Assembly (NCBI GenBank): GCA_946487895.1 | Contig: CAMLUO010000004.1 | Location: forward strand, 9,990-73,989 | Source: an uncultured Clostridium sp. | Lineage (GTDB): Bacteria; Bacillota; Clostridia; TANB77; CAG-508 | Length of the DNA stretch: 64,000 nucleotides | Direction of reading: 5' to 3' | In this document: piece after piece, positions 1-64,000 of the stretch | Layout of the letters: each line of letters begins with the position of its first letter | Position numbering within the stretch: position 1 is the first letter of the stretch | Program-made: the position numbers and the translations under genes | The notes under the pieces: generated by a model | Database searches by the model: none | What the model was told of the DNA's origin: nothing | Seen by the model: only the letters and a program-made list of their open reading frames with translations

Positions 1-2
1 TA

Positions 3-2132
3 AGCATTAAAAAAGGAACTACTAGAAAAGTAGCAAAAAAAGCAAATACAAATCTAAGATTTAATATAATAACAGTATTAATATATATTGTAGGAATCAT
101 TTTAATTGCTAGATTATTCGACTTGCAAATTGTTCATGGTGCAGAATATAGAGAACAATCAAATACCAGATTAACAAGAGAAAGTACAATTGAAGCTGCA
201 AGAGGTTCAATATTAGATAGAAGTGGACAAGAATTAGTTACATCAGATGCACAATTTTCATTAGAGATGTACAAAACTAAAGTAGATGACCAAACATTAA
301 ATCAAGATATTTTAAATATGGTACAAGTACTAGAGAAATACGGTTGTTCATATTCTGATGATTTTCCAGTAAATACTGATACATTTGAATATACAATATC
401 AGGAGATGAACTTGCGGAGTGGAAAGAAGATTATGATATAGATGAAAATGCAACAGCTGAACAGGCTTTTTATGAATTTAAGGATAAATATGAAATTCAA
501 AATACTGATATCCAAGAAATTAGGAAAATAATTGCAATTAGATATTTAATATCACAAAAAGGATATAGTAGTACAAGAGCTGTTACAATTTCAGAAAATA
601 TACCTAGAGAAGCAGTTGCAGAATTTAGTGAAAGTTCTGATAAATTTGCAGGGATTAATATAGTTGTAAAACCAGTTAGAAAATATACATCCGGAACTTT
701 AGCATCACATATTTTGGGATATGCAGCACAAATAAGTTCAGAAGAATATGAAACTAGAAAAGAATATTATTCTCAAAATGATATAATTGGAAAAACTGGA
801 ATAGAATATGTATTTGAAGAATATCTAAAAGGAAAAAATGGAACAAAACAAATTGATATGGCTGTTGATGGTTCAACAACTGCTGAATATATAGCAGAAG
901 AAGCAGTTAAAGGTTCAGACATAGTTCTAACAATAGATGCTAATTTGCAAAGAGTAACAGAAGAAGCATTAAAAGCAAATATTGAGAAAATAAGAAATGG
1001 TGGATTTGGACAGAGATTTGATACAAATGCAGGTGCCTGTGTTGTAATGAATGTAAATACTGGAGAAGTACTTGCAATGGCAAGTTATCCAGATTATAAT
1101 CCTGCAGATTTTGTTGGAGGAATTAGTACAGAAAATTGGAATAATTATATGAATAATGAAGCAAAACCACTTGTAAATAAAGCAGTTCAAAATTCATATT
1201 CACCAGGTTCTACTTTCAAAATGATTACAGCAATAGCAGGACTTGAGTCTGGAACAATAACTACATCAACAAGGATTAATGATACAGGTGTGTATAGAAA
1301 ATATAGAGATTATCAACCAAGATGTTGGTACTTTAGTGATTATGGAAGAGGACATGGATGGCTTGATGTTGCAGGAGCAATTGAAAAATCATGTAACTAT
1401 TTCTTCTATCAAACTGCAGATAATATGGGAATAGACACTTTAGTAAAATATGCCAAATATTTTGGATTAGGAACAAAAACTGGTATAGAATTGCAGAGTG
1501 AAACAGCAGGTCAATTAGCAAGTAGAGAAACAAAACAAAAATTGCATCCAGATGATCCAACTTGGTATCCAGCAGACTCATTACAAGCTGCAATTGGACA
1601 AAATGATAATGAATTTAGTCCATTGCAAATGGCAAAATATATAAGTATGCTAGCAAATGGTGGTAAACAAATAGATGTAAGTATAGTAAAAACTATTAGA
1701 AATTCAGATGGTTCAGAGGAATCAAAAGAAGAAATTAATAATTTTGTAAATCAAAAATTGGGAATTGAAGAGACTGAAACAGAAGATATAACAATTGACC
1801 AAAACAATTTAAATGCAGTGCTATCAGGAATGCAATCAGTAACTGGAGATTCTGGTGGAACAGCATATGTAAGATTTAGAGATTTTAATGTAAGTGTTGG
1901 TGGAAAGACAGGGTCTGCTGAAGCAGCAAATGACAAAGTTCATGCATGGTTTGTTGGATTTGCACCATTTGAAAATCCAGAAATAGCAATAGTTGTTATG
2001 GTTGAAAATGGTGGTCATGGAAACTATACAGCAGAAGTTGTAAGAGATATAATGGAAGAATATTTTGGAATGAATACACAAGATATTCAAGAGGATATGA
2101 CTGCTGAGCCATATACACAAAGTTTAAATTAG
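3..2132 (+). CDS. mrdA: Class B penicillin-binding protein (PBP2-type transpeptidase), 5' end cut by window edge
   Basis: Frame is open from nt 3 (SIKKGTTRKVAKKANTNLRFNIITVLIYIVGIILIARLF = cytoplasmic tail plus membrane anchor), so the track start at 123 is internal. Transpeptidase motifs STFK (SxxK), SCN (SxN) and KTGSA (KTG) are present. Lies directly upstream of minC as in mre/mrd/min clusters of Firmicutes. Confidence 0.9.
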   Translation, partial: SIKKGTTRKVAKKANTNLRFNIITVLIYIVGIILIARLFDLQIVHGAEYREQSNTRLTRESTIEAARGSILDRSGQELVTSDAQFSLEMYKTKVDDQTLNQDILNMVQVLEKYGCSYSDDFPVNTDTFEYTISGDELAEWKEDYDIDENATAEQAFYEFKDKYEIQNTDIQEIRKIIAIRYLISQKGYSSTRAVTISENIPREAVAEFSESSDKFAGINIVVKPVRKYTSGTLASHILGYAAQISSEEYETRKEYYSQNDIIGKTGIEYVFEEYLKGKNGTKQIDMAVDGSTTAEYIAEEAVKGSDIVLTIDANLQRVTEEALKANIEKIRNGGFGQRFDTNAGACVVMNVNTGEVLAMASYPDYNPADFVGGISTENWNNYMNNEAKPLVNKAVQNSYSPGSTFKMITAIAGLESGTITTSTRINDTGVYRKYRDYQPRCWYFSDYGRGHGWLDVAGAIEKSCNYFFYQTADNMGIDTLVKYAKYFGLGTKTGIELQSETAGQLASRETKQKLHPDDPTWYPADSLQAAIGQNDNEFSPLQMAKYISMLANGGKQIDVSIVKTIRNSDGSEESKEEINNFVNQKLGIEETETEDITIDQNNLNAVLSGMQSVTGDSGGTAYVRFRDFNVSVGGKTGSAEAANDKVHAWFVGFAPFENPEIAIVVMVENGGHGNYTAEVVRDIMEEYFGMNTQDIQEDMTAEPYTQSLN

Positions 2133-2148
2133 TTATAATTTGTATATT

Positions 2149-2317
2149 GCTAGAATATTATATTAAATAATTTCTTGTACCTTGTTGTCGCAACCTTTGA
2201 TTGCAAAAGAAAAATAAATTTTTCTTTTAGTAGTAAGAAGGTTGCTTCAATCGCACTCGCTTATGCTCGTTTGGTCGCTACGCGGTACTGCAAAATTATT
2301 TAATATAATATTCTAGC
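2149..2317. repeat. 169-nt palindromic intergenic element E1 (25-nt perfect terminal inverted repeats)
   Basis: gctagaatattatattaaataattt (2149-2173) is the exact reverse complement of 2293-2317. Stem continues with gtacc/ggtac. Interior holds a second hairpin gcaacctt...aaaagaaaaat aa atttttctttt...aaggttgc plus an unpaired GC-rich segment (2244-2283) with repeated tcgc. Confidence 0.85.
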
Positions 2318-2378
2318 TAATAATAAATATAACTAATATTAAAAAAGGTTAAATAAAAATGAAAAGAGGAAGTTAGAA

Positions 2379-2990
2379 ATGAAGAATTGTGTTAGTATTA
2401 ATTTAAAGAAAAATGAAATTGTGATTAAATTAAGTGATAATGCAACTCAAAGAGAAATAGTAGAAGCATTAAAAAAGAAATTACCAGAATTAAAAAAATT
2501 ATATAAAGACGAAAAAACACCTATAACAGTTGCTGGTAAAGTGCTAAAAAATAGAGAAATTGATGAAATACAAGAATTGATAAAAAGTAAAATTGATGTA
2601 GAAATCGAATTTGATATGCCAAAAAGTTTAGGATTATCAAGTATTAAGAAAACTTTTGAAAAAGAGATCGCGATTTCTGAAACAAAATTTCATAGAGGTT
2701 CATTACGTTCAGGTCAAAAACTAGAATCAGATGGAAGTCTTGTAATATTAGGAGATGTTAATTCAGGAGCAGAAGTAATGGCTTCAGATAACATTGTAGT
2801 ATTAGGTGCATTAAGAGGATTAGCACATGCAGGAGCAAAAGGAAATAAACAAGCAATTATTGCAGCAGGGTTGATTAATACTGTACAAATAAGAATAGCA
2901 AATATAGTAAAAGAAATTGACAGAGATGAAGAACCATTGCATAAACAAGCCTATGTGAGTGTTGTAGATAATCAAATTATAATTGAGTAA
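2379..2990 (+). CDS. minC: Septum site-determining protein MinC
   Basis: C-terminal beta-helix signature GDVNSGAEVMASDNIVVLGALRGLAHAGAKGNKQAIIAAGLINTVQIRIANIV. SD gaggaag upstream of ATG 2379. Position after the PBP2 gene. Confidence 0.9.
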   Translation: MKNCVSINLKKNEIVIKLSDNATQREIVEALKKKLPELKKLYKDEKTPITVAGKVLKNREIDEIQELIKSKIDVEIEFDMPKSLGLSSIKKTFEKEIAISETKFHRGSLRSGQKLESDGSLVILGDVNSGAEVMASDNIVVLGALRGLAHAGAKGNKQAIIAAGLINTVQIRIANIVKEIDRDEEPLHKQAYVSVVDNQIIIE

Positions 2991-3012
2991 AAGTTGAAAA
3001 ATATTTAAAATT

Positions 3013-3390
3013 TTAACTTAAAAGTAGCATAATTAATACTAAAAATAACATGTAATCTTTAACGCCTTCTTGATAAAGAAAAAATAATAAACCAAGAATA
3101 ATAATATCATCTAGATAGAGTGAAATACCCAATATTTCTATAATTGGTTCGTCACTATTCATATCAAATGGATTTTGAAATTGGATAGGTCCAAAACCAG
3201 AATATCTAGATGATTTATTTTTTTTATTTTCAGTGTAATTTATTTCAATATCATTATCATTAGTTAAATCAGAGATATTATTGCTTGTATCAAAATTATT
3301 AGATTCTGTACTAAATGTTTTATTATACTTATTTCTTGCATAATATCTATTCATATTATAAGGATATTGATAAAAAGGAAAAATAGGCAT
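3013..3390 (-). CDS. Hypothetical small membrane protein (Asn/Tyr-rich N-terminus, C-terminal hydrophobic helices)
   Basis: ORF of 125 aa. C-terminal ILGISLYLDDIIILGLLFFLY...MLFLVLIMLLLS looks membrane-spanning. Its ATG overlaps the stop of the upstream minus-strand ORF by 1 nt (coupling). No family recognised. Confidence 0.5.
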   Translation of the reverse strand: MPIFPFYQYPYNMNRYYARNKYNKTFSTESNNFDTSNNISDLTNDNDIEINYTENKKNKSSRYSGFGPIQFQNPFDMNSDEPIIEILGISLYLDDIIILGLLFFLYQEGVKDYMLFLVLIMLLLS

Positions 3391-3887
3391 TATCTAGGAC
3401 TCTCCTTATTATTTGAATTGTCGGAATTATTTATATTATTAGAATTGTTTTCCGAATTTCTATTGTCTTGATTATTAATATTATTAAATACTCCAGTAAT
3501 TTGAGCTATATTTAATAAATTAGCATATTGATCAACTTTTTCTCTTCTGCTTTCTCTAAGATATGGTTTTAGAGAATGAAGAAGATTACTACTTGGATTA
3601 TTTGAATTGTTCATTTTATCCATTACCGATTTCATTTTCATAATAGTATTCATATCAATGTTGCTAAAATCAAAAGAATTATTTGAATTTTGGCTATTAT
3701 TAGAAGAATTATTGTTAAAATTATTATCAGGATTTTCATTATTACTATTATTCATCATGGAAGAAAAATTTTGTATCATTTCTGGTGGAATTTGTGAAAT
3801 TACATCATTTAATTCACCTTTATTCATCATGTCTTTTAATTTGTTTATTGTATTTTCATCAAAATTCATGTCACTCAAAAAAATCAC
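3390..3887 (-). CDS. Hypothetical Asn-rich low-complexity protein
   Basis: ORF of 165 aa with long N/S runs and a conserved-looking C-terminal LKPYLRESRREKVDQYANLLNIAQI. The track GTG at 3887 lies inside the SD (aagaggtg), so the real start is more likely TTG 3878 or ATG 3869. No family recognised. Confidence 0.5.
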   Translation of the reverse strand: MIFLSDMNFDENTINKLKDMMNKGELNDVISQIPPEMIQNFSSMMNNSNNENPDNNFNNNSSNNSQNSNNSFDFSNIDMNTIMKMKSVMDKMNNSNNPSSNLLHSLKPYLRESRREKVDQYANLLNIAQITGVFNNINNQDNRNSENNSNNINNSDNSNNKESPR

Positions 3888-3991
3888 CTCTTATTTAAAT
3901 ATATTCCAAATCATTTAATCTATGTTTATTATATGTTGTAATTCTAAAAAAGTTAATAAACATAAAAAGTTTAAAAAATATCACAAAAATG

Positions 3992-4020
3992 TTGAAAAAA
4001 CTGGAAAAATACGATATAAT
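3992..4020 (+). promoter_or_regulatory. Sigma-A-type promoter of cassette 1 (TTGAAA-N17-TATAAT)
   Basis: TTGAAA at 3992-3997 and TATAAT at 4015-4020, 17-nt spacer, about 45 nt upstream of the A1 start codon. Confidence 0.6.
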
Positions 4021-4066
4021 ATGTAATAGATGGGAAAATACGAAATAATAAAGGAGGCCATCAATT

Positions 4067-7000
4067 ATGAAAAGTAAAATAATGAAAATAGTTACCATTA
4101 TGTTACTAATAATGACTTTAACAATGACAAATTTCATATTTGTAGGTTCAAGTCTTATTAGTTATGCAGCAAGTGGAGTCGAAACAAACCATAGAAACAT
4201 CGACTTTGATGCATACTTTGTAAATTCAAACAATCAAAAAATATCTTCAGTTGATATGTCAAATCAGGGAGATATTTATTTAAACATGCAAATCGAAGTT
4301 AAAAATGAAGGATATTTCAATGGTAAAATTACAGTAAATGATAGTAATTTTACTTTAGCAGATACAGACAGCAGCTATGTAAATAAAATTGAAGGAAATA
4401 CAATAACTTTAAATCAAATAAATGCAGGTACAAGAACAGAAATTAGAATAAAAGTAGAATTAAATAAAGATGAAATCTTCAACCTAGACAACTTAGCAAA
4501 AACTAGCAAGATTGGACTAGAAGGAAAATATTATGATAGTACTGAAAGAGACATTAATATTGAAGCTGAAAGAGAATTAGAATTAAGTCTAGTTGAAAAC
4601 TATACATCTGATAATATTTCTGATGATATTCAAATAATTACAAATAAAATAACTCAAGTAGATGGAAAAAACAAAAGAGTTATTCAATTATTATGGAATG
4701 TTGGATTAAAAGAAAACAATTATCCAATGAAAGAATTAGAAGCAAGTATAACAGTACCAACTATAGATGGAAAAAGAGCAGAAGTTTCAAGAGTAGTAGA
4801 CTTTAATGAAATGACATATTATGATTACACATATAATGGATCAGATGTAACATTTAAATTTACAAATGAACCAAATGAAGATAACGAAATTCGTTGGAAA
4901 TTAGACGGAAATGAAAAAATAATATTAACATTTGTTTATGATACAGAAGTAGCAGTAAGTAGCCAAGAATTAGTAGCAAGACAAACAGTAAAATTATATG
5001 ATGATAAAGAATTATCATATATGCAAAATGTTATTATTGACAATCAAGAAAAAGATGGTATTGTAGCAATCGAATCAATTCCAGAACAAGAAAAAATGTA
5101 TAAAGGAAATTTATATGCAGGCTTAGAAAAAGAATATGCAGTAGATACAAAATTAGATATTAATTTTGCAAAAGCAATCACTAATAATATTGAAATAGAA
5201 GAAACATCAAACAGAAGTACATTAAGTGATATATATACAAGAACAGTTATATCAAAAGAACAATTTAATGAACTTTTTGGACAAACAGGTGGAATTACAG
5301 TATATGATGAAAATAATCAAATTATAGGAAGAATTACAAATTCAAGTCATGCAGATGAAAATGGAAATATAGTAATTTCATATAATACTGAACCAACAGC
5401 AATAAGATTAGAAACAACAGCACCAGTTGCAGAAGGAACGTTAGAAATCAAAAATTATAAAAAACTTGTACCTAATACTTCAAGTAACATAGCAGAATTA
5501 ACACAAGTTGGATATACAGCAAAAGTTAGTTATGATAATCAAGAAATAGGACAAGTAACAAATAATATTACATTAGAAGAAACAACAACACAAAGTAAAT
5601 TTGAAGTAGATAAAAACACTTTATCCACAGTAGTAGAAAATTCTGTGGAAATGAGAGCAACATTATTAACAAATAATGAAAAATATGATTTATATCAAAA
5701 TCCTACATTTAGATTTGAACTACCAGAACAAGTACAAAACATTGAAATTACAGGAGTAGAACTTTTATATGAAAATGAACTAAGTGTAGCAAATTATACT
5801 GTAGATGGAAGAACTATTGTAGTTACATTACAAGGAAAACAAACAAGTTATAAAGAAACATCAGTCGAAGGTGCAGTATTAGTGGTAAATGCCAATATAA
5901 CTTTAGATAATAGAACTGCAACAACTGATACAAATATAACTATGTATTATGAAAATGAAAATGCTCATTCATATAAAGATGGAGCAAATATAGGAACTGA
6001 AACACAAGCAATAAAAATAGTTGCTCCAAAAGATTTAACAGTAACTAATAATATACCAACAATATCTTTAGAAACAAAAGGACAAGATGAAAATACAAGT
6101 GTAAATTTAATAACAGGAAATGTACCAAAACAATTAGAAATTCAATCTGAAATAATAAACACAACAGAAAGTACAATGAATAATGTAAGAATTCTAGGAA
6201 CATTACCAACAAATAGTGGAGAAAACAATCTAGGAATTTTAGTTACAAATCCAATACAAATATTAAATGAAGTAGATGTAACAATTTATTATACAGGAAA
6301 TGAAAACGCTACAAATGATTTAAACAGCAGAGACAATGGATGGAGTACAGAATTTACACAAGATGCTAAAAGATATTTAATAGTAGCAGAACAATTAAAT
6401 ACAGGAGCAAGTATTGAAATTTCATATTCAATACAAATTCCAGAAACATTAGAATACAATAAACAAGCAAAAGAATATTATAGTGTAAGTTATGTAAGTT
6501 CTGAAACATCAGTAGAAAATACATTGAATTCTTCTACAATTACTTTAGAAACAGGAATTGGACCAAAAATAGAAGCAAGTTTATCTGCAACAATTGGGGG
6601 ACAAGAAATTACACAAAATGTTAAAAATGGAGAAGTAATTCAATATAGAATACAAGTATCAAATACAGGATCAGAAACAATAGACAGTGTTGAAGTTGTA
6701 GGACAAGTTCCAGAAGGTACTACAATGGTTGTACCAGAAGAAGATTATGAATATACAGGAGCTTCATATTATGAAGAATTACCAGATAGAGAATATAGAA
6801 CAACAGCCCAAAATATTGAACCAGGTGAAGTAAGAACATTTACATATGAAGTAAGAGTTAATTCAGATACACCTGAAGGAACTAGATTACAAAACACATT
6901 ACAAATTACATATAATGGAGTGACATCAGAAACAGAGACACATACATTAACAACAGAAAAAGGAAATTTAAGAGTTACAGTAAAAAGAGTAACTGATAGC

Positions 7001-8908
7001 AGTGTAGATTTATATACAGCAGGTGTTGTGCAATATTTTGCAATAATTGAAAATATATCAGATGAAAAATTAACAGATGTAAAAGTACATACAAATTTTT
7101 CTGATAACTTAGAAGTACAAAGAGTAACTTTAATTTCTGGTATGGAAGCAGAAGATGGAGAAATTTATAGAGTAGGTATGGATACAGCACCAATTTCTGA
7201 TAGTCAAAATGAAGGAATTGATCCAGAAGAAACAACAGATGATAGTATGACATCAGAAGATATAGAATATAGTGATGAGATCAATATAGACAGAATTGCT
7301 GCTGGAGAAACAAAAGTATTAAGTTATGACATGTTAATAACTAAAACAGATAATCATGCAATTAATTTCTCAGTAGTAGCAGATGATGGAGAAAAAGAAT
7401 ATAAATCAAATGCTTTAGAAGATGAAGTAAAAGACTTTTCTATTGAATTAAGTATGGAAGATAAAACTGGAACACAAAATGTTAAATCAGGAGATACAAT
7501 AACATATAGTATAAAGGCTAAAAATGAATCTAATACACAAACTAAAGACTTAGTTATAGTAGATAATATTCCATCACAATTAACTGTACAAAGAATTTTA
7601 ATAAATGGAGAAGAATATGAAGTTCCAGATACAAATAGCTTAGAAATACCAATTGATATAGAAGCAAATCAAGAAACAGAAATTGAAATACAAGCAGTTG
7701 TTAATTATTCAGAAGGAAGAGTAGAAGCAGAGGCAATCACAAATGTTGCAACTGCACAAGTATATGGAGAAACAATTGCAACTACATCAGAAATAACTCA
7801 TATCATTTTAGCAAATGATGGTACAGGAGAAGGTGGAAGTGGAAATGGAAATGGACAAAATGATGTTGAAGACAATGATATAGCTACAGGAACAAGTACA
7901 ATTTCAGGATTAGCATGGTATGATGAAAATCAAGATGGTAGAAAAGATGCTTCAGAACAAGTTTTAAGTGGAATAAAAGTAAAATTGTTAAATGTAGATA
8001 CAAATAATATTGTAAAAGATACACAAGGAAATGATTTAGAAGCAACAACAAATGAAAACGGTGTTTATGTATTAGACAGAATAGGAAATGGTAGATATAT
8101 AGCAGTATTTGAATATGACGAAGGTCATTATACATTAACAAAATATAAAGCAGCAAATGTATCTGAAAATCAAAATTCAGACGTATTAAAAAATAACTTA
8201 ACAATAAATGGAGAAGAACAACAAGTAGCTTCAACAGACATTTTAGAGATAAGTAATAATAATATATCAGATATTAATATAGGTTTAGCTTTATTACAAA
8301 ATTACGACTTAAAACTAGATAAATATGTAAGCAGAATAATTATGCAAAATGACAATGGAACAACTGTTAGAGAATACCAAGACGAAACAATGGCTAAAGC
8401 AGAATTAGATGCTAAACAAATAAATGGAACAACAGTTATTGTAGAATATCAAATTAAAGTAACAAATGTTGGAGAAGTAACAGGATATGTAAGAAGAATT
8501 GCTGATTATATACCAAGTGATATGACATTTAGCTCAGAACTAAATAAAGATTGGTATCAAACAGGAAATACAGTATATACATCAATCTTATCAAATGAGC
8601 CAATAGCAGCAGGAGAAACAAAAACAGTTACTTTAACATTAGTAAAATCAATGACAGAAAATAATACAGGACGTGTAAACAATAGAGCAGAAATTACAGA
8701 AGATTACAATGACTTAGGACTTTCAGATATCAATTCTACACCAGGAAATCAAGCATCAGATGAAAATGATATGGGAAGTGCAGATGTTATCTTAAGTATT
8801 AGAACGGGTGGAGCTGTATATATAAGTGTAGTTATTGCAATTTTAGTAATACTAATAATTACAGGATTTGTGATTTGGAAAAAGAAAAATCATAAGAAAG
8901 AAATATAA
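4067..8908 (+). CDS. Giant surface protein A1 (1613 aa): DUF11-like repeats + SdrD-B-like domain + SIRTG/TM/basic tail
   Basis: SD aaaggagg upstream of ATG. Signal-like N-terminus MKSKIMKIVTIMLLIMTLTMTNFIFVG...SYAAS. DUF11-like repeats (e.g. NVKNGEVIQYRIQVSNTGSETIDSVEVVGQVPEGT). G/N-rich linker. SdrD-B-like ISGLAWYDENQDGRKD...NENGVYVLDRIGNGRYIAVFEY (about 7901-8290). Terminal domain ending DINSTPGNQASDENDMGSA, then SIRTG + hydrophobic helix + KKKNHKK. Confidence 0.9.
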   Translation: MKSKIMKIVTIMLLIMTLTMTNFIFVGSSLISYAASGVETNHRNIDFDAYFVNSNNQKISSVDMSNQGDIYLNMQIEVKNEGYFNGKITVNDSNFTLADTDSSYVNKIEGNTITLNQINAGTRTEIRIKVELNKDEIFNLDNLAKTSKIGLEGKYYDSTERDINIEAERELELSLVENYTSDNISDDIQIITNKITQVDGKNKRVIQLLWNVGLKENNYPMKELEASITVPTIDGKRAEVSRVVDFNEMTYYDYTYNGSDVTFKFTNEPNEDNEIRWKLDGNEKIILTFVYDTEVAVSSQELVARQTVKLYDDKELSYMQNVIIDNQEKDGIVAIESIPEQEKMYKGNLYAGLEKEYAVDTKLDINFAKAITNNIEIEETSNRSTLSDIYTRTVISKEQFNELFGQTGGITVYDENNQIIGRITNSSHADENGNIVISYNTEPTAIRLETTAPVAEGTLEIKNYKKLVPNTSSNIAELTQVGYTAKVSYDNQEIGQVTNNITLEETTTQSKFEVDKNTLSTVVENSVEMRATLLTNNEKYDLYQNPTFRFELPEQVQNIEITGVELLYENELSVANYTVDGRTIVVTLQGKQTSYKETSVEGAVLVVNANITLDNRTATTDTNITMYYENENAHSYKDGANIGTETQAIKIVAPKDLTVTNNIPTISLETKGQDENTSVNLITGNVPKQLEIQSEIINTTESTMNNVRILGTLPTNSGENNLGILVTNPIQILNEVDVTIYYTGNENATNDLNSRDNGWSTEFTQDAKRYLIVAEQLNTGASIEISYSIQIPETLEYNKQAKEYYSVSYVSSETSVENTLNSSTITLETGIGPKIEASLSATIGGQEITQNVKNGEVIQYRIQVSNTGSETIDSVEVVGQVPEGTTMVVPEEDYEYTGASYYEELPDREYRTTAQNIEPGEVRTFTYEVRVNSDTPEGTRLQNTLQITYNGVTSETETHTLTTEKGNLRVTVKRVTDSSVDLYTAGVVQYFAIIENISDEKLTDVKVHTNFSDNLEVQRVTLISGMEAEDGEIYRVGMDTAPISDSQNEGIDPEETTDDSMTSEDIEYSDEINIDRIAAGETKVLSYDMLITKTDNHAINFSVVADDGEKEYKSNALEDEVKDFSIELSMEDKTGTQNVKSGDTITYSIKAKNESNTQTKDLVIVDNIPSQLTVQRILINGEEYEVPDTNSLEIPIDIEANQETEIEIQAVVNYSEGRVEAEAITNVATAQVYGETIATTSEITHIILANDGTGEGGSGNGNGQNDVEDNDIATGTSTISGLAWYDENQDGRKDASEQVLSGIKVKLLNVDTNNIVKDTQGNDLEATTNENGVYVLDRIGNGRYIAVFEYDEGHYTLTKYKAANVSENQNSDVLKNNLTINGEEQQVASTDILEISNNNISDINIGLALLQNYDLKLDKYVSRIIMQNDNGTTVREYQDETMAKAELDAKQINGTTVIVEYQIKVTNVGEVTGYVRRIADYIPSDMTFSSELNKDWYQTGNTVYTSILSNEPIAAGETKTVTLTLVKSMTENNTGRVNNRAEITEDYNDLGLSDINSTPGNQASDENDMGSADVILSIRTGGAVYISVVIAILVILIITGFVIWKKKNHKKEI

Positions 8909-8928
8909 GGGAAAGGAGGAAGAAAGCA

Positions 8929-11900
8929 ATGAATAGAACAATAAATAAGGCAAAGAAAATAATTATATCAATAATTGCAATGATTATTGGAATAATAGGT
9001 TTTACTACTATAAGTTCGGCATATTATGTGGGACAACAATTAACAGTTACATATTCACAATATAGAGATAATGCTGATATATACTGTGTTGAGCATGGTC
9101 AAGCTCTACGTGGAAGTGTAGTATATAGAATTATATCTTCAGTTGATATAAATGGAAAAACATCAACAGATCATACTGGAAAACAGATTACACATGATGA
9201 TAATGCTAAACTTGCATATATATTATCAGCAGATAATGGAAGCGATAAAGATAGTGGACCAGTTGCAAATGGTGTATGGAACTTTATCTATACATGGATG
9301 CAAAGTGTTGGAAAAAATCATGCAGGTTTATACAATGGATTTGCAAGTAATAACAGAGGAAGTCATAGCAACTTAAATTCAGAAGCAAATGAATATGCAA
9401 AAAATTTAGGAAGTGCCGAAATTACTGACAATACAAATAAAGATAATATTCAAGTAAAAGCTTACCAAAGAGATGGACAAGATTATTTAAGAATTGGACC
9501 ATTTAATTGGACTTTCTCTGGAACCATTAAAGGAGTTACAGCTCAAGACCAAAATAGTAATAATATAAACGGATTGATATATAGTAGCTTTAATGGAAAC
9601 AATGAATACTGGTATAATGTAGATGAAATAAAATCAGGAAGAGATTTCTATATATCAATTCCTGCAAATGCAAATATAACAAGAATAACAAGGATTTCAG
9701 CAACTGCTAGTATAGATGTTAAAGGTGTAAAAATATGGTTTTTAGAAGCAAAAAATGGATATATGCAAAACTTAATTATAAGAGAACCATATACAGGTCA
9801 AGATGAAATTACAACACCATTTGACTATGATATACCTATTCTAGGAAATTTGAAAGTAATAAAAGTAAATAAAGACAATCATGAAATAAGACTAGAAGGT
9901 GTAGGTTTCTATATTCAACATAAGCAAACAGGAAAATATGTACATCAAGATTCAAATGGAAATATCTCATATGTAGATAATAGACAACAGGCAACAGAAT
10001 TTGTAACTGATAGCAATGGTGAAATACTAATTAGAAATCTGGTAGTTGGTACATATGTAGCATATGAAACAAAAAATCCTAATTATGGATATGAAATAAT
10101 ATCAGATGGACAAGAACAAGAAATTGTAGTTGACAAAACAACAGATTTTGTAATTGAAAATGATCAAATATATGTAAAATTATCAGGATTTGTATGGGTT
10201 GATAAACAAGACCAAAAACAATGGATAAGAAATGATTTATATGATTATGACATTATAGAAAATGGCGAAGAAGTATATTCAGATGGTAATGATATTTTAT
10301 TAAATGGTATTATAGTTAGATTAAAAGATAGAACTACTGGTGAAACTGTAAAAGAAATGAAAACAGGAGAAAATGCAGAATTAGGAGACGGACAATATTT
10401 ATTTACAGATGTATTAATAGACAAATTATCTGATTACTATATCGAATTTGAATATGATGGTTTAACATATACAAATGTAACACCATATAATCAAATACAA
10501 TCTGACTTATATACAGACGAAGAGCTATTAGAACAAAAGACTTCAAAAGCAGCTGAAAGTGCAGAAGAAAGAGATGCATTTAATAAAGGATTTAGTGTAG
10601 TAGAAGGAAGAACACAAACAACAGGATTTACAAGGGACGAAAATGGAAATGAAAGACATCAATTGACATATAATTTCAATTCATTAGAACACAATTCTAC
10701 ATTAATTAATAATGGACAATATCCAATAACAGCAAATACAGATGTTCCTCAATATTTGATTAGAGAACACTTTACATATGGACAAGAAGAAATAAAATAC
10801 ATCAATTTAGGATTATATGAAAGAGAACAACCAGACTTAGCAATTGTTAAAGATATTGAAAATGTTAGAGTTGCAGTAAATGGATATGAACACACATATG
10901 AATATGCACAAAGATTTAATCATCCAGAAAACTATGGAGGAGACGGATTTAATGTAGGTGTTAAATTTGGAGAAAAATATGCAGCAGAGCCATACAAAAG
11001 AGCAATTTATGAAGCAGATTATGAATATGTAAATGAAAATGATCCAAGTAAAGAATTAAAAGTATATATTACATATAAAATAGCTATGAATAATCAATCA
11101 ACAAATTTAATTGCTCAAATAAATAGTATTGTAGATTATTATGATAGTAGATATAGTATTGTCGGAATAGGTACAGGTGTAGATGAAGCTGGAAATATAA
11201 CAGGAAATCTTGAATATACAAATGGTACTTATAATGATAACTATAATCGAGTAATAATTAATAATAACACTAGAATTAATCCATTGACAAGTACTTTAGA
11301 TGCAGATGAAGGAAATGTATATGTACAATTTGAATTGAATAGAGAAGCGGTAATTAATGTACTAAATGGACAAGAAAACTTAGATAATGTGGTTGAAATT
11401 AATTCATATTCAATATTCGATGGCAATGGAAATGTATATGCAGGTATAGACAAAGATTCTAATCCAGGAAGTTCTAATCCAGAAGATAAGACAACATATG
11501 AAGATGACACAGATGCAGCATTATCTTTACAATTAGAAGTAGCAGACGCAAGAGAAATGACTGGTAAAGTATTCGAAGATGAGCCAATAGCAGAAGATGG
11601 AGAAGATACATCAGGTATTATGACAGGAAAAGTAAGACAAGGTAGTGGAATTTACGAAGATGGCGAAACTGGAATTGCAGGAGTAGAAGTAACATTAACA
11701 GAAAATACAGGAAGTGGAAAAGTATATACTGCAACAACAGATGAAAATGGTGATTTCTATATAAGTGGATATATACCAGGAGACTATACATTAACATATA
11801 CATGGGGAGACCAAACATATACAGTTCAAAATTACAAAGGTACAGTATATAATTCTGATAGAGACCAAAATAATGTAGAATGGTATAAGCAAGATGTAGA

Positions 11901-12966
11901 TACACGTTATACAGATGCTTTAGATGATTATGAATTAAGAGGGCAAATAGATGCAGAATTAGCACATGTTGAAAATAGTACACAAACAACAATTGATAAA
12001 ATGAATTCTACAACTCCAACTATGGGAATAGGCGTAGAATATGAAACAACAACAACTGCATCAACAGGAGACAGATACACATATCAAATAAGAAATATAG
12101 ACTTTGGTATCATTGAAAGAGCTAAACAAGATCTTACACTTGCTAAAAAGGTAAGAACATTAAAAATTACATTAGCTAATGGACAAGAAGTAAGTAATAT
12201 TAGAATAGAAGATGATGGAACAATAACAGGAGATAGTAGTAATGTAACATATATGCCACCATCAGAGACAACAAGTCCTTCTAATGGATTTGTAAGAGTT
12301 GAGTTAGATAATGAAATGATACAAGGAGCTACACTAGAAGTAGGATATGAATTTATTGCAACAAACAATAGTGAATTAGACTACTTATCAGAAAACTTCT
12401 ATAAATATGGAATTATTGAAGGAGATGTAGTAACAATTAGTGCATCAGGAATTATAGATTATTTGGATAAGGATTGGGCATTTGATAGTGAAGCAAATAG
12501 TGAGTGGCGAGTAGTATCTCTAGATGAAATAAAAGATTTATTACAAGAAGATGTATATCAAAGTGAAACTTCAACAATAAATGATAAAACAATTCTTTAT
12601 ACAGATAGTTTAAAAGATACAAGAATTGAACCAACTCAATCTCAAAGTGTAATGCTAAATGTATCAAAGATTTTAACAACAAGTGAGGATATATCTTTAA
12701 ATAACGAAACTGAAGTTGTAGAAGTAGACAAAACAGGTGGATCTGATTTAGTATCTACACCAGGTAACTATATACCAGGAACAGGAGATAAAGAGTCAGA
12801 TGAAGATATGGCTGAAACAGTTATAGTTACACCAGCAACAGGTGAAAACTTATCATATGTATTACCAATTACTATTGGAATAATTGCATTATTGATAATA
12901 GCAGGAGGAGTTGTAATTATAAAGAAAAAAGCATTAGGAAATAATAAATCATCTGAAGAAAAATAG
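8929..12966 (+). CDS. Giant surface protein B1 (1345 aa): Cys/Gln N-terminal domain + SpaA-type + SdrD-B-like domains + TPATG sorting-like signal
   Basis: Start 20 nt after A1 stop with SD aaaggagg. Signal peptide ...TTISSA/YY. SpaA/prealbumin-type GNLKVIKVNKDNHEIRLEGVGFYIQ...GTYVAYETKNPNYGYE. SdrD-B-like LSGFVWVDKQD...GDGQYLFTDV...YYIEFEYDG. GIDKDSNPG...TYEDDTD motif. C-terminus VTPATGE + hydrophobic stretch + KKKALGNNK. Confidence 0.9.
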   Translation: MNRTINKAKKIIISIIAMIIGIIGFTTISSAYYVGQQLTVTYSQYRDNADIYCVEHGQALRGSVVYRIISSVDINGKTSTDHTGKQITHDDNAKLAYILSADNGSDKDSGPVANGVWNFIYTWMQSVGKNHAGLYNGFASNNRGSHSNLNSEANEYAKNLGSAEITDNTNKDNIQVKAYQRDGQDYLRIGPFNWTFSGTIKGVTAQDQNSNNINGLIYSSFNGNNEYWYNVDEIKSGRDFYISIPANANITRITRISATASIDVKGVKIWFLEAKNGYMQNLIIREPYTGQDEITTPFDYDIPILGNLKVIKVNKDNHEIRLEGVGFYIQHKQTGKYVHQDSNGNISYVDNRQQATEFVTDSNGEILIRNLVVGTYVAYETKNPNYGYEIISDGQEQEIVVDKTTDFVIENDQIYVKLSGFVWVDKQDQKQWIRNDLYDYDIIENGEEVYSDGNDILLNGIIVRLKDRTTGETVKEMKTGENAELGDGQYLFTDVLIDKLSDYYIEFEYDGLTYTNVTPYNQIQSDLYTDEELLEQKTSKAAESAEERDAFNKGFSVVEGRTQTTGFTRDENGNERHQLTYNFNSLEHNSTLINNGQYPITANTDVPQYLIREHFTYGQEEIKYINLGLYEREQPDLAIVKDIENVRVAVNGYEHTYEYAQRFNHPENYGGDGFNVGVKFGEKYAAEPYKRAIYEADYEYVNENDPSKELKVYITYKIAMNNQSTNLIAQINSIVDYYDSRYSIVGIGTGVDEAGNITGNLEYTNGTYNDNYNRVIINNNTRINPLTSTLDADEGNVYVQFELNREAVINVLNGQENLDNVVEINSYSIFDGNGNVYAGIDKDSNPGSSNPEDKTTYEDDTDAALSLQLEVADAREMTGKVFEDEPIAEDGEDTSGIMTGKVRQGSGIYEDGETGIAGVEVTLTENTGSGKVYTATTDENGDFYISGYIPGDYTLTYTWGDQTYTVQNYKGTVYNSDRDQNNVEWYKQDVDTRYTDALDDYELRGQIDAELAHVENSTQTTIDKMNSTTPTMGIGVEYETTTTASTGDRYTYQIRNIDFGIIERAKQDLTLAKKVRTLKITLANGQEVSNIRIEDDGTITGDSSNVTYMPPSETTSPSNGFVRVELDNEMIQGATLEVGYEFIATNNSELDYLSENFYKYGIIEGDVVTISASGIIDYLDKDWAFDSEANSEWRVVSLDEIKDLLQEDVYQSETSTINDKTILYTDSLKDTRIEPTQSQSVMLNVSKILTTSEDISLNNETEVVEVDKTGGSDLVSTPGNYIPGTGDKESDEDMAETVIVTPATGENLSYVLPITIGIIALLIIAGGVVIIKKKALGNNKSSEEK

Positions 12967-12983
12967 AATTGAAATATAAAAAA

Positions 12984-13023
12984 CTAAGATAGATAACTTA
13001 AGGTTTTCTATCTTAGTTTTTTT
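12984..13023 (+). terminator. Rho-independent terminator of cassette 1
   Basis: 10-bp stem ctaagataga / tctatcttag followed by a T7 run, 18 nt after the B1 stop. Confidence 0.8.
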
Positions 13024-13140
13024 ATCCAAAAAATGTTGTAATAAATTTGTAAAGAAAATTTTAAAAAGTAGTAATAAATCGATAAGAATATTATCCGTAG
13101 TAGTTTAGGGAATAATTGAGATATTAAGCTATAAAGATAG

Positions 13141-13168
13141 TTGAAAAATTTATAGAATATTATATAAT
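13141..13168 (+). promoter_or_regulatory. Sigma-A-type promoter (TTGAAA-N16-TATAAT) for the 988-aa gene
   Basis: TTGAAA 13141-13146, TATAAT 13163-13168, about 40 nt upstream of ATG 13207. Confidence 0.5.
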
Positions 13169-13206
13169 TATATATGATACAGACGTAATAGGTAGGAGAG
13201 ATTAAT

Positions 13207-16173
13207 ATGTTTAATTTGAAATATAAGAATGAAAAAGGCTCAATAACTTTATATGTATTAGTTGCAATGTTGTTAATGATAAGTGTTTTAACAATAGTGT
13301 ATATGCAGATAAACCAAAGAAACAATAATAAGTTAAAAGAGATATCAAATATACAGAGGGAATATCAAACTAATGATAGTATTATGGATGATAACTACAA
13401 TGAGATAATAGATAAAGGTGATGTGGAAATATATATAGTCTTGACAACACCAGATGGGAAACAGTATGATATAAACCAATGGACAAATCAAGATTTAAAC
13501 TTAAAAATATATTATCCAGAGGGTGTGTCTGATGATGAGAAATATTATTACAAAGATGGAGAAAAGTTAAAATATACAGAAAATGAAATAATAGAAGATA
13601 ATTGTACTATTAGAGCGGAATATAGAGATGTAGAAAAAGAAGTAAAAGTAACGAAAATAGATAAAATATTGCCAACAGTGACATTAGAACCAAATGGAGG
13701 AGATAAAACTATAAGTGTAGGAAATACAACAGCTAACATATCAGTAAAAGTTGAAGGAGAAGATAATAAAAGTGGAGTAAAAACAATAGAATATCAAATT
13801 TCAACTTCTGAAACAATGCCATCAGAGAATGATAGTAACTGGAAAGAAATAGAAAATGGAGGAACTATAAGTGAAAATAAAGAAGGTGGAAAATATTATA
13901 TATATACAAAAGTAACAGATAATGCAGGAAACGTAAATATACAAAAATCACAAGAATATAACATAAATTATGAGGTTGGATATGATGCAAATGGAGGAAG
14001 TGGAGCACCTTCAGCTCAAACTAAAGTACATGGAACGGCTTTGACATTAAGTTCAACAAAACCAACAAGAACAGGATATACATTTTTAGGATGGTCTACA
14101 ATAAGCAATGCAACAGCAGCGCAATATCAACCAGGGGGAAGTTATACAGAAGATAAATCAGTAATGTTGTATGCAGTATGGCAGGTAAATAGTTATACAG
14201 TTAGATATGATAATAACTATATGTCAAATAATATAATACCAAATGTTGTAGAACCATCAACATATTTGGGATGGAGAGTTACTACAACAAATACAGCAGC
14301 AACCGATTCAAGTGCTATAGACAAAACAGCTATAAAAATAACTTTTCCTGGATATGATGGTAGAAGTGGAGTTCAAAAGGAATTGTCTAATGATTTAACA
14401 ATAGGAAAAACATATACATTTAGTGTATATTTAAAAGCAAGTAGAAATCACAATAATGTAGTAATCGGACCACAACAGGGCGGAACTACGACGGTAAATG
14501 TAACAACATCATGGCAGAAGTTTACATATACATTCATAGCAAAATCAAATCAATATTCATCATTTGTTATTTATTCAAGTGCAAATGAATCTGAAACAAC
14601 AGATAGATGGAATAATGGAGATATTTTATATGTAAGTGGATTAGAATTAATGGAAGGGACATATAATAATTATAAACAAGATAGTAAACCATATAATACA
14701 TCTTTAGGAACATTGGATACACCAACAAGGAATGGGTATACATTTGATGGTTGGTACACCGCTCCAATAGGGGGAACAAAAATAAGTAGCTTAACAACAG
14801 TACCGGCATATGATGTGACATATTATGCACATTGGGTAGACAAAGTAGGTCCAACAATTGGAAATTTAACCTTGAGTACAACAAATTGGACAAAAAACAA
14901 TATTACAATAACAGGAGAGGCAACAGATGTTGGATCAGGTACAAGTTATTATCAGTTTAGTGCTAATGATAATTTAACAGCATCATCAGGAGGATGGCAA
15001 AAAATAACAAATACTAAGTCAAAAATAACTAAAACATTTACGGCATCAACGAATGATACATACTATTTCTATGCTAAAGATCAATCAGGAAATGTTAGTA
15101 AAAAGTCAATTTTGGTAAATAGGATAGATAAAATAGCTCCAACTATAAATATAGGTACTAATGGAGGAACATATGTGATAGCATCTGGTAGTACAACAGC
15201 AACTATTTCAACAAAATTAACGGCAAATGATACAGGTGGAAGTGGATTAAATACTTTGCAGTATGCATGGAGTACTAGTAATTCTACGGCACCAAGTGCA
15301 TGGAGTAATTTTACAAATTCTCGAACTATAAGTAGTAAGAGAGAAAATTCACTTTACTATTTATGGGTTAAAGTAACTGATAAGGCAGGAAATTCAAAGC
15401 AAATAGTAAGTAATGCTTATAAAGTCTTTAATAATATAACTTTTTCAAAATCTAATAATAATATAACTGCTGAAAATATAAGTGTTACTGTTAGTTATGG
15501 AAATACCTTAACTAGTCAGTATGTTAAACAATATAGCTTTAATAATTCAACCTGGAGTACTTATAGTAATAAATTAACAATAACTGATTCTTGTACAGTA
15601 TATGCTAGAATATATGATACAACTAATAAAAAGGTAATTGTACAACGAAGTTTGAACATATCAAATATAAAGGATTTAGCATTACAAACCAGATTATATG
15701 TATCATCTAGAGGATTAGATTCAAGTTGGAGTAATATGTCAGGTCAAAAGGGAAATCCTAAAATGGATCATTTATATGTTGATCAAACGTCATCAGAATA
15801 TATATTTAAAATAGAAGGAATGTATTTAGCAGTCAAGGACGGCGTACCAAGTGATTCTATTCAAGTTAATACACATACAAGTAATGTGGGATGGCAAGGA
15901 TATAAAAATGCATCTTCTAGTAATGTGTTTGGACAGCCAGGTATTAATGAGGAACTTAAAAATTCTAATGGTTTATATTATTATCCATATGGAATTGAAG
16001 CAATACAAATGAAAGTAAAAGATTCTTTAAAGAATAAATATAGTATAAGATATAGGGTTTTAAATCCATATACAAAGAAATGGTCAAGTTGGGCTTCTGA
16101 TGGTAGTACAGCTGGTTCAGTTGAAACATCTCAACCAATATGTGCTATTGAAGTACAGATTCAACGAAAATAA
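13207..16173 (+). CDS. Multidomain surface protein (988 aa): N-terminal PilX_N/TadG-like anchor, three Ig-like repeats, two Listeria-Bacteroides (Flg_new) repeats flanking a CBM-like module, C-terminal ChW-like repeats
   Basis: SD aggaga before ATG. N-terminus KNEKGSITLYVLVAMLLMISVLTIVY. Three repeats of IDK[IV][LGA]PT...[KD]xSGxxxxxYQ...YY[IFL][YW]xKVTDxAGN. Flg_new repeats YDANGGSGAPS...TRTGYTFLGWS...LYAVW and TPTRNGYTFDGWYTAP...YYAHW. C-terminal GW/W-containing ChW-like repeats (VNTHTSNVGWQGYKN..., YRVLNPYTKKWSSWASDGSTAGS...AIEVQI). Confidence 0.85.
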   Translation: MFNLKYKNEKGSITLYVLVAMLLMISVLTIVYMQINQRNNNKLKEISNIQREYQTNDSIMDDNYNEIIDKGDVEIYIVLTTPDGKQYDINQWTNQDLNLKIYYPEGVSDDEKYYYKDGEKLKYTENEIIEDNCTIRAEYRDVEKEVKVTKIDKILPTVTLEPNGGDKTISVGNTTANISVKVEGEDNKSGVKTIEYQISTSETMPSENDSNWKEIENGGTISENKEGGKYYIYTKVTDNAGNVNIQKSQEYNINYEVGYDANGGSGAPSAQTKVHGTALTLSSTKPTRTGYTFLGWSTISNATAAQYQPGGSYTEDKSVMLYAVWQVNSYTVRYDNNYMSNNIIPNVVEPSTYLGWRVTTTNTAATDSSAIDKTAIKITFPGYDGRSGVQKELSNDLTIGKTYTFSVYLKASRNHNNVVIGPQQGGTTTVNVTTSWQKFTYTFIAKSNQYSSFVIYSSANESETTDRWNNGDILYVSGLELMEGTYNNYKQDSKPYNTSLGTLDTPTRNGYTFDGWYTAPIGGTKISSLTTVPAYDVTYYAHWVDKVGPTIGNLTLSTTNWTKNNITITGEATDVGSGTSYYQFSANDNLTASSGGWQKITNTKSKITKTFTASTNDTYYFYAKDQSGNVSKKSILVNRIDKIAPTINIGTNGGTYVIASGSTTATISTKLTANDTGGSGLNTLQYAWSTSNSTAPSAWSNFTNSRTISSKRENSLYYLWVKVTDKAGNSKQIVSNAYKVFNNITFSKSNNNITAENISVTVSYGNTLTSQYVKQYSFNNSTWSTYSNKLTITDSCTVYARIYDTTNKKVIVQRSLNISNIKDLALQTRLYVSSRGLDSSWSNMSGQKGNPKMDHLYVDQTSSEYIFKIEGMYLAVKDGVPSDSIQVNTHTSNVGWQGYKNASSSNVFGQPGINEELKNSNGLYYYPYGIEAIQMKVKDSLKNKYSIRYRVLNPYTKKWSSWASDGSTAGSVETSQPICAIEVQIQRK

Positions 16174-16286
16174 ATTGCTATATCAAATCAAAAGAAAAGC
16201 AACATTAGTTACACCAAGAAAAATATTACAAATGTTACAAAAATGTAAAAAAAACTTAAAAAAAGAGACAAAAAAAACGTGAAATG

Positions 16287-16315
16287 ACCTTCCGTAGTAA
16301 GCGGAAGGTTTTTTT
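16287..16315 (+). terminator. Rho-independent terminator
   Basis: 8-bp GC-rich stem accttccg / cggaaggt, 7-nt loop tagtaag, T7 run. Lies 114 nt after the stop at 16173. Confidence 0.8.
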
Positions 16316-16435
16316 GTTAAACTTGGAAAAAACTGATATTGATTTAATTTTAAATACTAGTTACTATATATTTAAGGAATAATATATCTAAAAATCGAAG
16401 TGAAAATTGTACTTCGAGAAAGGGAGAAGTTAGCT

Positions 16436-19400
16436 ATGAAAAGAAAAATTTTAAAACTAATACTTGTATCTCTGCTAATAATGCTATTAACAATGGCAGA
16501 CTTTATACTTGTAGGATACAATTTTGTATTAGCAGTATCAGAAAATCTAGGAGAACAGAATATCACAAGCAATATTCAAAATGTTGAATTTGATGTGTAT
16601 TTTAAGCAAGACAATTCGAAAATATATGAAAAACAATTGAATGTTGATGTAGAAGATACTCTTATTTTATACATAAGTGTAAAAGATAAGGGAATATTAA
16701 ATGATGCTAAAATACAAATGAATGAAGCTAACTTTAAAATTGTAAAAGAAAAAGTGCAAAATCCAAATATAAAACAAATAAATGAAGAAGCAAATGAAAT
16801 AACACTAAATCCAATAGCATCAGGAAACAGTATAGAAATAGAAATTCCAATTAAATTTAAAAAGCAAAATAGTTTTAATGCAAATTATTTTGAACAAGAA
16901 AATATAATAACAATTTCAGGAATATATAAAGACGAAACAGAGCAAAGCGTGACAAGTCAAAGAAGTTTAAAGATAAATTGGAGTGCAGAAACAGATGTTA
17001 ATTTAAATCAAAGTATAGAAAAATTTATAGGGCTAGGGGATAATGGAGTTTTATTACAACAAAATATAATCACAACTGTTATAGATGATAAATTGCCAAG
17101 AGAACAAGAAACATTAGAAATAAATGTGCCAGTAATTGAAGAACAAAAACCAAAAGAAATATATGCTCTATTAAATGGAGAAAAAGTAGATGATACAAAT
17201 ATCAATTATGATGAAAATACAAATCTATTAAGATTACAAAATGCAGATTTTGTTACTACTGATAATCAAACACTTTGGGGCAACGCAGAAAATGAATATC
17301 AAATAATTTATATTTATCCATCTGAAATAGGGGAAGAAAATAAAACAATACAATTAAACACAACATTAAATACAAAATTATTTACAAAAGATGAAATACA
17401 AAAACAAGATATGCAAGAAGTGGAAATAAGTAAAACAGGAAGTCTAGTGAATATAGAAAAAGATATTAACTTAGAACAAATATATAAAGGGTATTTATAT
17501 GCAAATACACAAAATGAAATTACATTTACAGAAGATGAAAAATTGAATATATCTTATACAGAATCAATAGAAAATATAGAATTAGACACTTTAGAAAATC
17601 AATTTGTAAATGCTGATGGTGTAGAATTTTCAGCAGGTAACAGTATAAGTTATAAAGGATTAGTTGTTAATAAAGCAAACATGATAGAAATGCTAGGGCA
17701 AGACGGAAATATTACAATTCAAGACGAAAATAACACAGTAATTGCAGTAATTAATGCAGCAACAGAAACTGATGAAAATGGCAATATAAATATTACATAT
17801 ACTGGAGATTTAAATAATTTAAAAATAATAATTTCTAAACCAATAACAGAAGGAACATTAACTTTAAGACATTTAAAATCACTTAAAGGTGAAAATATAT
17901 ATACAAAAGAAGAGCTAAAATCTTTTACAGCACTTGTTGCAAGAAGTAAAGTTATTGCAGGATTAGGAGAAGAAATAGGAGAAGCAAATATATTATTACA
18001 AGATACAAAAACAGATGCTAAAATTACATTAAGTAATACAGATTTGTCAACTTTGCAGACAAATGAAAATGTACAAATGTTAATAACTTTAACAAGTAAT
18101 AATGAACAATATGATTTATACAAAAATCCATATGTTGAAATAATATTACCAAAAGAATTATCTGTTAATGTAAAAAATATTACTCAATTAAATAAACAAG
18201 ATGAATTAATGGTAGTTCATCCAACAATGCATAAAAATGAAGCTGGAGAAACAATAATTCAAATGCAATTACAAGGTGAACAAACAAGTTTTGAAAATAA
18301 TATTAATGAAGGTGTACAAATTTCAATTATAGCAGATATTTCAATTGAAAATACAGTACCAAGTATGGCTTCACAAATAGTGATAAATTATACAAATGGA
18401 AATAGAGAAGGAGAATCTTTTACTTCTCAAGTACCAATAACAATAAATTCTAAATACGGAGTATTATTAGTAAATGAATTATCAAACTATAATTCAAATG
18501 GAGATGTATTAGAAACTACAGATGACAAAGTAAAAGAAGGAACTCTTGATACAAGTTCAGAAGCAAAAATAGCAAACCAAGAGATTACAATTTTAAATAA
18601 TTATGAAAGCGAAATTACTGACATAGAATTAGTTGGAAGAATTCCAGAAAATGGACAAGATTTTAAATTAGAATTAGAAGATAATACACTTGCGGCAGGT
18701 GAAGTATCACATATTTTATCAGAGATAGAAATACCTGGAAATTTGGATTATAACCAAAGCATTTCGATTGAATTAGATTTAAGTTATAACTATTTAGGTG
18801 ATAATTTAAAAACAAGTTCAACAATGGTATTAAAAACAGCAAATGGAAAAGAAGAAGAACAACAAAATGGAAATCAATCATCTGAAAGTACAGAAGAACA
18901 AGAACCTCTAAGTGTTGAAGTTCAAGCAAGAACAGGTGGAGAATATTTAAAAGACGGAGAAAGCGTAAAAGAAGGTCAAGGAATTAAATATTTATTAAAA
19001 TTAACAAATAATACTGAAGAAGATATGACAAATATAAAGTTAACTGCTAATCATACAAATGCAATATTTTATGATGTAATTACATATAATGATGGATGGG
19101 ATTCAGTTACATATGAAGAAGATCAGGAATACACAAGAATAGAAGAAAATGAGGATTTAAAAGAAAAAGTTTTGGAAATTGAAACTTTAGCACCAGGTGA
19201 AAGTATAGAATTAAATTATCAATTTTCTGTAAAAGAAGTAATTGGTGAACTTGAAAAGACTTCAGGGCAAATACTAGTACAAGCAGATGGACAAGAAGAC
19301 AAAACTATACAAACAATTGAAAACCCAATAGAGCAAGCAGAAATTAAATTGCAAATGAGAAATAAATATAATGAGGAATATCCAATAGCAACAACTAATG

Positions 19401-21202
19401 ACTTACCATTTTTCCTAGATGTTAAAAATATTTCTGATGAGATACAAAATAATATTATTTTAAATGTATCAGTGCCAGAAGGATTTACATTTGATACAGA
19501 ATTGCTATTCCAAACAGGTGGATATGAATTTGTAGAATACAAAGATAATGTAATAACATTAGAAATACCAACACTAAATGTAGATGAAACTATTAATATA
19601 AGATTAGGATTTCACATTGATGGAATAGATTTGAGCTTAGACAAAAAAGATTTTGATTTCTATTATACAGCGAATATTGGAGATTCTAAATATATATCAA
19701 ATGAAATGTCTAGAACTATATATCAAGGTGAAGCACGTATAACAGCTGTTCAAACTGGAAGTATAGAAGGAGAAGAAGTAGAAGATGGAGACAATTTAAT
19801 ATATACAGTTAGAGTAGAAAATAGAAGCTCACTAAAAAAAGATGTATCAATTTCAGATATGGTTCCTAATGGAGCAGTTATTAATAGTGTAAGAGCAGAA
19901 ATATCTGATATTACAACAGGAGAATTAGTAAAAGAAAAAGAAGTAGAAGCTAATCAATATAATCTAGTAAGTTACGAAACCAAATTAGAAGAAAATCAAC
20001 GTTTGAATTTGATAATTGATACAACAATAGATATAAACCAAATATTTGAAAGCAAGTTGACAAATATAGTAAATATCACAGTTCCAGGACAAGAAGTAAT
20101 CTGTAATGAAGTTACATATACAGTAATCGGAATAGATGATGATGATAATAACAATAATGAACAAGAACAAACTCACGGAATAAAGGGAACAGTATGGTTA
20201 GATGAAAATAAGAATGGAATGAGAGAAGATACTGAAGAATTACTTGATAGTGTAGGTGTAATATTGATAAACGAAGAAACAGGAGAAGTTGCAACAAATG
20301 AAAATGGAGAAGAGTGTGTAACAGTGACAGGAAGTCAAGGAGGGTATGAATTTGAAACTCTTGCACAAGGCAAATATCTTGTAGTATTCAAATATGATAC
20401 ATCAAAATATCTAGTTACCGAATACCAAAAAGACGGTATTAGTGAAAATAGGAATTCAGATGTTATAAGCAAAACAATAACTTTAGACAACCAAGAGCAA
20501 GAAGTAGCAATAACAGGAAGTTTGATATTAGAAGATAGTGATTTAGAAGATATTGACGCAGGATTGATGGAAAGTGACAAATTTGACTTAAAACTTGATA
20601 AATATGTAAGTAAAGTAATTGTACAAAACAGACAAGGAACTAAAGTAACTACTTATCAAAAAGAAAAACTTGCAAAAGTTGAAATAGATGCAAAATCTAT
20701 TTCAAATAGTACAGTCATTATAGAATATCAAATAGAAGTTAAAAATGAGGGTGAAGTACCAGGATATGTTAGTGAGATTGTGGATTATGTACCAAAAGAT
20801 TTGAATTTTAGTTCAGAAATGAACCAAAACTGGTATCAAGGAGTAGATGGAAACTTGTATACTAAAGAATTATCAGACCAGATTATTAATCCTGGAGAGA
20901 CTAAAACTGTTACTCTAACATTGACAAAGTCAATAAATCAAAACAATACTGGAAATATAATAAATTCAGCAGAAATAAATAGGACAAGTAATAACTTATC
21001 ATTAAGTGATATAGACTCAACACCAGGAAATCAAAGTAATAGCGAAGATGACAAGAGCACAGCAGAAGTATTAGTATCAATAAGAACAGGTGAGGTTATA
21101 GGATATACAGCTTTAACACTAACTATTATAGCAATAATAGCTGTAGGAATATATTTTATAAACAAAAAAGTATTAAATCCAGATGAAGAAGATGAAATTT
21201 AG
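16436..21202 (+). CDS. Giant surface protein A2 (1588 aa), paralog of A1
   Basis: Start moved to ATG 16436: SD agggaga 9 nt upstream, and the N-terminus MKRKILKLILVSLLIMLLTMADFILVG aligns with A1. The track GTG at 16400 lies in a 7-bp hairpin (16395-16417). Collinear with A1, including the SdrD-B-like IKGTVWLDENKNGMRED... and DLKLDKYVSKVIVQ terminal domain. Ends VSIRTGE + hydrophobic helix + NKKVLN. Confidence 0.9.
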   Translation: MKRKILKLILVSLLIMLLTMADFILVGYNFVLAVSENLGEQNITSNIQNVEFDVYFKQDNSKIYEKQLNVDVEDTLILYISVKDKGILNDAKIQMNEANFKIVKEKVQNPNIKQINEEANEITLNPIASGNSIEIEIPIKFKKQNSFNANYFEQENIITISGIYKDETEQSVTSQRSLKINWSAETDVNLNQSIEKFIGLGDNGVLLQQNIITTVIDDKLPREQETLEINVPVIEEQKPKEIYALLNGEKVDDTNINYDENTNLLRLQNADFVTTDNQTLWGNAENEYQIIYIYPSEIGEENKTIQLNTTLNTKLFTKDEIQKQDMQEVEISKTGSLVNIEKDINLEQIYKGYLYANTQNEITFTEDEKLNISYTESIENIELDTLENQFVNADGVEFSAGNSISYKGLVVNKANMIEMLGQDGNITIQDENNTVIAVINAATETDENGNINITYTGDLNNLKIIISKPITEGTLTLRHLKSLKGENIYTKEELKSFTALVARSKVIAGLGEEIGEANILLQDTKTDAKITLSNTDLSTLQTNENVQMLITLTSNNEQYDLYKNPYVEIILPKELSVNVKNITQLNKQDELMVVHPTMHKNEAGETIIQMQLQGEQTSFENNINEGVQISIIADISIENTVPSMASQIVINYTNGNREGESFTSQVPITINSKYGVLLVNELSNYNSNGDVLETTDDKVKEGTLDTSSEAKIANQEITILNNYESEITDIELVGRIPENGQDFKLELEDNTLAAGEVSHILSEIEIPGNLDYNQSISIELDLSYNYLGDNLKTSSTMVLKTANGKEEEQQNGNQSSESTEEQEPLSVEVQARTGGEYLKDGESVKEGQGIKYLLKLTNNTEEDMTNIKLTANHTNAIFYDVITYNDGWDSVTYEEDQEYTRIEENEDLKEKVLEIETLAPGESIELNYQFSVKEVIGELEKTSGQILVQADGQEDKTIQTIENPIEQAEIKLQMRNKYNEEYPIATTNDLPFFLDVKNISDEIQNNIILNVSVPEGFTFDTELLFQTGGYEFVEYKDNVITLEIPTLNVDETINIRLGFHIDGIDLSLDKKDFDFYYTANIGDSKYISNEMSRTIYQGEARITAVQTGSIEGEEVEDGDNLIYTVRVENRSSLKKDVSISDMVPNGAVINSVRAEISDITTGELVKEKEVEANQYNLVSYETKLEENQRLNLIIDTTIDINQIFESKLTNIVNITVPGQEVICNEVTYTVIGIDDDDNNNNEQEQTHGIKGTVWLDENKNGMREDTEELLDSVGVILINEETGEVATNENGEECVTVTGSQGGYEFETLAQGKYLVVFKYDTSKYLVTEYQKDGISENRNSDVISKTITLDNQEQEVAITGSLILEDSDLEDIDAGLMESDKFDLKLDKYVSKVIVQNRQGTKVTTYQKEKLAKVEIDAKSISNSTVIIEYQIEVKNEGEVPGYVSEIVDYVPKDLNFSSEMNQNWYQGVDGNLYTKELSDQIINPGETKTVTLTLTKSINQNNTGNIINSAEINRTSNNLSLSDIDSTPGNQSNSEDDKSTAEVLVSIRTGEVIGYTALTLTIIAIIAVGIYFINKKVLNPDEEDEI

Positions 21203-21222
21203 AAGAAAGGAGGTAAAAGCAG

Positions 21223-24200
21223 ATGAAGAAAAAAACATTAGGAATGTTGATTGCATTTATTGTAATGCTGGGAATAACAGCAACAAGTTCAAATGCATAT
21301 ACAATTGGAGAAATAAGAAGAATGGCAGAAGATAATATAGATGCATTCTTAAATACAGATTTTGGTGAATATGCAGATGGTCATACAGATGCAAATATTA
21401 CTGGAAGCAGAGCAGCGTATTGTTTAGATCATATTGATGGAACAATGCCAGGACATAATGGTGGTAATGGAAGCTGGATGAAAATAATGACTATAGATAT
21501 AGCAAATAATTCTATAGATAATGTAAATGGACTAAGTACTAAAGACTCAGTTGGTGCCCAAAGAGGTATGGAAATAGCATATTATGCAATAACTTCATAT
21601 GTGAATAATGAACCATGGGGAAGAACACAAACTAGTCCATATAGAATGATGATGTTATATAAGGCTGGATATTATTCATCTACTTTACAAGCTGCAGGTT
21701 TGTTTGACAGTTCACTTCCAGTTGTAGACTATGATATAGCATTAGATAGATTTGCAGCAGGTAGATCAGAAGAGTTGACTCAAGAAGCAAGAGACTATGT
21801 ATCTTCAACATCATCATTTGACTTTGAAGATAAAAGTAGAGAAGATGTTCAAACAATTGTAGAACAAGATAATTTGATATTTATAGGACCATATAAAATT
21901 TCAAATTCTGGAGCAGGATATATTTCAGACATTACAGTAAGAACAGCAAATGGTAGTATATGTCATGCTGATGGATGGTCAACAAATACTAATTCAAATA
22001 ATGTTAATTGGAATAAAAATTTGCCAAATGGTAGAGAATTTTATTTAGTATTTAGAAATCAAAAACCAGACAGTGCAAAAGAAGTAAAAGTCTATAAAAA
22101 AGTAGATAATGTTTTGCAAGGAAGAATGGTATATTGTGCTTCTGATGGTGGACAAAATATTATGATTTATGGTGGAAAGAAAAATGCTACTGTAGAATAT
22201 GAAATAGAATTACCAGATGTACCATTTAGTTTTATAAAAATAAAAAAACAAGACCAAGATACACAAAATGCATTACAAGGCGTAGGATTTATTGTGTATA
22301 ATCAGGCAGAGAGAAAATGGGTAAAAGATGGAACACCTGCTACATATGTTGATAATATCCAAGATGCAACAGTATATATATCAAATTCAAGAGGAGAAGT
22401 TGATATAAGAAACTTAAGCAAGAGCGGAAATTATGTGATTTATGAAGTAGTTAATCCAAATTTTGGATATGAATATGGTAGTTTTGATAATTTATTCCAA
22501 ATTTCAGAAGCAAATATTTTAGCTGTTGGACAAACTATTAATTTAACAATTAATAATAAGAGAAAATATATTAAATTAAGTGGTTATGTTTGGGAAGATA
22601 TAATTAGTCAAAAGCAATCAATTAGAAATTATTTATATAGACAAGATGAAAATGATGATTTTGATCAATTAATTGCTAATATGACAGTAAGCCTAAGAGA
22701 TGCAAATGGTAACTTACTAAGAGCAGAAGATGGACATGAAATACAACCAAGAAAAACAAATTCTGATGGTAGTTATATGTTCGGAAATTATCTAGCACAA
22801 GGATATGAAAATGAGAAAATATTAATAGAAGATATTATAAATGGTGCATATATTCAATTTGAATATAATGGAATGTGTTATAAATCAATACCATTAAATC
22901 CAAATGCAGATAATGGAAGCAAGGCAACAGATGAAACAAATAGAAATCAATCAGGAGAAAATAATCCATATTTCTATAGTACAAGATATGCGACAGTAAC
23001 AAGTAATGAAGCAACAGATACAGACGGAAGAGTAACAAGTCTAGAATATGATTATGCTAATAATAGAAGTACATTGAAATATTCTAGTAACACATCAAAT
23101 TATATATATGGATATGATGGACAAAGCTACCCAATTGATGGAATAGATAATAAATATAAAACATTTGCAAATACTAAAGATGCAAATAATGGAATTATGG
23201 GTAAAAACCTAACAGCTAATGATATCTATATGAATAGTATGGAAGAAATACCAAATATTAACTTAGGTATAATGCAAAGAGAAATGCCAGATTTAGCAGT
23301 TATGCAAGATATACAAAATGCTAAGGTAACATTAAATGGATATGAACACATATATCAATATTCACAAAGATTTGATACTAATGGAGCATTTAGAGAAAAT
23401 GGAGAAGATGGATTTAATGTTGCAGTTAAATTTGGAGAAAAATACTTAGATAATAGTTATACAAGAGAAATCTATTCATCAGACCTTATATACAATCAAT
23501 CAGAAGAAGGAAATGGAAAACTAGAAGTATATATTACATATAAAATAGCAATTAGAAATGAAGCAACATCTGTATACACTAGATTAAATGAACTAGCAAA
23601 TTACTATGATGATGATTTTGAACTAGTTGCAACAGGATATAGCATAAATGATGCAGGAGACGTTGTAAATACAATTCCAAATAGAGTAGTTGATGGATAT
23701 AACCAAAATGGATATAAAAAATCAATTATCTATGCAGACACAGGAAGAGAAATACCACCAGTTGGTTCTGACCAAAGCAATACAATAGAATTATATGTAC
23801 AATATAAGTTAAATAATGATGCTGTAAATGCAGTATTAAATGAAGATGTAACATTGGCATCAATTACAGAAGTAAGTTCATATTCATCATTTGAAAATGG
23901 ATTTAGCACTGTATATAGTGGAGTAGATAAAGATTCTAGACCAGATTCTATTACACCAAATAATAGAACAACTTATGAAGATGATACAGATTCAGCTCCT
24001 ACATTAGTATTAAAAGCAACTAACACAAGAATAATACAAGGAACTATTTGGGAAGATAATGCAATTCAAGCATTACTAAATGGTACTGGATATGACAAAC
24101 GTAGAGAAGGAGACGGAAGGTATGATGCTTCAAGTGAAAATGTAATAAGAAATGTACAAGTTGAGTTATTAACAGTAAATAGCAATGGTACTTATTCAAC

Positions 24201-25584
24201 AGCGGACTTGTACCAACGAGGCGAACAAGATGCAGTTCCAGCTTTATATCTAACTCAAAGTGATGGTAAATATATATTTGAAGGTGTAATACCAGGGCAA
24301 TATATGCTTAGATATACTTATGGCGATAATAGTTATATTGTTGATATAGATAGTGGAAATGAAACACAAATACAAGCAGAAAAATATAAATCAACAAAAT
24401 ATAGAGATGGAAATAAACAAGAAGCAGAAGACAATAATCTATATTGGTACAGAAATGAAACAGGAAGTGCAACTAGATTATCAGATGCAAGGGATATCTC
24501 AGGAAAATATAGTGATGACTCAAGTATAGAAAACAAAGATAATGTAGACATAGTAGAAAGAAGAACAACTGTAGATACAGTAAACTATGAATATGCAGTT
24601 GAGGATGCTAAGTTAGAAGAAATTACAGCAGAATCTAAACAATTTGATATTAAATTAGATTATGATGTAAATCTAGATAATATAAGCCAATATGGTGCAG
24701 AATTGAAGTTTAATTTTGATAATTTGGATTTTGGTATTATTAGAAGACCATTACAAGAAATGAGAGTTAAAAAGGAAATTTCATATATAGAAGTTACTCT
24801 TGCAAATGGTCAGACACTTATAAAAGGTGATCCAAGAACAGAAGAAATACAAAACTTAAGATTAATACCACAATCAGCAAATTCTCAAGAAGGTCAAACT
24901 GTATATATTGAAGTGGATAATGAAATTATACAAGGAGCAAGCCTAAAAGTAGAATATGAAATAACAGTAGATTTAACAGGATGTGAAGTAGACTATAATA
25001 GCAAGGATTACTATTATTACAATACAGTACCAAATAATTACAGACAACGAGGAGTTTGGAGAATGGCGACTGTAAAAGACTTGTATGATTATGTTCCAAA
25101 TGATTTGAACTATGATGAGGCAAATAATCCTGATTATGGTTGGATATCTATTACAACAGATCAAATAGAAAGTGGTAATCTTTCTCAGGAAGCATTAGAA
25201 GCTTTGATAAGATATAATAAAATATTACATACAGAATATTTTGCCGATATGACACCAGATGTAAATGACAGGATTAAAACAGCTAAATTAAATCTTACAA
25301 GATTATTATCAAATAATGAAATGGATTTCACTTTTGATAATGATATAGAGGTAAATGAAACAACTGGTAGGGTACCAGATGGAAGTACACCAGGAAATTA
25401 TGTGCCTAGTGAAGGTCCAAATGGTGGAGATCCAGATGAGCCTGATGAGTCAACAGTTGAGATTATAATTACTGGACCTACAGGTGCTAATCAAAATTAT
25501 ATGATTTATGGAATTATCGGATTTGTTGTTGTTGTAATATTTAGCATAGGTATTGTCCTAATTAAAAGGATTTTGAAGAAGTAG
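21223..25584 (+). CDS. Giant surface protein B2 (1453 aa), paralog of B1
   Basis: Start 20 nt after A2 stop, SD aaaggagg. Signal peptide ...ATSSNA/YT. SpaA-type FIKIKKQDQDTQNALQGVGFIVYN...GNYVIYEVVNPNFGYE. SdrD-B-like LSGYVWEDIISQKQ.... GVDKDSRPD...TYEDDTD. C-terminus IITGPTGA + hydrophobic stretch + KRILKK. Confidence 0.9.
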   Translation: MKKKTLGMLIAFIVMLGITATSSNAYTIGEIRRMAEDNIDAFLNTDFGEYADGHTDANITGSRAAYCLDHIDGTMPGHNGGNGSWMKIMTIDIANNSIDNVNGLSTKDSVGAQRGMEIAYYAITSYVNNEPWGRTQTSPYRMMMLYKAGYYSSTLQAAGLFDSSLPVVDYDIALDRFAAGRSEELTQEARDYVSSTSSFDFEDKSREDVQTIVEQDNLIFIGPYKISNSGAGYISDITVRTANGSICHADGWSTNTNSNNVNWNKNLPNGREFYLVFRNQKPDSAKEVKVYKKVDNVLQGRMVYCASDGGQNIMIYGGKKNATVEYEIELPDVPFSFIKIKKQDQDTQNALQGVGFIVYNQAERKWVKDGTPATYVDNIQDATVYISNSRGEVDIRNLSKSGNYVIYEVVNPNFGYEYGSFDNLFQISEANILAVGQTINLTINNKRKYIKLSGYVWEDIISQKQSIRNYLYRQDENDDFDQLIANMTVSLRDANGNLLRAEDGHEIQPRKTNSDGSYMFGNYLAQGYENEKILIEDIINGAYIQFEYNGMCYKSIPLNPNADNGSKATDETNRNQSGENNPYFYSTRYATVTSNEATDTDGRVTSLEYDYANNRSTLKYSSNTSNYIYGYDGQSYPIDGIDNKYKTFANTKDANNGIMGKNLTANDIYMNSMEEIPNINLGIMQREMPDLAVMQDIQNAKVTLNGYEHIYQYSQRFDTNGAFRENGEDGFNVAVKFGEKYLDNSYTREIYSSDLIYNQSEEGNGKLEVYITYKIAIRNEATSVYTRLNELANYYDDDFELVATGYSINDAGDVVNTIPNRVVDGYNQNGYKKSIIYADTGREIPPVGSDQSNTIELYVQYKLNNDAVNAVLNEDVTLASITEVSSYSSFENGFSTVYSGVDKDSRPDSITPNNRTTYEDDTDSAPTLVLKATNTRIIQGTIWEDNAIQALLNGTGYDKRREGDGRYDASSENVIRNVQVELLTVNSNGTYSTADLYQRGEQDAVPALYLTQSDGKYIFEGVIPGQYMLRYTYGDNSYIVDIDSGNETQIQAEKYKSTKYRDGNKQEAEDNNLYWYRNETGSATRLSDARDISGKYSDDSSIENKDNVDIVERRTTVDTVNYEYAVEDAKLEEITAESKQFDIKLDYDVNLDNISQYGAELKFNFDNLDFGIIRRPLQEMRVKKEISYIEVTLANGQTLIKGDPRTEEIQNLRLIPQSANSQEGQTVYIEVDNEIIQGASLKVEYEITVDLTGCEVDYNSKDYYYYNTVPNNYRQRGVWRMATVKDLYDYVPNDLNYDEANNPDYGWISITTDQIESGNLSQEALEALIRYNKILHTEYFADMTPDVNDRIKTAKLNLTRLLSNNEMDFTFDNDIEVNETTGRVPDGSTPGNYVPSEGPNGGDPDEPDESTVEIIITGPTGANQNYMIYGIIGFVVVVIFSIGIVLIKRILKK

Positions 25585-25591
25585 AATACAT

Positions 25592-25777
25592 AGCCAAGCT
25601 ATTATATAAAATTTTATTTATTACTCGGCTAACATTACATCATTAAGAAAATTTAAAATTACCCAATAGGCACCTCTCAAAGCGAGTTTGAGATTCTCCT
25701 ATTGGGTAATTTAATATTTTCTAGAATGATTTCATTTGCATTCGTAATTTCATAAAATTTTATATAATAGCTTGGCT
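25592..25777. repeat. 186-nt nested palindromic element E2 (26-nt perfect outer arms, 15-nt inner arms, conserved core)
   Basis: agccaagctattatataaaattttat (25592-25617) is the exact reverse complement of 25752-25777. Inner arms aaattacccaatagg (25656-25670) / cctattgggtaattt (25698-25712). Apical hairpin tctcaaa-gcgag-tttgaga. Followed by TTTTT, 8 nt after the B2 stop, so it probably also terminates cassette 2. Confidence 0.9.
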
Positions 25778-25842
25778 TTTTAAAGATGATTATTCCTACG
25801 CAAATAGATGGTTTGAGGAAAACTAATAAAATAAGTTACAAT

Positions 25843-25871
25843 TTGTAACAAAAATGTAAAATAAATATAAA
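25843..25871 (+). promoter_or_regulatory. Candidate promoter of cassette 3 (TTGTAA-N17-TATAAA) overlapped by a 15-nt perfect palindrome
   Basis: TTGTAA 25843-25848, TATAAA 25866-25871. GTTACAATTTGTAAC (25835-25849) is a perfect 7+1+7 palindrome covering the -35. Confidence 0.4.
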
Positions 25872-26012
25872 AAAAAAGACATTAAATTCCATAAAATTAG
25901 CTTCCCTAGTTAATTAGGAGAAGGTCTTTAGAAAATGGAAAAAACTTCACTTGAATTTGAGAAAAATAGATTGTACCATATAATTAAGAAATATTTTATT
26001 TTGGAGGTCATT

Positions 26013-29000
26013 ATGAAGGGGAAAATAGCAAAAAAAGTAATTATGCTAATTTTTATTTGTATACTAACAATGTTTGACGTTTTTGTGGTTAGTAAACAAA
26101 TAGTTCAAGCAGATGGAGAAGAACAAAGTGAACAAGAAAAAACAGAAATGAGTATTACACAGGGAATAGAAAAATATTTTGAGCTTTCTGAAAATCAAAT
26201 ATTATTGCAACAAAGAATTGATACTTTATTAAATAAAGCTGATAAAGTAAGAAGTTCAGAAAAATTACAAGTTAATGTCCCTGAGATCGGAGAAAGAATA
26301 CCAGATACAGCAATTGTATTATTAAACGGAATAAAGCTTCCAGATAATACATATTTTTATGATGTTCAAAATAGAAGATTAGAGATATCATTAAATAAAG
26401 AAAATGAACTATTTAGTGATAGACAAAATATTTATCAAGTTATTTATACCTATTCAGAATTACCAGTAGAAGAAAAAGTAAATATGGTTTTAAATACAAC
26501 TGTAACAACTAATATAGAAGATGAAGGAGAATTAAATTCAACTAATGAACAAGAAATAGAAACAGAAGTAAAAGGTTCAAATATATCTCTTATGGGAGAT
26601 ATAACTGATGAAGTATATAAAGGATATTTATATCAAGGAACACAATCTCCTACATCATATGCAGTAATGAATAGGATACAAATATCAAATATAGACAATT
26701 TAGATACAGTAACAATAAATAATGTATCTGAAGCTTTTGTGGAGGAAGAAAAAGTTGTAGATTCAAGAACAAATGAAGAGACAACAGTTGAGAATGAAAG
26801 AAATATAGAGCAATTAGTATATTATACATTAACAAGAATTAGTAAAGAAGATATGCTTAGAATATTAGGTGATGATGGAATAATTACTATATATAATCAA
26901 AATGATGAAGTATTAGCAGAGTTTAATAAAGATACACAAGAAGATGAGAATGGAAACTTAGTAATTCAATATAATGGAGAAGATGTAACTAATGTAAGAA
27001 TAGTAATGACTAAACCTGTACAAGAGGGAATAATTGATATTTACCATGATAAAGCAATAAAAGCAAATACTGGATTTTTAAGATCAGATATTGAGAGATT
27101 TGATTACTTAAGAGAAACTATCCAAGCAAATGAAGAAACAATAGTAATGAATATGAAGTTAATAGAACCAACAACGCAATTTGATGTAACTGTAAATAAA
27201 ACAGATTATTCAACAATGAATATGAACAAAGATATAGAAGTTAGTCTTACATTAAAAAATAATTTATCTAATATGAGTTTATATGAAAATCCAGAAATAG
27301 AAATTGTATTTCCAGAAGAAGTTAAAAATTTAGAAATACAAGATCAAGTTAATATACTTTATGATTCAGAGTTAAGTATAAGGGAAAGCTATGTAGAAGG
27401 AAATGTCGTTCATATATTATTAAATGGAGTTCAAACTAATTACAAAGAGATTGGTACACAAATCAATTTAAAAGTAAATATGGAATTTGACAAAACATTA
27501 ACAAATAGAACTTCTGAAATAGTAACAAAAGTAAAAAATAGAGCCGAAGAAATAGAAAATAGAAAAGAAGTTAATATAACATCTCCAAGAGAAATAATTA
27601 CAGTTAATAATATACAAGAGTTAGGTGTTGAAAGTTATGGAGAAGAAAAACAATTAACAACTGAAATAGCAAAAAATGCAGATGAAAAAACTATGCAAGT
27701 TGAGTCTGAAGTAATTAATAATACAGAAAATGCAACATCTGTAAAAATATTAGGAGAATTTCCAACAAATGATAGTCAAAATAATTTAGGGGCAACTATA
27801 AATACACCTGTGCAAGTAGAAGGTGTAAATGCTACTGTTTATTATACTGCAAATGAAAATGCAACAGAAAACCTTGAAGAAGATACAAATGGATGGGTTA
27901 CTGATGTTAATTCAGTAGCTAATGCAAAAAAATATTTAATTACTATAGATGAAATGAATCCAGCTAATAGTGCAAAATTTACATATTCTGCAGCTATTCC
28001 TGCAGACTTAGAATATAACCAAAAAGCAAATGAAGGTTATATAGTATATTATACTGATGCACAATCAAATGTTAGTAATAAAGCAGAAGCAACAGATGTT
28101 TTAATGACAACAGGAGATGGACCTATTGTTGAGGCAGAATTAGTAGCTAAAATTAATGGCAAAGCAATTAATACAGGTGATACTGTAAAAGCTGGAGAAA
28201 AAATAAGCTATGAAGTCAATTTGAAAAATACGGGAACAGCAGATGCAAGTAATATAGCAGTTGATTTAACTATTTCACAATCAAATGATGCTGGAAATGA
28301 TGAAGTAGTAAATTTAAATGTAAAAAGTATTGCACCAAATGAAACTAAAACAGTTAGCTATGAAAAAGAAATTCCTACAGATTTAAGTAGTGAGATTTCT
28401 TTAACAGCTGGTGCTAAGGTTTCTTATGAAGATGAGCAAAAAGATACTAATCAAATGGTTTTAAATGCAGAACCAGCAAAAATTGTTGGTGAAGTTAGTT
28501 GGAATACAGCAAATGATGAATTATATTATAATGATACTGCAGGAATTTTAGTAAATATAACTAATAATACTGATGAGCAACAATCAGGATTAACATTACA
28601 ATGGGATTTACCAGATGGTTTTGAAATAGGAGGACAAAGAATTTTATATCTAAATCAAGACAAAGAAAGTGAAGAATTAGAACCTACGAAAACAGTAAGT
28701 TTAAGAACTTTAGAACCTAGAGAGACAATGACAATTGCTATAACTGTATATACAGAAGAATTTGAAGAAGAAACAAAAATGTTATATGCTTCTGCAACAG
28801 TAAGTAAAGAAGAAGTTTATAGATTAGGGAAAACCAGTGAAAAGGTTGTTCATAATAGAAACAAATTCTTTAGTGTTCAGTTAACAGCAAATGATGAAGA
28901 TGATTATGTACAACCAGGCGAAGAAATTGTATATACAGCTAATATAACAAATGAAAATATTAATGAAGTGAATTTGTATATAACAGATACTATTCCATCA

Positions 29001-30359
29001 CAATTAGAAATTAAAGATGTCAAGGTAGATGGTAAAGATGCAGATATTGAAATAAGTTTTAATGAAGTAGCAATTTCGGTTAATAGTTTATCACCAAATC
29101 AAACAATTACAGTAACTATAACAACAGTTGTAAGAGAATTGGAGGGAGTTACTGAAGATGAAGAAATAACAAATCAAGTAATAGTAAATAATTATCAGGG
29201 AGATGAGGTTGTATCTAATCAAGTGACACATTTTATAGATAGACCAGAAGATCCAGAAGAACCAGAAGATCCAGAAGAACCAGAAGATCCAGACAATCCA
29301 GATAACCCAGACAATCCAGATAACCCAGATAATCCAGATAACCCAGATAATCCATCAGATACAGAAACATATAGAATAAGTGGTACAGTATGGTTAGATA
29401 ATTCACTTGAAGGTAGAAGAGATGATAACGAAAATGGAGTAAGTGGAATAAATGTATATTTGATGAATGCACAAACAAATCAAATAACAGATATTTCAAC
29501 TTCTACAAATTCAGATGGATTTTACACATTGTCTAATATACCAAATGGAGAATATATAGTTGTTTTTGATTATTCTTCAACTCAGTATGGATTAACTAAA
29601 TATCAAGCATCTGGAATAGAAAATAATAGAAATTCAAAAGCATTAGCAAAACAAATAAATATATTTGGAACAGAAAAAACATACGGAGTTACAGATACTA
29701 TTACGATAAACGGAGGTAGTATAGGTAATATTAGTATGGGATTAACAGAGTTAGATGATTTTGACTTACAGATAGATAAATATATAAGTAGGATTATTGT
29801 AAAAACTCAAAGTGAAACAAATGTATATAGTTATAATAATGTAAATTTAGCTAAAATAGAAGTAAATGCTAAGAAAATAAATAATGCAGAAATAACAGTT
29901 GAGTATGCTATAAGAGTAACAAATGTAGGGCAAATAGAAGGATATGCAAGGAGAATTGAAGACCGAATTCCGGATGGATTTACATTTGATCCTTCTGAAA
30001 ATAAAGATTGGTATAGTTCAGGAGATAATATTTATAGTGTGATATTAGCAAATGAAAAAATTGCAGCAGGTGATTCAAAAATTTTAACTTTAACTTTGAC
30101 TAAAGATATGTCAGATGATACAACAGGAACTTATACAAATAATGTTGCGATAGATGAAAGCTACAATGAATTAGGTGTAACTGATTCAAATGCTAAAGGT
30201 GGAAATGATACAAGTTCGGCAGAATTAATTGTAAGTATAGGAACAGGTGCTATAGTTATTTACACAATATTAACATTATCAATTATTGGTATTATAGCAA
30301 TAGGAATATATTTTATAAAAGTAAAAGTTTTGAATGTGAAAAATGAGGAAAGGAGGTAA
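26013..30359 (+). CDS. Giant surface protein A3 (1448 aa), paralog of A1/A2 lacking their first N-terminal module
   Basis: Start moved to ATG 26013: SD ggagg 5 nt upstream, and the N-terminus MKGKIAKKVIMLIFICILTMFDVFVV aligns with A1/A2. Collinear blocks VYKGYLYQG, DENGNLVIQYNGE, LYENPEIEIVFPEEV. Acidic P/D/N linker, SdrD-B-like ISGTVWLDNSLEGRRDD.... Ends VSIGTGA + hydrophobic helix + KVKVLNVKNEERR. Confidence 0.9.
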   Translation: MKGKIAKKVIMLIFICILTMFDVFVVSKQIVQADGEEQSEQEKTEMSITQGIEKYFELSENQILLQQRIDTLLNKADKVRSSEKLQVNVPEIGERIPDTAIVLLNGIKLPDNTYFYDVQNRRLEISLNKENELFSDRQNIYQVIYTYSELPVEEKVNMVLNTTVTTNIEDEGELNSTNEQEIETEVKGSNISLMGDITDEVYKGYLYQGTQSPTSYAVMNRIQISNIDNLDTVTINNVSEAFVEEEKVVDSRTNEETTVENERNIEQLVYYTLTRISKEDMLRILGDDGIITIYNQNDEVLAEFNKDTQEDENGNLVIQYNGEDVTNVRIVMTKPVQEGIIDIYHDKAIKANTGFLRSDIERFDYLRETIQANEETIVMNMKLIEPTTQFDVTVNKTDYSTMNMNKDIEVSLTLKNNLSNMSLYENPEIEIVFPEEVKNLEIQDQVNILYDSELSIRESYVEGNVVHILLNGVQTNYKEIGTQINLKVNMEFDKTLTNRTSEIVTKVKNRAEEIENRKEVNITSPREIITVNNIQELGVESYGEEKQLTTEIAKNADEKTMQVESEVINNTENATSVKILGEFPTNDSQNNLGATINTPVQVEGVNATVYYTANENATENLEEDTNGWVTDVNSVANAKKYLITIDEMNPANSAKFTYSAAIPADLEYNQKANEGYIVYYTDAQSNVSNKAEATDVLMTTGDGPIVEAELVAKINGKAINTGDTVKAGEKISYEVNLKNTGTADASNIAVDLTISQSNDAGNDEVVNLNVKSIAPNETKTVSYEKEIPTDLSSEISLTAGAKVSYEDEQKDTNQMVLNAEPAKIVGEVSWNTANDELYYNDTAGILVNITNNTDEQQSGLTLQWDLPDGFEIGGQRILYLNQDKESEELEPTKTVSLRTLEPRETMTIAITVYTEEFEEETKMLYASATVSKEEVYRLGKTSEKVVHNRNKFFSVQLTANDEDDYVQPGEEIVYTANITNENINEVNLYITDTIPSQLEIKDVKVDGKDADIEISFNEVAISVNSLSPNQTITVTITTVVRELEGVTEDEEITNQVIVNNYQGDEVVSNQVTHFIDRPEDPEEPEDPEEPEDPDNPDNPDNPDNPDNPDNPDNPSDTETYRISGTVWLDNSLEGRRDDNENGVSGINVYLMNAQTNQITDISTSTNSDGFYTLSNIPNGEYIVVFDYSSTQYGLTKYQASGIENNRNSKALAKQINIFGTEKTYGVTDTITINGGSIGNISMGLTELDDFDLQIDKYISRIIVKTQSETNVYSYNNVNLAKIEVNAKKINNAEITVEYAIRVTNVGQIEGYARRIEDRIPDGFTFDPSENKDWYSSGDNIYSVILANEKIAAGDSKILTLTLTKDMSDDTTGTYTNNVAIDESYNELGVTDSNAKGGNDTSSAELIVSIGTGAIVIYTILTLSIIGIIAIGIYFIKVKVLNVKNEERR
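29244..29354 (+). repeat. In-frame tandem repeats inside A3 (18-nt PEDPEE units then seven 9-nt PDN units)
   Basis: ccagaagatccagaagaa x2.5 followed by ccagayaay x7, encoding PEDPEEPEDPEEPEDPDNPDNPDNPDNPDNPDNP, the linker preceding the SdrD-B-like domain. Confidence 0.9.
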
Positions 30360-30362
30360 AAC

Positions 30363-33300
30363 ATGACAAAGAAAATTAAAAATATAGCTATCTTGATTAT
30401 TAGTTTTATAATGTTTGTGTTAATAGGTTTGTGCGATAAAGAAGCATTAGCTATAAAAAAAGGCGATATAGTGTATTTAACAGCCAATTCAACAAAAACT
30501 ATGAATGAGTATAATCTAGCAAGTGGTTCATCAAATTTCTTTTGTATACAAGAAGGTCAGCCCTTAGATGCAAATACAAAATTTACTGTTACAAGATATG
30601 AGCCTATAAAAGGAGATAATGAAGTAGATTATAGAATGTGTTGGATAGCTTATCAACAAAATACAGATAGCAAGCCAGAAGGTGCAAATGGTATTGGTAC
30701 AGAACCTTCTTACTCAGTAAAACAAAGAGCTATATATGGATACTTTCCAACATGGGCTACAAAACATGGATGGAAAGATATAGATATTAATTCAGGTGGT
30801 CAATATTCACCAGGTTGGGAAGAAGAATCTTTAAAGCAATGGAAAAATTGGGAAAAGGCTAAAAATGCAAATATTAAAAATAATAAAACCGTAACTAGTT
30901 TGAAAAAAGAATTATATAATTATAATGGACAATCATATATAAAAATAGGACCTTTTAATTTTACATATTCTGGTGCAAATCCAAATGTGGTTTTTGACAT
31001 TACTAATCAAAATGGAACTAAAATGTCTGCTTTATATGGCGTATATGATGGAGGAACACTTAAAATATCATCAGGATTTCAAGCAGAAAACTATTCTAAT
31101 ACAGATTTTTACTTATTTATAAGAACAGATTCAAATGCAACATCAATTAATTTAAAAGTAACTCTTACAGATAACAGATGGGATTATACAGGGGATGTTT
31201 ATTTATTAGAATCTGATATAGAAGTAATAGTTGATGAAGTGGGAAAGAAAACACAAAATGTTATTTATACAACAAGTGAGTTTACAAGGGAAACAACTAC
31301 AGATAATGTTGAAATGAGAAATATACCTTTGACAGGAGAATTAGAAATTATAAAACAAGATAAAGATACAGGTGCAGTATTAAATAATGTTGGTTTTGTA
31401 CTATATAATGCACAAACAAAACAATATGTTGCATCAACAAGCTCAAATGGTATAGCAAAATATACTTCTAATAGAAGTGAAGCCAAAGAATTTATCACAG
31501 GAGTAGATGGCAGTTCAGGAAAGGTTACAGTGAAGGGCTTAATAGCTGGAACATATGATATATATGAGACTAAAAATCCAAATTATGGATATCAGGTTTC
31601 AAAAGATACAAAAGTTGCATCTGTAACAGTAAATCCTGGAAGTGCATCTTCTGGGACAGTTAATGATAGCCAAAGAACGATAGCAGATGGATATTATGAA
31701 ATAGAGTCAGCTTTAAAATCTAATATGGTTGTAGATTTGGCAAGTGGTAAAACAATAGATTCAACTAATGTTCAATTATATACTAGAAATAATTCTGCAG
31801 CACAGCAATTTTATGTTCAATATGTGGGAAAAGGATATTATGTGATAAGGTCAGCTGCAGCATATAATAAAGTGTTAGATGTACAAAGTGGCTCAACAGA
31901 TTCAGGTGCAAATGTACAAATATATACGAGCAATGATACAGATGCTCAAAGATGGGCTATAAGAGATGCTGGAAATGGATATTACTATATTGTCAATAAA
32001 GGTGGAGGAAAATACCTAGATGTTCAAGGAGCACATACAGATAATGGTACAAATATCCAAGTTTATAATGGAAATAGGAGTAATTCACAGAAATTTAAAT
32101 TTAACAGTAAAAATACAACTGAAACATCTAAAATAACAATATCAAATACGAAACAGACCGGAAACATGAGAATCAAAAAGGTAGATGCAACGAATTCTTC
32201 TGCAATGGCTGGAATAAGCTTTAAAATTAAAAATTCTGCTGGACAATATATAATAGCAGTAGATTCTAGTGGAAGAACACAATCAAGAGTTACAGGAACA
32301 ATACATTTAGGAAGTATGCAAACAACAACAAATGTAAATAGTGCAACAGAATTTGTGACAAATAGTAATGGAATAATAGAAATATATAATATGAAAGTTG
32401 ATACATATCAAGTAGTAGAAACATCACTAGGAGATAATTATTATGGATATGAATTGGAGAGTAGTTATATATCTTGGTCAAGTAATAAAGGCAGTGGAAC
32501 AGGAGCAACATCAAGTATATATATTAATAGGCAAACTTCAAGTAATACGAGTGCAAGTGCTTCAGGAAAATATGATCTATTAACAGTAAAAAATAGGAGA
32601 AAATATGTAAAAATTTCAGGTTATGTATGGGAAGATATAGCTTGGGATGACGGAAAAAATCAAGATGCAAACCAATTATATCAGGCTATAAATGATGATA
32701 AAAACGACAAATTGTTAAATAACATAGTAGTCAGACTAAAAGATAGTAATGGTTCTACTGTACAAGAAGTTAGAACAAACTCAAGTGGAAAATATACATT
32801 AAATAATGTTTTAATAGATAACTTGGGTAGATACTATATAGAATTCTCATATAATGGTATGGCATATGAATCAGTAGATATAATAAACATATCAAATAAT
32901 AGAGGAACAAAAGCAATAGAAGGAGACAATAGAACGTCATTTAATGGAGAATTTGCTCAAATAACAACAGGACAATCAAATAATAGCAGTGGAACTAAGA
33001 CAAATGATATAAGATATAATACAGAAGATTATAAGAGTGTGATTGATTATGAAGGAACATATCAATATGGATATGATGCATCACAAGTAAACTATATGAC
33101 ACCTGACGAATATAGAACATATTATCCAGTAAATGGTGTGGCAAGTAAATATTTAATTTCATCTTCAACATATAATGCATATAGATCAGTAGGAAGAAGC
33201 GGATACTTGTCAGACATAATAAGTGCAGATAGCATAAGACAAAATGGAACAACAGAGATTGGAACAACATTCACATCTGGAATAAACTTAGGATTAAAGA

Positions 33301-35723
33301 AAAGAGAAATGCCAGACTTATCTGTAGTAAAAGATATAGAGAGTGCAACAGTAAGTATAGTTGGAACACAACACGTATATAAATATGGAGACAGATTTAA
33401 TCCAGATTTATGGGCAGAAAATAGTAACGGAGTAAGTGGACATGAATTAGATCCACAAGTGAAATTCGAGGAAAAATATGCAGAAATGTCATATTCAAGA
33501 GCACTATATGCATCAGATGTGTACTATACAGGAGATCAAGGAGATCCATTATCAGTATATCTAACATATAAGATAGGAGTAAGAAATAATTCAACAGGAC
33601 TAAATGCAGTTATTTACGAATTAGATGATTACTTTGATGCAAAATACAATTTAATAGCAATAGGAACAGATATAAATGCTGATGGAAGTATAAAATCAGG
33701 AACACAAATTACTAACTATACATCACCAACAAATGTAAATAGTGAGTATAAGAAAATGACAATAGGAGGAAGCAACAGGGCAATATTTGAACTAAGTCCA
33801 TTAGAAGAAAAATATATTTATGTACAACTACAAGTAAATAGAAGTGATATTATACAAATTGTAGAAAATAGCGACAGTGAAAATTCTAAATTAGATAATA
33901 TTACAGAAATCAAAAAATATGGAATGACAAAAACAAACGAGAATGGTGTAAAAGAGGTATATGCCGGAATTGACAAAGATTCACAACCGGGAAATACAGA
34001 CATCAATGATAGAACAACATGGGAAGATGATACAGACAAGGCACCAGGAATGTTATTAGTATTACAACAATCAAGAGAAGTAAATGGAAAAGTATTCTTA
34101 GACACAGATGAGAATCCACTAGATGATGGACAACAAGTACATACTGCAGTTGCAAGACAAGGAAATGGACAATATGATGATGATGAAAAAGGAATAGAAA
34201 ATGTAAAAGTAACATTAGTAGACCAAGATGGAAATATAGCTCAGGTATATAATGAATCAAGTAAACAATATGAAGATGCAGTAACATATACAAATGAAAA
34301 TGGAGAATATACACTTGATGGATTTATACCAGGAGAATATGAAGTACAATACACTTGGGGCGGAAATGTTGATGGTGCAGGACTAAATTCAACATATACT
34401 CTAGATAGTGGAGAAGAAGAAATTGTTAATGTACAAAACTATAAGAGTACAGTAGTAGATGAAGATGTATGGAATGCAAAAGGAACAAATGAAAAATGGT
34501 ATAATGATAACTTCAAGAGAAATTATCCAGGACTAGAGTGGAATAATTCATCTAATACAGAAATTAGAGCATCAGATGCAGTAGATGATTATGATACAAG
34601 ACTTGCAATAGATTCAGAAACAGGGGAAATAACATATAGTGAAAAACAAAAACTTGAAAATACATATGACTCTACTTCAACAGAAGAAAAATATACAAAT
34701 ACACAAATGAATTCTAATACACAAAACTTCACAGTATATTTAGAATATGGAGATACAGCAGATGGCATAACAAATGCAGGGGGTAATACAACAAATTATA
34801 GTGAAGACACAGTAAATAGAATCAATAGTGTTGACTTTGGAATAATAGAAAGGGCAAGACAAGTATTACAATTAAATAAACATATAACAGCAGCAAGAAT
34901 TACACTTGCAAATGGAAATGTATTAGTAAATGCAAAATTAGAAGATGGACAATTAGTAGATCAGGCACAATATGTTGTAGTAACACCATCTTCACCAGGA
35001 GCAAATGGAATGGTAAGAATAGAAGTAGACCAAGAAATTATACAAAGTGCAACAGTAGAGATAGAATACGGTTTAGAAATAACAAACATAAGTGAATTAG
35101 AATATCAAACAGAAGAGTTCTATATGTATGGAGCAGGAAATGGAGAAGACGGAAGTAAATTAGTAACATTACAACCTGGACTAATAATAGATTACTTAGA
35201 TAATAATTTAGCAACAGATATGAGCGAAAATGCTGTATGGGACTCAATAGCACAAGAGAATAGAAAATCACAGTTAATAGATACAGGACTATTATCAGAA
35301 AGCCTAGAAGATATTTTATCAGGAACAAGTAGAGTAATAACAACAGATGATGCAGCAGATCAAGTGTTAGTTCCATTAGGAATAGAAATTGCTGGAATGA
35401 ATAATACATCAAGTATAGAAGTTGCATTAAGTGGATATAAATTATTGTCTAATACAGGAGATGAAACATTCCTAGAAAATAATGCGGAAATAATTAGAGT
35501 AATCAAGAATAATGGTGGAGGAACATTAATAACAACACCAGGAAACTATAATCCAAGCGATTCAAGCACATCAGAGTTGGACAACTCAACATCAGAAAGC
35601 TTAGTAATATTACCACCAACAGGATTAACAACAAATTATGTTGCATATATCTTATTAGCAATAAGTTCACTAGGAATACTAGTTGCAGGAATAATCCTAA
35701 TCAGGAAATATGTGATTAAATAG
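30363..35723 (+). CDS. Giant surface protein B3 (1786 aa), paralog of B1/B2 with inserted ricin-type lectin and a second SpaA-type domain; canonical LPPTG signal
   Basis: ATG 3 nt after A3 stop, with SD aaaggagg inside the last A3 codons. SpaA-type GELEIIKQDKDTGAVLNNVGFVLYN...GTYDIYETKNPNYGYQ and GNMRIKKVDATNSSAMAGISFKIKN...DTYQVVETSLGDNYYGYE. SdrD-B-like ISGYVWEDIAWDDGKNQD.... GIDKDSQPG...TWEDDTD. C-terminus VILPPTGL + hydrophobic stretch + IRKYVIK. Confidence 0.9.
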   Translation: MTKKIKNIAILIISFIMFVLIGLCDKEALAIKKGDIVYLTANSTKTMNEYNLASGSSNFFCIQEGQPLDANTKFTVTRYEPIKGDNEVDYRMCWIAYQQNTDSKPEGANGIGTEPSYSVKQRAIYGYFPTWATKHGWKDIDINSGGQYSPGWEEESLKQWKNWEKAKNANIKNNKTVTSLKKELYNYNGQSYIKIGPFNFTYSGANPNVVFDITNQNGTKMSALYGVYDGGTLKISSGFQAENYSNTDFYLFIRTDSNATSINLKVTLTDNRWDYTGDVYLLESDIEVIVDEVGKKTQNVIYTTSEFTRETTTDNVEMRNIPLTGELEIIKQDKDTGAVLNNVGFVLYNAQTKQYVASTSSNGIAKYTSNRSEAKEFITGVDGSSGKVTVKGLIAGTYDIYETKNPNYGYQVSKDTKVASVTVNPGSASSGTVNDSQRTIADGYYEIESALKSNMVVDLASGKTIDSTNVQLYTRNNSAAQQFYVQYVGKGYYVIRSAAAYNKVLDVQSGSTDSGANVQIYTSNDTDAQRWAIRDAGNGYYYIVNKGGGKYLDVQGAHTDNGTNIQVYNGNRSNSQKFKFNSKNTTETSKITISNTKQTGNMRIKKVDATNSSAMAGISFKIKNSAGQYIIAVDSSGRTQSRVTGTIHLGSMQTTTNVNSATEFVTNSNGIIEIYNMKVDTYQVVETSLGDNYYGYELESSYISWSSNKGSGTGATSSIYINRQTSSNTSASASGKYDLLTVKNRRKYVKISGYVWEDIAWDDGKNQDANQLYQAINDDKNDKLLNNIVVRLKDSNGSTVQEVRTNSSGKYTLNNVLIDNLGRYYIEFSYNGMAYESVDIINISNNRGTKAIEGDNRTSFNGEFAQITTGQSNNSSGTKTNDIRYNTEDYKSVIDYEGTYQYGYDASQVNYMTPDEYRTYYPVNGVASKYLISSSTYNAYRSVGRSGYLSDIISADSIRQNGTTEIGTTFTSGINLGLKKREMPDLSVVKDIESATVSIVGTQHVYKYGDRFNPDLWAENSNGVSGHELDPQVKFEEKYAEMSYSRALYASDVYYTGDQGDPLSVYLTYKIGVRNNSTGLNAVIYELDDYFDAKYNLIAIGTDINADGSIKSGTQITNYTSPTNVNSEYKKMTIGGSNRAIFELSPLEEKYIYVQLQVNRSDIIQIVENSDSENSKLDNITEIKKYGMTKTNENGVKEVYAGIDKDSQPGNTDINDRTTWEDDTDKAPGMLLVLQQSREVNGKVFLDTDENPLDDGQQVHTAVARQGNGQYDDDEKGIENVKVTLVDQDGNIAQVYNESSKQYEDAVTYTNENGEYTLDGFIPGEYEVQYTWGGNVDGAGLNSTYTLDSGEEEIVNVQNYKSTVVDEDVWNAKGTNEKWYNDNFKRNYPGLEWNNSSNTEIRASDAVDDYDTRLAIDSETGEITYSEKQKLENTYDSTSTEEKYTNTQMNSNTQNFTVYLEYGDTADGITNAGGNTTNYSEDTVNRINSVDFGIIERARQVLQLNKHITAARITLANGNVLVNAKLEDGQLVDQAQYVVVTPSSPGANGMVRIEVDQEIIQSATVEIEYGLEITNISELEYQTEEFYMYGAGNGEDGSKLVTLQPGLIIDYLDNNLATDMSENAVWDSIAQENRKSQLIDTGLLSESLEDILSGTSRVITTDDAADQVLVPLGIEIAGMNNTSSIEVALSGYKLLSNTGDETFLENNAEIIRVIKNNGGGTLITTPGNYNPSDSSTSELDNSTSESLVILPPTGLTTNYVAYILLAISSLGILVAGIILIRKYVIK
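31686..32105 (+). other. Ricin-type beta-trefoil lectin domain within B3
   Basis: Three pseudo-repeats with QxW-type motifs: NVQLYTRNNSAAQQFYV, NVQIYTSNDTDAQRWAI, NIQVYNGNRSNSQKFKF, each preceded by [LV]D[VL]xxG. Absent from B1 and B2. Confidence 0.85.
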
Positions 35724-35730
35724 AGGAAAA

Positions 35731-35761
35731 AGCTATTGAAATGATTTTCAGTAGCTTTTTT
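35731..35761 (+). terminator. Rho-independent terminator of cassette 3 (first of two)
   Basis: 11-bp stem agctattgaaa / tttcagtagct (one G-U), 4-nt loop, T5 run. 8 nt after the B3 stop. Confidence 0.75.
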
Positions 35762-35767
35762 CTTATG

Positions 35768-35792
35768 AAGCAAGATTTATCCTTGCTTTTTT
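35768..35792 (+). terminator. Second, weaker terminator hairpin
   Basis: Stem aagcaag / cttgctt, 7-nt loop, T6 run. Confidence 0.5.
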
Positions 35793-35970
35793 CGACAATA
35801 TGTAATAAAATAAAAAACGTAAAAAGAGTAAATAAAAGAAATAAAGGAAAACCTCTTAAAAAAACATAAAAAAATGTAAAAAACTTTTTTGAATTAGGTT
35901 ACCAAAAAAGACAAAAACCACAAAGGACAAGTAGTAAAATAAGCTTAACAAAAACAAAGAGGTGGTAAGG

Positions 35971-38418
35971 ATGTTTCAAAATATGGATGGAAATGCAATA
36001 AATGTAAATGAAGGAAAAAAAGAAGTAAAAAGCGGAGTAAATATTTTTTCAAATGTATTTACAAAGAAAAATATATTAATATATATAGTATCATTATTAG
36101 TATCATTAGTAAGTATAGGATGGGACTTTTCAGTATTTAGTATTAGTTTGTTGGGGGCGTGTTTAAGTTCATCTGTACCTGTACTTGGAATTGTACTAAT
36201 TTCATTAGTAGGAAATGGTATTAAATTTGGAGTAGGAGGGGCATTAGAATACTTTTTAACAACATTAGTTCTAGTAGTATCTCTTTTCATATTTAAGCCA
36301 AGATATAACGAAAATGAAAGAAATGAAAAAATAAGAATAGGAAAAAATATATTTTTAGCAACAATCATAATACAAATTGCAAAATATGCAATTTCAGGAT
36401 TTACACTTTATGATATATTATCAGGAATTACGGTAGCAATAATTGCAATGGTATTTTATAAAATATTTGTAAATTCTATTGTAGTGTTGCAAGACTTCAG
36501 ACAAAAAAAGGCATTTTCAATCGAAGAATTAATGGGAGCAAGTTTGTTACTTGCAATTTCCGTAGGAGCATTTGGAGATTTTAACGTAGTAGGATTTAAT
36601 ATTAGAAATATCTTAAGTATATTTATAGTAATGGCATTAGGATGGAAAAATGGAATTCTAGTTGGGACAACCTCTGGAGTAACAATAGGAGTTACTTTAG
36701 GAGTAATAACAGGTTCAGAGCCAATCATGATAGCAGCATATGCAATATCAGGAATGCTTGCAGGAATATTTAATAAGCTAGGAAAAATTGGAGTAATAAT
36801 AGGATTTGCACTAGGAAATGTATTACTTGCATATGTTTCAAATGGATATACTGTAGAACTAATATATTTTAAAGAAATATTAGCAGCATCAATTGGATTA
36901 CTTTTATTACCAAAAAATTTCCAAATAGATTTAGAAGAATTTATAGGAAATTCAAAATTTTTACCAGTCACACCAAATGGAGCATTAAATAAAAGTAAAG
37001 AAGTTGCAGAAAATTTAACACATGTATCAGATGCAATAAAAGAAATGGCAACATCATATAAAGGAAACATTAAAGATGCAAGTGATGTAGAAATAAATGA
37101 AAAAAATCAAGAAATATTTATGACTGAATTATTAAATAATCTAGAGCCATATAAAGAAAATATGTTATATGATGACATAGCAAATCCAGAAAGTGAAATT
37201 ACAAAAAAGATTTTTGAGTATCTATTAGATAAACAAGAAATAGACAGAAAAGCATTGTTACAAATATTTGCAGATTGTAATAGTTATGTTGTAGGATTTG
37301 AGGACAAAGAGGTTAGTCAATATTTAGAAGATAATATTTCTCAAATGATTACATTAATAAATATTTCATATAAAGTTAGCAAAAATGACTTTATATGGAG
37401 AAAAAAGATAGAACAAAACCAAAAAAATATAGGAAATCAATTAACAGCAATGTCAAAAGCCATTGAAAAAATGGCAAAAGGAATGAAACAAGAAATACAA
37501 GAAGAAGCAAACGGAAAAAATGAAAATTATCAAAAAGAAACAATAGAAATAACAGAACTTTTAAAACAAAAAGATATACAAGTAGAAGAAATATCAATAC
37601 AAAAACAAGATAGATTTTTTGTTACAATATATGCAAAAGAGATATTAGAAACAGCAAAGATAGAATTAATTGAAAAGCTATTAACAAAGAGTTTAGAAGA
37701 AAAAATAGTATTAAATGACGAAACAAGTGTTGGAACAAAATACACATTTTTATCAGATGATAAATTTGAAATGGCAATTGGAAATAGTATGGCGACAAAA
37801 TCAAAAAGTGAAGTATCAGGAGATAGTATATTAAATATAAGACTAAAAGATGGAAAATACTTAGTTGCAATAAGTGACGGAATGGGAACAGGAAATCAAG
37901 CTAAAAAAAGCAGTACACAAGCATTAAAAATGCTAGAAAATTTACTATTATCAGGATTTGATAAAAAAACATCATTAGACTTAATAAACTCATCATTAAT
38001 AAATCAAGATAATGAAGTATTTGCAACATTAGATATAGCAATTGTGGATCTATATAAAGGAAATATAGAATTTATCAAAAGTGGAGCATGTCCAACATAC
38101 ATAAAAAACAATAAAAGAGTACAAATAATAAAAGCAAACTCATTACCAACAGGAATAATCGAAAAAGGAAATATACAAACATTTGACTATGACATAAACT
38201 CAGGAGACATTTTATTGATGTGTACAGACGGAATATTAGATGCAAACATAGAATACAAAAATAAAGATTTATGGTTAAAATACTTATTAGAAGACATAGA
38301 AACAACAAATACAGGAAAAATAGCAGACTTAATATTAAATGAAGCAATAGACAACAACTTTGGAGTAATAAAAGATGACATGAGCATAATAGTATGTAAA
38401 TTTAAGAAGAGGGATTAG
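35971..38418 (+). CDS. spoIIE: Stage II sporulation protein E (PP2C phosphatase with polytopic membrane domain)
   Basis: About 10 N-terminal hydrophobic helices, then a C-terminal PP2C/SpoIIE domain (AISDGMGTGNQAKKSS...FATLDIAIVDLYKGNIEFIKSGACPTYI...LLMCTDGILDA). Start set to ATG 35971 (SD agaggtgg 6 nt upstream) rather than the track GTG 35962, which lies in the SD. Confidence 0.9.
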   Translation: MFQNMDGNAINVNEGKKEVKSGVNIFSNVFTKKNILIYIVSLLVSLVSIGWDFSVFSISLLGACLSSSVPVLGIVLISLVGNGIKFGVGGALEYFLTTLVLVVSLFIFKPRYNENERNEKIRIGKNIFLATIIIQIAKYAISGFTLYDILSGITVAIIAMVFYKIFVNSIVVLQDFRQKKAFSIEELMGASLLLAISVGAFGDFNVVGFNIRNILSIFIVMALGWKNGILVGTTSGVTIGVTLGVITGSEPIMIAAYAISGMLAGIFNKLGKIGVIIGFALGNVLLAYVSNGYTVELIYFKEILAASIGLLLLPKNFQIDLEEFIGNSKFLPVTPNGALNKSKEVAENLTHVSDAIKEMATSYKGNIKDASDVEINEKNQEIFMTELLNNLEPYKENMLYDDIANPESEITKKIFEYLLDKQEIDRKALLQIFADCNSYVVGFEDKEVSQYLEDNISQMITLINISYKVSKNDFIWRKKIEQNQKNIGNQLTAMSKAIEKMAKGMKQEIQEEANGKNENYQKETIEITELLKQKDIQVEEISIQKQDRFFVTIYAKEILETAKIELIEKLLTKSLEEKIVLNDETSVGTKYTFLSDDKFEMAIGNSMATKSKSEVSGDSILNIRLKDGKYLVAISDGMGTGNQAKKSSTQALKMLENLLLSGFDKKTSLDLINSSLINQDNEVFATLDIAIVDLYKGNIEFIKSGACPTYIKNNKRVQIIKANSLPTGIIEKGNIQTFDYDINSGDILLMCTDGILDANIEYKNKDLWLKYLLEDIETTNTGKIADLILNEAIDNNFGVIKDDMSIIVCKFKKRD

Positions 38419-38466
38419 GGGGACGGTCCTAAAAATCCCTCTTTTTAGGGATTTAGGGACGGACCT
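38412..38466 (+). repeat. GGGAC-pair repeat R1 at the spoIIE 3' end
   Basis: ggattagggggacggtcc taaaaatccctctttttagggattt agggacggacc: two GGAT(T)TAGGG(GG)ACGG units around the hairpin aaatccct/agggattt. The spoIIE stop TAG (38416-38418) is part of unit 1. Near-identical copy at 52580-52630. Confidence 0.85.
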
Positions 38467-38560
38467 TCAAATTTTTTATTTTACTTATTAGACTGTTTTT
38501 ATTTTTATATCAAAAAATAAAAATATAAAACCAAAAGTTATTTTTATATATAAAAATAAC

Positions 38561-38589
38561 TTGACAGAAGTACAACCTAATTGTATAAT
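38561..38589 (+). promoter_or_regulatory. Sigma-A-type promoter (TTGACA-N17-TATAAT) for the ATPase gene
   Basis: TTGACA 38561-38566, TATAAT 38584-38589. Abutted by a perfect 26-nt AT-rich palindrome (38536-38561). Confidence 0.6.
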
Positions 38590-38606
38590 ATTTATAGGTG
38601 ATAAAA

Positions 38607-39803
38607 ATGTTAAAAAGAGAGATATATTTAAAAGAAATAAGAGATTTTTATAATAGTAACTTAATAAAAATTCTAGTTGGAATTCGTAGATGTGGAAAAT
38701 CTATCATATTAGAGCAAATTATACAGGAACTAAAAGAACAAGGCATAGATAATGAACATATAATTTATATAAATTTTGAATTTATCGAGTTTGAGAGCTT
38801 AACAGATTATAAAGAGTTAAATAAATATGTAAAAAATAGAATCAAAGATGGTGAATTACACTATTTATTTTTTGATGAAATACAAAATGTTGATAATTTT
38901 GAAAAGGTTATAAATTCGTTAAGGGCTTCTCAAAATGTTAGTATATTTATTACTGGATCAAATAGTAGACTTTTATCGGAAGAATTATCAACAGTTCTTT
39001 CTGGAAGGTATGTAAGTTTTAGAATAAATCCATTATCATATAAAGAAGTATTGGAGTTATTAGGGAAAAGTAAATCAACAGATGAAATATTTGAAGATTA
39101 TATGAAGTGGGGGAGTCTTCCAAATAGATTCGATTTTAAAAGAGAAGAAGCAATAAAAAACTATTTATATGGAGTATTTGATTCAATAATATTAAGGGAT
39201 GTTGTTGAAAGATTAAAAATAAGGGATACATCTCTGTTCAACTTAATTTTGCAGTATGTGATAGATACAATAGGTAGAGAATTTTCAGCTGAAAATATTA
39301 TGAATTTTTTGAAAAATGAAGGAAGAGATGTTTCTACATTGACTATATATTCATATTTAGATGCACTTTGTAAGTCTTTATTAATTAGAAAAGTGTATAG
39401 ATATGATGTACATGGTAGGGCGGTTTTAAAAACGTTAAATAAATATTATGTTACAGATTTAGGAATAGCACAAATAAAAAATACTAATACTGAAATTGAT
39501 AAATCATATGCTATTGAAAATATTGTATATAATGAATTAATTATTAAAGGATATGATGTTTATATAGGAAAAACTAAAAAGGGTGAAATAGACTTTGTTG
39601 CAACAAAACCAAATAAAAAAATTTATGTACAAGTTGCATATAGTATACCTAATGAAGATACTAAAAAAAGAGAATTTGGAGCTTATGATGTTATAAATGA
39701 TAATTATCCTAAATATGTAATTACACTAGATAAATTAACATATGAATATAACGGTATAAAACATGTAAATTTAATAGATTTTTTATTAGATGAAAATTTT
39801 TAG
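38607..39803 (+). CDS. AAA_14/DUF4143-type ATP-binding protein
   Basis: Walker A GIRRCGKS, Walker B-like YLFFDEIQ, overall layout typical of the AAA_14 + DUF4143 family. Start set to ATG 38607 (SD aggtga 6 nt upstream). Confidence 0.75.
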   Translation: MLKREIYLKEIRDFYNSNLIKILVGIRRCGKSIILEQIIQELKEQGIDNEHIIYINFEFIEFESLTDYKELNKYVKNRIKDGELHYLFFDEIQNVDNFEKVINSLRASQNVSIFITGSNSRLLSEELSTVLSGRYVSFRINPLSYKEVLELLGKSKSTDEIFEDYMKWGSLPNRFDFKREEAIKNYLYGVFDSIILRDVVERLKIRDTSLFNLILQYVIDTIGREFSAENIMNFLKNEGRDVSTLTIYSYLDALCKSLLIRKVYRYDVHGRAVLKTLNKYYVTDLGIAQIKNTNTEIDKSYAIENIVYNELIIKGYDVYIGKTKKGEIDFVATKPNKKIYVQVAYSIPNEDTKKREFGAYDVINDNYPKYVITLDKLTYEYNGIKHVNLIDFLLDENF

Positions 39804-39807
39804 AACT

Positions 39808-39831
39808 GAAGGGATGTAAAATCCCTTTTTT
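39808..39831 (+). terminator. Rho-independent terminator
   Basis: Stem gaaggga / tcccttt, 7-nt loop, T-run. 5 nt after the stop. Confidence 0.65.
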
Positions 39832-39901
39832 CTAATATTTTCTATTGTGTTGAACACGATTTTATGATATATTTTAGTTGCTAGAAAAGGAGGCAAATAA
39901 T

Positions 39902-41422
39902 TTGAGCAGAGGAAAGAGATACGAAGAACCAAAACTAAATTTAAAAAAAGTTTTTGCAGTAATAATAGCATTTGTAGTATTAATAATGTTCATATTCATG
40001 ATAAGAGGGCTATTTGCGAAAGATGAAGAACAAACTAGAATAACAAGTAAGGACTACTTTGCAGCATTTCAAAATAATAAATGGGGAATCATTGATTCAA
40101 CAGGAGCGGTAATAATAGACCCATCATATGAAGAAATGATGGTAGTTCCAAATAGCAAAAAAGACGTATTTTTATGTACTTTTGATGTAAATTATGAAAC
40201 AGGAGAATACAGTACAAAGGCTTTAAATAGTAAGAATGAAGAAATATTCACACAATATAATCAAATAGAACCATTACAAGTAGTTGATAGAAATGGACAA
40301 GTAAGTTATATAAATAATGCTCTAAAAGTACAAAAAGATGGTAAATACGGGCTTATAGATTTAGACGGAAATGAGTTACAACCTTGTCAATATGATGCAA
40401 TTTCTACTTTAGAAGGAAAACAAGATGTAATAAAAGTGCAAAAGGACGGAAAGTTTGGACTTTTAGATGTTCAAGGGAAAGAACTAATATCAGCACAATA
40501 TACTGATATAAGAACATTAAAAGCTGATGATACAACAAATTATTTAGTTCAAAATGATGAAGGCAAATATGGAATTATAGGAAATAACAATCAAGTAGTT
40601 TTAGAACCAAATTATGATGAAATAAAAGATGTTTATACAACCAATTATTATGTTGTACAACAAAGTGAAACAGAAAAATTAATTAGAAAAGATGGTACAG
40701 ATGTTTTAACAACAGGGTTTGATGAAATTACAGCAATATTAAAAAATGAAGAAAATGGTGTAATATTTAAGCAAGATGAAAAATATGGAATTATGAATAT
40801 GTCAGGAGAAGTTACATTATATCCAGCATATGACGATTTAAAAGAAGCAAAAACAGGAATACTTATTGCTGAACAAGGTGGAAAATATGGCATAATTGAT
40901 TTGACAGGTGCTGAGAAATTAGGATTTACATATCAAAGTCTAAATTATTATGAAAAAGCAGATTTGTATGTAGGAGAAGATGAAAACTTTAATAATACAA
41001 TAATTAATGGGAACTTTGAAGTAAAACAAACTGGTATTTTAATTGATGTTAATGAAGTAGATGGATATTTTGAATTAAGACAAAATGACGAAAACAAATA
41101 TTATGATTTTTCATTTAATGAGAAAAAAGAATCAGATATATTTAAAACTCGTACATTATTTTTGAGCAAAAAAGACGGAAAATATGGTTTTGTTGATAAA
41201 GATGGAAATGTTGTTGTAGATTATATTTATGATGATGCGACTTCACAAAATAATTTTGGATATGCAGCAGTAAAGAAAGACGGAAAATGGGGCAGTATTG
41301 ATGATAAGGGTACAGTAATTCAAGAGCCTACTTATAATTTAGATGATTATTTGACAATTGATTTTATAGGTAGATGGCATTATGGAAAGGATCTTAATAT
41401 GAATTATTACAACCAATTATAG
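39902..41422 (+). CDS. WG-repeat (KWG-type) protein with N-terminal membrane anchor
   Basis: At least seven repeats of the type DGK[YFW]G[LIF][IV]D..G..[VIL]..P.Y[DT] (e.g. DGKYGLIDLDGNELQPCQYDAI, DGKWGSIDDKGTVIQEPTY). Hydrophobic helix VFAVIIAFVVLIMFIFMI. Start set to TTG 39902 (SD aaaggagg 8 nt upstream). The track TTG 39878 precedes the SD. Confidence 0.8.
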   Translation: MSRGKRYEEPKLNLKKVFAVIIAFVVLIMFIFMIRGLFAKDEEQTRITSKDYFAAFQNNKWGIIDSTGAVIIDPSYEEMMVVPNSKKDVFLCTFDVNYETGEYSTKALNSKNEEIFTQYNQIEPLQVVDRNGQVSYINNALKVQKDGKYGLIDLDGNELQPCQYDAISTLEGKQDVIKVQKDGKFGLLDVQGKELISAQYTDIRTLKADDTTNYLVQNDEGKYGIIGNNNQVVLEPNYDEIKDVYTTNYYVVQQSETEKLIRKDGTDVLTTGFDEITAILKNEENGVIFKQDEKYGIMNMSGEVTLYPAYDDLKEAKTGILIAEQGGKYGIIDLTGAEKLGFTYQSLNYYEKADLYVGEDENFNNTIINGNFEVKQTGILIDVNEVDGYFELRQNDENKYYDFSFNEKKESDIFKTRTLFLSKKDGKYGFVDKDGNVVVDYIYDDATSQNNFGYAAVKKDGKWGSIDDKGTVIQEPTYNLDDYLTIDFIGRWHYGKDLNMNYYNQL

Positions 41423-41462
41423 TAGTTGAAAAATAATTATAATAATAGAATCAAAAGAGAAG

Positions 41463-42707
41463 GTGATAATTGTGGAACTAAAGACGAACTACCAATATAC
41501 GTATTTTATTCATCCGTTTATAATAAAAAATGGACAATATCAAAAATACATTTTGAAAATGTTAAAAGACGAGAATTGTAAATTGAAAATTTTTCAAAAA
41601 GAAAAAGATTTTAAGATGTATAAATATTTTTTGCCTAAGGCAAGAGAATTTATATTTTCAAGTTTTAGTATGGGCAATGAGAAAATAAAACAATTAGAAG
41701 AATTACCAATTGAAACAAGAGCAGCGCTTTTGGCCAAATATCAATGTAATATATTTGAATATCATTTGAAAAAGGATATTCAGGCAAAAGTACAAGACAA
41801 ATCAGGAATATTCTTCAAAATACAAAAAATTGAAGTTATATGTTTTCAAACTGGAATAGCATTTTTGGTAATAAAAACAACTTTAGATGAATATGAAAAA
41901 TTTTCAAATGTATTAAATTTTAATTACAAATTTAGAAATATTAATAATGAATTATCAGATTTAGAAAATTATGATAATATCTCAATACAAACAGATAGTT
42001 TTGCAACTACACAAAGTTTTAGAGATTTTATCAGAAAAATTACAGGAGGAAAGTCTGAAGCATTAAAATTAAATATAGATACAGAAAGATTTTTAACATA
42101 TTCTTATGTTTGTATAGACCAAGAAGCATGGAATCCTAATACTCAATTTGAAAATATTCAATACTATTTCAATAAATATGCAAGTATATTGCCAGCAGAT
42201 AATAGTAGAGAACTAGATAGTGAAAAGGTAGAGACATTTTCAAAGTGGAAGTATGCAAAATTGGGATTGACTAAATTAGGAATGACATTGTTTTCTTCAA
42301 CAAGTGATATGAATAATTATACTATTTTGCCGGAAGAATACGAAAATCAATATTTCTATACATATATCATTAATTTGTATAAGAAAATATATTTAAAGAA
42401 ACTTGAAAATGATTTTAAAAATGGAAAAAATATTAAGAAAACTAGAAGAAAATTTATAGAATTTACTAAGAAAATGTGGATTCAAGAAATAACTGATGAT
42501 GAAACAGGTACATTGTTAAATCACAAATTACAAGAAGTATTTGAATTAGAAAAATTGTATGGTGAAGTGAAAAATAAATATGATGTATTATATAAAGAAT
42601 TAAATATTGAAAGAAATAAAAATTCATTAATACTAATTTCTGTAATATTAGTAGTTTCATTAATACTTAATATTTTAAATTTTGTGGTTTTAACAAATAA
42701 TAAATAA
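41463..42707 (+). CDS. Hypothetical protein with C-terminal coiled coil and membrane helix
   Basis: 414-aa ORF with no recognised family. C-terminal SLILISVILVVSLILNILNFVV. The start could be GTG 41472 instead (gagaagg SD). Confidence 0.55.
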   Translation: MIIVELKTNYQYTYFIHPFIIKNGQYQKYILKMLKDENCKLKIFQKEKDFKMYKYFLPKAREFIFSSFSMGNEKIKQLEELPIETRAALLAKYQCNIFEYHLKKDIQAKVQDKSGIFFKIQKIEVICFQTGIAFLVIKTTLDEYEKFSNVLNFNYKFRNINNELSDLENYDNISIQTDSFATTQSFRDFIRKITGGKSEALKLNIDTERFLTYSYVCIDQEAWNPNTQFENIQYYFNKYASILPADNSRELDSEKVETFSKWKYAKLGLTKLGMTLFSSTSDMNNYTILPEEYENQYFYTYIINLYKKIYLKKLENDFKNGKNIKKTRRKFIEFTKKMWIQEITDDETGTLLNHKLQEVFELEKLYGEVKNKYDVLYKELNIERNKNSLILISVILVVSLILNILNFVVLTNNK

Positions 42708-42746
42708 TAGCAATTTAGAATAATAAATTTTAATATAAAACAAAAG

Positions 42747-42773
42747 AAAAGTTTCATTATCGTGAAACTTTTT
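42747..42773 (+). terminator. Hairpin terminator after the 414-aa ORF
   Basis: 10-bp stem aaaagtttca / tgaaactttt with 6-nt loop. It overlaps the track GTG 42762, which argues for the downstream acpS start. Confidence 0.55.
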
Positions 42774-42791
42774 CTGAAGAAGGAGAAAAAA

Positions 42792-43154
42792 ATGCAGATA
42801 ACTTGTGGAACAGATATAATTGAAATAAATCGAATTAAGAAAAGTATAGAAGAATTAGGCGAAAAATTTCTAAATCGAGTTTATACACAAAAAGAAATCG
42901 AATATTGTGAAAGCAAGAAAGGTCAAAAATATCAGCATTATGCTGCAAGATTTGCTGCAAAAGAGGCGATATTTAAAGCAATTTCAAAAGAATTAAATGA
43001 TAAGTATGAAATAGGTTGGAAAGACATGGAGATTTTAAATGATAAGCAAGGAAGGCCACAAGTTAAAGTCAAGGGAGTTCAAAAGGAAAATATAGATATT
43101 AGTATCTCGCATTGTAAGGAGTATGCTGTAGCAATGGTAGTAATGTCCATTTAG
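42792..43154 (+). CDS. acpS: Holo-[acyl-carrier-protein] synthase
   Basis: MQITCGTDIIEINRIKK...YAARFAAKEAIFKA...ISISHCKEYAVAMVV is the AcpS/4'-phosphopantetheinyl transferase signature. ATG 42792 is preceded by SD aagaaggag. Confidence 0.9.
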   Translation: MQITCGTDIIEINRIKKSIEELGEKFLNRVYTQKEIEYCESKKGQKYQHYAARFAAKEAIFKAISKELNDKYEIGWKDMEILNDKQGRPQVKVKGVQKENIDISISHCKEYAVAMVVMSI

Positions 43155-43193
43155 GGACGTTTCCGTTTGGACATTTTTGTCCTTTTAGGGACA
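43152..43193 (+). repeat. GGGAC-pair repeat R2 at the acpS 3' end
   Basis: tagggacgtttccgtttggacatttttgtccttttagggaca: two TTTAGGGAC units around the hairpin ggaca/tgtcc. The acpS stop TAG is the first 3 nt. Confidence 0.75.
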
Positions 43194-43221
43194 CATCATC
43201 ATGAAATAAAAATAAAGGAGA

Positions 43222-44049
43222 ATGGTAGTTGTGAACTTAATTAAGGAAAGCAATAAAACAGTCGAGTTTTTCGATAGTCATGCACATTTGGATGATGAAA
43301 GATTTGATGAGGACAGAGAAGAAATTATAGATAAAATAAAAATGAGTGGAGTTACAAGGCTAATAAGTGCAGGATATAGTTTAGAAGGTTCAAAAAAAGC
43401 AGCAGAATTATCAAAAAAATATGATTTTATTTATGCAACATGTGGTATTTCACCAAATGATATTCCACAAACTGAAGAAGAATTGTGGAAAAACATAAGC
43501 GAAATAAAGCAGATTGCGACAGATAATTCAAAGGTTGTTGCAATTGGTGAAATAGGTTTAGATTATTATTGGGAAAAAGATTTACAAAGAAGAGAATTGC
43601 AACAAAAAGCTTTTATTAAACAAATTGAATTAGCAAATGAACTACAATTGCCGATAGTAATTCATACAAGAGAAGCAGTAATGGATACACTTCAAATATT
43701 AAAAGAGAATGAAGCTTTGAAAAAAGGAGTATTTCATTGTTGTCCATTAAATAGAGAACTTGTAAAAGAAGCTTTAAAATTGGGATTTTATATATCATTT
43801 GCAGGACCAATAACTTTTAAAAACTCAAAAAATGCATCTGAAATAATCGAAATAGTACCAAATGATAAAATGTTAATAGAAACAGATAGTCCATACCTTT
43901 CACCAGAACCATTAAGAGGAAAAAGAAATGATTCTAGAAATGTAAAGTTTATGGCACAAAAAATAGCAGAAGTTAAAAAAATGCCACTAGAAGAAGTGGC
44001 AAAAATTACATATGATAATGCGATGAATCTGTTTAGTGCGCATCACTAA
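43222..44049 (+). CDS. tatD: TatD-family metal-dependent hydrolase (YabD-like)
   Basis: FFDSHAHLDD..., GEIGLDYYW, VIHTREA, ETDSPYL motifs. The start may be GTG 43231, because the ATG at 43222 sits only 1 nt after the SD aaaggaga. Confidence 0.9.
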   Translation: MVVVNLIKESNKTVEFFDSHAHLDDERFDEDREEIIDKIKMSGVTRLISAGYSLEGSKKAAELSKKYDFIYATCGISPNDIPQTEEELWKNISEIKQIATDNSKVVAIGEIGLDYYWEKDLQRRELQQKAFIKQIELANELQLPIVIHTREAVMDTLQILKENEALKKGVFHCCPLNRELVKEALKLGFYISFAGPITFKNSKNASEIIEIVPNDKMLIETDSPYLSPEPLRGKRNDSRNVKFMAQKIAEVKKMPLEEVAKITYDNAMNLFSAHH

Positions 44050-44966
44050 TTTAAATTTCTTAAGGCTTCGATTCTATCTTCTATGCTTGGGTGAGTAGAC
44101 CAAATGCTAGAAGATTTTTTCTTGCCTTCTTTAGTATTTTTCTTAAATGGATTTACAATATACATATTAGCAGTTGCGCTATTTGCAGTTTGTAATTGAT
44201 TTTCATCTGCGTCAAGTTTTTGCAAAGCTGAAATCAATCCTTCTGGATTCCTAGTAAATTCAACTGCAGTGCTATCAGCTAAAAATTCTCTTTTTCTTGA
44301 TAATGCAAGTTGCATTAGAGAACCAAATATAGGTGATAAAATCAAGAAAATAAGTCCAATTAACATTAAAATTCCATTTCCTTTACTATCACTATCTCTA
44401 TCTCCAATTCCTCCCCAGAATAAAAATCTAGAAAATAAATCTGCTAGCATTACAATAAATCCTACCATAACAGAAACTACACAACTTAAAAGAATATCAT
44501 AATTTTTGATATGGCTTAACTCATGAGCTACAACGCCTTCTAATTCGTAGTAGTCTAATTTTTCTAATAAACCAGTTGTGACACATACTACTGCATTTTT
44601 AGGATTTCTACCAGTTGCAAAAGCATTTGGTTGTGGGTCATCAACTACATATAATCTAGGTTTGTATTCTAAACCAGATGCAACCATTAAAGAATCTAAG
44701 ATATTAACTAATTTTAAGTCTTCTTCTTTAGTTGCTGGTCTAGCTCTATTTACTGAAAGTACGATTTTATCACTGTAGTAATATGATCCCCAAGCAGTTG
44801 CAATTGAGAATACTAAAGCGATTACAATTGATAAACTTCCTAATCTTAATGCATGACAAATATAATATACAATTAATGTTATAACGATTATAAAAATTGC
44901 TACAATTATTCCAGATTCTATTTTGTTTTTCCTTATATTTCTAAACATTTTGTAAATTCCTTTCAT
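44046..44966 (-). CDS. htpX: HtpX-like M48 zinc metalloprotease
   Basis: HELSHIKNYD (HExxH), four hydrophobic helices, C-terminal STHPSIEDRI. Coupled to lemA (TAATG overlap). An alternative start ATG 44948 has a better SD (aaagga). Confidence 0.9.
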   Translation of the reverse strand: MKGIYKMFRNIRKNKIESGIIVAIFIIVITLIVYYICHALRLGSLSIVIALVFSIATAWGSYYYSDKIVLSVNRARPATKEEDLKLVNILDSLMVASGLEYKPRLYVVDDPQPNAFATGRNPKNAVVCVTTGLLEKLDYYELEGVVAHELSHIKNYDILLSCVVSVMVGFIVMLADLFSRFLFWGGIGDRDSDSKGNGILMLIGLIFLILSPIFGSLMQLALSRKREFLADSTAVEFTRNPEGLISALQKLDADENQLQTANSATANMYIVNPFKKNTKEGKKKSSSIWSTHPSIEDRIEALRNLN

Positions 44967-45517
44967 TAAAAGCTAACTTTTACATTTTTTCTAGCTTCAT
45001 CGCTTTCAGTTGTGAATAATTCGCGAGCTTTGAATTTGAATATGTTTGCGATTATATTAGAAGGGAAAACTTCTAATTTTGTGTTATACATTGTGACAGT
45101 ATCATTGTAAAATTGTCTTGAAAAAGATATTTTGTTTTCCGTATTTCTTAATTCTTCTGATAGTTCTGAGAAGTTTTGATTAGCTTTTAAATCTGGGTAG
45201 TTTTCAGCAACAGCCATAATTGTTTTTAAAGCAGTTGATAATTCATTATCTAAATTTGCTTTTTCAGCTACAGTTTGTGTTTCTGACCAAGAACTTCTTA
45301 AATCTGTGATTTTTTCGAATGTTTCTTTTTCATGTGTCATGTAGCCTTTTACTGTTTCAACAAAATTAGGTATTAAATCAAATCTCCTTTGTAATTGTAC
45401 ATCAATTTGACTCCAAGCGTTGTCTACTTTTATTCTTGCTTGAACTAAACTGTTATACATAGCAATTACTGCGATTACTAAAATAACTACAATGGCTAAT
45501 ATTATCCAACCAATCAT
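44966..45517 (-). CDS. lemA: LemA family protein
   Basis: N-terminal helix plus NAWSQIDVQLQRRFDLIPN...YPDLKAN...FYND typical of LemA. The classic lemA-htpX pair. Confidence 0.9.
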   Translation of the reverse strand: MIGWIILAIVVILVIAVIAMYNSLVQARIKVDNAWSQIDVQLQRRFDLIPNFVETVKGYMTHEKETFEKITDLRSSWSETQTVAEKANLDNELSTALKTIMAVAENYPDLKANQNFSELSEELRNTENKISFSRQFYNDTVTMYNTKLEVFPSNIIANIFKFKARELFTTESDEARKNVKVSF

Positions 45518-45717
45518 GTTTTTTCCTCCAATCTATTCTATATTTATTATTATATACAAAATTATGATAACATATTAATTTTTTTTATACAATAATTATG
45601 TGAAAATTTAGTGAAGATTCTGTAATAAATGAGAAATCAAATGCATAAAATAATATAAAGCAAAAAATACATCTTTCTTTACGGACAAAGTATTTTGCGG
45701 CGAAAAAATCTCAAAAT

Positions 45718-45746
45718 TTGACAAAAAAAGAAAAAAATAGTATAAT
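45718..45746 (+). promoter_or_regulatory. Consensus sigma-A promoter (TTGACA-N17-TATAAT)
   Basis: TTGACA 45718-45723, TATAAT 45741-45746. SD aaaggagg at 45761-45768. ATG 45781. Confidence 0.7.
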
Positions 45747-45780
45747 ATACTTGTTGCCAAAAAGGAGGTAATTAATTTAT

Positions 45781-46713
45781 ATGAAAAGAGAAGAAAAAGC
45801 TTCAATTTCTATAATGAAAATCATCTGTATAAGTATAATTCTTATTTTAATATCAGGAATAGGAGTTATGGCAGTAAATACACAATTAAATGATGTTAAG
45901 ATAGTACTTCAAAATGGATATGAAATGACAGCATTAACATCAAAAACAAAAGTATCAGACATATTAGAAGAAAATAATATAATTTTAGAAGATAATCAAA
46001 AAACAATACCAGACTTAGATAGTGAAATTGCAGCAGGAGAAACAATAAAAATAACTGATAAATCATATAATGAGGTGCAAATTGCACAAATTTCAGAAGA
46101 GGGTGTAGAAACATCATTAGACCAATTATTAGAAAATTATGCACCTGTTACTGAAAAGATAGTTGTAGAACAAGTGACAATACCTTATGAAACAGTTACA
46201 AAAAATACAACAAATGCAACTACAGGAACAACAAATAAAGTTCTACAACAAGGAAAAGATGGTTTAAAAGAAGTAACTTACAAAGTTAAATATCAAAATG
46301 ATGTAGAAATTGAAAAAACAGTAATATCTGAAGTAGTTATAACAGAACCAGTTGATAGAATAGTTCAAGTTCAAAAAGTTCAAACATCAAGGTCTTCAGC
46401 ATTACCAAGAACATCTTCAACATCTACTACAGGAGGAACAACTTATAAAATTACAGCATATTGTCCTTGTAGTAAATGCTGTGGAAAATCAACAGGAAGA
46501 ACAGCTTCAGGAACAAAAGCAACAGCAGGAAGAACTGTTGCAGCATCAAGTAAATTCGCATTTGGAACAAAATTAAATATAGGAGGTCACATCTATACTG
46601 TTGAAGATAGAGGTGGTGCAATAAATGGTAACAAAATAGACATATTCGTTAATTCACACGCAGAAGCTTTGCAATGGGGAGTTAGATATATGACAGTAAG
46701 TGTAGTTAACTAA
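45781..46713 (+). CDS. YabE/RpfB-like cell-wall protein (DUF348 - G5 - 3D domains)
   Basis: N-terminal anchor, DUF348-like VKIVLQNGYEMTALTSKTKVSDILEENNI, G5-like VLQQGKDGLKEVTYKVKYQNDVEIEK, C-terminal 3D domain TYKITAYCPCSKCCGK...TASG...YTVEDRGGAI.GNKIDIF. Same tatD(yabD)/yabE neighbourhood as in Bacillus. Confidence 0.85.
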   Translation: MKREEKASISIMKIICISIILILISGIGVMAVNTQLNDVKIVLQNGYEMTALTSKTKVSDILEENNIILEDNQKTIPDLDSEIAAGETIKITDKSYNEVQIAQISEEGVETSLDQLLENYAPVTEKIVVEQVTIPYETVTKNTTNATTGTTNKVLQQGKDGLKEVTYKVKYQNDVEIEKTVISEVVITEPVDRIVQVQKVQTSRSSALPRTSSTSTTGGTTYKITAYCPCSKCCGKSTGRTASGTKATAGRTVAASSKFAFGTKLNIGGHIYTVEDRGGAINGNKIDIFVNSHAEALQWGVRYMTVSVVN

Positions 46714-46725
46714 AATATGGAGAAT

Positions 46726-46770
46726 AAAATGCTCATATTTCAAGTTTTATCTTGAAATATGAGCATTTTT
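46726..46770 (+). terminator. Rho-independent terminator
   Basis: 16-19-bp perfect stem aaatgctcatatttcaag / cttgaaatatgagcattt, loop ttttat, T-run. Confidence 0.85.
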
Positions 46771-46818
46771 AGACTATAATATAAAAGTAGTATAAAGAAA
46801 AATTTGGGAGGTTTTTAC

Positions 46819-47649
46819 ATGTCAAATGAAGAAAATTATATAATAGAAAATGAGATAACTGATACTGAAAAGAAACAAGAATATTGGGATACAGGTATTG
46901 GATTAAATAAGGTTGACAACTTAGAACCTTCTAAATATTTGTTAGACTTATCTCAAAAAAATATCAATGGAGAATTAAAATACTATGAAGTAGAGAATTT
47001 ATTAAAAACATATTACGAAACACAAGATCCTAATAATATAAAAATTCAAAAAGAAAAAGAATGTGATTTAGTATCTTTAAGAATAGCTCAATTGTTGGAA
47101 GATAAAAGTTTTGGTTTTAGTCCTATTACTCTAAAAAATATCCATAAATATTTGTTTAAAGATATTTATGACTTCGCTGGTAATTACAGAAATTATAATA
47201 TTACTAAAAAAGAGGACATCCTAAATGGAGAGACTGTTAAATATGTAAATTATCAAGATATTGAAAGTTATTTTGACTATGATTTTAAAGAAGAAAAAGA
47301 ATTTGATTATTCTACACTAAACAATGATGAATTAATAAAGCATATTGCAAAATTTACTTCAAGTATTTGGCAAGTACATCCTTTTGGAGAGGGAAATACT
47401 AGAACAACAGCGGTATTTATTGAAAAATACCTTAACAATATGGGATTTGATGTTAATAATGATATGTTTAAAGAACATAGCTTATATTTTAGAAATGCCT
47501 TAGTTAGAAGTAATTATGGAAATATTCCAAAAGGAATTTATCCAACATTTGATTATTTAGTAATGTTTTTTGAGAATTTATTACAAGAAAAAAACAACGA
47601 ATTAAAAAATAGAGACTTATATATTAAAGAATTGTTTGAAAATTTATAA
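46819..47649 (+). CDS. Fic/Fido-domain protein with a degenerate active-site motif
   Basis: HPFGEGNTRTTAVF at 47377-47418 matches the Fic core HxFx[DE]GN.R. Start set to ATG 46819 (SD gggagg). Confidence 0.8.
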   Translation: MSNEENYIIENEITDTEKKQEYWDTGIGLNKVDNLEPSKYLLDLSQKNINGELKYYEVENLLKTYYETQDPNNIKIQKEKECDLVSLRIAQLLEDKSFGFSPITLKNIHKYLFKDIYDFAGNYRNYNITKKEDILNGETVKYVNYQDIESYFDYDFKEEKEFDYSTLNNDELIKHIAKFTSSIWQVHPFGEGNTRTTAVFIEKYLNNMGFDVNNDMFKEHSLYFRNALVRSNYGNIPKGIYPTFDYLVMFFENLLQEKNNELKNRDLYIKELFENL

Positions 47650-47668
47650 AGATGGAAAGGAATAAAAA

Positions 47669-48439
47669 ATGAAACTAATATCATGGAATGTAAATGGAAT
47701 AAGAGCATGTGTAAATAAAGGATTCAAAGAATTCTTTAAAGAAATAGATGCAGACATATTTTGTATACAAGAAACAAAATGTCAAGAAGGGCAAATAGAA
47801 TTAGAATTTGAAGGGTATAAAAGTTTTTGGAATAGTGCTGAAAGAAAAGGATACTCAGGAACAGCAATCTTCACAAAAATAAATCCATTATCAGTTAGAT
47901 ATGGAATAGGAATTGAAGAACATGATAAAGAAGGAAGAGTTATAACACTTGAATTCGAAGATTTTTATATGGTAAACATCTATACACCAAACTCAAAAAG
48001 AGAATTAGAGAGACTAGATTATAGACAAATATGGGAAGATGAAATAAGAAAATATTTATTAAAGTTAAATGAAACAAAGCCAGTAATAATGTGTGGAGAC
48101 TTAAATGTGGCACATGAAGAAATAGACTTAAAAAATCCAAAAACAAATAGAGGAAATGCAGGATTTACAGATGAAGAAAGAGCAAAGATGACAGAACTAT
48201 TAAATGCAGGATTTGTAGATAGTTTTCGCTATCTATATCCAGATAAAGAAGAACAATATAGTTGGTGGTCATATATGGGAAAAGCAAGAGAAAAAAATGT
48301 AGGATGGAGAATTGACTATTTTATAGTATCAAAAGATATAAAGGACAGAATAAAAGAAGCAACAATTTATCCAGAAGTGATGGGAAGTGACCATTGCCCA
48401 GTAGGACTTGTGGTTAGTTTGGGGACAGGTTCGGACTGA
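47669..48439 (+). CDS. xth: Exodeoxyribonuclease III (ExoA/Xth family AP endonuclease)
   Basis: [30 protein letters not shown]...R..N.GWRIDY, GSDHCPV motifs. Confidence 0.93.
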
Positions 48440-48465
48440 CCATTTTTGGATAGTTTAGGGACGGC
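48411..48465 (+). repeat. GGGAC-pair repeat R3 overlapping the xth 3' end
   Basis: tggttagtttggggacagg ttcggactgaccattt ttggatagtttagggacggc. Unit 1 lies inside the last 9 codons of xth. Close copy at 60499-60570. Confidence 0.8.
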
Positions 48466-48498
48466 ACTTTTGTACAAAAAAGAAAGGAATGAAGTTTA

Positions 48499-49644
48499 GT
48501 GGAGAAAATAAAAAGTGATTGGAAAAAGTGGTTATACTGGTTTTTGCTAGGTTTTGCAATAATTGTAGTATATAATATCTTTAATAATTTTGATGCAGTA
48601 ATGGGAGTTTTAGGAAGATTTTTTGATATAATAGCTCCATTTCTAGCAGGTATTTTTATAGCATATTTGCTATATATGCCATGTAGAAAAATAGAAAGAT
48701 TTTTTTCAAAGTCTAAATCAAAGTTTGCAAAGAAAAGAGCAAGGATTTTAAGTATAATAACAGTATATTTAATAGTTTTTCTAATATTTGTAATTTTAAT
48801 AGGAGTTATATTACCTGTTGTAATAGAAAGTGTAACAGACTTTTTAAATAATATTCAAAGTTATTATGAAACAGCAATTGATAGATATAATGCTTTGCCA
48901 GAGAATTCAATATTAAAAAGTGAAATAGTAGATGATGCAATTCAAAGTATACAACATATAGATATCAAACAATATTTCCAAATGGAGAAGTTAATAGGAT
49001 ATGTAATGACAGCATTTCAAGCAGTTACAGGTGTTGTTGATATATTTGTTACATTAATTGTTTCTATATACATATTGGCAGAAAGAACAAAAATTATAGC
49101 ATTTTTGAAAAGAGTAGCATCTGCTATGTTTAAAGAGAGAACATATAAAAATGTAAATAAATATTTTAATAGCTCAAATGAAGTATTCTTTAAATTTATT
49201 GCTAGCCAATTTTTAGATGCAGTAGTAGTTGGTACTTTAATTACTATAGCATTAACAATTATGGGAGTTAAATATGCTCCATTACTTGGATTCTTTATAG
49301 GACTATTTAATATGATACCTTTTGTTGGAGCAATAATTGCTACGGTAATTTCAGCGTTGATTACTTTAATAACTGGAGGTCTTAGTCAAGCAATATGGAT
49401 GCTTATCGTAACTATTGTATTACAACAGATTGATGCAAATATAATTAATCCTAAGATTGTAGGTCAATCATTAAAAATCAGTCCATTATTAGTTTTATTT
49501 GCAGTAACTGTTGGAGGAGCATATTTTGGAATATTGGGAATGTTCTTAGCTGTACCTGTAATTGCAGTAATACGTATTTTAGTAGATGATTTTATAAGTT
49601 ATAGATTGCTTATTAAGAAAAGGGAAAAAAGAAAAGAGGAATAA
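48499..49644 (+). CDS. AI-2E family (UPF0118/PerM-like) transporter
   Basis: Eight hydrophobic segments and the family-typical C-terminal NPKIVGQSLKISPLLVLFAVTVGGAYFGILGMFLAVPV. Confidence 0.85.
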   Translation: MEKIKSDWKKWLYWFLLGFAIIVVYNIFNNFDAVMGVLGRFFDIIAPFLAGIFIAYLLYMPCRKIERFFSKSKSKFAKKRARILSIITVYLIVFLIFVILIGVILPVVIESVTDFLNNIQSYYETAIDRYNALPENSILKSEIVDDAIQSIQHIDIKQYFQMEKLIGYVMTAFQAVTGVVDIFVTLIVSIYILAERTKIIAFLKRVASAMFKERTYKNVNKYFNSSNEVFFKFIASQFLDAVVVGTLITIALTIMGVKYAPLLGFFIGLFNMIPFVGAIIATVISALITLITGGLSQAIWMLIVTIVLQQIDANIINPKIVGQSLKISPLLVLFAVTVGGAYFGILGMFLAVPVIAVIRILVDDFISYRLLIKKREKRKEE

Positions 49645-50637
49645 ATGAAAAATAAAATTTTAGAAACAATAAAAAAATATAACATGATAGAAAACGGAGA
49701 AAAAGTAGTTTTAGCAGTATCTGGAGGACCAGATTCTATTTGCATGCTTGATATATTAAAGGATATAAAAAACGACGAAAAAATAGATATGAACTTTGAA
49801 ATAGTAGTTGCACATGTTAATCATATGATTAGAAAAGAAGCGGAAGAAGACGAAAAATATGTTAAAAAATATTGTGAAGAAAATCAAATAGAATTTTATT
49901 CAAAAAGTATAGATGTTCAAAAAATGGCTAATAATAATAAAATAGGATTAGAAGAAGCAGGAAGAAGAGCAAGATATGATTTTTTTGATGAAATTTTAGA
50001 AAAAACAAATGCACAAAAAATTGCAATTGCACATAACAAAAATGACAAAGTTGAAACAGTTTTAATGCATATACTAAGAGGTAGTGGAATAAATGGATTG
50101 AAAGGAATTGAGCCTAAAAGAGCAAAATATATAAGACCATTAATTGAATGTGAAAGAAACGAAATTGAAGAATATTGTAATGAAAAAAATTTGCAACCTA
50201 GAATTGATAAAACAAATTTTGAAAATGAATATACAAGAAATAAAGTAAGAAATCTATTAATTCCGTATATTCAAAAGGAATTTAATCCAAATCTAATCCA
50301 AACAATTGATAGATTATCAAATCTAGTTGCAGAAGAAGAAGATTACATGGACAAGCAAGTTCAAAAGATATATGAAGAGATATTAATTAGTGAAAATGAA
50401 AAAGAAATACAATTAGATTTAAAAACATTTAATCTTCAAGAAAAAGTAATAAAATCAAGGGTTATATTATATACTATAACAAGACTTTTTGGGAATTCCA
50501 AAGGTTTGGAAAAGATACATATAGAAGATATAATAAAATTATGTAGTAACAATATAGGTAACAAATACTTGACTCCAAATAAAAAAATAAAAATATTGAT
50601 AAAAAATCATAAGATTTACTTCATGAGTCAAGTGTAG
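49645..50637 (+). CDS. tilS: tRNA(Ile)-lysidine synthase
   Basis: PP-loop VLAVSGGPDSICM, HVNHMIR, AHNKNDKVETVLM. ATG immediately follows the upstream stop. tilS-ftsH order as in Bacillus and Clostridium. Confidence 0.9.
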   Translation: MKNKILETIKKYNMIENGEKVVLAVSGGPDSICMLDILKDIKNDEKIDMNFEIVVAHVNHMIRKEAEEDEKYVKKYCEENQIEFYSKSIDVQKMANNNKIGLEEAGRRARYDFFDEILEKTNAQKIAIAHNKNDKVETVLMHILRGSGINGLKGIEPKRAKYIRPLIECERNEIEEYCNEKNLQPRIDKTNFENEYTRNKVRNLLIPYIQKEFNPNLIQTIDRLSNLVAEEEDYMDKQVQKIYEEILISENEKEIQLDLKTFNLQEKVIKSRVILYTITRLFGNSKGLEKIHIEDIIKLCSNNIGNKYLTPNKKIKILIKNHKIYFMSQV

Positions 50638-50698
50638 AAATCCGTAATGAAAAACGCTACAACCATTGAAATGTCACAAAAAAGTCATAAAAAAAGTA

Positions 50699-50727
50699 TT
50701 GAAAAAATAAAAGTGATATGTTATAAA
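50699..50727 (+). promoter_or_regulatory. Promoter with extended -10 (TTGAAA-N17 incl. TGt-TATAAA) for ftsH
   Basis: TTGAAA 50699-50704, TG 50719-50720, TATAAA 50722-50727. Confidence 0.55.
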
Positions 50728-50763
50728 AGCAATATGAAAAACAAAACATAAGGAGGAATTAAT

Positions 50764-52575
50764 TTGAAAAACGGTATTAAAACTTTAGCAATGTGGTTAA
50801 TAATAGGGGTAATATTCATAGTAGTCTTATCTTCAATTGTAGAAAACAGTGAATCAAAACTACAATATTCTGAATTAATTACAAATATTAATGCAGGAAA
50901 TGTAGAGTCAATTCAAATAAATTCAGATGGAACAACAGCTACAGTTGAATTAAAAGATGATAGAATAAGAAAAGAAGTTAATATTCCAGATATGGGAAGT
51001 TTCATGAGTTATGTAGAAGAATTCTTAAAAGATGGAGCATTTTCTTTAGAAGAAGAATCTCAATCAATATTTATAACAGTACTTAGCTTATTAACACCAT
51101 TTGGATTATTAATAATCTTCTTAATATTCTGGTTCTTCATGATGGGAGGAACAGCAGGAAGTGGAAATCCAGGAAGTAAAACAATGACATTTGGAAAAAG
51201 CAAAGCCAGAATGATGACACCTGCTGATAAAAATAAAATTACATTTGATGATGTAGCAGGAGTAGATGAAGAAAAAGAAGAACTAGAAGAAATAGTACAA
51301 TTCTTAAAAAATCCAAAGAAATTTACAGATATGGGAGCTAGAATTCCAAAAGGAGTTTTATTAGTAGGTCAACCAGGAACAGGTAAAACACTTTTAGCAA
51401 AAGCAGTAGCAGGAGAAGCAGGAGTACCATTCTTCATAATAAGTGGTTCAGACTTTGTTGAAATGTTTGTTGGTGTTGGAGCATCAAGAGTAAGAGACTT
51501 ATTTGATCAAGCTAAGAAAAATGCACCATGTATCATATTCATAGATGAAATTGATGCAGTAGGACGTCAAAGAGGAGCAGGACTTGGTGGAGGACATGAT
51601 GAAAGAGAACAAACATTAAACCAATTATTAGTTGAAATGGATGGATTTGCAGCAAATGAAGGAGTTATAGTATTAGCTGCAACAAACAGACCAGATGTAT
51701 TAGATAAAGCGTTACTTAGAGCAGGAAGATTTGATAGACAAATAGTAGTAGGATTACCAGATGTAAAAGCAAGAGAACAAATATTAGAAGTACATTCAAG
51801 AAAGAAAAGATTAGCTGATGATGTAGACTTGAAAGTCATAGCTAAAAACACATCAGGATTTGCAGGAGCAGATTTAGAGAACATATTAAATGAAGCAGCA
51901 TTACTTGCAGCAAGAAGAAACCTAAATGAAATTGGAATGAGAGAAATCGAAGATGCAATGATAAAAGTAACAATGGGACCTGAAAAGAAAACAAAAGTAA
52001 GAAGTGAAAAAGAAAATAAATTAGTTGCATATCATGAAGCAGGTCATGCAGTAGTAAGCCATTACTTAGAAACACAAGACCCAGTACATGAAATATCAAT
52101 AGTACCAAGAGGAATGGCTGGTGGATATACAATGTATAGACCAACAGAAGATAAATCGTTCATGTCAAAAACAGAAATGGAAGAAAATATCGTATCACTA
52201 TTAGGTGGTAGAGTTGCAGAAGCCCTAATATTAAATGATATATCAACAGGAGCAAGTAATGACATAGAAAGAGCAACAAAAATTGCAAGAAGTATGGTTA
52301 CAAAATACGGAATGAGTGAAAAAATCGGAGCATTAATGTTAGGTTCTAGTCAAGAAGAAGTATTTTTAGGAAGAGACTTTGGTCATACTAAAGAATATTC
52401 AGAAGAAACAGCAGCAGTAATAGATGAAGAAACAAAGAGAATAGTAGATACTGGATATAACAGAGCAAAACAAATACTATCAGACAATATAGACAAACTA
52501 CACCAAGTTGCAGGAATATTACTAGAAAAAGAAAAAATCAATGCAGACGAATTCGAAGCAATTTTTGGAGAATAG
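50764..52575 (+). CDS. ftsH: ATP-dependent zinc metalloprotease FtsH
   Basis: TTG start with SD aaggagg. Walker A GQPGTGKT, Walker [12 protein letters not shown], zinc motif HEAGHAV. Confidence 0.97.
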
Positions 52576-52630
52576 GGACTAGGGGGACGGTCCTAAAAAT
52601 CCCTGCTTTTAGGGATTTAGGGACGGACCT
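52573..52630 (+). repeat. GGGAC repeat R4 at the ftsH 3' end (three units)
   Basis: tagggac tagggggacggtcctaaaaatccctgcttttagggatttagggacggacc. The ftsH stop TAG is the first 3 nt. 52580-52630 is nearly identical to R1. Confidence 0.85.
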
Positions 52631-52763
52631 TAAATTCTTCTTGTTAGGATTGATGGATAGTCTTAAAAATAAAAGGAAAGTAGCAAAAATATATTGCTAT
52701 TTTCTTTTTTTTGCGATAAAATGAAAACACCACAGAGAAAAAAGGAAGAAGTAGGGAATAGCA

Positions 52764-53099
52764 ATGAAAAATTACTATGAAATATTAGAAGTTAATAAAA
52801 AAGCCTCGAAAGAAGTAATAGAAAAAGCATATAAAGTATTAGTAAAAAAATATCATCCAGACTTATATTCTGGACAAAAGAAAAATTATGCCGAAGAAAA
52901 GATAAAAGAAATAAATGAAGCATATAGTGTTTTAACAGATGAATTTATGAAAGAACAATATGATGCTGAACTAGAAAAACAAGAACAAGCAGAATTATAT
53001 AAAAAATACAATCAAAAGCAGAACGATAATACTATACAAAAAGAAACTAAAGCACACAAATCACGGACAAAACAAGAAAAAAGAAGTAGAAGATTTTAA
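52764..53099 (+). CDS. J-domain (DnaJ-like) protein
   Basis: NYYEILEV.K.AS.E.I.KAYK.L.KKYHPDL with an HPD tripeptide. K/E/Q-rich tail. Confidence 0.85.
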   Translation: MKNYYEILEVNKKASKEVIEKAYKVLVKKYHPDLYSGQKKNYAEEKIKEINEAYSVLTDEFMKEQYDAELEKQEQAELYKKYNQKQNDNTIQKETKAHKSRTKQEKRSRRF

Positions 53100-53106
53100 C
53101 GAAAGA

Positions 53107-53355
53107 ATGAAAAAACACAAAGTTGGTTCATTTGGTGGAATAGTTGAATTGTGCAAAGAATTATACAAAAATAAGCCTAAAAGAGATGAAATAAAAGAGG
53201 TAACAAAAAAAGATGTTATAGCATTAATATTAACAATAATAGTTGTAATATTGGTACTTGTGGCTTTATGGTATATACCATTTACAAATGGATGGATGAG
53301 ACAATTATTATTTGAAAATTCACTTTTTAATGCAATAGCGGGATTATTTAAATGA
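53107..53355 (+). CDS. Hypothetical small membrane protein
   Basis: 82-aa ORF, one hydrophobic helix VIALILTIIVVILVLVALWYI. Starts 7 nt after the J-domain gene stop. Confidence 0.5.
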   Translation: MKKHKVGSFGGIVELCKELYKNKPKRDEIKEVTKKDVIALILTIIVVILVLVALWYIPFTNGWMRQLLFENSLFNAIAGLFK

Positions 53356-53384
53356 AAATAGGTTGATTTATTGAAATTTGGCTA

Positions 53385-53413
53385 TTGACAACAACAATTC
53401 ATTAATGTATAAT
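53385..53413 (+). promoter_or_regulatory. Consensus sigma-A promoter (TTGACA-N17-TATAAT) for rpsU
   Basis: TTGACA 53385-53390, TATAAT 53408-53413. Confidence 0.7.
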
Positions 53414-53478
53414 AGTAGCGTTAAGAAGGGTTATCCCACATACACTTTTCGTATGGACCGGAAGGAGGGGAATAAAAA

Positions 53479-53649
53479 ATGTCAGAAATAAAAGTTAATA
53501 ATGGAAATATAGAAGACGCACTAAGAAGATTTAAAAGACAATGCGCAAGAAATGGAGTACTTCAGGAAGTACGTAAAAGAGAACACTATGAAAAACCTAG
53601 TGTAAAGAGAAAGAAAAAATCAGAAGCAGCTAGAAAAAGAAAATTTTAG
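53479..53649 (+). CDS. rpsU: 30S ribosomal protein S21 (56 aa, absent from the ORF track)
   Basis: Own translation: [58 protein letters not shown] gaaggagggg 8 nt upstream. Classic S21 sequence. Confidence 0.93.
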
Positions 53650-53670
53650 TATGAAAATAAAAAGGATTGG

Positions 53671-53717
53671 ATTGGAAGTTAAGGATGTACATATAACATA
53701 AGACTTCCAATTTTTTT
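53671..53717 (+). terminator. Rho-independent terminator of rpsU
   Basis: 9-bp stem attggaagt / acttccaat followed by a T7 run. Confidence 0.75.
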
Positions 53718-53741
53718 ATTAGAAGTTATGATATATTCTCT

Positions 53742-53920
53742 AAGTTAAAATATAAAATTTTACTTATTAAATGGTTAACATTACAGAATATACAAATTCT
53801 AACATTATAAATCAGGCACTTCTCAAAGACAAGTTTGAGATTCTCCTAATTTATAATTTAAGAATTTGTAATATTCTTTCATTCACACATTTAATTGCAT
53901 AAAATTTCATTTTTTAACTT
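53742..53920. repeat. 179-nt nested palindromic element E3, homolog of E2
   Basis: Shares the core aggcacYtctcaaag..agtttgagattctcct (53814-53847 vs 25668-25700) with E2. Also shares the left-flank blocks atataaaatttta.ttatta and ggYtaacattaca. Has its own inner arms attataaatcagg / cctaatttataat and imperfect outer arms. Confidence 0.85.
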
Positions 53921-54034
53921 TTGAATGCAAAAAAAGTTTTAGCTAGTAAATAAAATTTATAAAATTAAAAAATAAGTGTATAATAAATAATATTAAAGTA
54001 AAAAACTGAAAGTAAATAAAAAGGAGGAAGATTT

Positions 54035-55303
54035 ATGCAATATCAAGAAAAAGAAATAAAAAAAGGAATAGAATTCCATGAGCTTAATACAAATAAATTT
54101 AAAACAAATTTAGTGGCAGTATTTTTAACAACAGAACTAACAAGAAAAAATGTAACCAAAAATGCATTAATATCAACAATTTTAAGAAGAGGTTCTAAAA
54201 ACATGCCTTCACAAGAAGAAATAAGTAAACAAATGGAAGAAATGTATGGAGCAAGTTTTGATTGCGGACTAGATAAAATTGGAGATAATCAAGTTTTAAA
54301 ATTCTATATGGAAACAATAAATGATGATTTTATTCCACAACAAAAGGAAAAAATGTTGAAAACTACACTTGAAAAGATACTTGAAATAGTATTTAATCCA
54401 TATATTGAAAATGGAGAATTCAAAAAAGAATATGTAGAGCAAGAAAAAAATACTATAAAGCAAAGAATAGAAGGAAAAATAGATAACAAAGCAAGATATG
54501 CTTTAAATAGATGTATTGAAGAGATGTATAAAGATGAGCCATATGGATTATATAAATTCGGATATGTTGAAGATTTAGATGCAATAAATGGAAAAAATCT
54601 ATATGAATACTATCAAGAGTTAATTAAAAATTGTAAAATTGATATTCTTGTTTCTGGAATATTGCCAGATGATATTGAAGAAATCATCAGAGAAAATGAA
54701 AATATCAAAAATTTACAAGAAAGAGAACCAAGCTATGTAATGCCAAAATTGACAACTAAAAATGCAGAAAAAGAAAATGTAGTCACAGAATCAATGGATG
54801 TAACACAAGGAAAATTAGTTTTAGGATTAGATATTAAGTTAGAAAATGAGAAACAAAAATATGATGCATTATTATATAACAGTATTTTAGGTGGAACAGC
54901 GAATTCTAAAATGTTCCAAAATGTAAGAGAAAAAGCACATTTAGCATATGTTGCAAGTTCTAGTTATATAAGGCAAAAAAGCAATATATTTATAAACTGT
55001 GGAATAGAAATAAGCAACTATGAAAAAGCATTAGAAATTGTAAAAAAGCAAATTGATGACATGAAAAGAGGAGACTTTACAGAAGAAGATATAGAAAATG
55101 CTAAAAAAGGGATAATATCAACAATAGATTTAATTGATGATGAGCAAGATACAGGTATCACATATTATTTCGGACAAGAATTATCAAATAATAAAATAAG
55201 TCCAGAAGAATATAAAGAAATTGTACAAAAAGTTCAAAAAGATGATATTGTTAAAATAGCTAATTCAGTAAGTATAGATACAATTTACTTTTTAAAAGAC
55301 TAA
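54035..55303 (+). CDS. M16-family peptidase-like protein, non-catalytic subunit (no HxxEH)
   Basis: 422 aa, similar in size and layout to its neighbour and to insulinase-family pairs (YmfF/YmfH-like). No zinc-binding HxxEH seen. Confidence 0.75.
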   Translation: MQYQEKEIKKGIEFHELNTNKFKTNLVAVFLTTELTRKNVTKNALISTILRRGSKNMPSQEEISKQMEEMYGASFDCGLDKIGDNQVLKFYMETINDDFIPQQKEKMLKTTLEKILEIVFNPYIENGEFKKEYVEQEKNTIKQRIEGKIDNKARYALNRCIEEMYKDEPYGLYKFGYVEDLDAINGKNLYEYYQELIKNCKIDILVSGILPDDIEEIIRENENIKNLQEREPSYVMPKLTTKNAEKENVVTESMDVTQGKLVLGLDIKLENEKQKYDALLYNSILGGTANSKMFQNVREKAHLAYVASSSYIRQKSNIFINCGIEISNYEKALEIVKKQIDDMKRGDFTEEDIENAKKGIISTIDLIDDEQDTGITYYFGQELSNNKISPEEYKEIVQKVQKDDIVKIANSVSIDTIYFLKD

Positions 55304-55319
55304 AATAGGAGGGAAAAGT

Positions 55320-56603
55320 ATGCAACTTATAGAAAATTTAAAAGTTAAAGAAAGAGTATATAAAGAAAAACTAGAAAACGGATTAACAGTTATGATAATA
55401 CCAAAGCCAGGTATGAAAAAGAAATATATGATATGGGGAACACACTATGGCTCATTAGAAAATGAATTTGTAGTTCCTGGAGAAGAAAAATCAACAGTTG
55501 TGCCAAATGGAGTAGCACATTTTTTAGAGCATAAGATGTTCGAACAAGAAAATGGTACAAATAGCTTGGATGTATTAACAGCTTTAGGAGTGGATGCTAA
55601 TGCATATACAACAAATGACCATACAGCATATTTATTTGAATGTACAGATAATTTCTATGAAGCAATGGATGAATTAATGGATTATGTTCAACACCCATAT
55701 TTTACAGACGAAAACGTAGAAAAGGAAAAAGGGATAATCGGACAAGAAATTGGAATGTATGACGATTCTCCTGAATGGAAAGTCTATTTAAATGCAATGA
55801 ATGCGATGTACCATGAGTGCCCAGTAAAAATAGATATAGTTGGAACGATTGAAACAATAAGCAAAATAGATAAAGAGATTTTATATAAATGTTATAACAC
55901 ATTTTATAACCCATCAAACATGGTAATGGTTATATGCGGAGATTTTAAACCAGAAGAAATGCTAGAAGAAGTAAAAAAGAGATTAATTGACAAAAAAGCA
56001 AATGGAGAAATAAAAAGAATATATCCAGAAGAGCCAGAAACAATAGTACAAGAAAAAATAGAGCAAAAATTAGAAGTAAGCCAACCACTTTATACAATAG
56101 GAATAAAAGACACAATTCAAAATAATTGTAATCAAAATAAATCTGATTTAGTTAAAAAACATATAGCAATTGAAATATTGTTAAATTTAATAATGGGAAG
56201 AAGTTCAAGATTATTCCAAAAATTATATAAAGACGGAATCATCTATGCTCAACCGGGATTAAGTTATGAATTTACAAATATTTATGCACATGTTTTAATT
56301 GATGGGCAATCAAGTAATCCAGAAGTGGTTTATGATGAGTTTAAAAAAGAAGTTAAAAATTTAAGAGAAAATGGAATAAATGAACAGGATTTTGAGAGAA
56401 CTAGAAAAATGATTTATGGTGGATATGTTAAGGAATATAATGATGTGACTGACATTTCTAGAATTTTTTTAGCAGATTTCTTTAAAGGTATTAATAGCTT
56501 TGATTATTTAGATGAAATTGAAGGTGTTTCAAAAGAGTATACTGAACAAGTTTTGAGACAAGTTTTTAGAGAGGATAAGATGGTTCTTTCAGTTGTTGGC
56601 TAG
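55320..56603 (+). CDS. M16-family (insulinase/pitrilysin-like) zinc peptidase, catalytic subunit
   Basis: Inverted zinc motif GVAHFLEHKMF (HxxEH) followed by NAYT..D.T.Y. Confidence 0.85.
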   Translation: MQLIENLKVKERVYKEKLENGLTVMIIPKPGMKKKYMIWGTHYGSLENEFVVPGEEKSTVVPNGVAHFLEHKMFEQENGTNSLDVLTALGVDANAYTTNDHTAYLFECTDNFYEAMDELMDYVQHPYFTDENVEKEKGIIGQEIGMYDDSPEWKVYLNAMNAMYHECPVKIDIVGTIETISKIDKEILYKCYNTFYNPSNMVMVICGDFKPEEMLEEVKKRLIDKKANGEIKRIYPEEPETIVQEKIEQKLEVSQPLYTIGIKDTIQNNCNQNKSDLVKKHIAIEILLNLIMGRSSRLFQKLYKDGIIYAQPGLSYEFTNIYAHVLIDGQSSNPEVVYDEFKKEVKNLRENGINEQDFERTRKMIYGGYVKEYNDVTDISRIFLADFFKGINSFDYLDEIEGVSKEYTEQVLRQVFREDKMVLSVVG

Positions 56604-56683
56604 CGTAAGGTGTGGATTAAAGTGGCAAAAATTGAAAATTATAGTTAAAAAATTTTAAAAAATGAGTAAGAAAAAAATGTTGA

Positions 56684-56724
56684 AAAAACGGTAGTAAATT
56701 CTAAATAGGATTTTTACCGTTTTT
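56684..56724 (+). terminator. Rho-independent terminator after the M16 pair
   Basis: A-tract + stem acggta...taccgt (extended by an inner stem aaattct/aggattt) + T-run. Confidence 0.7.
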
Positions 56725-56865
56725 ATATGTTGTAAAATGTCGAAAATTATAAAAACTCGTCGTACGAAAGTTGCCAAAAACCATTGAAAATACTTGACTT
56801 GAGACAAATAATGTGGTAATTTATAAATATACGGAAGATAAATTAAAGAAAAGGAGAGATGATGT

Positions 56866-57030
56866 ATGTTAGATGATGAAATTTGTAAATTAAGAGATAA
56901 ATTGAATAAAAGTATAGAGAATGGAGAAGATTATAGTGTAATTTATCAATTGAGCATAGAATTGGACGAGCTTATAGCAGAATACTATGCTAAAAATAAT
57001 AAAAAAAAACTGCTATGGGCGGTAACATAG
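56866..57030 (+). CDS. Spo0E-family aspartyl-phosphate phosphatase-like protein (54 aa, absent from the ORF track)
   Basis: Own translation: MLDDEICKLRDKLNKSIENGEDYSVIYQLSIELDELIAEYYAKNNKKKLLWAVT. The block S.ELD.LI..YY and the N-terminal I..LR..L match the Spo0E family. SD aaggagag upstream. Confidence 0.7.
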   Translation: MLDDEICKLRDKLNKSIENGEDYSVIYQLSIELDELIAEYYAKNNKKKLLWAVT

Positions 57031-57045
57031 AAAAAGTAAATTGAG

Positions 57046-57077
57046 AACTCTTAAACTAAATAGTTTGAGAGTTTTTT
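57046..57077 (+). terminator. Rho-independent terminator
   Basis: 13-bp stem aactcttaaacta / tagtttgagagtt (one G-U), 2-nt loop, T6 run. Confidence 0.75.
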
Positions 57078-57115
57078 GGTGTGTACCTACTATCTATTTA
57101 GGGGGGGTTACCCAC

Positions 57116-57144
57116 TTGCTTTTTTTCCAAAATTATTATATAAT
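57116..57144 (+). promoter_or_regulatory. Candidate promoter (TTGCTT-N17-TATAAT) for the helicase gene
   Basis: TTGCTT 57116-57121, TATAAT 57139-57144. Confidence 0.5.
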
Positions 57145-57182
57145 CTTTAGTCGAGAAAATATTAAATAATAGGTGAGAGATT

Positions 57183-60100
57183 ATGATAGTAAGCCAACAA
57201 ATATTAGACAGTTTGTGTCAAGATGCTGGAGACAAAAGAACACAAAAAGCAAGAATGTATAAATCATTAGGAAGAGTTGAAATAATAGAAGTAGAATATC
57301 AAGACAGTAATAATTTTGCTATAAGAGGAAGGGTAGTAGGCTCTGAACCATATAAAACATATATATCAGTAAGAAATGGAGAAATAGATGATATTACTTG
57401 TAATTGTCAAGACTATTATAATCACTACGGAGTTTGCAAACACACATTAGCATCTGTCATGACATTTGCAGAAGACGAGAATTACAGAAAAAAATATGAA
57501 AAGCCAGAAAAACTAAATACAAGTAATAATATGCAATACAGAAATTTTAGACAAATGGTAAACACATTTTATAACGAAGAAATAGATGGAATTGATAGTG
57601 ATGATGAAGAATTAAAAAATAAAGGAACAATACATTTAGAGCCAAAAGTAATTTATGATAAATTTTTAGGAGATATGAAAGTAGAATTCAAAATTGGAAA
57701 CAAAAGAATGTATAAAATAAAAAATCTATCAGAATTTTATACAAGAATGATGGAAAAAGAATTCTATAAATATGGAGAAAAACTACAATTTGTACACACT
57801 AGAGAGATGTTTGATGAAGAAAGTCAAAAACTACTTGAATTTTTATTAAAATATGCAGAAATTATAAAATATGCTAACTCAAATTCAAATAGCAATTATC
57901 GTTATTATGGAAAAGCACTAAGTGAAACAAGCATTTTGCTAGGAAATAGTGGAATAGATGACTTATTTGAAATATTACAAGGAAAACAAGTAGAATTTCA
58001 AAAAGACTATTTAAGTGAAAAAATCGAATTTGCAACTGAAGACCCAAAAATATCTTTTACATTAAAAAAGAAATCAGATAATCAATATGTAATTTTGCCA
58101 AATGTAGAAATATTTAATGTTAGTATTTTGAAAGGAAAAGAATACAAATATATTTTAGATAGCAAAAAAATATATAGATGTAGTAAAGAATTTGAAAATG
58201 CTAATTTAAAACTATTAGAATTTTTTAGACAAAATTATATGACAGAAATAGTTTTAGGAAAAGAAGAATTGACACAGCTATTTTCAATAATAATGCCAAA
58301 AGTAAAAGCAGCAATAAAAATCGAAAATATATCAGAAGAAGAAATCGAAAAATACAAGCCAAAAGAATTAGTGGTAAAAGTATATTTAGATTTTGATGAA
58401 CAAGACTATTTAGTTGCAGATGTACTATTTTGTTATGAAAATAATGAATTTAATCCATTAGATGAGAAACAAGAACTAAAATTTCCAAGAAACATGATTC
58501 AAGAAACAAAAGCATTAAATATATTTAGAAAAACAGGATTTATGCTAGATACAAAGAATTTAAGATTTATATTGCCTGATAATGACAAAATCTATGAATT
58601 TCTAACAGAAGATATAAATGTATATATGAAAAGATTTGAAGTTTTAGCAACAGAAAAATTCAAAATGAAACAAATTAGGCAAGCTAAAATTGGTAATATT
58701 GGAGTAAAAGTAGAAAATAATTTATTATCAATAGATTTAAATGATTTAGACATAGATATAAAAGAATTACAAAAGATAATGGAAAAATATCAATTAAAAA
58801 AGAAATATCATAGATTAAAAGATGGAAGTTTTTTAGAACTAGAAGATAATAAAGAGATTGACTTTTTAGACAAACTTGTTACTGGAATGGATATAGATTA
58901 TAAAGAACTAGAAAAAGGAGAAGTGGTTTTACCTGCTTATAGAAGCTTATATCTAAACCAATTATTAAAAAGCAAAAAAGGTATACAAGTAACAAAAAAT
59001 AGTGAATATAGAGAAATAGTAAATAATTTAGATAAAGACCATTTAGAAGATGAAATCCAAATACCAGAAAATTTAAATAATGTTTTAAGATATTATCAAA
59101 AAACAGGATTTAAATGGTTAAAAATTTTGGATTCATATAAATTTGGTGGAATACTTGCAGATGACATGGGACTTGGAAAAACTATTCAAATGTTATCAGT
59201 AATTGTTGACTATGTAGAAAAAGCTAAAAACCATGAAGAAAATGAAAGAGCAAGTTTAGTAGTTTCACCAAGTTCACTAACATTAAACTGGCAAAATGAA
59301 GCAAATAAATTTGCAAAAGATTTAAAAATATTAGTAATCAGGGGAACTTTATCAGAAAGAAAAAGACAAATAAAAGAAATAGAAAACTATGATTTAGTAA
59401 TTACATCATATGACCTATTAAAAAGAGATATAGACTTATATAAAGATAAGAAATATCAATTTAGATATATAATAGCAGATGAAGCACAATATTTAAAAAA
59501 TAGTAATACACAAAATGCAAAAGCAATAAAACAAATAAAAGCAGACACAAGATATGCATTAACAGGAACACCAATAGAAAACTCATTAGCAGAATTATGG
59601 TCAATATTTGACTTCATCATGCCAGGATATTTATTTACATATAAGCAATTCAAAACAATGTATGAAGTACCAATAGTAAAAGATAATGATGAAAAAGCAA
59701 TGGCAAAATTAAAAATGCTAATAGAACCATTTGTACTAAGAAGAAATAAAAAAGAAGTATTGACAGAATTGCCAGATAAAACAATAACAGTGTTGAATAA
59801 TGAAATGGAAGAAGAACAAAGAAGTATCTATCTAACTTATTTGGCACAAGCAAAACAAGACTTATTCCAAGAAATAGAACTAAATGGATATGAAAAAAGT
59901 CATATGCAAATATTAGCAGTACTAACAAGACTAAGACAAATATGTTGCCATCCAAGCTTATTTATAAAAGACTATAAAGAAGGAAGCGGAAAACTAAATC
60001 AATGTATGGAAATAGTACAAGATGCAATAGAAGGTGGACACAAAATATTACTATTTTCAGGATATACATCAATGTTTCCAATAATAGAAGAAGAATTAAA

Positions 60101-60497
60101 AAAGAAAAATATTGAGTATTATAAACTAACAGGAAGCACAAAAGTAGATGAAAGAATTAGAATGGTGGATGAATTTAATAGTAATCCAGATATAAAAATA
60201 TTCTTGATATCATTAAAAGCAGGAGGAACAGGTTTAAACCTAACAGGTGCAGATATGGTAATACATTATGACCCATGGTGGAATATATCAACAGAAAATC
60301 AAGCAACAGACAGAGCCTATAGAATTGGACAAAAAAATAATGTGCAAGTATATAAACTGATAACAAAAAATTCGATTGAAGAAAAGATATACGAATTACA
60401 ACAAAAGAAATCAGAATTAGTAGATAATATGCTAAGCACAAAAACATCATTTATAAACAAATTATCAAGAGAAGAAATAATGAATTTGTTTAATTAA
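57183..60497 (+). CDS. SNF2-family helicase with N-terminal SWIM zinc finger (YwqA/RapA-like)
   Basis: SWIM CNCQDYYNHYGVCKHTLA. Helicase motifs ILADDMGLGKT, DEAQYLKN, LTGTPIEN, then C-terminal SLKAGGTGLNLTGAD and QATDRAYRIGQ. Confidence 0.92.
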   Translation: MIVSQQILDSLCQDAGDKRTQKARMYKSLGRVEIIEVEYQDSNNFAIRGRVVGSEPYKTYISVRNGEIDDITCNCQDYYNHYGVCKHTLASVMTFAEDENYRKKYEKPEKLNTSNNMQYRNFRQMVNTFYNEEIDGIDSDDEELKNKGTIHLEPKVIYDKFLGDMKVEFKIGNKRMYKIKNLSEFYTRMMEKEFYKYGEKLQFVHTREMFDEESQKLLEFLLKYAEIIKYANSNSNSNYRYYGKALSETSILLGNSGIDDLFEILQGKQVEFQKDYLSEKIEFATEDPKISFTLKKKSDNQYVILPNVEIFNVSILKGKEYKYILDSKKIYRCSKEFENANLKLLEFFRQNYMTEIVLGKEELTQLFSIIMPKVKAAIKIENISEEEIEKYKPKELVVKVYLDFDEQDYLVADVLFCYENNEFNPLDEKQELKFPRNMIQETKALNIFRKTGFMLDTKNLRFILPDNDKIYEFLTEDINVYMKRFEVLATEKFKMKQIRQAKIGNIGVKVENNLLSIDLNDLDIDIKELQKIMEKYQLKKKYHRLKDGSFLELEDNKEIDFLDKLVTGMDIDYKELEKGEVVLPAYRSLYLNQLLKSKKGIQVTKNSEYREIVNNLDKDHLEDEIQIPENLNNVLRYYQKTGFKWLKILDSYKFGGILADDMGLGKTIQMLSVIVDYVEKAKNHEENERASLVVSPSSLTLNWQNEANKFAKDLKILVIRGTLSERKRQIKEIENYDLVITSYDLLKRDIDLYKDKKYQFRYIIADEAQYLKNSNTQNAKAIKQIKADTRYALTGTPIENSLAELWSIFDFIMPGYLFTYKQFKTMYEVPIVKDNDEKAMAKLKMLIEPFVLRRNKKEVLTELPDKTITVLNNEMEEEQRSIYLTYLAQAKQDLFQEIELNGYEKSHMQILAVLTRLRQICCHPSLFIKDYKEGSGKLNQCMEIVQDAIEGGHKILLFSGYTSMFPIIEEELKKKNIEYYKLTGSTKVDERIRMVDEFNSNPDIKIFLISLKAGGTGLNLTGADMVIHYDPWWNISTENQATDRAYRIGQKNNVQVYKLITKNSIEEKIYELQQKKSELVDNMLSTKTSFINKLSREEIMNLFN

Positions 60498-60498
60498 T

Positions 60499-60570
60499 TT
60501 TGGTCATTGTGGTCACTTTGGGGACAGGTTCGGAGTGACCATTTTTGGTTAGTTTGGGGACGCCACTTTT
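60499..60570 (+). repeat. GGGAC-pair repeat R5 after the helicase gene
   Basis: ttggtcattgtggtcactttggggacaggttcggagtgaccatttttggttagtttggggacgccac. Same unit-spacer-unit structure as R3. Hairpin tggtcac/gtgacca. Begins 2 nt after the stop. Confidence 0.8.
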
Positions 60571-60596
60571 TAAAGTTGTTTTTATGGAACTAGGTA

Positions 60597-60625
60597 TTGT
60601 AATGAAAGTTAGTTTTTGATATAAT
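60597..60625 (+). promoter_or_regulatory. Promoter with extended -10 (TTGTAA-N17 incl. TGa-TATAAT)
   Basis: TTGTAA 60597-60602, TG 60617-60618, TATAAT 60620-60625. Confidence 0.55.
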
Positions 60626-60645
60626 TTTTTAAAGGTGTGGTTGTG

Positions 60646-61056
60646 ATGAGAAAAAATGGATATCAAAAATTTGAAGAAGGAGAAATTTTAAAAAGAGCTA
60701 AAGAATTACATTTGAATTTAATTGATAGTATAGATAGTTATAATAAAATGCCAAAAGAAGATTTAGAGAAAAGGATAGAAGCACTAAAAAAGGTTATACA
60801 ATGTTTTGAAGATTTAATGGAAGAAGCGATTTATGTAGATGAGAATGCTTATGCTAAATTTAAAGATAAACTAAACTATTTAGAATTTAGAAAAGACTAT
60901 ATTAAAAAGTATGGACTAGAAGAATATGATATTAAGGAAGTTAGGAGAGAAGCGGAAGAGAGAAAAAAGAAAGATGAACAAATGATGAAAGAAAATCATG
61001 CAGAAATAGCTAAAAGGCATCAAAATAATAGAGGAGAAAATGGAGAAGAAAGATGA
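60646..61056 (+). CDS. Hypothetical K/E-rich coiled-coil protein
   Basis: Start set to ATG 60646 (SD aaaggtg 8 nt upstream). Its stop overlaps the trmFO ATG (ATGA). No family recognised. Confidence 0.55.
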   Translation: MRKNGYQKFEEGEILKRAKELHLNLIDSIDSYNKMPKEDLEKRIEALKKVIQCFEDLMEEAIYVDENAYAKFKDKLNYLEFRKDYIKKYGLEEYDIKEVRREAEERKKKDEQMMKENHAEIAKRHQNNRGENGEER

Positions 61057-62453
61057 AGGAGTATATCACAATAATAGGTGGAGGATTAGCTGGATGTGAG
61101 GCAGCATACCAAGTTGCAAAAAGAGGAATAAAAGTAAAACTTTATGAAATGAAACCTAAAAAATTTTCACCTGCACATAGTAATAAAGATTTAGCTGAAA
61201 TAGTTTGTAGTAATTCTTTTAAATCTAATTTATTAACAAATGCGTGCGGATTATTAAAAGAAGAATTGAGAAGATTAGATTCTCTATTGATAAAAATTGC
61301 AGATGAAACGGGTGTGCCAGCAGGACAAGCCTTAGCAGTGGATAGAGAAGAATTTTCTCATAAAGTTACTGAGACAATAAAAAATAATGAATTAATCGAA
61401 ATTATAAATGAAGAAGTAACAGATATTGAAGATATAGCTGAAGAAGGAATTGTTATAATTGCAACAGGTCCATTAACATCTGATGGACTAGCAAAACAAA
61501 TTCAAGAAATAACTGGACAAGACAAGTTGTATTTTTATGATGCAGCAGCTCCAATAGTTTCAAAAGATAGTATTGATTTTGATATAGCATTTTACGGAGA
61601 TAGATATAACCAAGAAAAAAAGAAAGAAGAACCAGTTGAGCAGTGGAAGAAAAGAATAGAAAAACAAGAAAGAGAAGAGCAGAGTTATATTAATTTGCCA
61701 ATGTCAAAAGAAGAGTATGAAAGATTTTGGCAAGAACTTGTAAATGCAGAAGTAGTGACATTACATGAATTTGAAAAAAGAGAAATATTTGAAGGATGTA
61801 TGCCAATAGAAATCATGGCAAAAAGAGGAATAGATACATTGAGATTTGGACCATTAAAACCGGTAGGATTTGATGATCCAAGAACTGCAAAAAGACCATA
61901 TGCTTTAGTACAACTAAGACAAGATGATAAACAAGCAAGTATATATAATCTAGTAGGATTTCAAACAAATTTGAAATATGGAGAGCAAAAAAGAGTATTT
62001 AGCATGATACCTGGATTAGAAAACGCAGAATTTGTTAAATATGGTGTAATGCACAGAAACACATATATAAATTCAAGTAAATTATTAGATGAAACATATA
62101 ATTTAAAAACTAATAAAAATATATATTTTGCAGGACAAATAACAGGAGTAGAGGGATATGTTGAATCAATTTCGTCTGGTTTAGTTGCAGGAATAAATGC
62201 AGTTAGCAGATGGCAAGATTTTGGAAAACGAGGATTTGGGGACGGAGAAAAAAATCATGACATAGTTTTTTCAGAATTTACAGTAATAGGAGCTTTAGCT
62301 AAATACATTTCTACATCTAATGAAAAATTTCAACCAATGAATGCAAATTTTGGAATATTACCAGAATTAGAAGGCAAGAAGATAAGAGATAAAAAAGAAA
62401 GGTATATGAAATTAGCAGAAAGAAGTTTAGAAAATTTGAATACAAATATTTAG
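61053..62453 (+). CDS. trmFO: Methylenetetrahydrofolate--tRNA-(uracil54-C5)-methyltransferase TrmFO (Gid)
   Basis: FAD-binding IIGGGLAGCEAAYQ, SNSFKS, ATGPLTS, GQITGVEGYVES motifs. Two lineage-specific insertions noted in findings. Confidence 0.92.
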   Translation: MKEYITIIGGGLAGCEAAYQVAKRGIKVKLYEMKPKKFSPAHSNKDLAEIVCSNSFKSNLLTNACGLLKEELRRLDSLLIKIADETGVPAGQALAVDREEFSHKVTETIKNNELIEIINEEVTDIEDIAEEGIVIIATGPLTSDGLAKQIQEITGQDKLYFYDAAAPIVSKDSIDFDIAFYGDRYNQEKKKEEPVEQWKKRIEKQEREEQSYINLPMSKEEYERFWQELVNAEVVTLHEFEKREIFEGCMPIEIMAKRGIDTLRFGPLKPVGFDDPRTAKRPYALVQLRQDDKQASIYNLVGFQTNLKYGEQKRVFSMIPGLENAEFVKYGVMHRNTYINSSKLLDETYNLKTNKNIYFAGQITGVEGYVESISSGLVAGINAVSRWQDFGKRGFGDGEKNHDIVFSEFTVIGALAKYISTSNEKFQPMNANFGILPELEGKKIRDKKERYMKLAERSLENLNTNI

Positions 62454-62462
62454 ATTAATTAA

Positions 62463-62488
62463 GTGGTACTAAATAGGTGCCATTTTTT
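62463..62488 (+). terminator. Weak terminator-like hairpin after trmFO
   Basis: Stem gtggtac / gtgccat (two G-U pairs), loop taaatag, T6 run. Confidence 0.4.
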
Positions 62489-62570
62489 GTTATATTACAA
62501 GTAGAAATATTACAAATGTTACTAAAATGTGACATTTTGATTAAAAATAGCAAAAATTTACATAATTCTA

Positions 62571-62599
62571 TTGCGAGAATTATGTTTTTTTGTTATAAT
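62571..62599 (+). promoter_or_regulatory. Promoter with extended -10 (TTGCGA-N17 incl. TGt-TATAAT), -35 embedded in a 9-bp inverted repeat
   Basis: TTGCGA 62571-62576, TG 62591-62592, TATAAT 62594-62599. Inverted repeat cataattct (62561-62569) / agaattatg (62576-62584). Confidence 0.55.
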
Positions 62600-62654
62600 T
62601 ATATATAAGTGATATTTTAATGAGAATATTTGTATATTCTGAAAGGGGTAAAAA

Positions 62655-64000
62655 ATGGAAGAAAATAGAACAGAAGATATAATTAAAAATTATGAGAAAA
62701 CAGAGAAAAATTATACTAAAACAGTTAAAAATACTAAATACTTAAATAAATTGAATGAGATTAATGACAATAAAATGGAGCAAAATAGACTAAAAATGCA
62801 TATTGAGAAATTAGAACGTGAAGAGGAGACAGTTAGTGATTTTCAAGTAAAAGACGAATATCAAAGGCAAATTAAAGAAAGCAAAAAAGAATTAGAAACT
62901 AAAGTTGCAGAAATGGAAAAATTGAATAATGAAAAAGAAGAAATGTTAGTAGCAAAAAGAAAGAATGAAAAACAAGTAAGAGAGAAGATTGTTAGTGAAC
63001 TAAATGAGTTTCAAGATAAGGTACGAAAAGACTTAATGGCAGAAAAGAAATCATTAGAAACCCAAGTTGCAAAGAAAAAACTAGAAATTGAAGTTAAAAA
63101 TTTTGAATTGTCTCAATTTACTTATAAGTATGACGAAAATGGTGTTCCAATAAATGGACAAGATTTTAGACAACTTCAAGATGATAGAGCAAAATTGAGC
63201 GAGGAGATCACAAAACTAGAAAGTTCTATTAATAAATGTGAAGAATATAGAAAAAAATTAATTAATCCGGTAAAAACTTTACCAGAATTACCAGATGATA
63301 GAGTTTATATAGGAATTGAAAAAGATAAAGATATTAATAAAGAACAACCACAGAAGGAAGAAAAAGAAGAAGCAGAAGAAACACCAAAAATAGATTTTGA
63401 ATTAAAAAGAAATCAACATAGTGGAAAAAATGTTTTTGAAACAAGTGATATAATCGATAATGTTAAAAAAGAGATAGAAAATGAAAGTAAAGATTATTCT
63501 AAAATACATTTAGAACCAAATCAAATAATACAAGATAATCCAATTAATGAAGCGACAAGAAAAAATGAAAAAAATGTTTTTGAAGCAAATAACATTATTA
63601 ATAGTGTGAAAAAAGATATGGGATTAGAAACAGAAAATAAGGTTAAACCGAACTTTAAAATAACAAAAGAGAAAAGTAATGTTGAAGGTGTGGGGCAAAC
63701 GATTACACAAACTGGTAAAAAACAAGATAAAGGAGATAAATCAAGTAATAAAATAACATACATAGGTATTTATGAAGGCGATGGAAAGATATATTATGAA
63801 AATGAAAACGGGGACAAAGATAGCATTTCTATTGCAGAAGTTTTGGAAAACAAAAAATCACAATTTAGAAGATTAGATATAAAGAATATCTGTAAAGAGA
63901 TTGCAGGAGGAAGATTAGGAACATTACGATTAAGAAGAAAAGTAAATCCAGAGATTGTAAGTGTATTGCAACATGATCCAGAACAATTAAGAGATTATAT
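62655..64000 (+). CDS. Hypothetical K/E-rich coiled-coil protein, 3' end beyond window (absent from the ORF track)
   Basis: I read the frame from ATG 62655 (SD gaaagggg) to the window end without a stop: MEENRTEDIIKNYEKTEKNYTKTVKNTKYLNKLNE...VLQHDPEQLRDY. Contains an internal repeat, GKNVFETSDIIDNVKKEIENE / EKNVFEANNIINSVKKDMGLE. Confidence 0.7.
   Translation, partial: MEENRTEDIIKNYEKTEKNYTKTVKNTKYLNKLNEINDNKMEQNRLKMHIEKLEREEETVSDFQVKDEYQRQIKESKKELETKVAEMEKLNNEKEEMLVAKRKNEKQVREKIVSELNEFQDKVRKDLMAEKKSLETQVAKKKLEIEVKNFELSQFTYKYDENGVPINGQDFRQLQDDRAKLSEEITKLESSINKCEEYRKKLINPVKTLPELPDDRVYIGIEKDKDINKEQPQKEEKEEAEETPKIDFELKRNQHSGKNVFETSDIIDNVKKEIENESKDYSKIHLEPNQIIQDNPINEATRKNEKNVFEANNIINSVKKDMGLETENKVKPNFKITKEKSNVEGVGQTITQTGKKQDKGDKSSNKITYIGIYEGDGKIYYENENGDKDSISIAEVLENKKSQFRRLDIKNICKEIAGGRLGTLRLRRKVNPEIVSVLQHDPEQLRDY

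Follow-up and report, generated by a model that had tools for sequence, protein, structure and literature searches.

Three tandem A-B cassettes and an interposed gene

The window analyzed here, a stretch of 64 kb from the chromosome of an uncultured, low-GC gut member of the Clostridia, carries three tandem cassettes, each consisting of an A gene followed by a B gene (Table 1). The open reading frames of A1 to B3 and their repeated order, proposed in a preliminary description of this DNA, were confirmed; however, the statement that these six proteins fill 31.6 kb with no accessory genes was wrong, since gene X lies between B1 and A2. The product of X contains Flg_new (Listeria-Bacteroides) repeats and a ChW repeat, as identified with Pfam, and BLASTP with an E value cutoff of ≤1e-3 linked it to neither A nor B. 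With its own promoter-like site and terminator, X is an interposed, non-A/B surface protein in a separate transcription unit that interrupts the cassette array.

Table 1. Coordinates of the genes and sequence features of the A-B locus (positions within the window)
Feature	Position	Strand	Details
A1 promoter-like site	3992-4020	+	sigma-70/sigma-A type; TTGAAA-17-TATAAT; 11/12 match
A1	4067-8908	+	1613 aa; core paralog
A1 sorting-like signal	8795-8905	+	SIRTG, 23-residue hydrophobic helix, KKKNHKKEI
B1	8929-12966	+	1345 aa; translationally coupled to A1
B1 thioester-domain-like head	9016-9843	+	residues 30-305; Cys53 9085-9087; Gln280 9766-9768
B1 sorting-like signal	12829-12963	+	TPATG, hydrophobic helix, KKK tail
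Terminator hairpin after B1	12978-13022	+	followed by U run; dG -20.2 kcal/mol; z -6.7
X promoter-like site	13141-13168	+	11/12 match
X	13207-16173	+	988 aa; between B1 and A2; no A/B paralog
X terminator	16286-16310	+	
A2	16436-21202	+	1588 aa; accessory paralog; alternative GTG start 16400
A2 sorting-like signal	21077-21199	+	SIRTG
B2	21223-25584	+	1453 aa
B2 thioester-like head	Cys67 at 21421, Gln311 at 22153	+	
B2 sorting-like signal	25471-25581	+	TGPTG
Terminator-like hairpin after B2	25646-25722	+	hairpin 25656-25712; z -3.4 for folded stretch 25650-25790
A3 promoter-like site	25957-25984	+	TTGAGA-16-TATAAT; 11/12 match; 5' of ATG 26013
A3	26013-30359	+	1448 aa; accessory paralog; alternative ATG 25935
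A3 sorting-like signal	30234-30356	+	SIGTG
B3	30363-35723	+	1786 aa
B3 thioester-like head	Cys61 at 30543, Gln298 at 31254	+	
B3 ricin-type lectin insert	31695-32096	+	RicinB_lectin_2, E 1.3e-42
B3 sorting-like signal	35610-35720	+	LPPTG
Two tandem terminator hairpins after B3	35725-35790	+	each followed by U run; dG -28.7 kcal/mol; z -7.0

The A proteins are collinear paralogs with 28 to 32% identity, and the B proteins are collinear paralogs with 29 to 32% identity. BLASTP aligned A1 with A2 at 28% identity over 1,713 columns (E = 4e-143), A1 with A3 at 32% (E = 9e-158), B1 with B2 at 29% (E = 2e-129), and B1 with B3 at 32% (E = 2e-140), values far beyond chance; collinear paralogy had been set beforehand as one of the points on which the proposal could fail. 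The conserved peptide blocks that had been quoted for both families are present in the sequences, and the deep divergence claimed from one DNA block (8318 compared with 20597) was reproduced, with 27 of 36 positions matching. Recent duplication or gene conversion was ruled out because the cassettes resemble one another at the DNA level only in short patches of 64 to 72%.

Within each cassette, B begins close behind A, as had been reported: the gaps between the A stop and the B start are 20 nt (A1-B1), 20 nt (A2-B2), and 3 nt (A3-B3), and AAGGAGG precedes every B start. B3 is in the reading frame of A3, with TAA and AAC as the sole separator. The proposal that each pair ends in its own hairpin terminator also held, in that the hairpins fold far better than shuffled sequences (Table 1). 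This was assessed by direct folding because a strict terminator scan missed AT-rich hairpins. The hairpin after B2 is nested within a 31-nt inverted repeat with 94% identity (25587-25617 and 25752-25782).

A conserved core pair and variable accessory pairs

The gene order PBP2-MinC-A1-B1, followed by zero to two or more extra pairs and then SpoIIE, is kept in 80 related species, with full-length A1 orthologues in the 80 loci and the A-B order conserved in every one (80/80). A1-B1 is therefore the core pair, whose locus is the same in 80 or more species, and A2-B2 and A3-B3 lie in an accessory zone that varies among species in both the number of extra pairs and the paralog type; A2 groups with second-slot A genes from other species. 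It follows that the module does exist in three versions here, as first described, but that these versions are not equivalent. Where PBP2 is 98% identical, A1 is 79% and B1 84% identical, such that A and B evolve much faster than their neighbors. This difference is consistent with antigenic or functional diversification, which the cassettes may serve.

A promoter-like region had been assigned to each pair. Shuffled sequence yields as many such sites, so that their counts alone are no proof; what stands is the A1 site, which is positionally conserved in orthologous loci. In the related loci, a near-consensus site is found 5' of 89 of 91 A-type gene starts, within diverged flanks and at distances of 57 to 110 nt (mostly 62 to 80 nt in the A1 orthologues). 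We predict from this pattern that A1-B1 is expressed from a conserved housekeeping-type (sigma-A-type) promoter. A sporulation-specific role, which the neighboring spoIIE gene might suggest, is unlikely, since the conserved promoter appears to be of the sigma-A type.

In 13 species, an accessory A continues in frame into B by way of a membrane hairpin, which is made up of the helix of A, a basic loop, and the signal peptide of B. The fusions group together as a single old clade. In a close relative, an A-B fusion of 2,938 residues has a B part with 69% identity to B3, and the A3 and B3 genes of the window are themselves one stop codon short of a fusion. The fusions argue that A and B act together, and a physical partnership between the two proteins seems probable.

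Domain content of proteins A and B

Pfam searches bore out the fold families named from the sequence, with DUF11 and SdrD_B domains in A, SpaA and SdrD_B domains in B, and a ricin-type lectin in B3. All of the stalk families concerned are known: fibrillar adhesins have stalks built from the isopeptide-domain families DUF11 (CLIPPER), SdrD_B, SpaA, and DUF7927 (PMC12617251). The A proteins are cysteine poor. A1 has a signal peptide, approximately 12 or more Ig-like beta-sandwich domains (DUF11/CLIPPER and SdrD_B), and no cysteine; A3 lacks some 200 N-terminal residues that are present in A1 and A2. An AlphaFold2 model of A1 residues 1 to 850 is all beta (pLDDT, 85.8), and its best Foldseek matches are the Ig-like domains of PrgB, integrin legs, and AgI/II. 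No recognizable binding head was found in A with Pfam, NCBIfam, or the Foldseek search of A1 residues 1 to 850. As modeled, A would thus be a rod of Ig-like, isopeptide-type stalk domains, approximately 1,450 to 1,600 residues long. The N-terminal part of A by itself accounts for 549 clusters (50% identity) at an E value of ≤1e-30. Among the 120 A1 homologues listed, none bears a functional name, the sole name being "hypothetical protein."

Protein B has an N-terminal thioester-like domain followed by SpaA/CnaB and SdrD_B stalk domains, the stalk having been assigned with Pfam, and B1 carries a signal peptide. The bond-forming cysteine of thioester domains (TEDs) lies in the motif [YFL]C-Phi-zeta on a beta strand (PMC6194298). 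In B the corresponding motif is [YF]C[VMIL][EQD], which reads YCVEH at Cys53, the single cysteine of B1; it is present in 77 of 80 B N-terminal regions from the related loci, its cysteine is invariant in alignments of 27 and 23 sequences that include B2 and B3, and Cys53 falls on a strand (E51-53) of the AlphaFold2 model. Approximately 230 residues past the cysteine, an invariant glutamine occurs in the motif Phi-Q-N-Phi-Phi (MQNLI at Gln280). Cys53 and Gln280 are among just six invariant columns in the 23-sequence alignment, in which identities range from 16 to 59%. Their spacing of 227 residues resembles that of class II TEDs, of which SaTIE and EfmTIE86 are examples with spacings of 171 to 204 residues (PMC6194298). 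A motif similar to TQxxPhiW, which in TEDs lies on helix alpha-2, is present as KQRAIY in B3, as TQTSPY in B2, and as TQRALY, AQRALW, or VQNAIW in many relatives. The B1 counterpart, VANGVW, speaks against the assignment in that the glutamine is replaced by alanine, although the tryptophan is kept; residues of this motif are not essential to bond formation (PMC6194298).

A thioester domain had been suspected in the preliminary description. Sequence searches did not recover one, in that B gave no match to Pfam TED (PF08341) or to the NCBIfam thioester/TQXA models at an E value of ≤0.01. A first B profile run against the PDB included SpaA columns and matched only pilin CnaB domains; a profile of the head alone matched no TED chain in the PDB, the only hit being a spurious myxobacterial hemagglutinin repeat. 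The suspicion is nevertheless supported by the motifs and, tentatively, by the fold. The B1 head was modeled with a pLDDT of 87.3, and in a Foldseek search of the PDB only the two chains of 6fwv, the TIE protein of Bacillus anthracis, reached an E value of ≤1e-3 (E = 2.9e-4; probability, 0.97), but with a low TM score of 0.28 and an rmsd of 10.7 Å. We regard the B head as a probable covalent-binding thioester domain, a prediction based on conserved motifs and a structural model, and the corresponding chemistry may be expected of it.

The fixed position of the core pair could also be read differently, with A1-B1 as a structural envelope component, an S-layer-like coat or spacer, and the extra cassettes as coat variants. 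Every related species sampled has one A-B pair at the same site, between the cell-shape/division genes for PBP2 and MinC and spoIIE, served by what would be a strong, conserved housekeeping-type promoter and a strong ribosome-binding site, and A has no binding head. S-layers of two subunits occur in clostridia, and the apparent 1:1 logic of A and B would be analogous. We consider this reading quite unlikely, as Pfam and NCBIfam searches of A and B detected none of the S-layer anchoring domains, such as SLH and CWB2, and the thioester-like head, lectin, isopeptide-type stalks, and sortase-like signal together make up the set found in fibrillar adhesins. Furthermore, very fast sequence turnover and variable copy number are better suited to proteins that face a host or a ligand.

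Probable surface attachment and relationship to known systems

All six A and B proteins end in a motif terminating in TG, a hydrophobic helix, and a basic tail, located 17 to 45 residues from the end. In the approximately 110 A-like open reading frames examined, S/G-[IVL]-x-TG is kept wherever the frame reaches the C terminus, and [TI]P[ASPN]TG is kept in nearly all of the approximately 69 B-like frames. The A motif, S[IV]xTG, is without proline, and the canonical L-P at positions 1 and 2 occurs only in B3. With the TIGR01167 LPXTG_anchor model (cutoff, 15.9 bits), A1 (18.3) and B1 (16.6) pass and B3 (14.0) falls below; the tails of A2, A3, and B2 gave no match, and none of the other CTERM sorting families fits any of the six tails.

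The preliminary description had noted no sortase, recombinase, or transposase nearby, and this was upheld for the window; for sortases, the window was covered by a TLxTC scan and by Pfam analysis of the neighboring genes. Extension of the TLxTC scan to the 80 related loci yielded a single gene, an unrelated class B sortase that adjoins its own NPQTL substrate. Two scans of genome collections, run with this sortase and a relative of it and sensitive to close relatives only, detected a class B sortase in 2 of the 80 species with A-B; relatives of this enzyme come mostly from Bacilli-type metagenome-assembled genomes. In clostridia, SrtB cleaves (S/P)PxTG between T and G, and the C. difficile sequence NVQTG was not cleaved by SrtB in vitro (PMC4155245). 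The B motif is similar to the former, and the A motif is similar to the latter, the proline-less motif of CbpA. We infer that A and B may be cut at T|G, the sortase gene lying in another part of the genome.

Alternatively, A and B could be tail-anchored in the cytoplasmic membrane by the C-terminal helix, with xTG being structural or read by a protein other than a sortase. The lack of a sortase in the window and in the conserved locus of 80 species, the detection of a class B sortase in just two of those species by targeted scans, and the A motif, which lacks the proline typical of sortase sites and resembles the uncut NVQTG (PMC4155245), are all consistent with this arrangement, and the helix-loop-helix of the fusions would make a plausible stable membrane hairpin. 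However, T-G directly before a helix and basic tail has been kept in both families and in the fusions despite deep divergence, A1 and B1 reach the LPXTG_anchor cutoff, and the sortase scans detect close relatives of one query only. Membrane anchoring is therefore a possible outcome but one that we consider unlikely.

It is far less probable that A and B are sortase-polymerized heteromeric pili, with A as the shaft and B as a tip adhesin. B does resemble the tip pilin Cpa in its SpaA-type domains and thioester-like head, and both A and B carry sortase-like signals. On the other hand, neither the window nor any of the 80 related loci has a class C sortase or SipA-like gene next to A-B; the subunits are 150 to 200 kDa, compared with 30 to 70 kDa for pilins; and A and B each have their own complete wall-anchor signal. 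The fusions in 13 species impose a 1:1 stoichiometry, which argues against a polymerized shaft and is incompatible with many shaft subunits and one tip. On the grounds of the missing class C sortase and the 1:1 fusions, the pilus reading was rejected. The original proposal of a two-component surface fiber in three divergent versions is accordingly retained as regards coupled, anciently diverged surface proteins but is not supported as regards the fiber.

The reading that we prefer, with moderate confidence, is that each cassette encodes two giant, coupled surface proteins, B being a TIE-type adhesin and A a stalk rod, which together form an uncharacterized paired variant. Each cassette would yield its two giant proteins in matched amounts, and both would be exported via Sec signal peptides. 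The C-terminal motif, helix, and basic tail would retain A and B, with cleavage by a sortase at T|G and linkage to the cell wall; the two proteins, anchored at their C termini, would stand next to each other at the cell surface. There, the Cys-Gln pair of the B head would bind a ligand covalently, the ricin-type lectin of B3 would bind glycans, and A2-B2 and A3-B3, as ancient paralogs, may provide alternative binding specificities. An adhesive role for A-B is in keeping with these features.

More tentatively, and in our judgment doubtfully, it can be envisioned that A-B is an obligate two-partner surface organelle that defines this order of uncultured gut Clostridia, with the fused forms being polyproteins that contain an internal sorting signal. 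Translation would then give one product that threads the membrane twice, a sortase would cut the S[IV]xTG motif of A, and signal peptidase would cut after the signal peptide of B, resulting in two wall-anchored giant proteins at the same spot. In the literature searched, there was no report of such biogenesis, by internal sorting signals or sortase polyproteins, for sortase substrates.

Among the surface proteins of this widespread, uncultured gut lineage, A and B are the largest and evolve the fastest. Should the B heads prove to be active as thioester domains, they would permit covalent attachment to a host or dietary ligand, with a specificity that differs by cassette. In addition, the pairing of A and B and their natural fusions provide a case, amenable to testing, of two surface proteins that need joint delivery. 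If the lineage is, as suspected, the GTDB order TANB77, clinical interest in its surface structures already exists (PMC11680825); the "pilin" of that study belongs to a Tad-type pilus and not to A-B.

Like SpaA-type pilus islands, the locus places genes for different surface subunits next to one another and encodes SpaA-type domains and sortase-like signals; however, it differs from them, as had been noted at the outset for canonical islands, in having no pilin-specific sortase, as well as in its giant subunits, 1:1 fusions, and housekeeping-gene setting. Like the fibrillar adhesins of the Monzon/Bateman class (PMC9210967, PMC12617251), A and B combine a signal peptide and an anchor with long stalks of DUF11/CLIPPER, SdrD_B, and CnaB domains. 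Known fibrillar adhesins are encoded by single genes, whereas A-B is an obligate, translationally coupled pair at a fixed locus across a lineage, in which an adhesive domain can be identified in B (the thioester-like head and, in B3, the lectin) but not in A. B also resembles the TIE (thioester-isopeptide-ester domain) proteins, such as BaTIE (6fwv; class II TED), SfbI and Cpa of Streptococcus pyogenes, and CpTIE of C. perfringens, with which B shares a signal peptide, an N-terminal Cys/Gln head, an isopeptide-type Ig stalk, and a sortase-like signal at the C terminus. The motifs of the Cys and the Gln agree with those published, and BaTIE is the sole significant fold match. Unlike the TIE proteins, B is not matched at the sequence level by Pfam TED or by any TED in the PDB, is two to three times larger, has lost the motif 3 glutamine in the B1 lineage, carries [TI]PxTG rather than LPxTG, and invariably has a second giant protein, A, as its partner, to which it is sometimes fused. 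Based on these comparisons, we conclude that A-B is not a pilus island but an uncharacterized paired variant of Gram-positive fibrillar (TIE-type) adhesins, the parts of which are of known types and the obligate pairing and lineage-wide conservation of which have not been described previously.

Gene content and transcription signals

Between minC and spoIIE lie seven large forward-strand open reading frames (ORFs), in a window of about 28% GC whose forward strand carries nearly all genes (see table). The preliminary description, which recognized six giant genes (A1-B1, A2-B2, and A3-B3) and no accessory genes, was largely right about these genes, their paralogy, and their coupling; it was incomplete in that it overlooked the seventh, X. 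In the product of X, a surface protein, two Listeria-Bacteroides repeats and one ChW repeat are accompanied by weak OmpL47-like and phage-spike-fiber-like segments; BLASTP found no similarity between this product and the A and B proteins. The likeness of its N terminus (KGSITLYVLVAMLL) to minor type IV pilins was subthreshold (ComGE, E = 1e-3, first 60 residues). An X homologue (44% identity) occupies the same slot in L002, the locus of a related species; in other close relatives, the slot is without one. The two small divergent ORFs, neither of which has a family match, stay beside A1 in most related species. Neither minD nor minE comes next after minC; these two ORFs take that place (region 2379 to 3887).

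Features of the locus (window coordinates)
Feature	Position	Strand	Remarks
minC	2379-2990		
Small divergent ORF	3013-3390	-	125 aa, C-terminal helix
Small divergent ORF	3390-3887	-	165 aa, Asn/Ser-rich
A1	4067-8908	+	
B1	8929-12966	+	
X promoter-like site	13141-13168		11/12 consensus match
X	13207-16173	+	988 aa
X terminator	16286-16310		Own hairpin
A2	16436-21202	+	
B2	21223-25584	+	
Inverted repeat	25587-25617/25752-25782		31 nt, 94% complementary
Promoter-like site before A3	25957-25984		
A3	26013-30359	+	
B3	30363-35723	+	
spoIIE	35962-38418		
AAA_14/DUF4143 ATPase gene	38598-39803	+	Between spoIIE and WG-repeat gene

Each B start follows the A stop by 20, 20, and 3 nt (cassettes 1, 2, and 3, respectively) and is preceded by AAGGAGG, in agreement with the 3- to 20-nt gaps and separate GGAGG sites first described. 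A3 and B3 share a reading frame, with only a TAA stop and one AAC codon between them (30357 to 30365); relatives carry this type of pair as one continuous ORF. The hairpin terminator proposed for each pair was also found: strong hairpins with U runs lie 3' of B1, B2, and B3, as well as of X (z = -3.4 to -7.0, folding versus shuffles). The inverted repeat surrounding the 36-nt hairpin 3' of B2 may represent a compound terminator; alternatively, it may be an invertible segment or what is left of a small mobile element.

The promoter-like region proposed for each pair stood only in part. Promoter consensus matches in the window were no more common than in shuffled sequence; however, the TTGAAA-17-TATAAT before A1 recurs in nearly all related loci, mostly 62 to 80 nt upstream of the orthologous start and between flanks that have diverged, and it may be read as a conserved housekeeping-sigma promoter. 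A site of this type argues against sporulation-specific expression, despite the neighboring spoIIE. The longest ORFs of A3 and A2 begin farther upstream (ATG 25935 and GTG 16400, respectively); we favor the tabulated ATG starts because of their ribosome-binding sites and, for A3, the promoter-like site. Both also yield normal signal peptides.

Paralogy and distribution of the cassettes

Protein alignments bore out the reported collinearity of the A paralogs (28 to 32% identity, E values down to 1e-158) and the B paralogs (29 to 32%, down to 1e-140); the last module is the sole part common to A and B. DNA similarity between cassettes is limited to short patches of 64 to 72% identity, and the 27 of 36 matching nucleotides cited as a sign of deep divergence were counted exactly. 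Since only such patches remain, recent duplication or gene conversion is excluded; the paralogy is real and old.

Full-length A1 relatives were found in at least 80 species-level genomes; every one belongs to uncultured gut Clostridia, from human, mouse, rabbit, or sheep hosts. The order PBP2, MinC, two small divergent ORFs, A1, B1, extra A-B pairs (0 to 2 or more), SpoIIE is common to all 80, followed in related loci by a WG-repeat protein and a 414-aa protein. The AAA_14/DUF4143 ATPase gene is probably a local insertion, because in related loci that reach far enough spoIIE directly precedes the WG-repeat gene. The most distant species (A1 approximately 35% identical) have one pair each, with spoIIE directly after it. 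When the A C-terminal modules were placed in a tree, every first-slot gene grouped in a single clade, whose branching follows that of the species. The second-slot genes are split among several deep clades, of which one includes A2 and another A3. This constant order and these slot clades show that A1-B1 is a core pair of the lineage and that the remaining cassettes constitute a variable accessory zone. The earlier reading, a two-component surface fiber or adhesin module in three divergent versions, was right in outline, but it did not separate core from accessory pairs.

A and B evolve much faster than their neighbors: A1 and B1 are 79% and 84% identical where PBP2 is 98% identical, and in distant species A1 and B1 are at 35 to 36% where PBP2 is at 64%. 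Change is spread over the full length, with the wall-proximal C-terminal module of A best conserved. The N-terminal part of A has 549 relatives among cluster representatives (E ≤ 1e-30), most of about 1,600 aa; among the matches listed, 0 of 120 A1 homologues had a functional name.

Predicted architecture and anchoring

Pfam searches recovered the domain types initially suggested, namely, DUF11 and SdrD_B in A, SpaA and SdrD_B in B, and a ricin-type lectin in B3 (E = 1e-42). For both DUF11 and SdrD_B, recent work has demonstrated or predicted a role as isopeptide-bond stalk domains in fibrillar adhesins (PMC12617251). The N-terminal 850 residues of A, which have no Pfam match, are modeled as a string of beta sandwiches (pLDDT 85.8), with the Ig-like legs of PrgB, integrin alpha chains, antigen I/II, and macroglobulins as best structural matches. 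On the basis of these stalk domains, model, and matches, A is a long rod with no recognizable head. A1 has no cysteine in 1,613 residues, and the sole cysteine of A3 is in the signal peptide.

The first 300 or so residues of B matched no curated model. B-head alignments reaching down to 16% identity retain just six invariant columns, among them Cys53 ([YF]C[VMIL][EQD]) and Gln280 (M-Q-N-L-I), whose motifs are those published for thioester domains. Cys53 is the sole cysteine in the 1,345 residues of B1, and B2 and B3 keep both residues. The only significant PDB fold match of the head (B1 model, pLDDT 87.3) was the Bacillus anthracis thioester-isopeptide-ester domain (TIE) protein, a class II thioester adhesin, at a low TM-score. 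From the invariant motifs, the single cysteine, and this match, we conclude that B very probably belongs to the TIE-type adhesins and has a divergent thioester head, in which the bond itself is predicted.

The C termini of all six proteins share one layout: a short motif closing in TG, then a hydrophobic helix, and finally a basic tail. In other species the motif is S/G-[IVL]-x-TG in A (about 110 A-like ORFs) and [TI]-P-[ASPN]-TG in B (about 69 B-like ORFs); A1 and B1 score just above the LPXTG_anchor cutoff. The SrtB sortase of Clostridioides difficile cuts (S/P)PxTG, which the B motif resembles, and did not cut the proline-less NVQTG (PMC4155245), which the A motif resembles. As first stated, no sortase was found in the 64-kb window, and a plain membrane anchor for A and B is a serious alternative. 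The only sortase found near an A-B pair is in L063, the locus of a mouse-gut relative, where three genes between B1 and spoIIE (18929 to 22399 of that locus) encode a pilin-like protein (424 aa), a 363-aa protein with a terminal NPQTL sorting signal, and a class B sortase (LTLSTC) adjoining this substrate. The relatives of this sortase, including the closest, come mainly from Bacilli-type MAGs, a distribution suggestive of horizontal acquisition.

Natural fusions and relation to known adhesins

In 13 of the 80 species, the two genes of an accessory pair are joined into one ORF; the complete fusion in L079, the locus of a close relative, has 2,938 aa, and its B part is 69% identical to B3. At the junction, the S[IV]xTG of A, the helix, and a short basic loop lead into the B signal peptide with no stop codon. 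The predicted topology is coherent: both ectodomains would face outward, linked by a membrane hairpin. The fused arrangement has been stable over time, because the fusions fall in one old paralog clade of the A C-terminal module tree. They are Rosetta-stone evidence for a joint function of A and B at equal abundance, and they also argue against a polymerized pilus shaft.

In conclusion, the locus encodes a hitherto uncharacterized paired form of Gram-positive fibrillar adhesins, with a conserved core pair and accessory paralog pairs. Since it is built from domain types known in such adhesins, it is not categorically new; it differs from them in its paired A-B form.

Follow-up and report, generated by a model that had tools for sequence, protein, structure and literature searches.

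Five genes in the window, by which we mean the whole analysed stretch of 64,000 nucleotides, end in or next to a short GC-rich element with a pair of GGGAC motifs. What are these elements, and how did similar copies come to lie at the ends of different genes? The preliminary description read them as a REP/BIME-like family, or else as a miniature mobile element with a preference for gene ends. All five positions it gave are right to within a few bases, and NCBIfam models agree with its gene names, giving SpoIIE, AcpS, exodeoxyribonuclease III, FtsH and Snf2 helicase.

The motif TAGGGAC occurs exactly six times in the window, at these five loci only, as had been noticed by eye. Taken alone this is not significant in the window, as 2.6 occurrences are expected and six out of 100 shuffles reach six. 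We therefore rejected the enrichment of a single motif as a signal: neither TAGGGAC nor TTTRGGGAC is clearly above chance, and the paired pattern alone stands out. Pairs of GGGAC at a distance of 34-36 nt are observed five times in the window against 0.03 expected, and when searching for GGGAC-N28-32-GGGAC none of 100 shuffles of the window reaches five.

All copies have the same layout, i.e. an arm X1, the motif GGGGAC(G)GTYC, an arm X', a T-run, an arm X2, a second GGGAC and a short tail. X' is the complement of X1 and X2 is X again, and X' is able to pair with either neighbour. The short hairpin that had been described between the two GGGAC units is refined here to this layout of three arms. 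The five window copies, identified from the paired motif, the arms and folding, belong to three subfamilies (A, B and C):

38408..38467, + strand: A-type element at the spoIIE end. X1 AGGGATT (38410-16); GGGAC (38420-24) plus GGTCC; X' AATCCCT (38434-40); T-run (38442-46); X2 AGGGATT (38447-53); second GGGAC (38456-60); tail GGACC (38461-65). The spoIIE stop TAG (38416-18) is internal to the element. Hairpin 1 is predicted at -16.5 kcal/mol, then UUUU.
43142..43197, + strand: C-type element at the acpS end. X1 AATGTCCA (43142-49); GGGAC (43154-58) plus GTTTCC; X' TGGACATT (43168-75); T-run; X2 TGTCC (43178-82); second GGGAC (43188-92); tail ACATC (43193-97). The acpS stop TAG (43152-54) is part of TTTAGGGAC, inside the element. 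Hairpin 1 is predicted at -12.5 kcal/mol, then UUUUU.
48410..48471, + strand: B-type element at the xth end. Hairpin 1 (48410-48443) is GTGGTTAGTTTGGG / loop GACAGG / TTCGGACTGACCAT, then TTTTT, predicted at -16.5 kcal/mol; X2 TGGATAG (48447-53); second GGGAC (48458-62); tail GGCAC. The xth stop TGA (48437-39) is within the element.
52573..52631, + strand: A-type element at the ftsH end. X1 (T)AGGGACT (52573-80), the first three bases being the ftsH stop TAG (52573-75); GGGAC (52584-88) plus GGTCC; X' AATCCCT (52598-604); GCTTTT; X2 AGGGATT (52611-17); second GGGAC (52620-24); tail GGACC (52625-29). Hairpin 1 is predicted at -11.0 kcal/mol.
60501..60571, + strand: B-type element 3' of the Snf2 helicase gene. 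Additional X-like arm TGGTCAT (60501-07); hairpin 1 (60509-60542) is GTGGTCACTTTGGG / GACAGG / TTCGGAGTGACCAT, then TTTTT, predicted at -18.7 kcal/mol; X2 TGGTTAG (60546-52); second GGGAC (60557-61); tail GCCAC. The helicase stop TAA (60495-97) lies 11 nt upstream of the element.

At ftsH three units had been counted; the first TAGGGAC there is the arm X1 (AGGGACT, a variant of AGGGATT) rather than a third unit. The two proposed relics (13101-13112 and 57098-57113) find no support: they have neither a complementary arm nor a partner.

The same family is found in relatives, Clostridia of the chicken gut. In 876 kb of their DNA the distance between neighbouring GGGACs has its maxima at 36 nt (110 cases) and at 34 nt (31), and the exact 21-nt A-type core is present in more than 111 stretches. 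The window and the relatives' stretches (L001-L191) together hold 210 doubles. Roughly one repeat is present per 4-13 kb; members of the close clade carry many copies, whereas relatives at 65-70% identity have few or none. Arm sequences differ between the subfamilies and complementarity is kept, e.g. AGGGATT/AATCCCT, TGGTCAG/CTGACCA, TGGTCAC/GTGACCA, ATGTCCA/TGGACAT, ATGTCTCA/TGAGACAT and other pairs in relatives. For 193 of 209 doubles both X1:X' and X':X2 pairing are possible.

Hairpin 1 is two-tiered. Its lower stem, X1:X', is 7-9 bp long and defines the subfamily, while its upper part, GGGA-CGK-TYCY, is conserved throughout the clade of the transposases described below; the conserved motif caps the hairpin instead of forming a 5' tag. 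The version of this lineage has hairpin 1, then the T-run, then half a copy made up of X2, GGGAC and a tail specific to the subfamily, resulting in a three-arm head-to-tail "1.5-mer" with the GGGACs 34-36 nt apart. The B and C types are essentially all of this form, and A-type pairs are direct in 93 cases and inverted in 24.

Placement at gene 3' ends, as originally claimed, is borne out. In the window the stop codon lies inside the element at four of the five loci and 11 nt upstream at the fifth, and in four of five the X1 end of the element lies on or beside the stop codon. Among relatives, the X1 end lies between -23 and +11 nt from a co-oriented stop codon in 78 out of 98 cases, and just 11 of 149 copies are found between divergent genes. 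Where the neighbouring genes are unidirectional, 101 of 138 copies (73%) have the orientation of the genes, and about 27% are antisense to both neighbours. An IS608-like replication-strand bias was rejected, since the orientation tracks the genes and not the G-rich strand, although only 13 elements are found between lagging-strand genes.

At the end of xth the last codons have been replaced by the B-type element, changing the ancestral ...GLEIDL* to a different ending (11 residues). The elements alter predicted C-termini; in this case the last Xth residues are encoded by the element.

The preliminary description suggested comparing orthologous gene ends, and both empty and filled sites exist among relatives. 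The end of xth has been reached by B, C and B-like copies in different lineages, and other relatives keep ...GLEIDL*. One gene end carries an A-type copy in one relative (L054) and a B-type copy in another (L101). This presence and absence at orthologous sites, with the subfamily differing by lineage at one gene end, supports that the copies are mobile or turning over, and different subfamilies have reached the same gene ends independently. In one stretch (L176) a lone X-TTTGGGAC-ACATC is found at the site where L126 carries a full double. No target-site duplication was found when comparing empty and filled sites, there is no clean target-site signature at the X1 end, and no conserved target sequence, neither a tetra- nor a pentanucleotide, was found 5' of X1.

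If the copies move, which enzyme could move them? There is no transposase gene within the 64-kb window. In a relative, however, a gene at positions 3286-4086 of L032 matches Pfam Y1_Tnp with 56.7 bits, where the cut-off is 23. Among NCBIfam models the REP-associated tyrosine transposase (RAYT) scores best, with 63.5 bits, under the curated cut-off of 80, compared with 21.9 bits for the IS200 model. The protein has the HVHLV (HUH) and YIHQNP (Y..NP) motifs. In a PDB profile search the top match is E. coli TnpA-REP (4ER8), a weak one (E = 0.014), and a single-sequence search of the PDB gave no match. The transposases are 259-266 amino acids long with a conserved C-terminal ...LxRVLGIxKKxxERxMK, and in Pfam this region has only a faint, not significant match to HTH_19 (E = 0.16). 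Three genomes, at 57-69% identity, share the chromosomal location of the gene, which indicates vertical inheritance, and the gene appears to be single-copy.

The transposase genes are themselves flanked by the repeats. In L032 and L058 the flanks are inverted C-type doubles, and in L111 a second transposase, 38% identical, lies between inverted A-type doubles. At 59 of 76 homologous transposase loci, mostly from Bacillota, GGGAC is part of the best inverted repeat that the two flanks share, usually in a hairpin and typically with a variable stem around GGGGACGGTTCT. Stems of at least 6 bp are found at 52% of the flank GGGACs and at 17% after shuffling; enrichment over shuffles was used here as the loops vary in length, so that the 3' arms do not line up when aligned without gaps. 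These inverted copies, together with the turnover at orthologous sites, bear out the original proposal of a REP/BIME-like or mobile family. The elements are, in our judgement, very probably dispersed REP-like DNA hairpin repeats whose cognate HUH-Y1 transposase, of RAYT/TIRYT type, is encoded elsewhere in the genome.

Several other explanations have to be weighed against this. From sequence and predicted folding all five window copies look like intrinsic (Rho-independent) terminators, with a hairpin 1 of -11 to -18.7 kcal/mol and U4-5 directly after it, just past the stop codon, and a terminator scan of the window picks up one of the five. The spacers of B-type and C-type copies are T-rich in 50 out of 52 cases, and A-type doubles in relatives have an A-rich spacer in 44 of 93 and a T-rich one in 41. 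In one metatranscriptome run, the assembled contigs on the window break at the repeat (38411 and 52602), so the transcript ends are unreadable. The stable hairpins, the scan hit, the T-rich spacers and the co-orientation with genes would all suit ordinary terminators that evolved in place, their likeness arising by convergence or gene conversion without a transposase. However, this is a repeated, near-identical family with an exact 21-nt core common to more than 100 copies, inverted copies surround Y1 transposase genes in distant taxa, and coding sequence has been overwritten by the elements. Further, the extra downstream half-copy has no role in termination, the T-run is absent from half of the A-type doubles and about a quarter of the copies are antisense, which together make such an origin very improbable. 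Just as little credence is given to cis-regulatory 3' UTR RNA elements, recognised by an RNA-binding protein or acting as a ribosome-dependent switch between X1:X' and X':X2, with an incidental transposase link. The three arms do allow two exclusive folds, the orientation agrees with transcription, and with the stop codon inside X1 or next to it, a terminating ribosome would cover this arm. Yet X2 is downstream of the U-run and thus has no influence on the decision to terminate, and a quarter of the copies are antisense to their neighbours. Rfam gave no match at gathering score in the window, and an E-value search of two relatives returned only chance miRNA matches. Abundance that is specific to a lineage, with copies missing from orthologous sites in close relatives, is also unexpected for a conserved housekeeping regulator.

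Mobility by an active multicopy insertion sequence, instead of a single-copy domesticated RAYT, would make the elements miniature derivatives of a true IS, either an IS200/IS605 "PATE" or the MITE of a DDE transposon. The enzyme does have the Y1 fold of the IS200/IS605 superfamily, GGGAC...GGGAC around one hairpin resembles a left and right cleavage-site pair, with a short conserved sequence on either side of the hairpin, and recognition of a folded single-stranded hairpin would by analogy be shared. The single state in L176 is also the expected remnant of an excising 34-nt unit 3' of GGGAC, but recombination between two direct repeats explains it equally well. Against an IS derivation, the RAYT model is far ahead of the IS200 model, the gene is syntenic, apparently single-copy and vertically inherited, and the hairpins flanking it are inverted, whereas they are direct in IS200/IS605. 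There is also neither a target-site duplication nor a conserved target tetranucleotide or pentanucleotide 5' of X1. We consider this alternative unlikely. A DDE-transposon MITE fits poorly, as no target-site duplication was found at empty and filled sites and its terminal repeats would be inverted, while the two GGGAC units are direct. A reading of the A-type hairpins as the terminal repeats of a ~220-bp module was rejected, since the window also holds this module in a form that lacks hairpins; where hairpins flank the module, they face outward and are the ends of two neighbouring convergent genes. Finally, tRNA-like, CRISPR-like, integron attC and type III antitoxin repeats, as well as GGGAC as a restriction site (BsmFI), were discarded because layout or context does not fit.

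The preferred reading, REP-like repeats with a cognate transposase, can be compared with the described systems. Like the REP/BIME/REPIN and RAYT systems of E. coli and the REPtrons of Pseudomonas, the window family consists of short, GC-rich, high-copy hairpin repeats found as singles, inverted dimers and clusters. Both this family and the REPs are mostly extragenic and close, by a few bases, to the 3' end of an ORF, whose TAG stop is in some cases part of the repeat (PMC3733652, PMC6006769); for REPs a distance below 20 bp, with TAG often supplied, has been reported (PMC3733652). Several subfamilies per genome, with their own HUH-Y1 gene flanked by inverted copies, are a further likeness (PMC3733652, PMC6006769). 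RAYTs bind folded single-stranded hairpins, and bases in the loop can be essential (PMC8266576). The family differs in having no unpaired 5' GTAG or CGTC tag; instead GGGGAC(G)GTYC tops the hairpin and the lower stem is variable. The three-arm head-to-tail 1.5-mer dominates here, not the inverted doublet of REPINs and BIMEs, and head-to-tail arrangements are rare in described REP families (PMC3733652). The host is a Gram-positive spore-former with 28% GC, and the transposase has about 260 amino acids with a C-terminal extension. The family is, in this reading, a Gram-positive counterpart of the E. coli REP/BIME, built differently.

Another likeness is found in the TIRtrons, whose RAYT-like genes (TIRYTs) are flanked by inverted repeats other than GTAG REPs (Di Nocera et al. 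2013, PMC3733652). TIRYTs are also long proteins with a C-terminal extension, and in some TIRtron genomes the repeat families are moderately abundant, occurring as singles, dimers and clusters. A C-terminal HTH or Bac_DnaA_C-like domain would be expected of a TIRYT; the transposases here have the faint HTH_19 match given above. Many of the inverted repeats flanking RAYT-like genes have GGGGWSAS in common (PMC3733652), which fits GGGGACAG (B-type) and the GGGACAC forms and resembles GGGGACGG; the commonest forms here, GGGGACGG and GGGGACGT, differ from it at position 7. TIRtrons/TIRYTs (PMC3733652) probably correspond to TnpA-Y1 subclass 2.1 (PMC6006769) and RAYT Group 1 (PMC5581495). Group 1 has been reported in Clostridia (Bertels et al. 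2017, PMC5581495), and the published accounts of TIRtrons, subclass 2.1 and Group 1 name no Firmicutes example (PMC3733652, PMC6006769, PMC5581495). The 16-mers flanking Group 1 genes have only about 12 copies (PMC5581495), and Quentin et al. 2018 detected no REP-like secondary structure beside subclass 2.1 genes (PMC6006769). Here, in contrast, a hairpin is clear, its stems covary, and the copies are very abundant.

By analogy with the biochemistry of TnpA-REP and IS608, the transposase would bind the folded hairpin on single-stranded DNA, and would cleave and rejoin nearby, spreading or reshuffling the copies. Hairpin 1 and its U-run, when co-transcribed with the upstream gene, may then act as an intrinsic terminator or as a 3'-protective hairpin, as predicted from sequence and folding. 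We propose that, by serving as a terminator, hairpin 1 would allow an element to replace the last codons, stop codon and terminator of a gene harmlessly, which would explain why copies persist at gene ends. More tentatively, the hairpins topped by GGGGACGGTTCT could be the cognate repeats that have so far been missing for Group 1 / subclass 2.1, the largest RAYT group, having evolved in this clade of gut Clostridia into three-arm head-to-tail gene-end cassettes (codons, stop codon, terminator hairpin) that repeatedly overwrite essential 3' ends, e.g. of ftsH, xth, acpS and spoIIE; this is a possible reading, not the expected one.

To our knowledge, work on REP/RAYT systems has been confined almost entirely to Proteobacteria. 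A low-GC Gram-positive lineage with very dense repeats and several subfamilies, each with its own transposase, is a natural test system. The part of the hairpin that is conserved at homologous transposase loci, mostly across Bacillota, gives a direct route to the question of which target is recognised by the RAYT group that is largest and least understood. On the practical side, the repeats break metagenome assemblies at gene ends. The three arms and the repeated overwriting of gene ends raise the question of how the repeats select stop codons or persist there, and whether they may act as ready-made terminators in very AT-rich genomes.

The window has a G+C content of 28%, a strongly positive GC skew and nearly all of its genes on the + strand. 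Matching DNA runs are for the most part gut metagenomes, those of chicken among them, and its nearest relatives are metagenome-assembled genomes of uncultured Clostridia. All five GGGAC-pair elements reported in the preliminary description are present, and NCBIfam bears out the identity of the genes upstream (SpoIIE, AcpS, exodeoxyribonuclease III, FtsH and Snf2 helicase). The six exact TAGGGAC copies noted there are the only ones in the window, and all lie within the five loci. Taken alone, this count is not significant (6 versus 2.6 expected). The actual signal is the pairing of GGGAC: the window holds five cases of GGGAC-N28-32-GGGAC where 0.03 are expected, and none of 100 shuffles reaches five. 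Two proposed relics, at 13101 and 57098, have neither a complementary arm nor a partner and were rejected; the G7 stretch at the latter site (57098-57113) has no element features. At 62235-62260, TTTGGGGACGGAG lies within a 466-aa ORF (61053-62453) with a weak flanking complement of 5 bp (GATTT/AAATC), and could be a chance match or a decayed intragenic copy.

Subfamilies of the element in the window, by arm sequence
A-type: 3' ends of spoIIE (38412-38466) and ftsH (52573-52630); arm AGGGATT
B-type: 3' ends of xth (48411-48465) and the Snf2 helicase gene (60499-60570); arm TGGTYAS
C-type: 3' end of acpS (43152-43193); arm ATGTCCA

All five elements share one layout. The first half is an arm X1 of 7-8 nt, (TTT)RGGGAC plus about 9 nt, and X', the reverse complement of X1; together they form hairpin 1. 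After T4-5 comes the second half, a half-copy: X2 (X again), (TTT)RGGGAC and a type-specific five-base tail, consistently unlike that of the first unit (GTTTCC vs ACATC, GGTCC vs GGACC). We call hairpin 1 with its half-copy a double. Across the three types X' changes with the X1 arm and complementarity is kept. As nascent RNA extending to the T-run, hairpin 1 folds at -11 to -18.7 kcal/mol in all five window copies. Of its two tiers, the lower stem varies and the upper part is conserved. With the U4-5 that follows, it has in these predicted folds the shape of an intrinsic terminator; a simple terminator scan picks up the xth copy. When the second half is included in the fold, X' can pair with X2 in place of X1.

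The same architecture is abundant in relatives. Scanning one genome per species with a 21-nt A-type core gave at least 111 stretches, on both strands, in about ten related genomes among the matches listed. Over 876 kb of relatives, same-strand GGGAC-GGGAC spacing is concentrated at 36 nt (110), 34 nt (31) and 35 nt (7), with minor clusters at 28 nt (10) and 8 nt (9), and other distances are almost empty. Further subfamilies carry different arms, X' and X2 matching in every case, and in 193 of 209 doubles both X1:X' and X':X2 pairing (at least 5 bp) are possible.

Arrangements of A-type units in relatives
Arrangement 1: head-to-tail doubles, as in the window
Arrangement 2: solo hairpins
Arrangement 3: perfect inverted dimers between convergent genes
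Arrangement 4: pairs of outward-facing hairpins

The 6-nt spacer between X' and X2 of A-type doubles, in the window and loci L001-L191 of relatives, is A-rich in 44 and T-rich in 41, about equal in the two orientations. At the orthologous ftsH ends it reads GCTTTT in the window, AAAAAC in L005 and L106 and AAAAAT in L067. That both orientations occur, even at orthologous sites, suggests that the hairpin loop often undergoes small inversions. A module of about 180 bp (window 25594-25775; L028 2400-2625; L076 6240-6450) is palindromic: its termini are inverted repeats (CCAAGCTATTATATAAAATTTTAT...), and it contains a central hairpin and two promoter-like sequences that face inward. In relatives it lies at unrelated sites flanked by outward-facing A-type hairpins. 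It has no match in Rfam; a small-RNA or antisense pair is one possibility, a MITE another.

The elements are placed at gene ends. With genes in relatives called as simple longest ORFs, 98 doubles have a co-oriented neighbour next to X1. In 78 of them the X1 edge lies -23 to +11 nt from the end of the stop codon, and in most of these 78 the element contains the stop codon. In the window, four elements contain the stop codon, and at the fifth locus the stop precedes the element by 11 nt. Where an opposite-strand gene starts on the X1 side, 16 of 35 doubles lie 14-22 nt from its start codon, against its ribosome-binding site. The X1 end abuts the gene boundary and the other end does not, having a slack of 12-570 nt. 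Of 138 unidirectional contexts, 101 have the element oriented like its flanking genes; since this also holds for 10 of 13 lagging-strand copies, orientation tracks transcription, not replication. The repeats break up assemblies at gene ends: contigs of a chicken-gut metatranscriptome run start at 38411, where the first A-type element begins, and within the second such element, at 52602.

Two other stretches of the window may be mentioned here. Seven tandem giant ORFs of 988-1786 aa occupy 4067-35723 on the + strand, with no GGGAC elements at their ends; they are probably cell-surface proteins, since the last has a faint lectin-domain match. A small ORF at 56867-57010 (MLDDEICKLRDKLNKSIENGEDY...), which we take to be Spo0E-like, is followed by an ordinary hairpin terminator.

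A comparison of orthologous gene ends, proposed in the preliminary description, was run on 80 syntenic loci retrieved via the protein adjoining xth. Presence and type of the element differ by lineage. Doubles number 2-7 per 13-21 kb in the closest clade and are rare or absent in most relatives at 65-70% identity.

States of the xth 3' end
Distant relatives: ancestral ...DHCPVGLEIDL*
Window clade: B-type within the final codons
L115: own stop retained, solo B unit directly 3'
L116: solo hairpin only
L120: C-type
L129: B-like form, second unit inverted

Turnover is seen at other sites as well. One gene end carries an A-type element in L054 and a B-type in L101, and an A-type element present in four relatives is missing from the site in L115. 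In L070 an element of a further subfamily, D-type, follows TAG immediately; the orthologous window site (35711-35723) is empty. The full double of L126 corresponds to a single X-TTTGGGAC-ACATC in L176, and at the ftsH end of L117 only TAGGGATTAGG is left, an internal deletion remnant. No target-site duplication was seen at the compared empty and filled sites, and no conserved sequence was found 5' of X1.

The enzyme was sought among genes lying between inverted elements, and the elements are physically associated with a RAYT-type (REP-associated tyrosine transposase) gene.

Transposase gene between inverted elements
L032, 3286-4086: Y1 transposase, 266 aa, HVHLV and YIHQNP motifs

This protein scores 56.7 bits against Pfam Y1_Tnp (cut-off 23). 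Its best NCBIfam model is the REP-associated tyrosine transposase, at 63.5 bits, under the curated 80; the IS200 model gives 21.9. Two mutually inverted C-type doubles flank the gene, one placed on the upstream gene's stop codon and its counterpart overlapping the start of radA. Orthologues occupy the same chromosomal place in L058 (69% identity) and L105 (57%). In all three loci the inverted C-type element downstream of the transposase (L032 4131-4190) overlaps the radA start codon (...GCGACATGGCAAAAAG); there is no obvious Shine-Dalgarno, the sole purine-rich stretch, AAGGAAAC, being in the hairpin loop. A second enzyme, at L111, is 38% identical (tblastn), has HAHIL and YIHQNP motifs and is bracketed by A-type doubles in inverted orientation. 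Between it and the downstream inverted element, a 216-aa ORF (4854-5504) without a significant family match may be a passenger or partner gene. The PDB entry that best matches a profile of the four proteins is E. coli TnpA-REP (4ER8); the match is weak (E = 0.014), with both catalytic motifs aligned. The window itself has no transposase gene of this kind.

Searching with the alignment of the four proteins retrieved 80 homologous transposase loci at 33-65% identity, from Clostridia, Negativicutes, Syntrophomonas, Peptococcaceae, Lachnospiraceae and Lentibacillus, and a few from Bacteroidota, Treponema and Acidobacteriota assemblies. Of these, 76 had enough flanking sequence for the 700 nt on either side to be compared. 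In 59 of the 76, GGGAC is part of the best inverted repeat shared by the two flanks, typically a variable stem around GGGGACGGTTCT, GGGGACGGGGTT or GGGGACGTTTC; its distance from the gene is at most about 280 nt and in most cases no more than 150 nt. Stems of at least 6 bp surround 52% of flank GGGACs, versus 17% in shuffled sequence and 23% at GGGACs farther off in the same loci, and perfect complementarity is kept across dozens of different stem sequences. GGGAC stems flank homologous transposases across taxa, and the window elements therefore have, as their first unit, the cognate hairpin of this transposase clade. The half-copy is an addition characteristic of the gut clade (L192-L197 and the window's relatives).

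The reading as a REP/BIME-like family was correct in kind: the elements form a REP-like family with a link to a RAYT-type transposase. Published REPs are located no more than 20 bp from the 3' ends of ORFs, where they often supply a TAG stop, and head-to-tail REP dimers are rare (PMC3733652). The elements would work like REPs; they lack the 5' GTAG/CGTC tag of canonical REPs, and the inverted doublet is not their main form. They may well be of the TIRYT class, RAYT-like genes flanked by inverted repeats sharing GGGGWSAS, for which Di Nocera et al. name no Firmicutes example (PMC3733652). According to Quentin et al., most TIRYTs are in subclass 2.1, long proteins with a C-terminal HTH-like domain, beside whose genes REP-like structures were not found (PMC6006769). 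The matching Group 1 of Bertels et al. occurs in Clostridia, with flanking 16-mers in only about 12 copies (PMC5581495). In the literature searched we found no description of REP/RAYT repeats in Clostridia.

RAYTs bind folded single-stranded hairpins, in which loop bases can be essential (Corneloup et al., PMC8266576). Judging from homologous enzymes, the transposase would recognise the folded hairpin on single-stranded DNA, probably via its conserved upper part, and would then cut and rejoin nearby. The predicted folds suggest that co-transcribed copies may terminate or protect the upstream mRNA. If so, insertions at the very end of a gene would be harmless or useful, and would persist there. 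The feature is real and non-random; it has an unusual architecture and occurs in a host group for which the literature searched describes no such systems.
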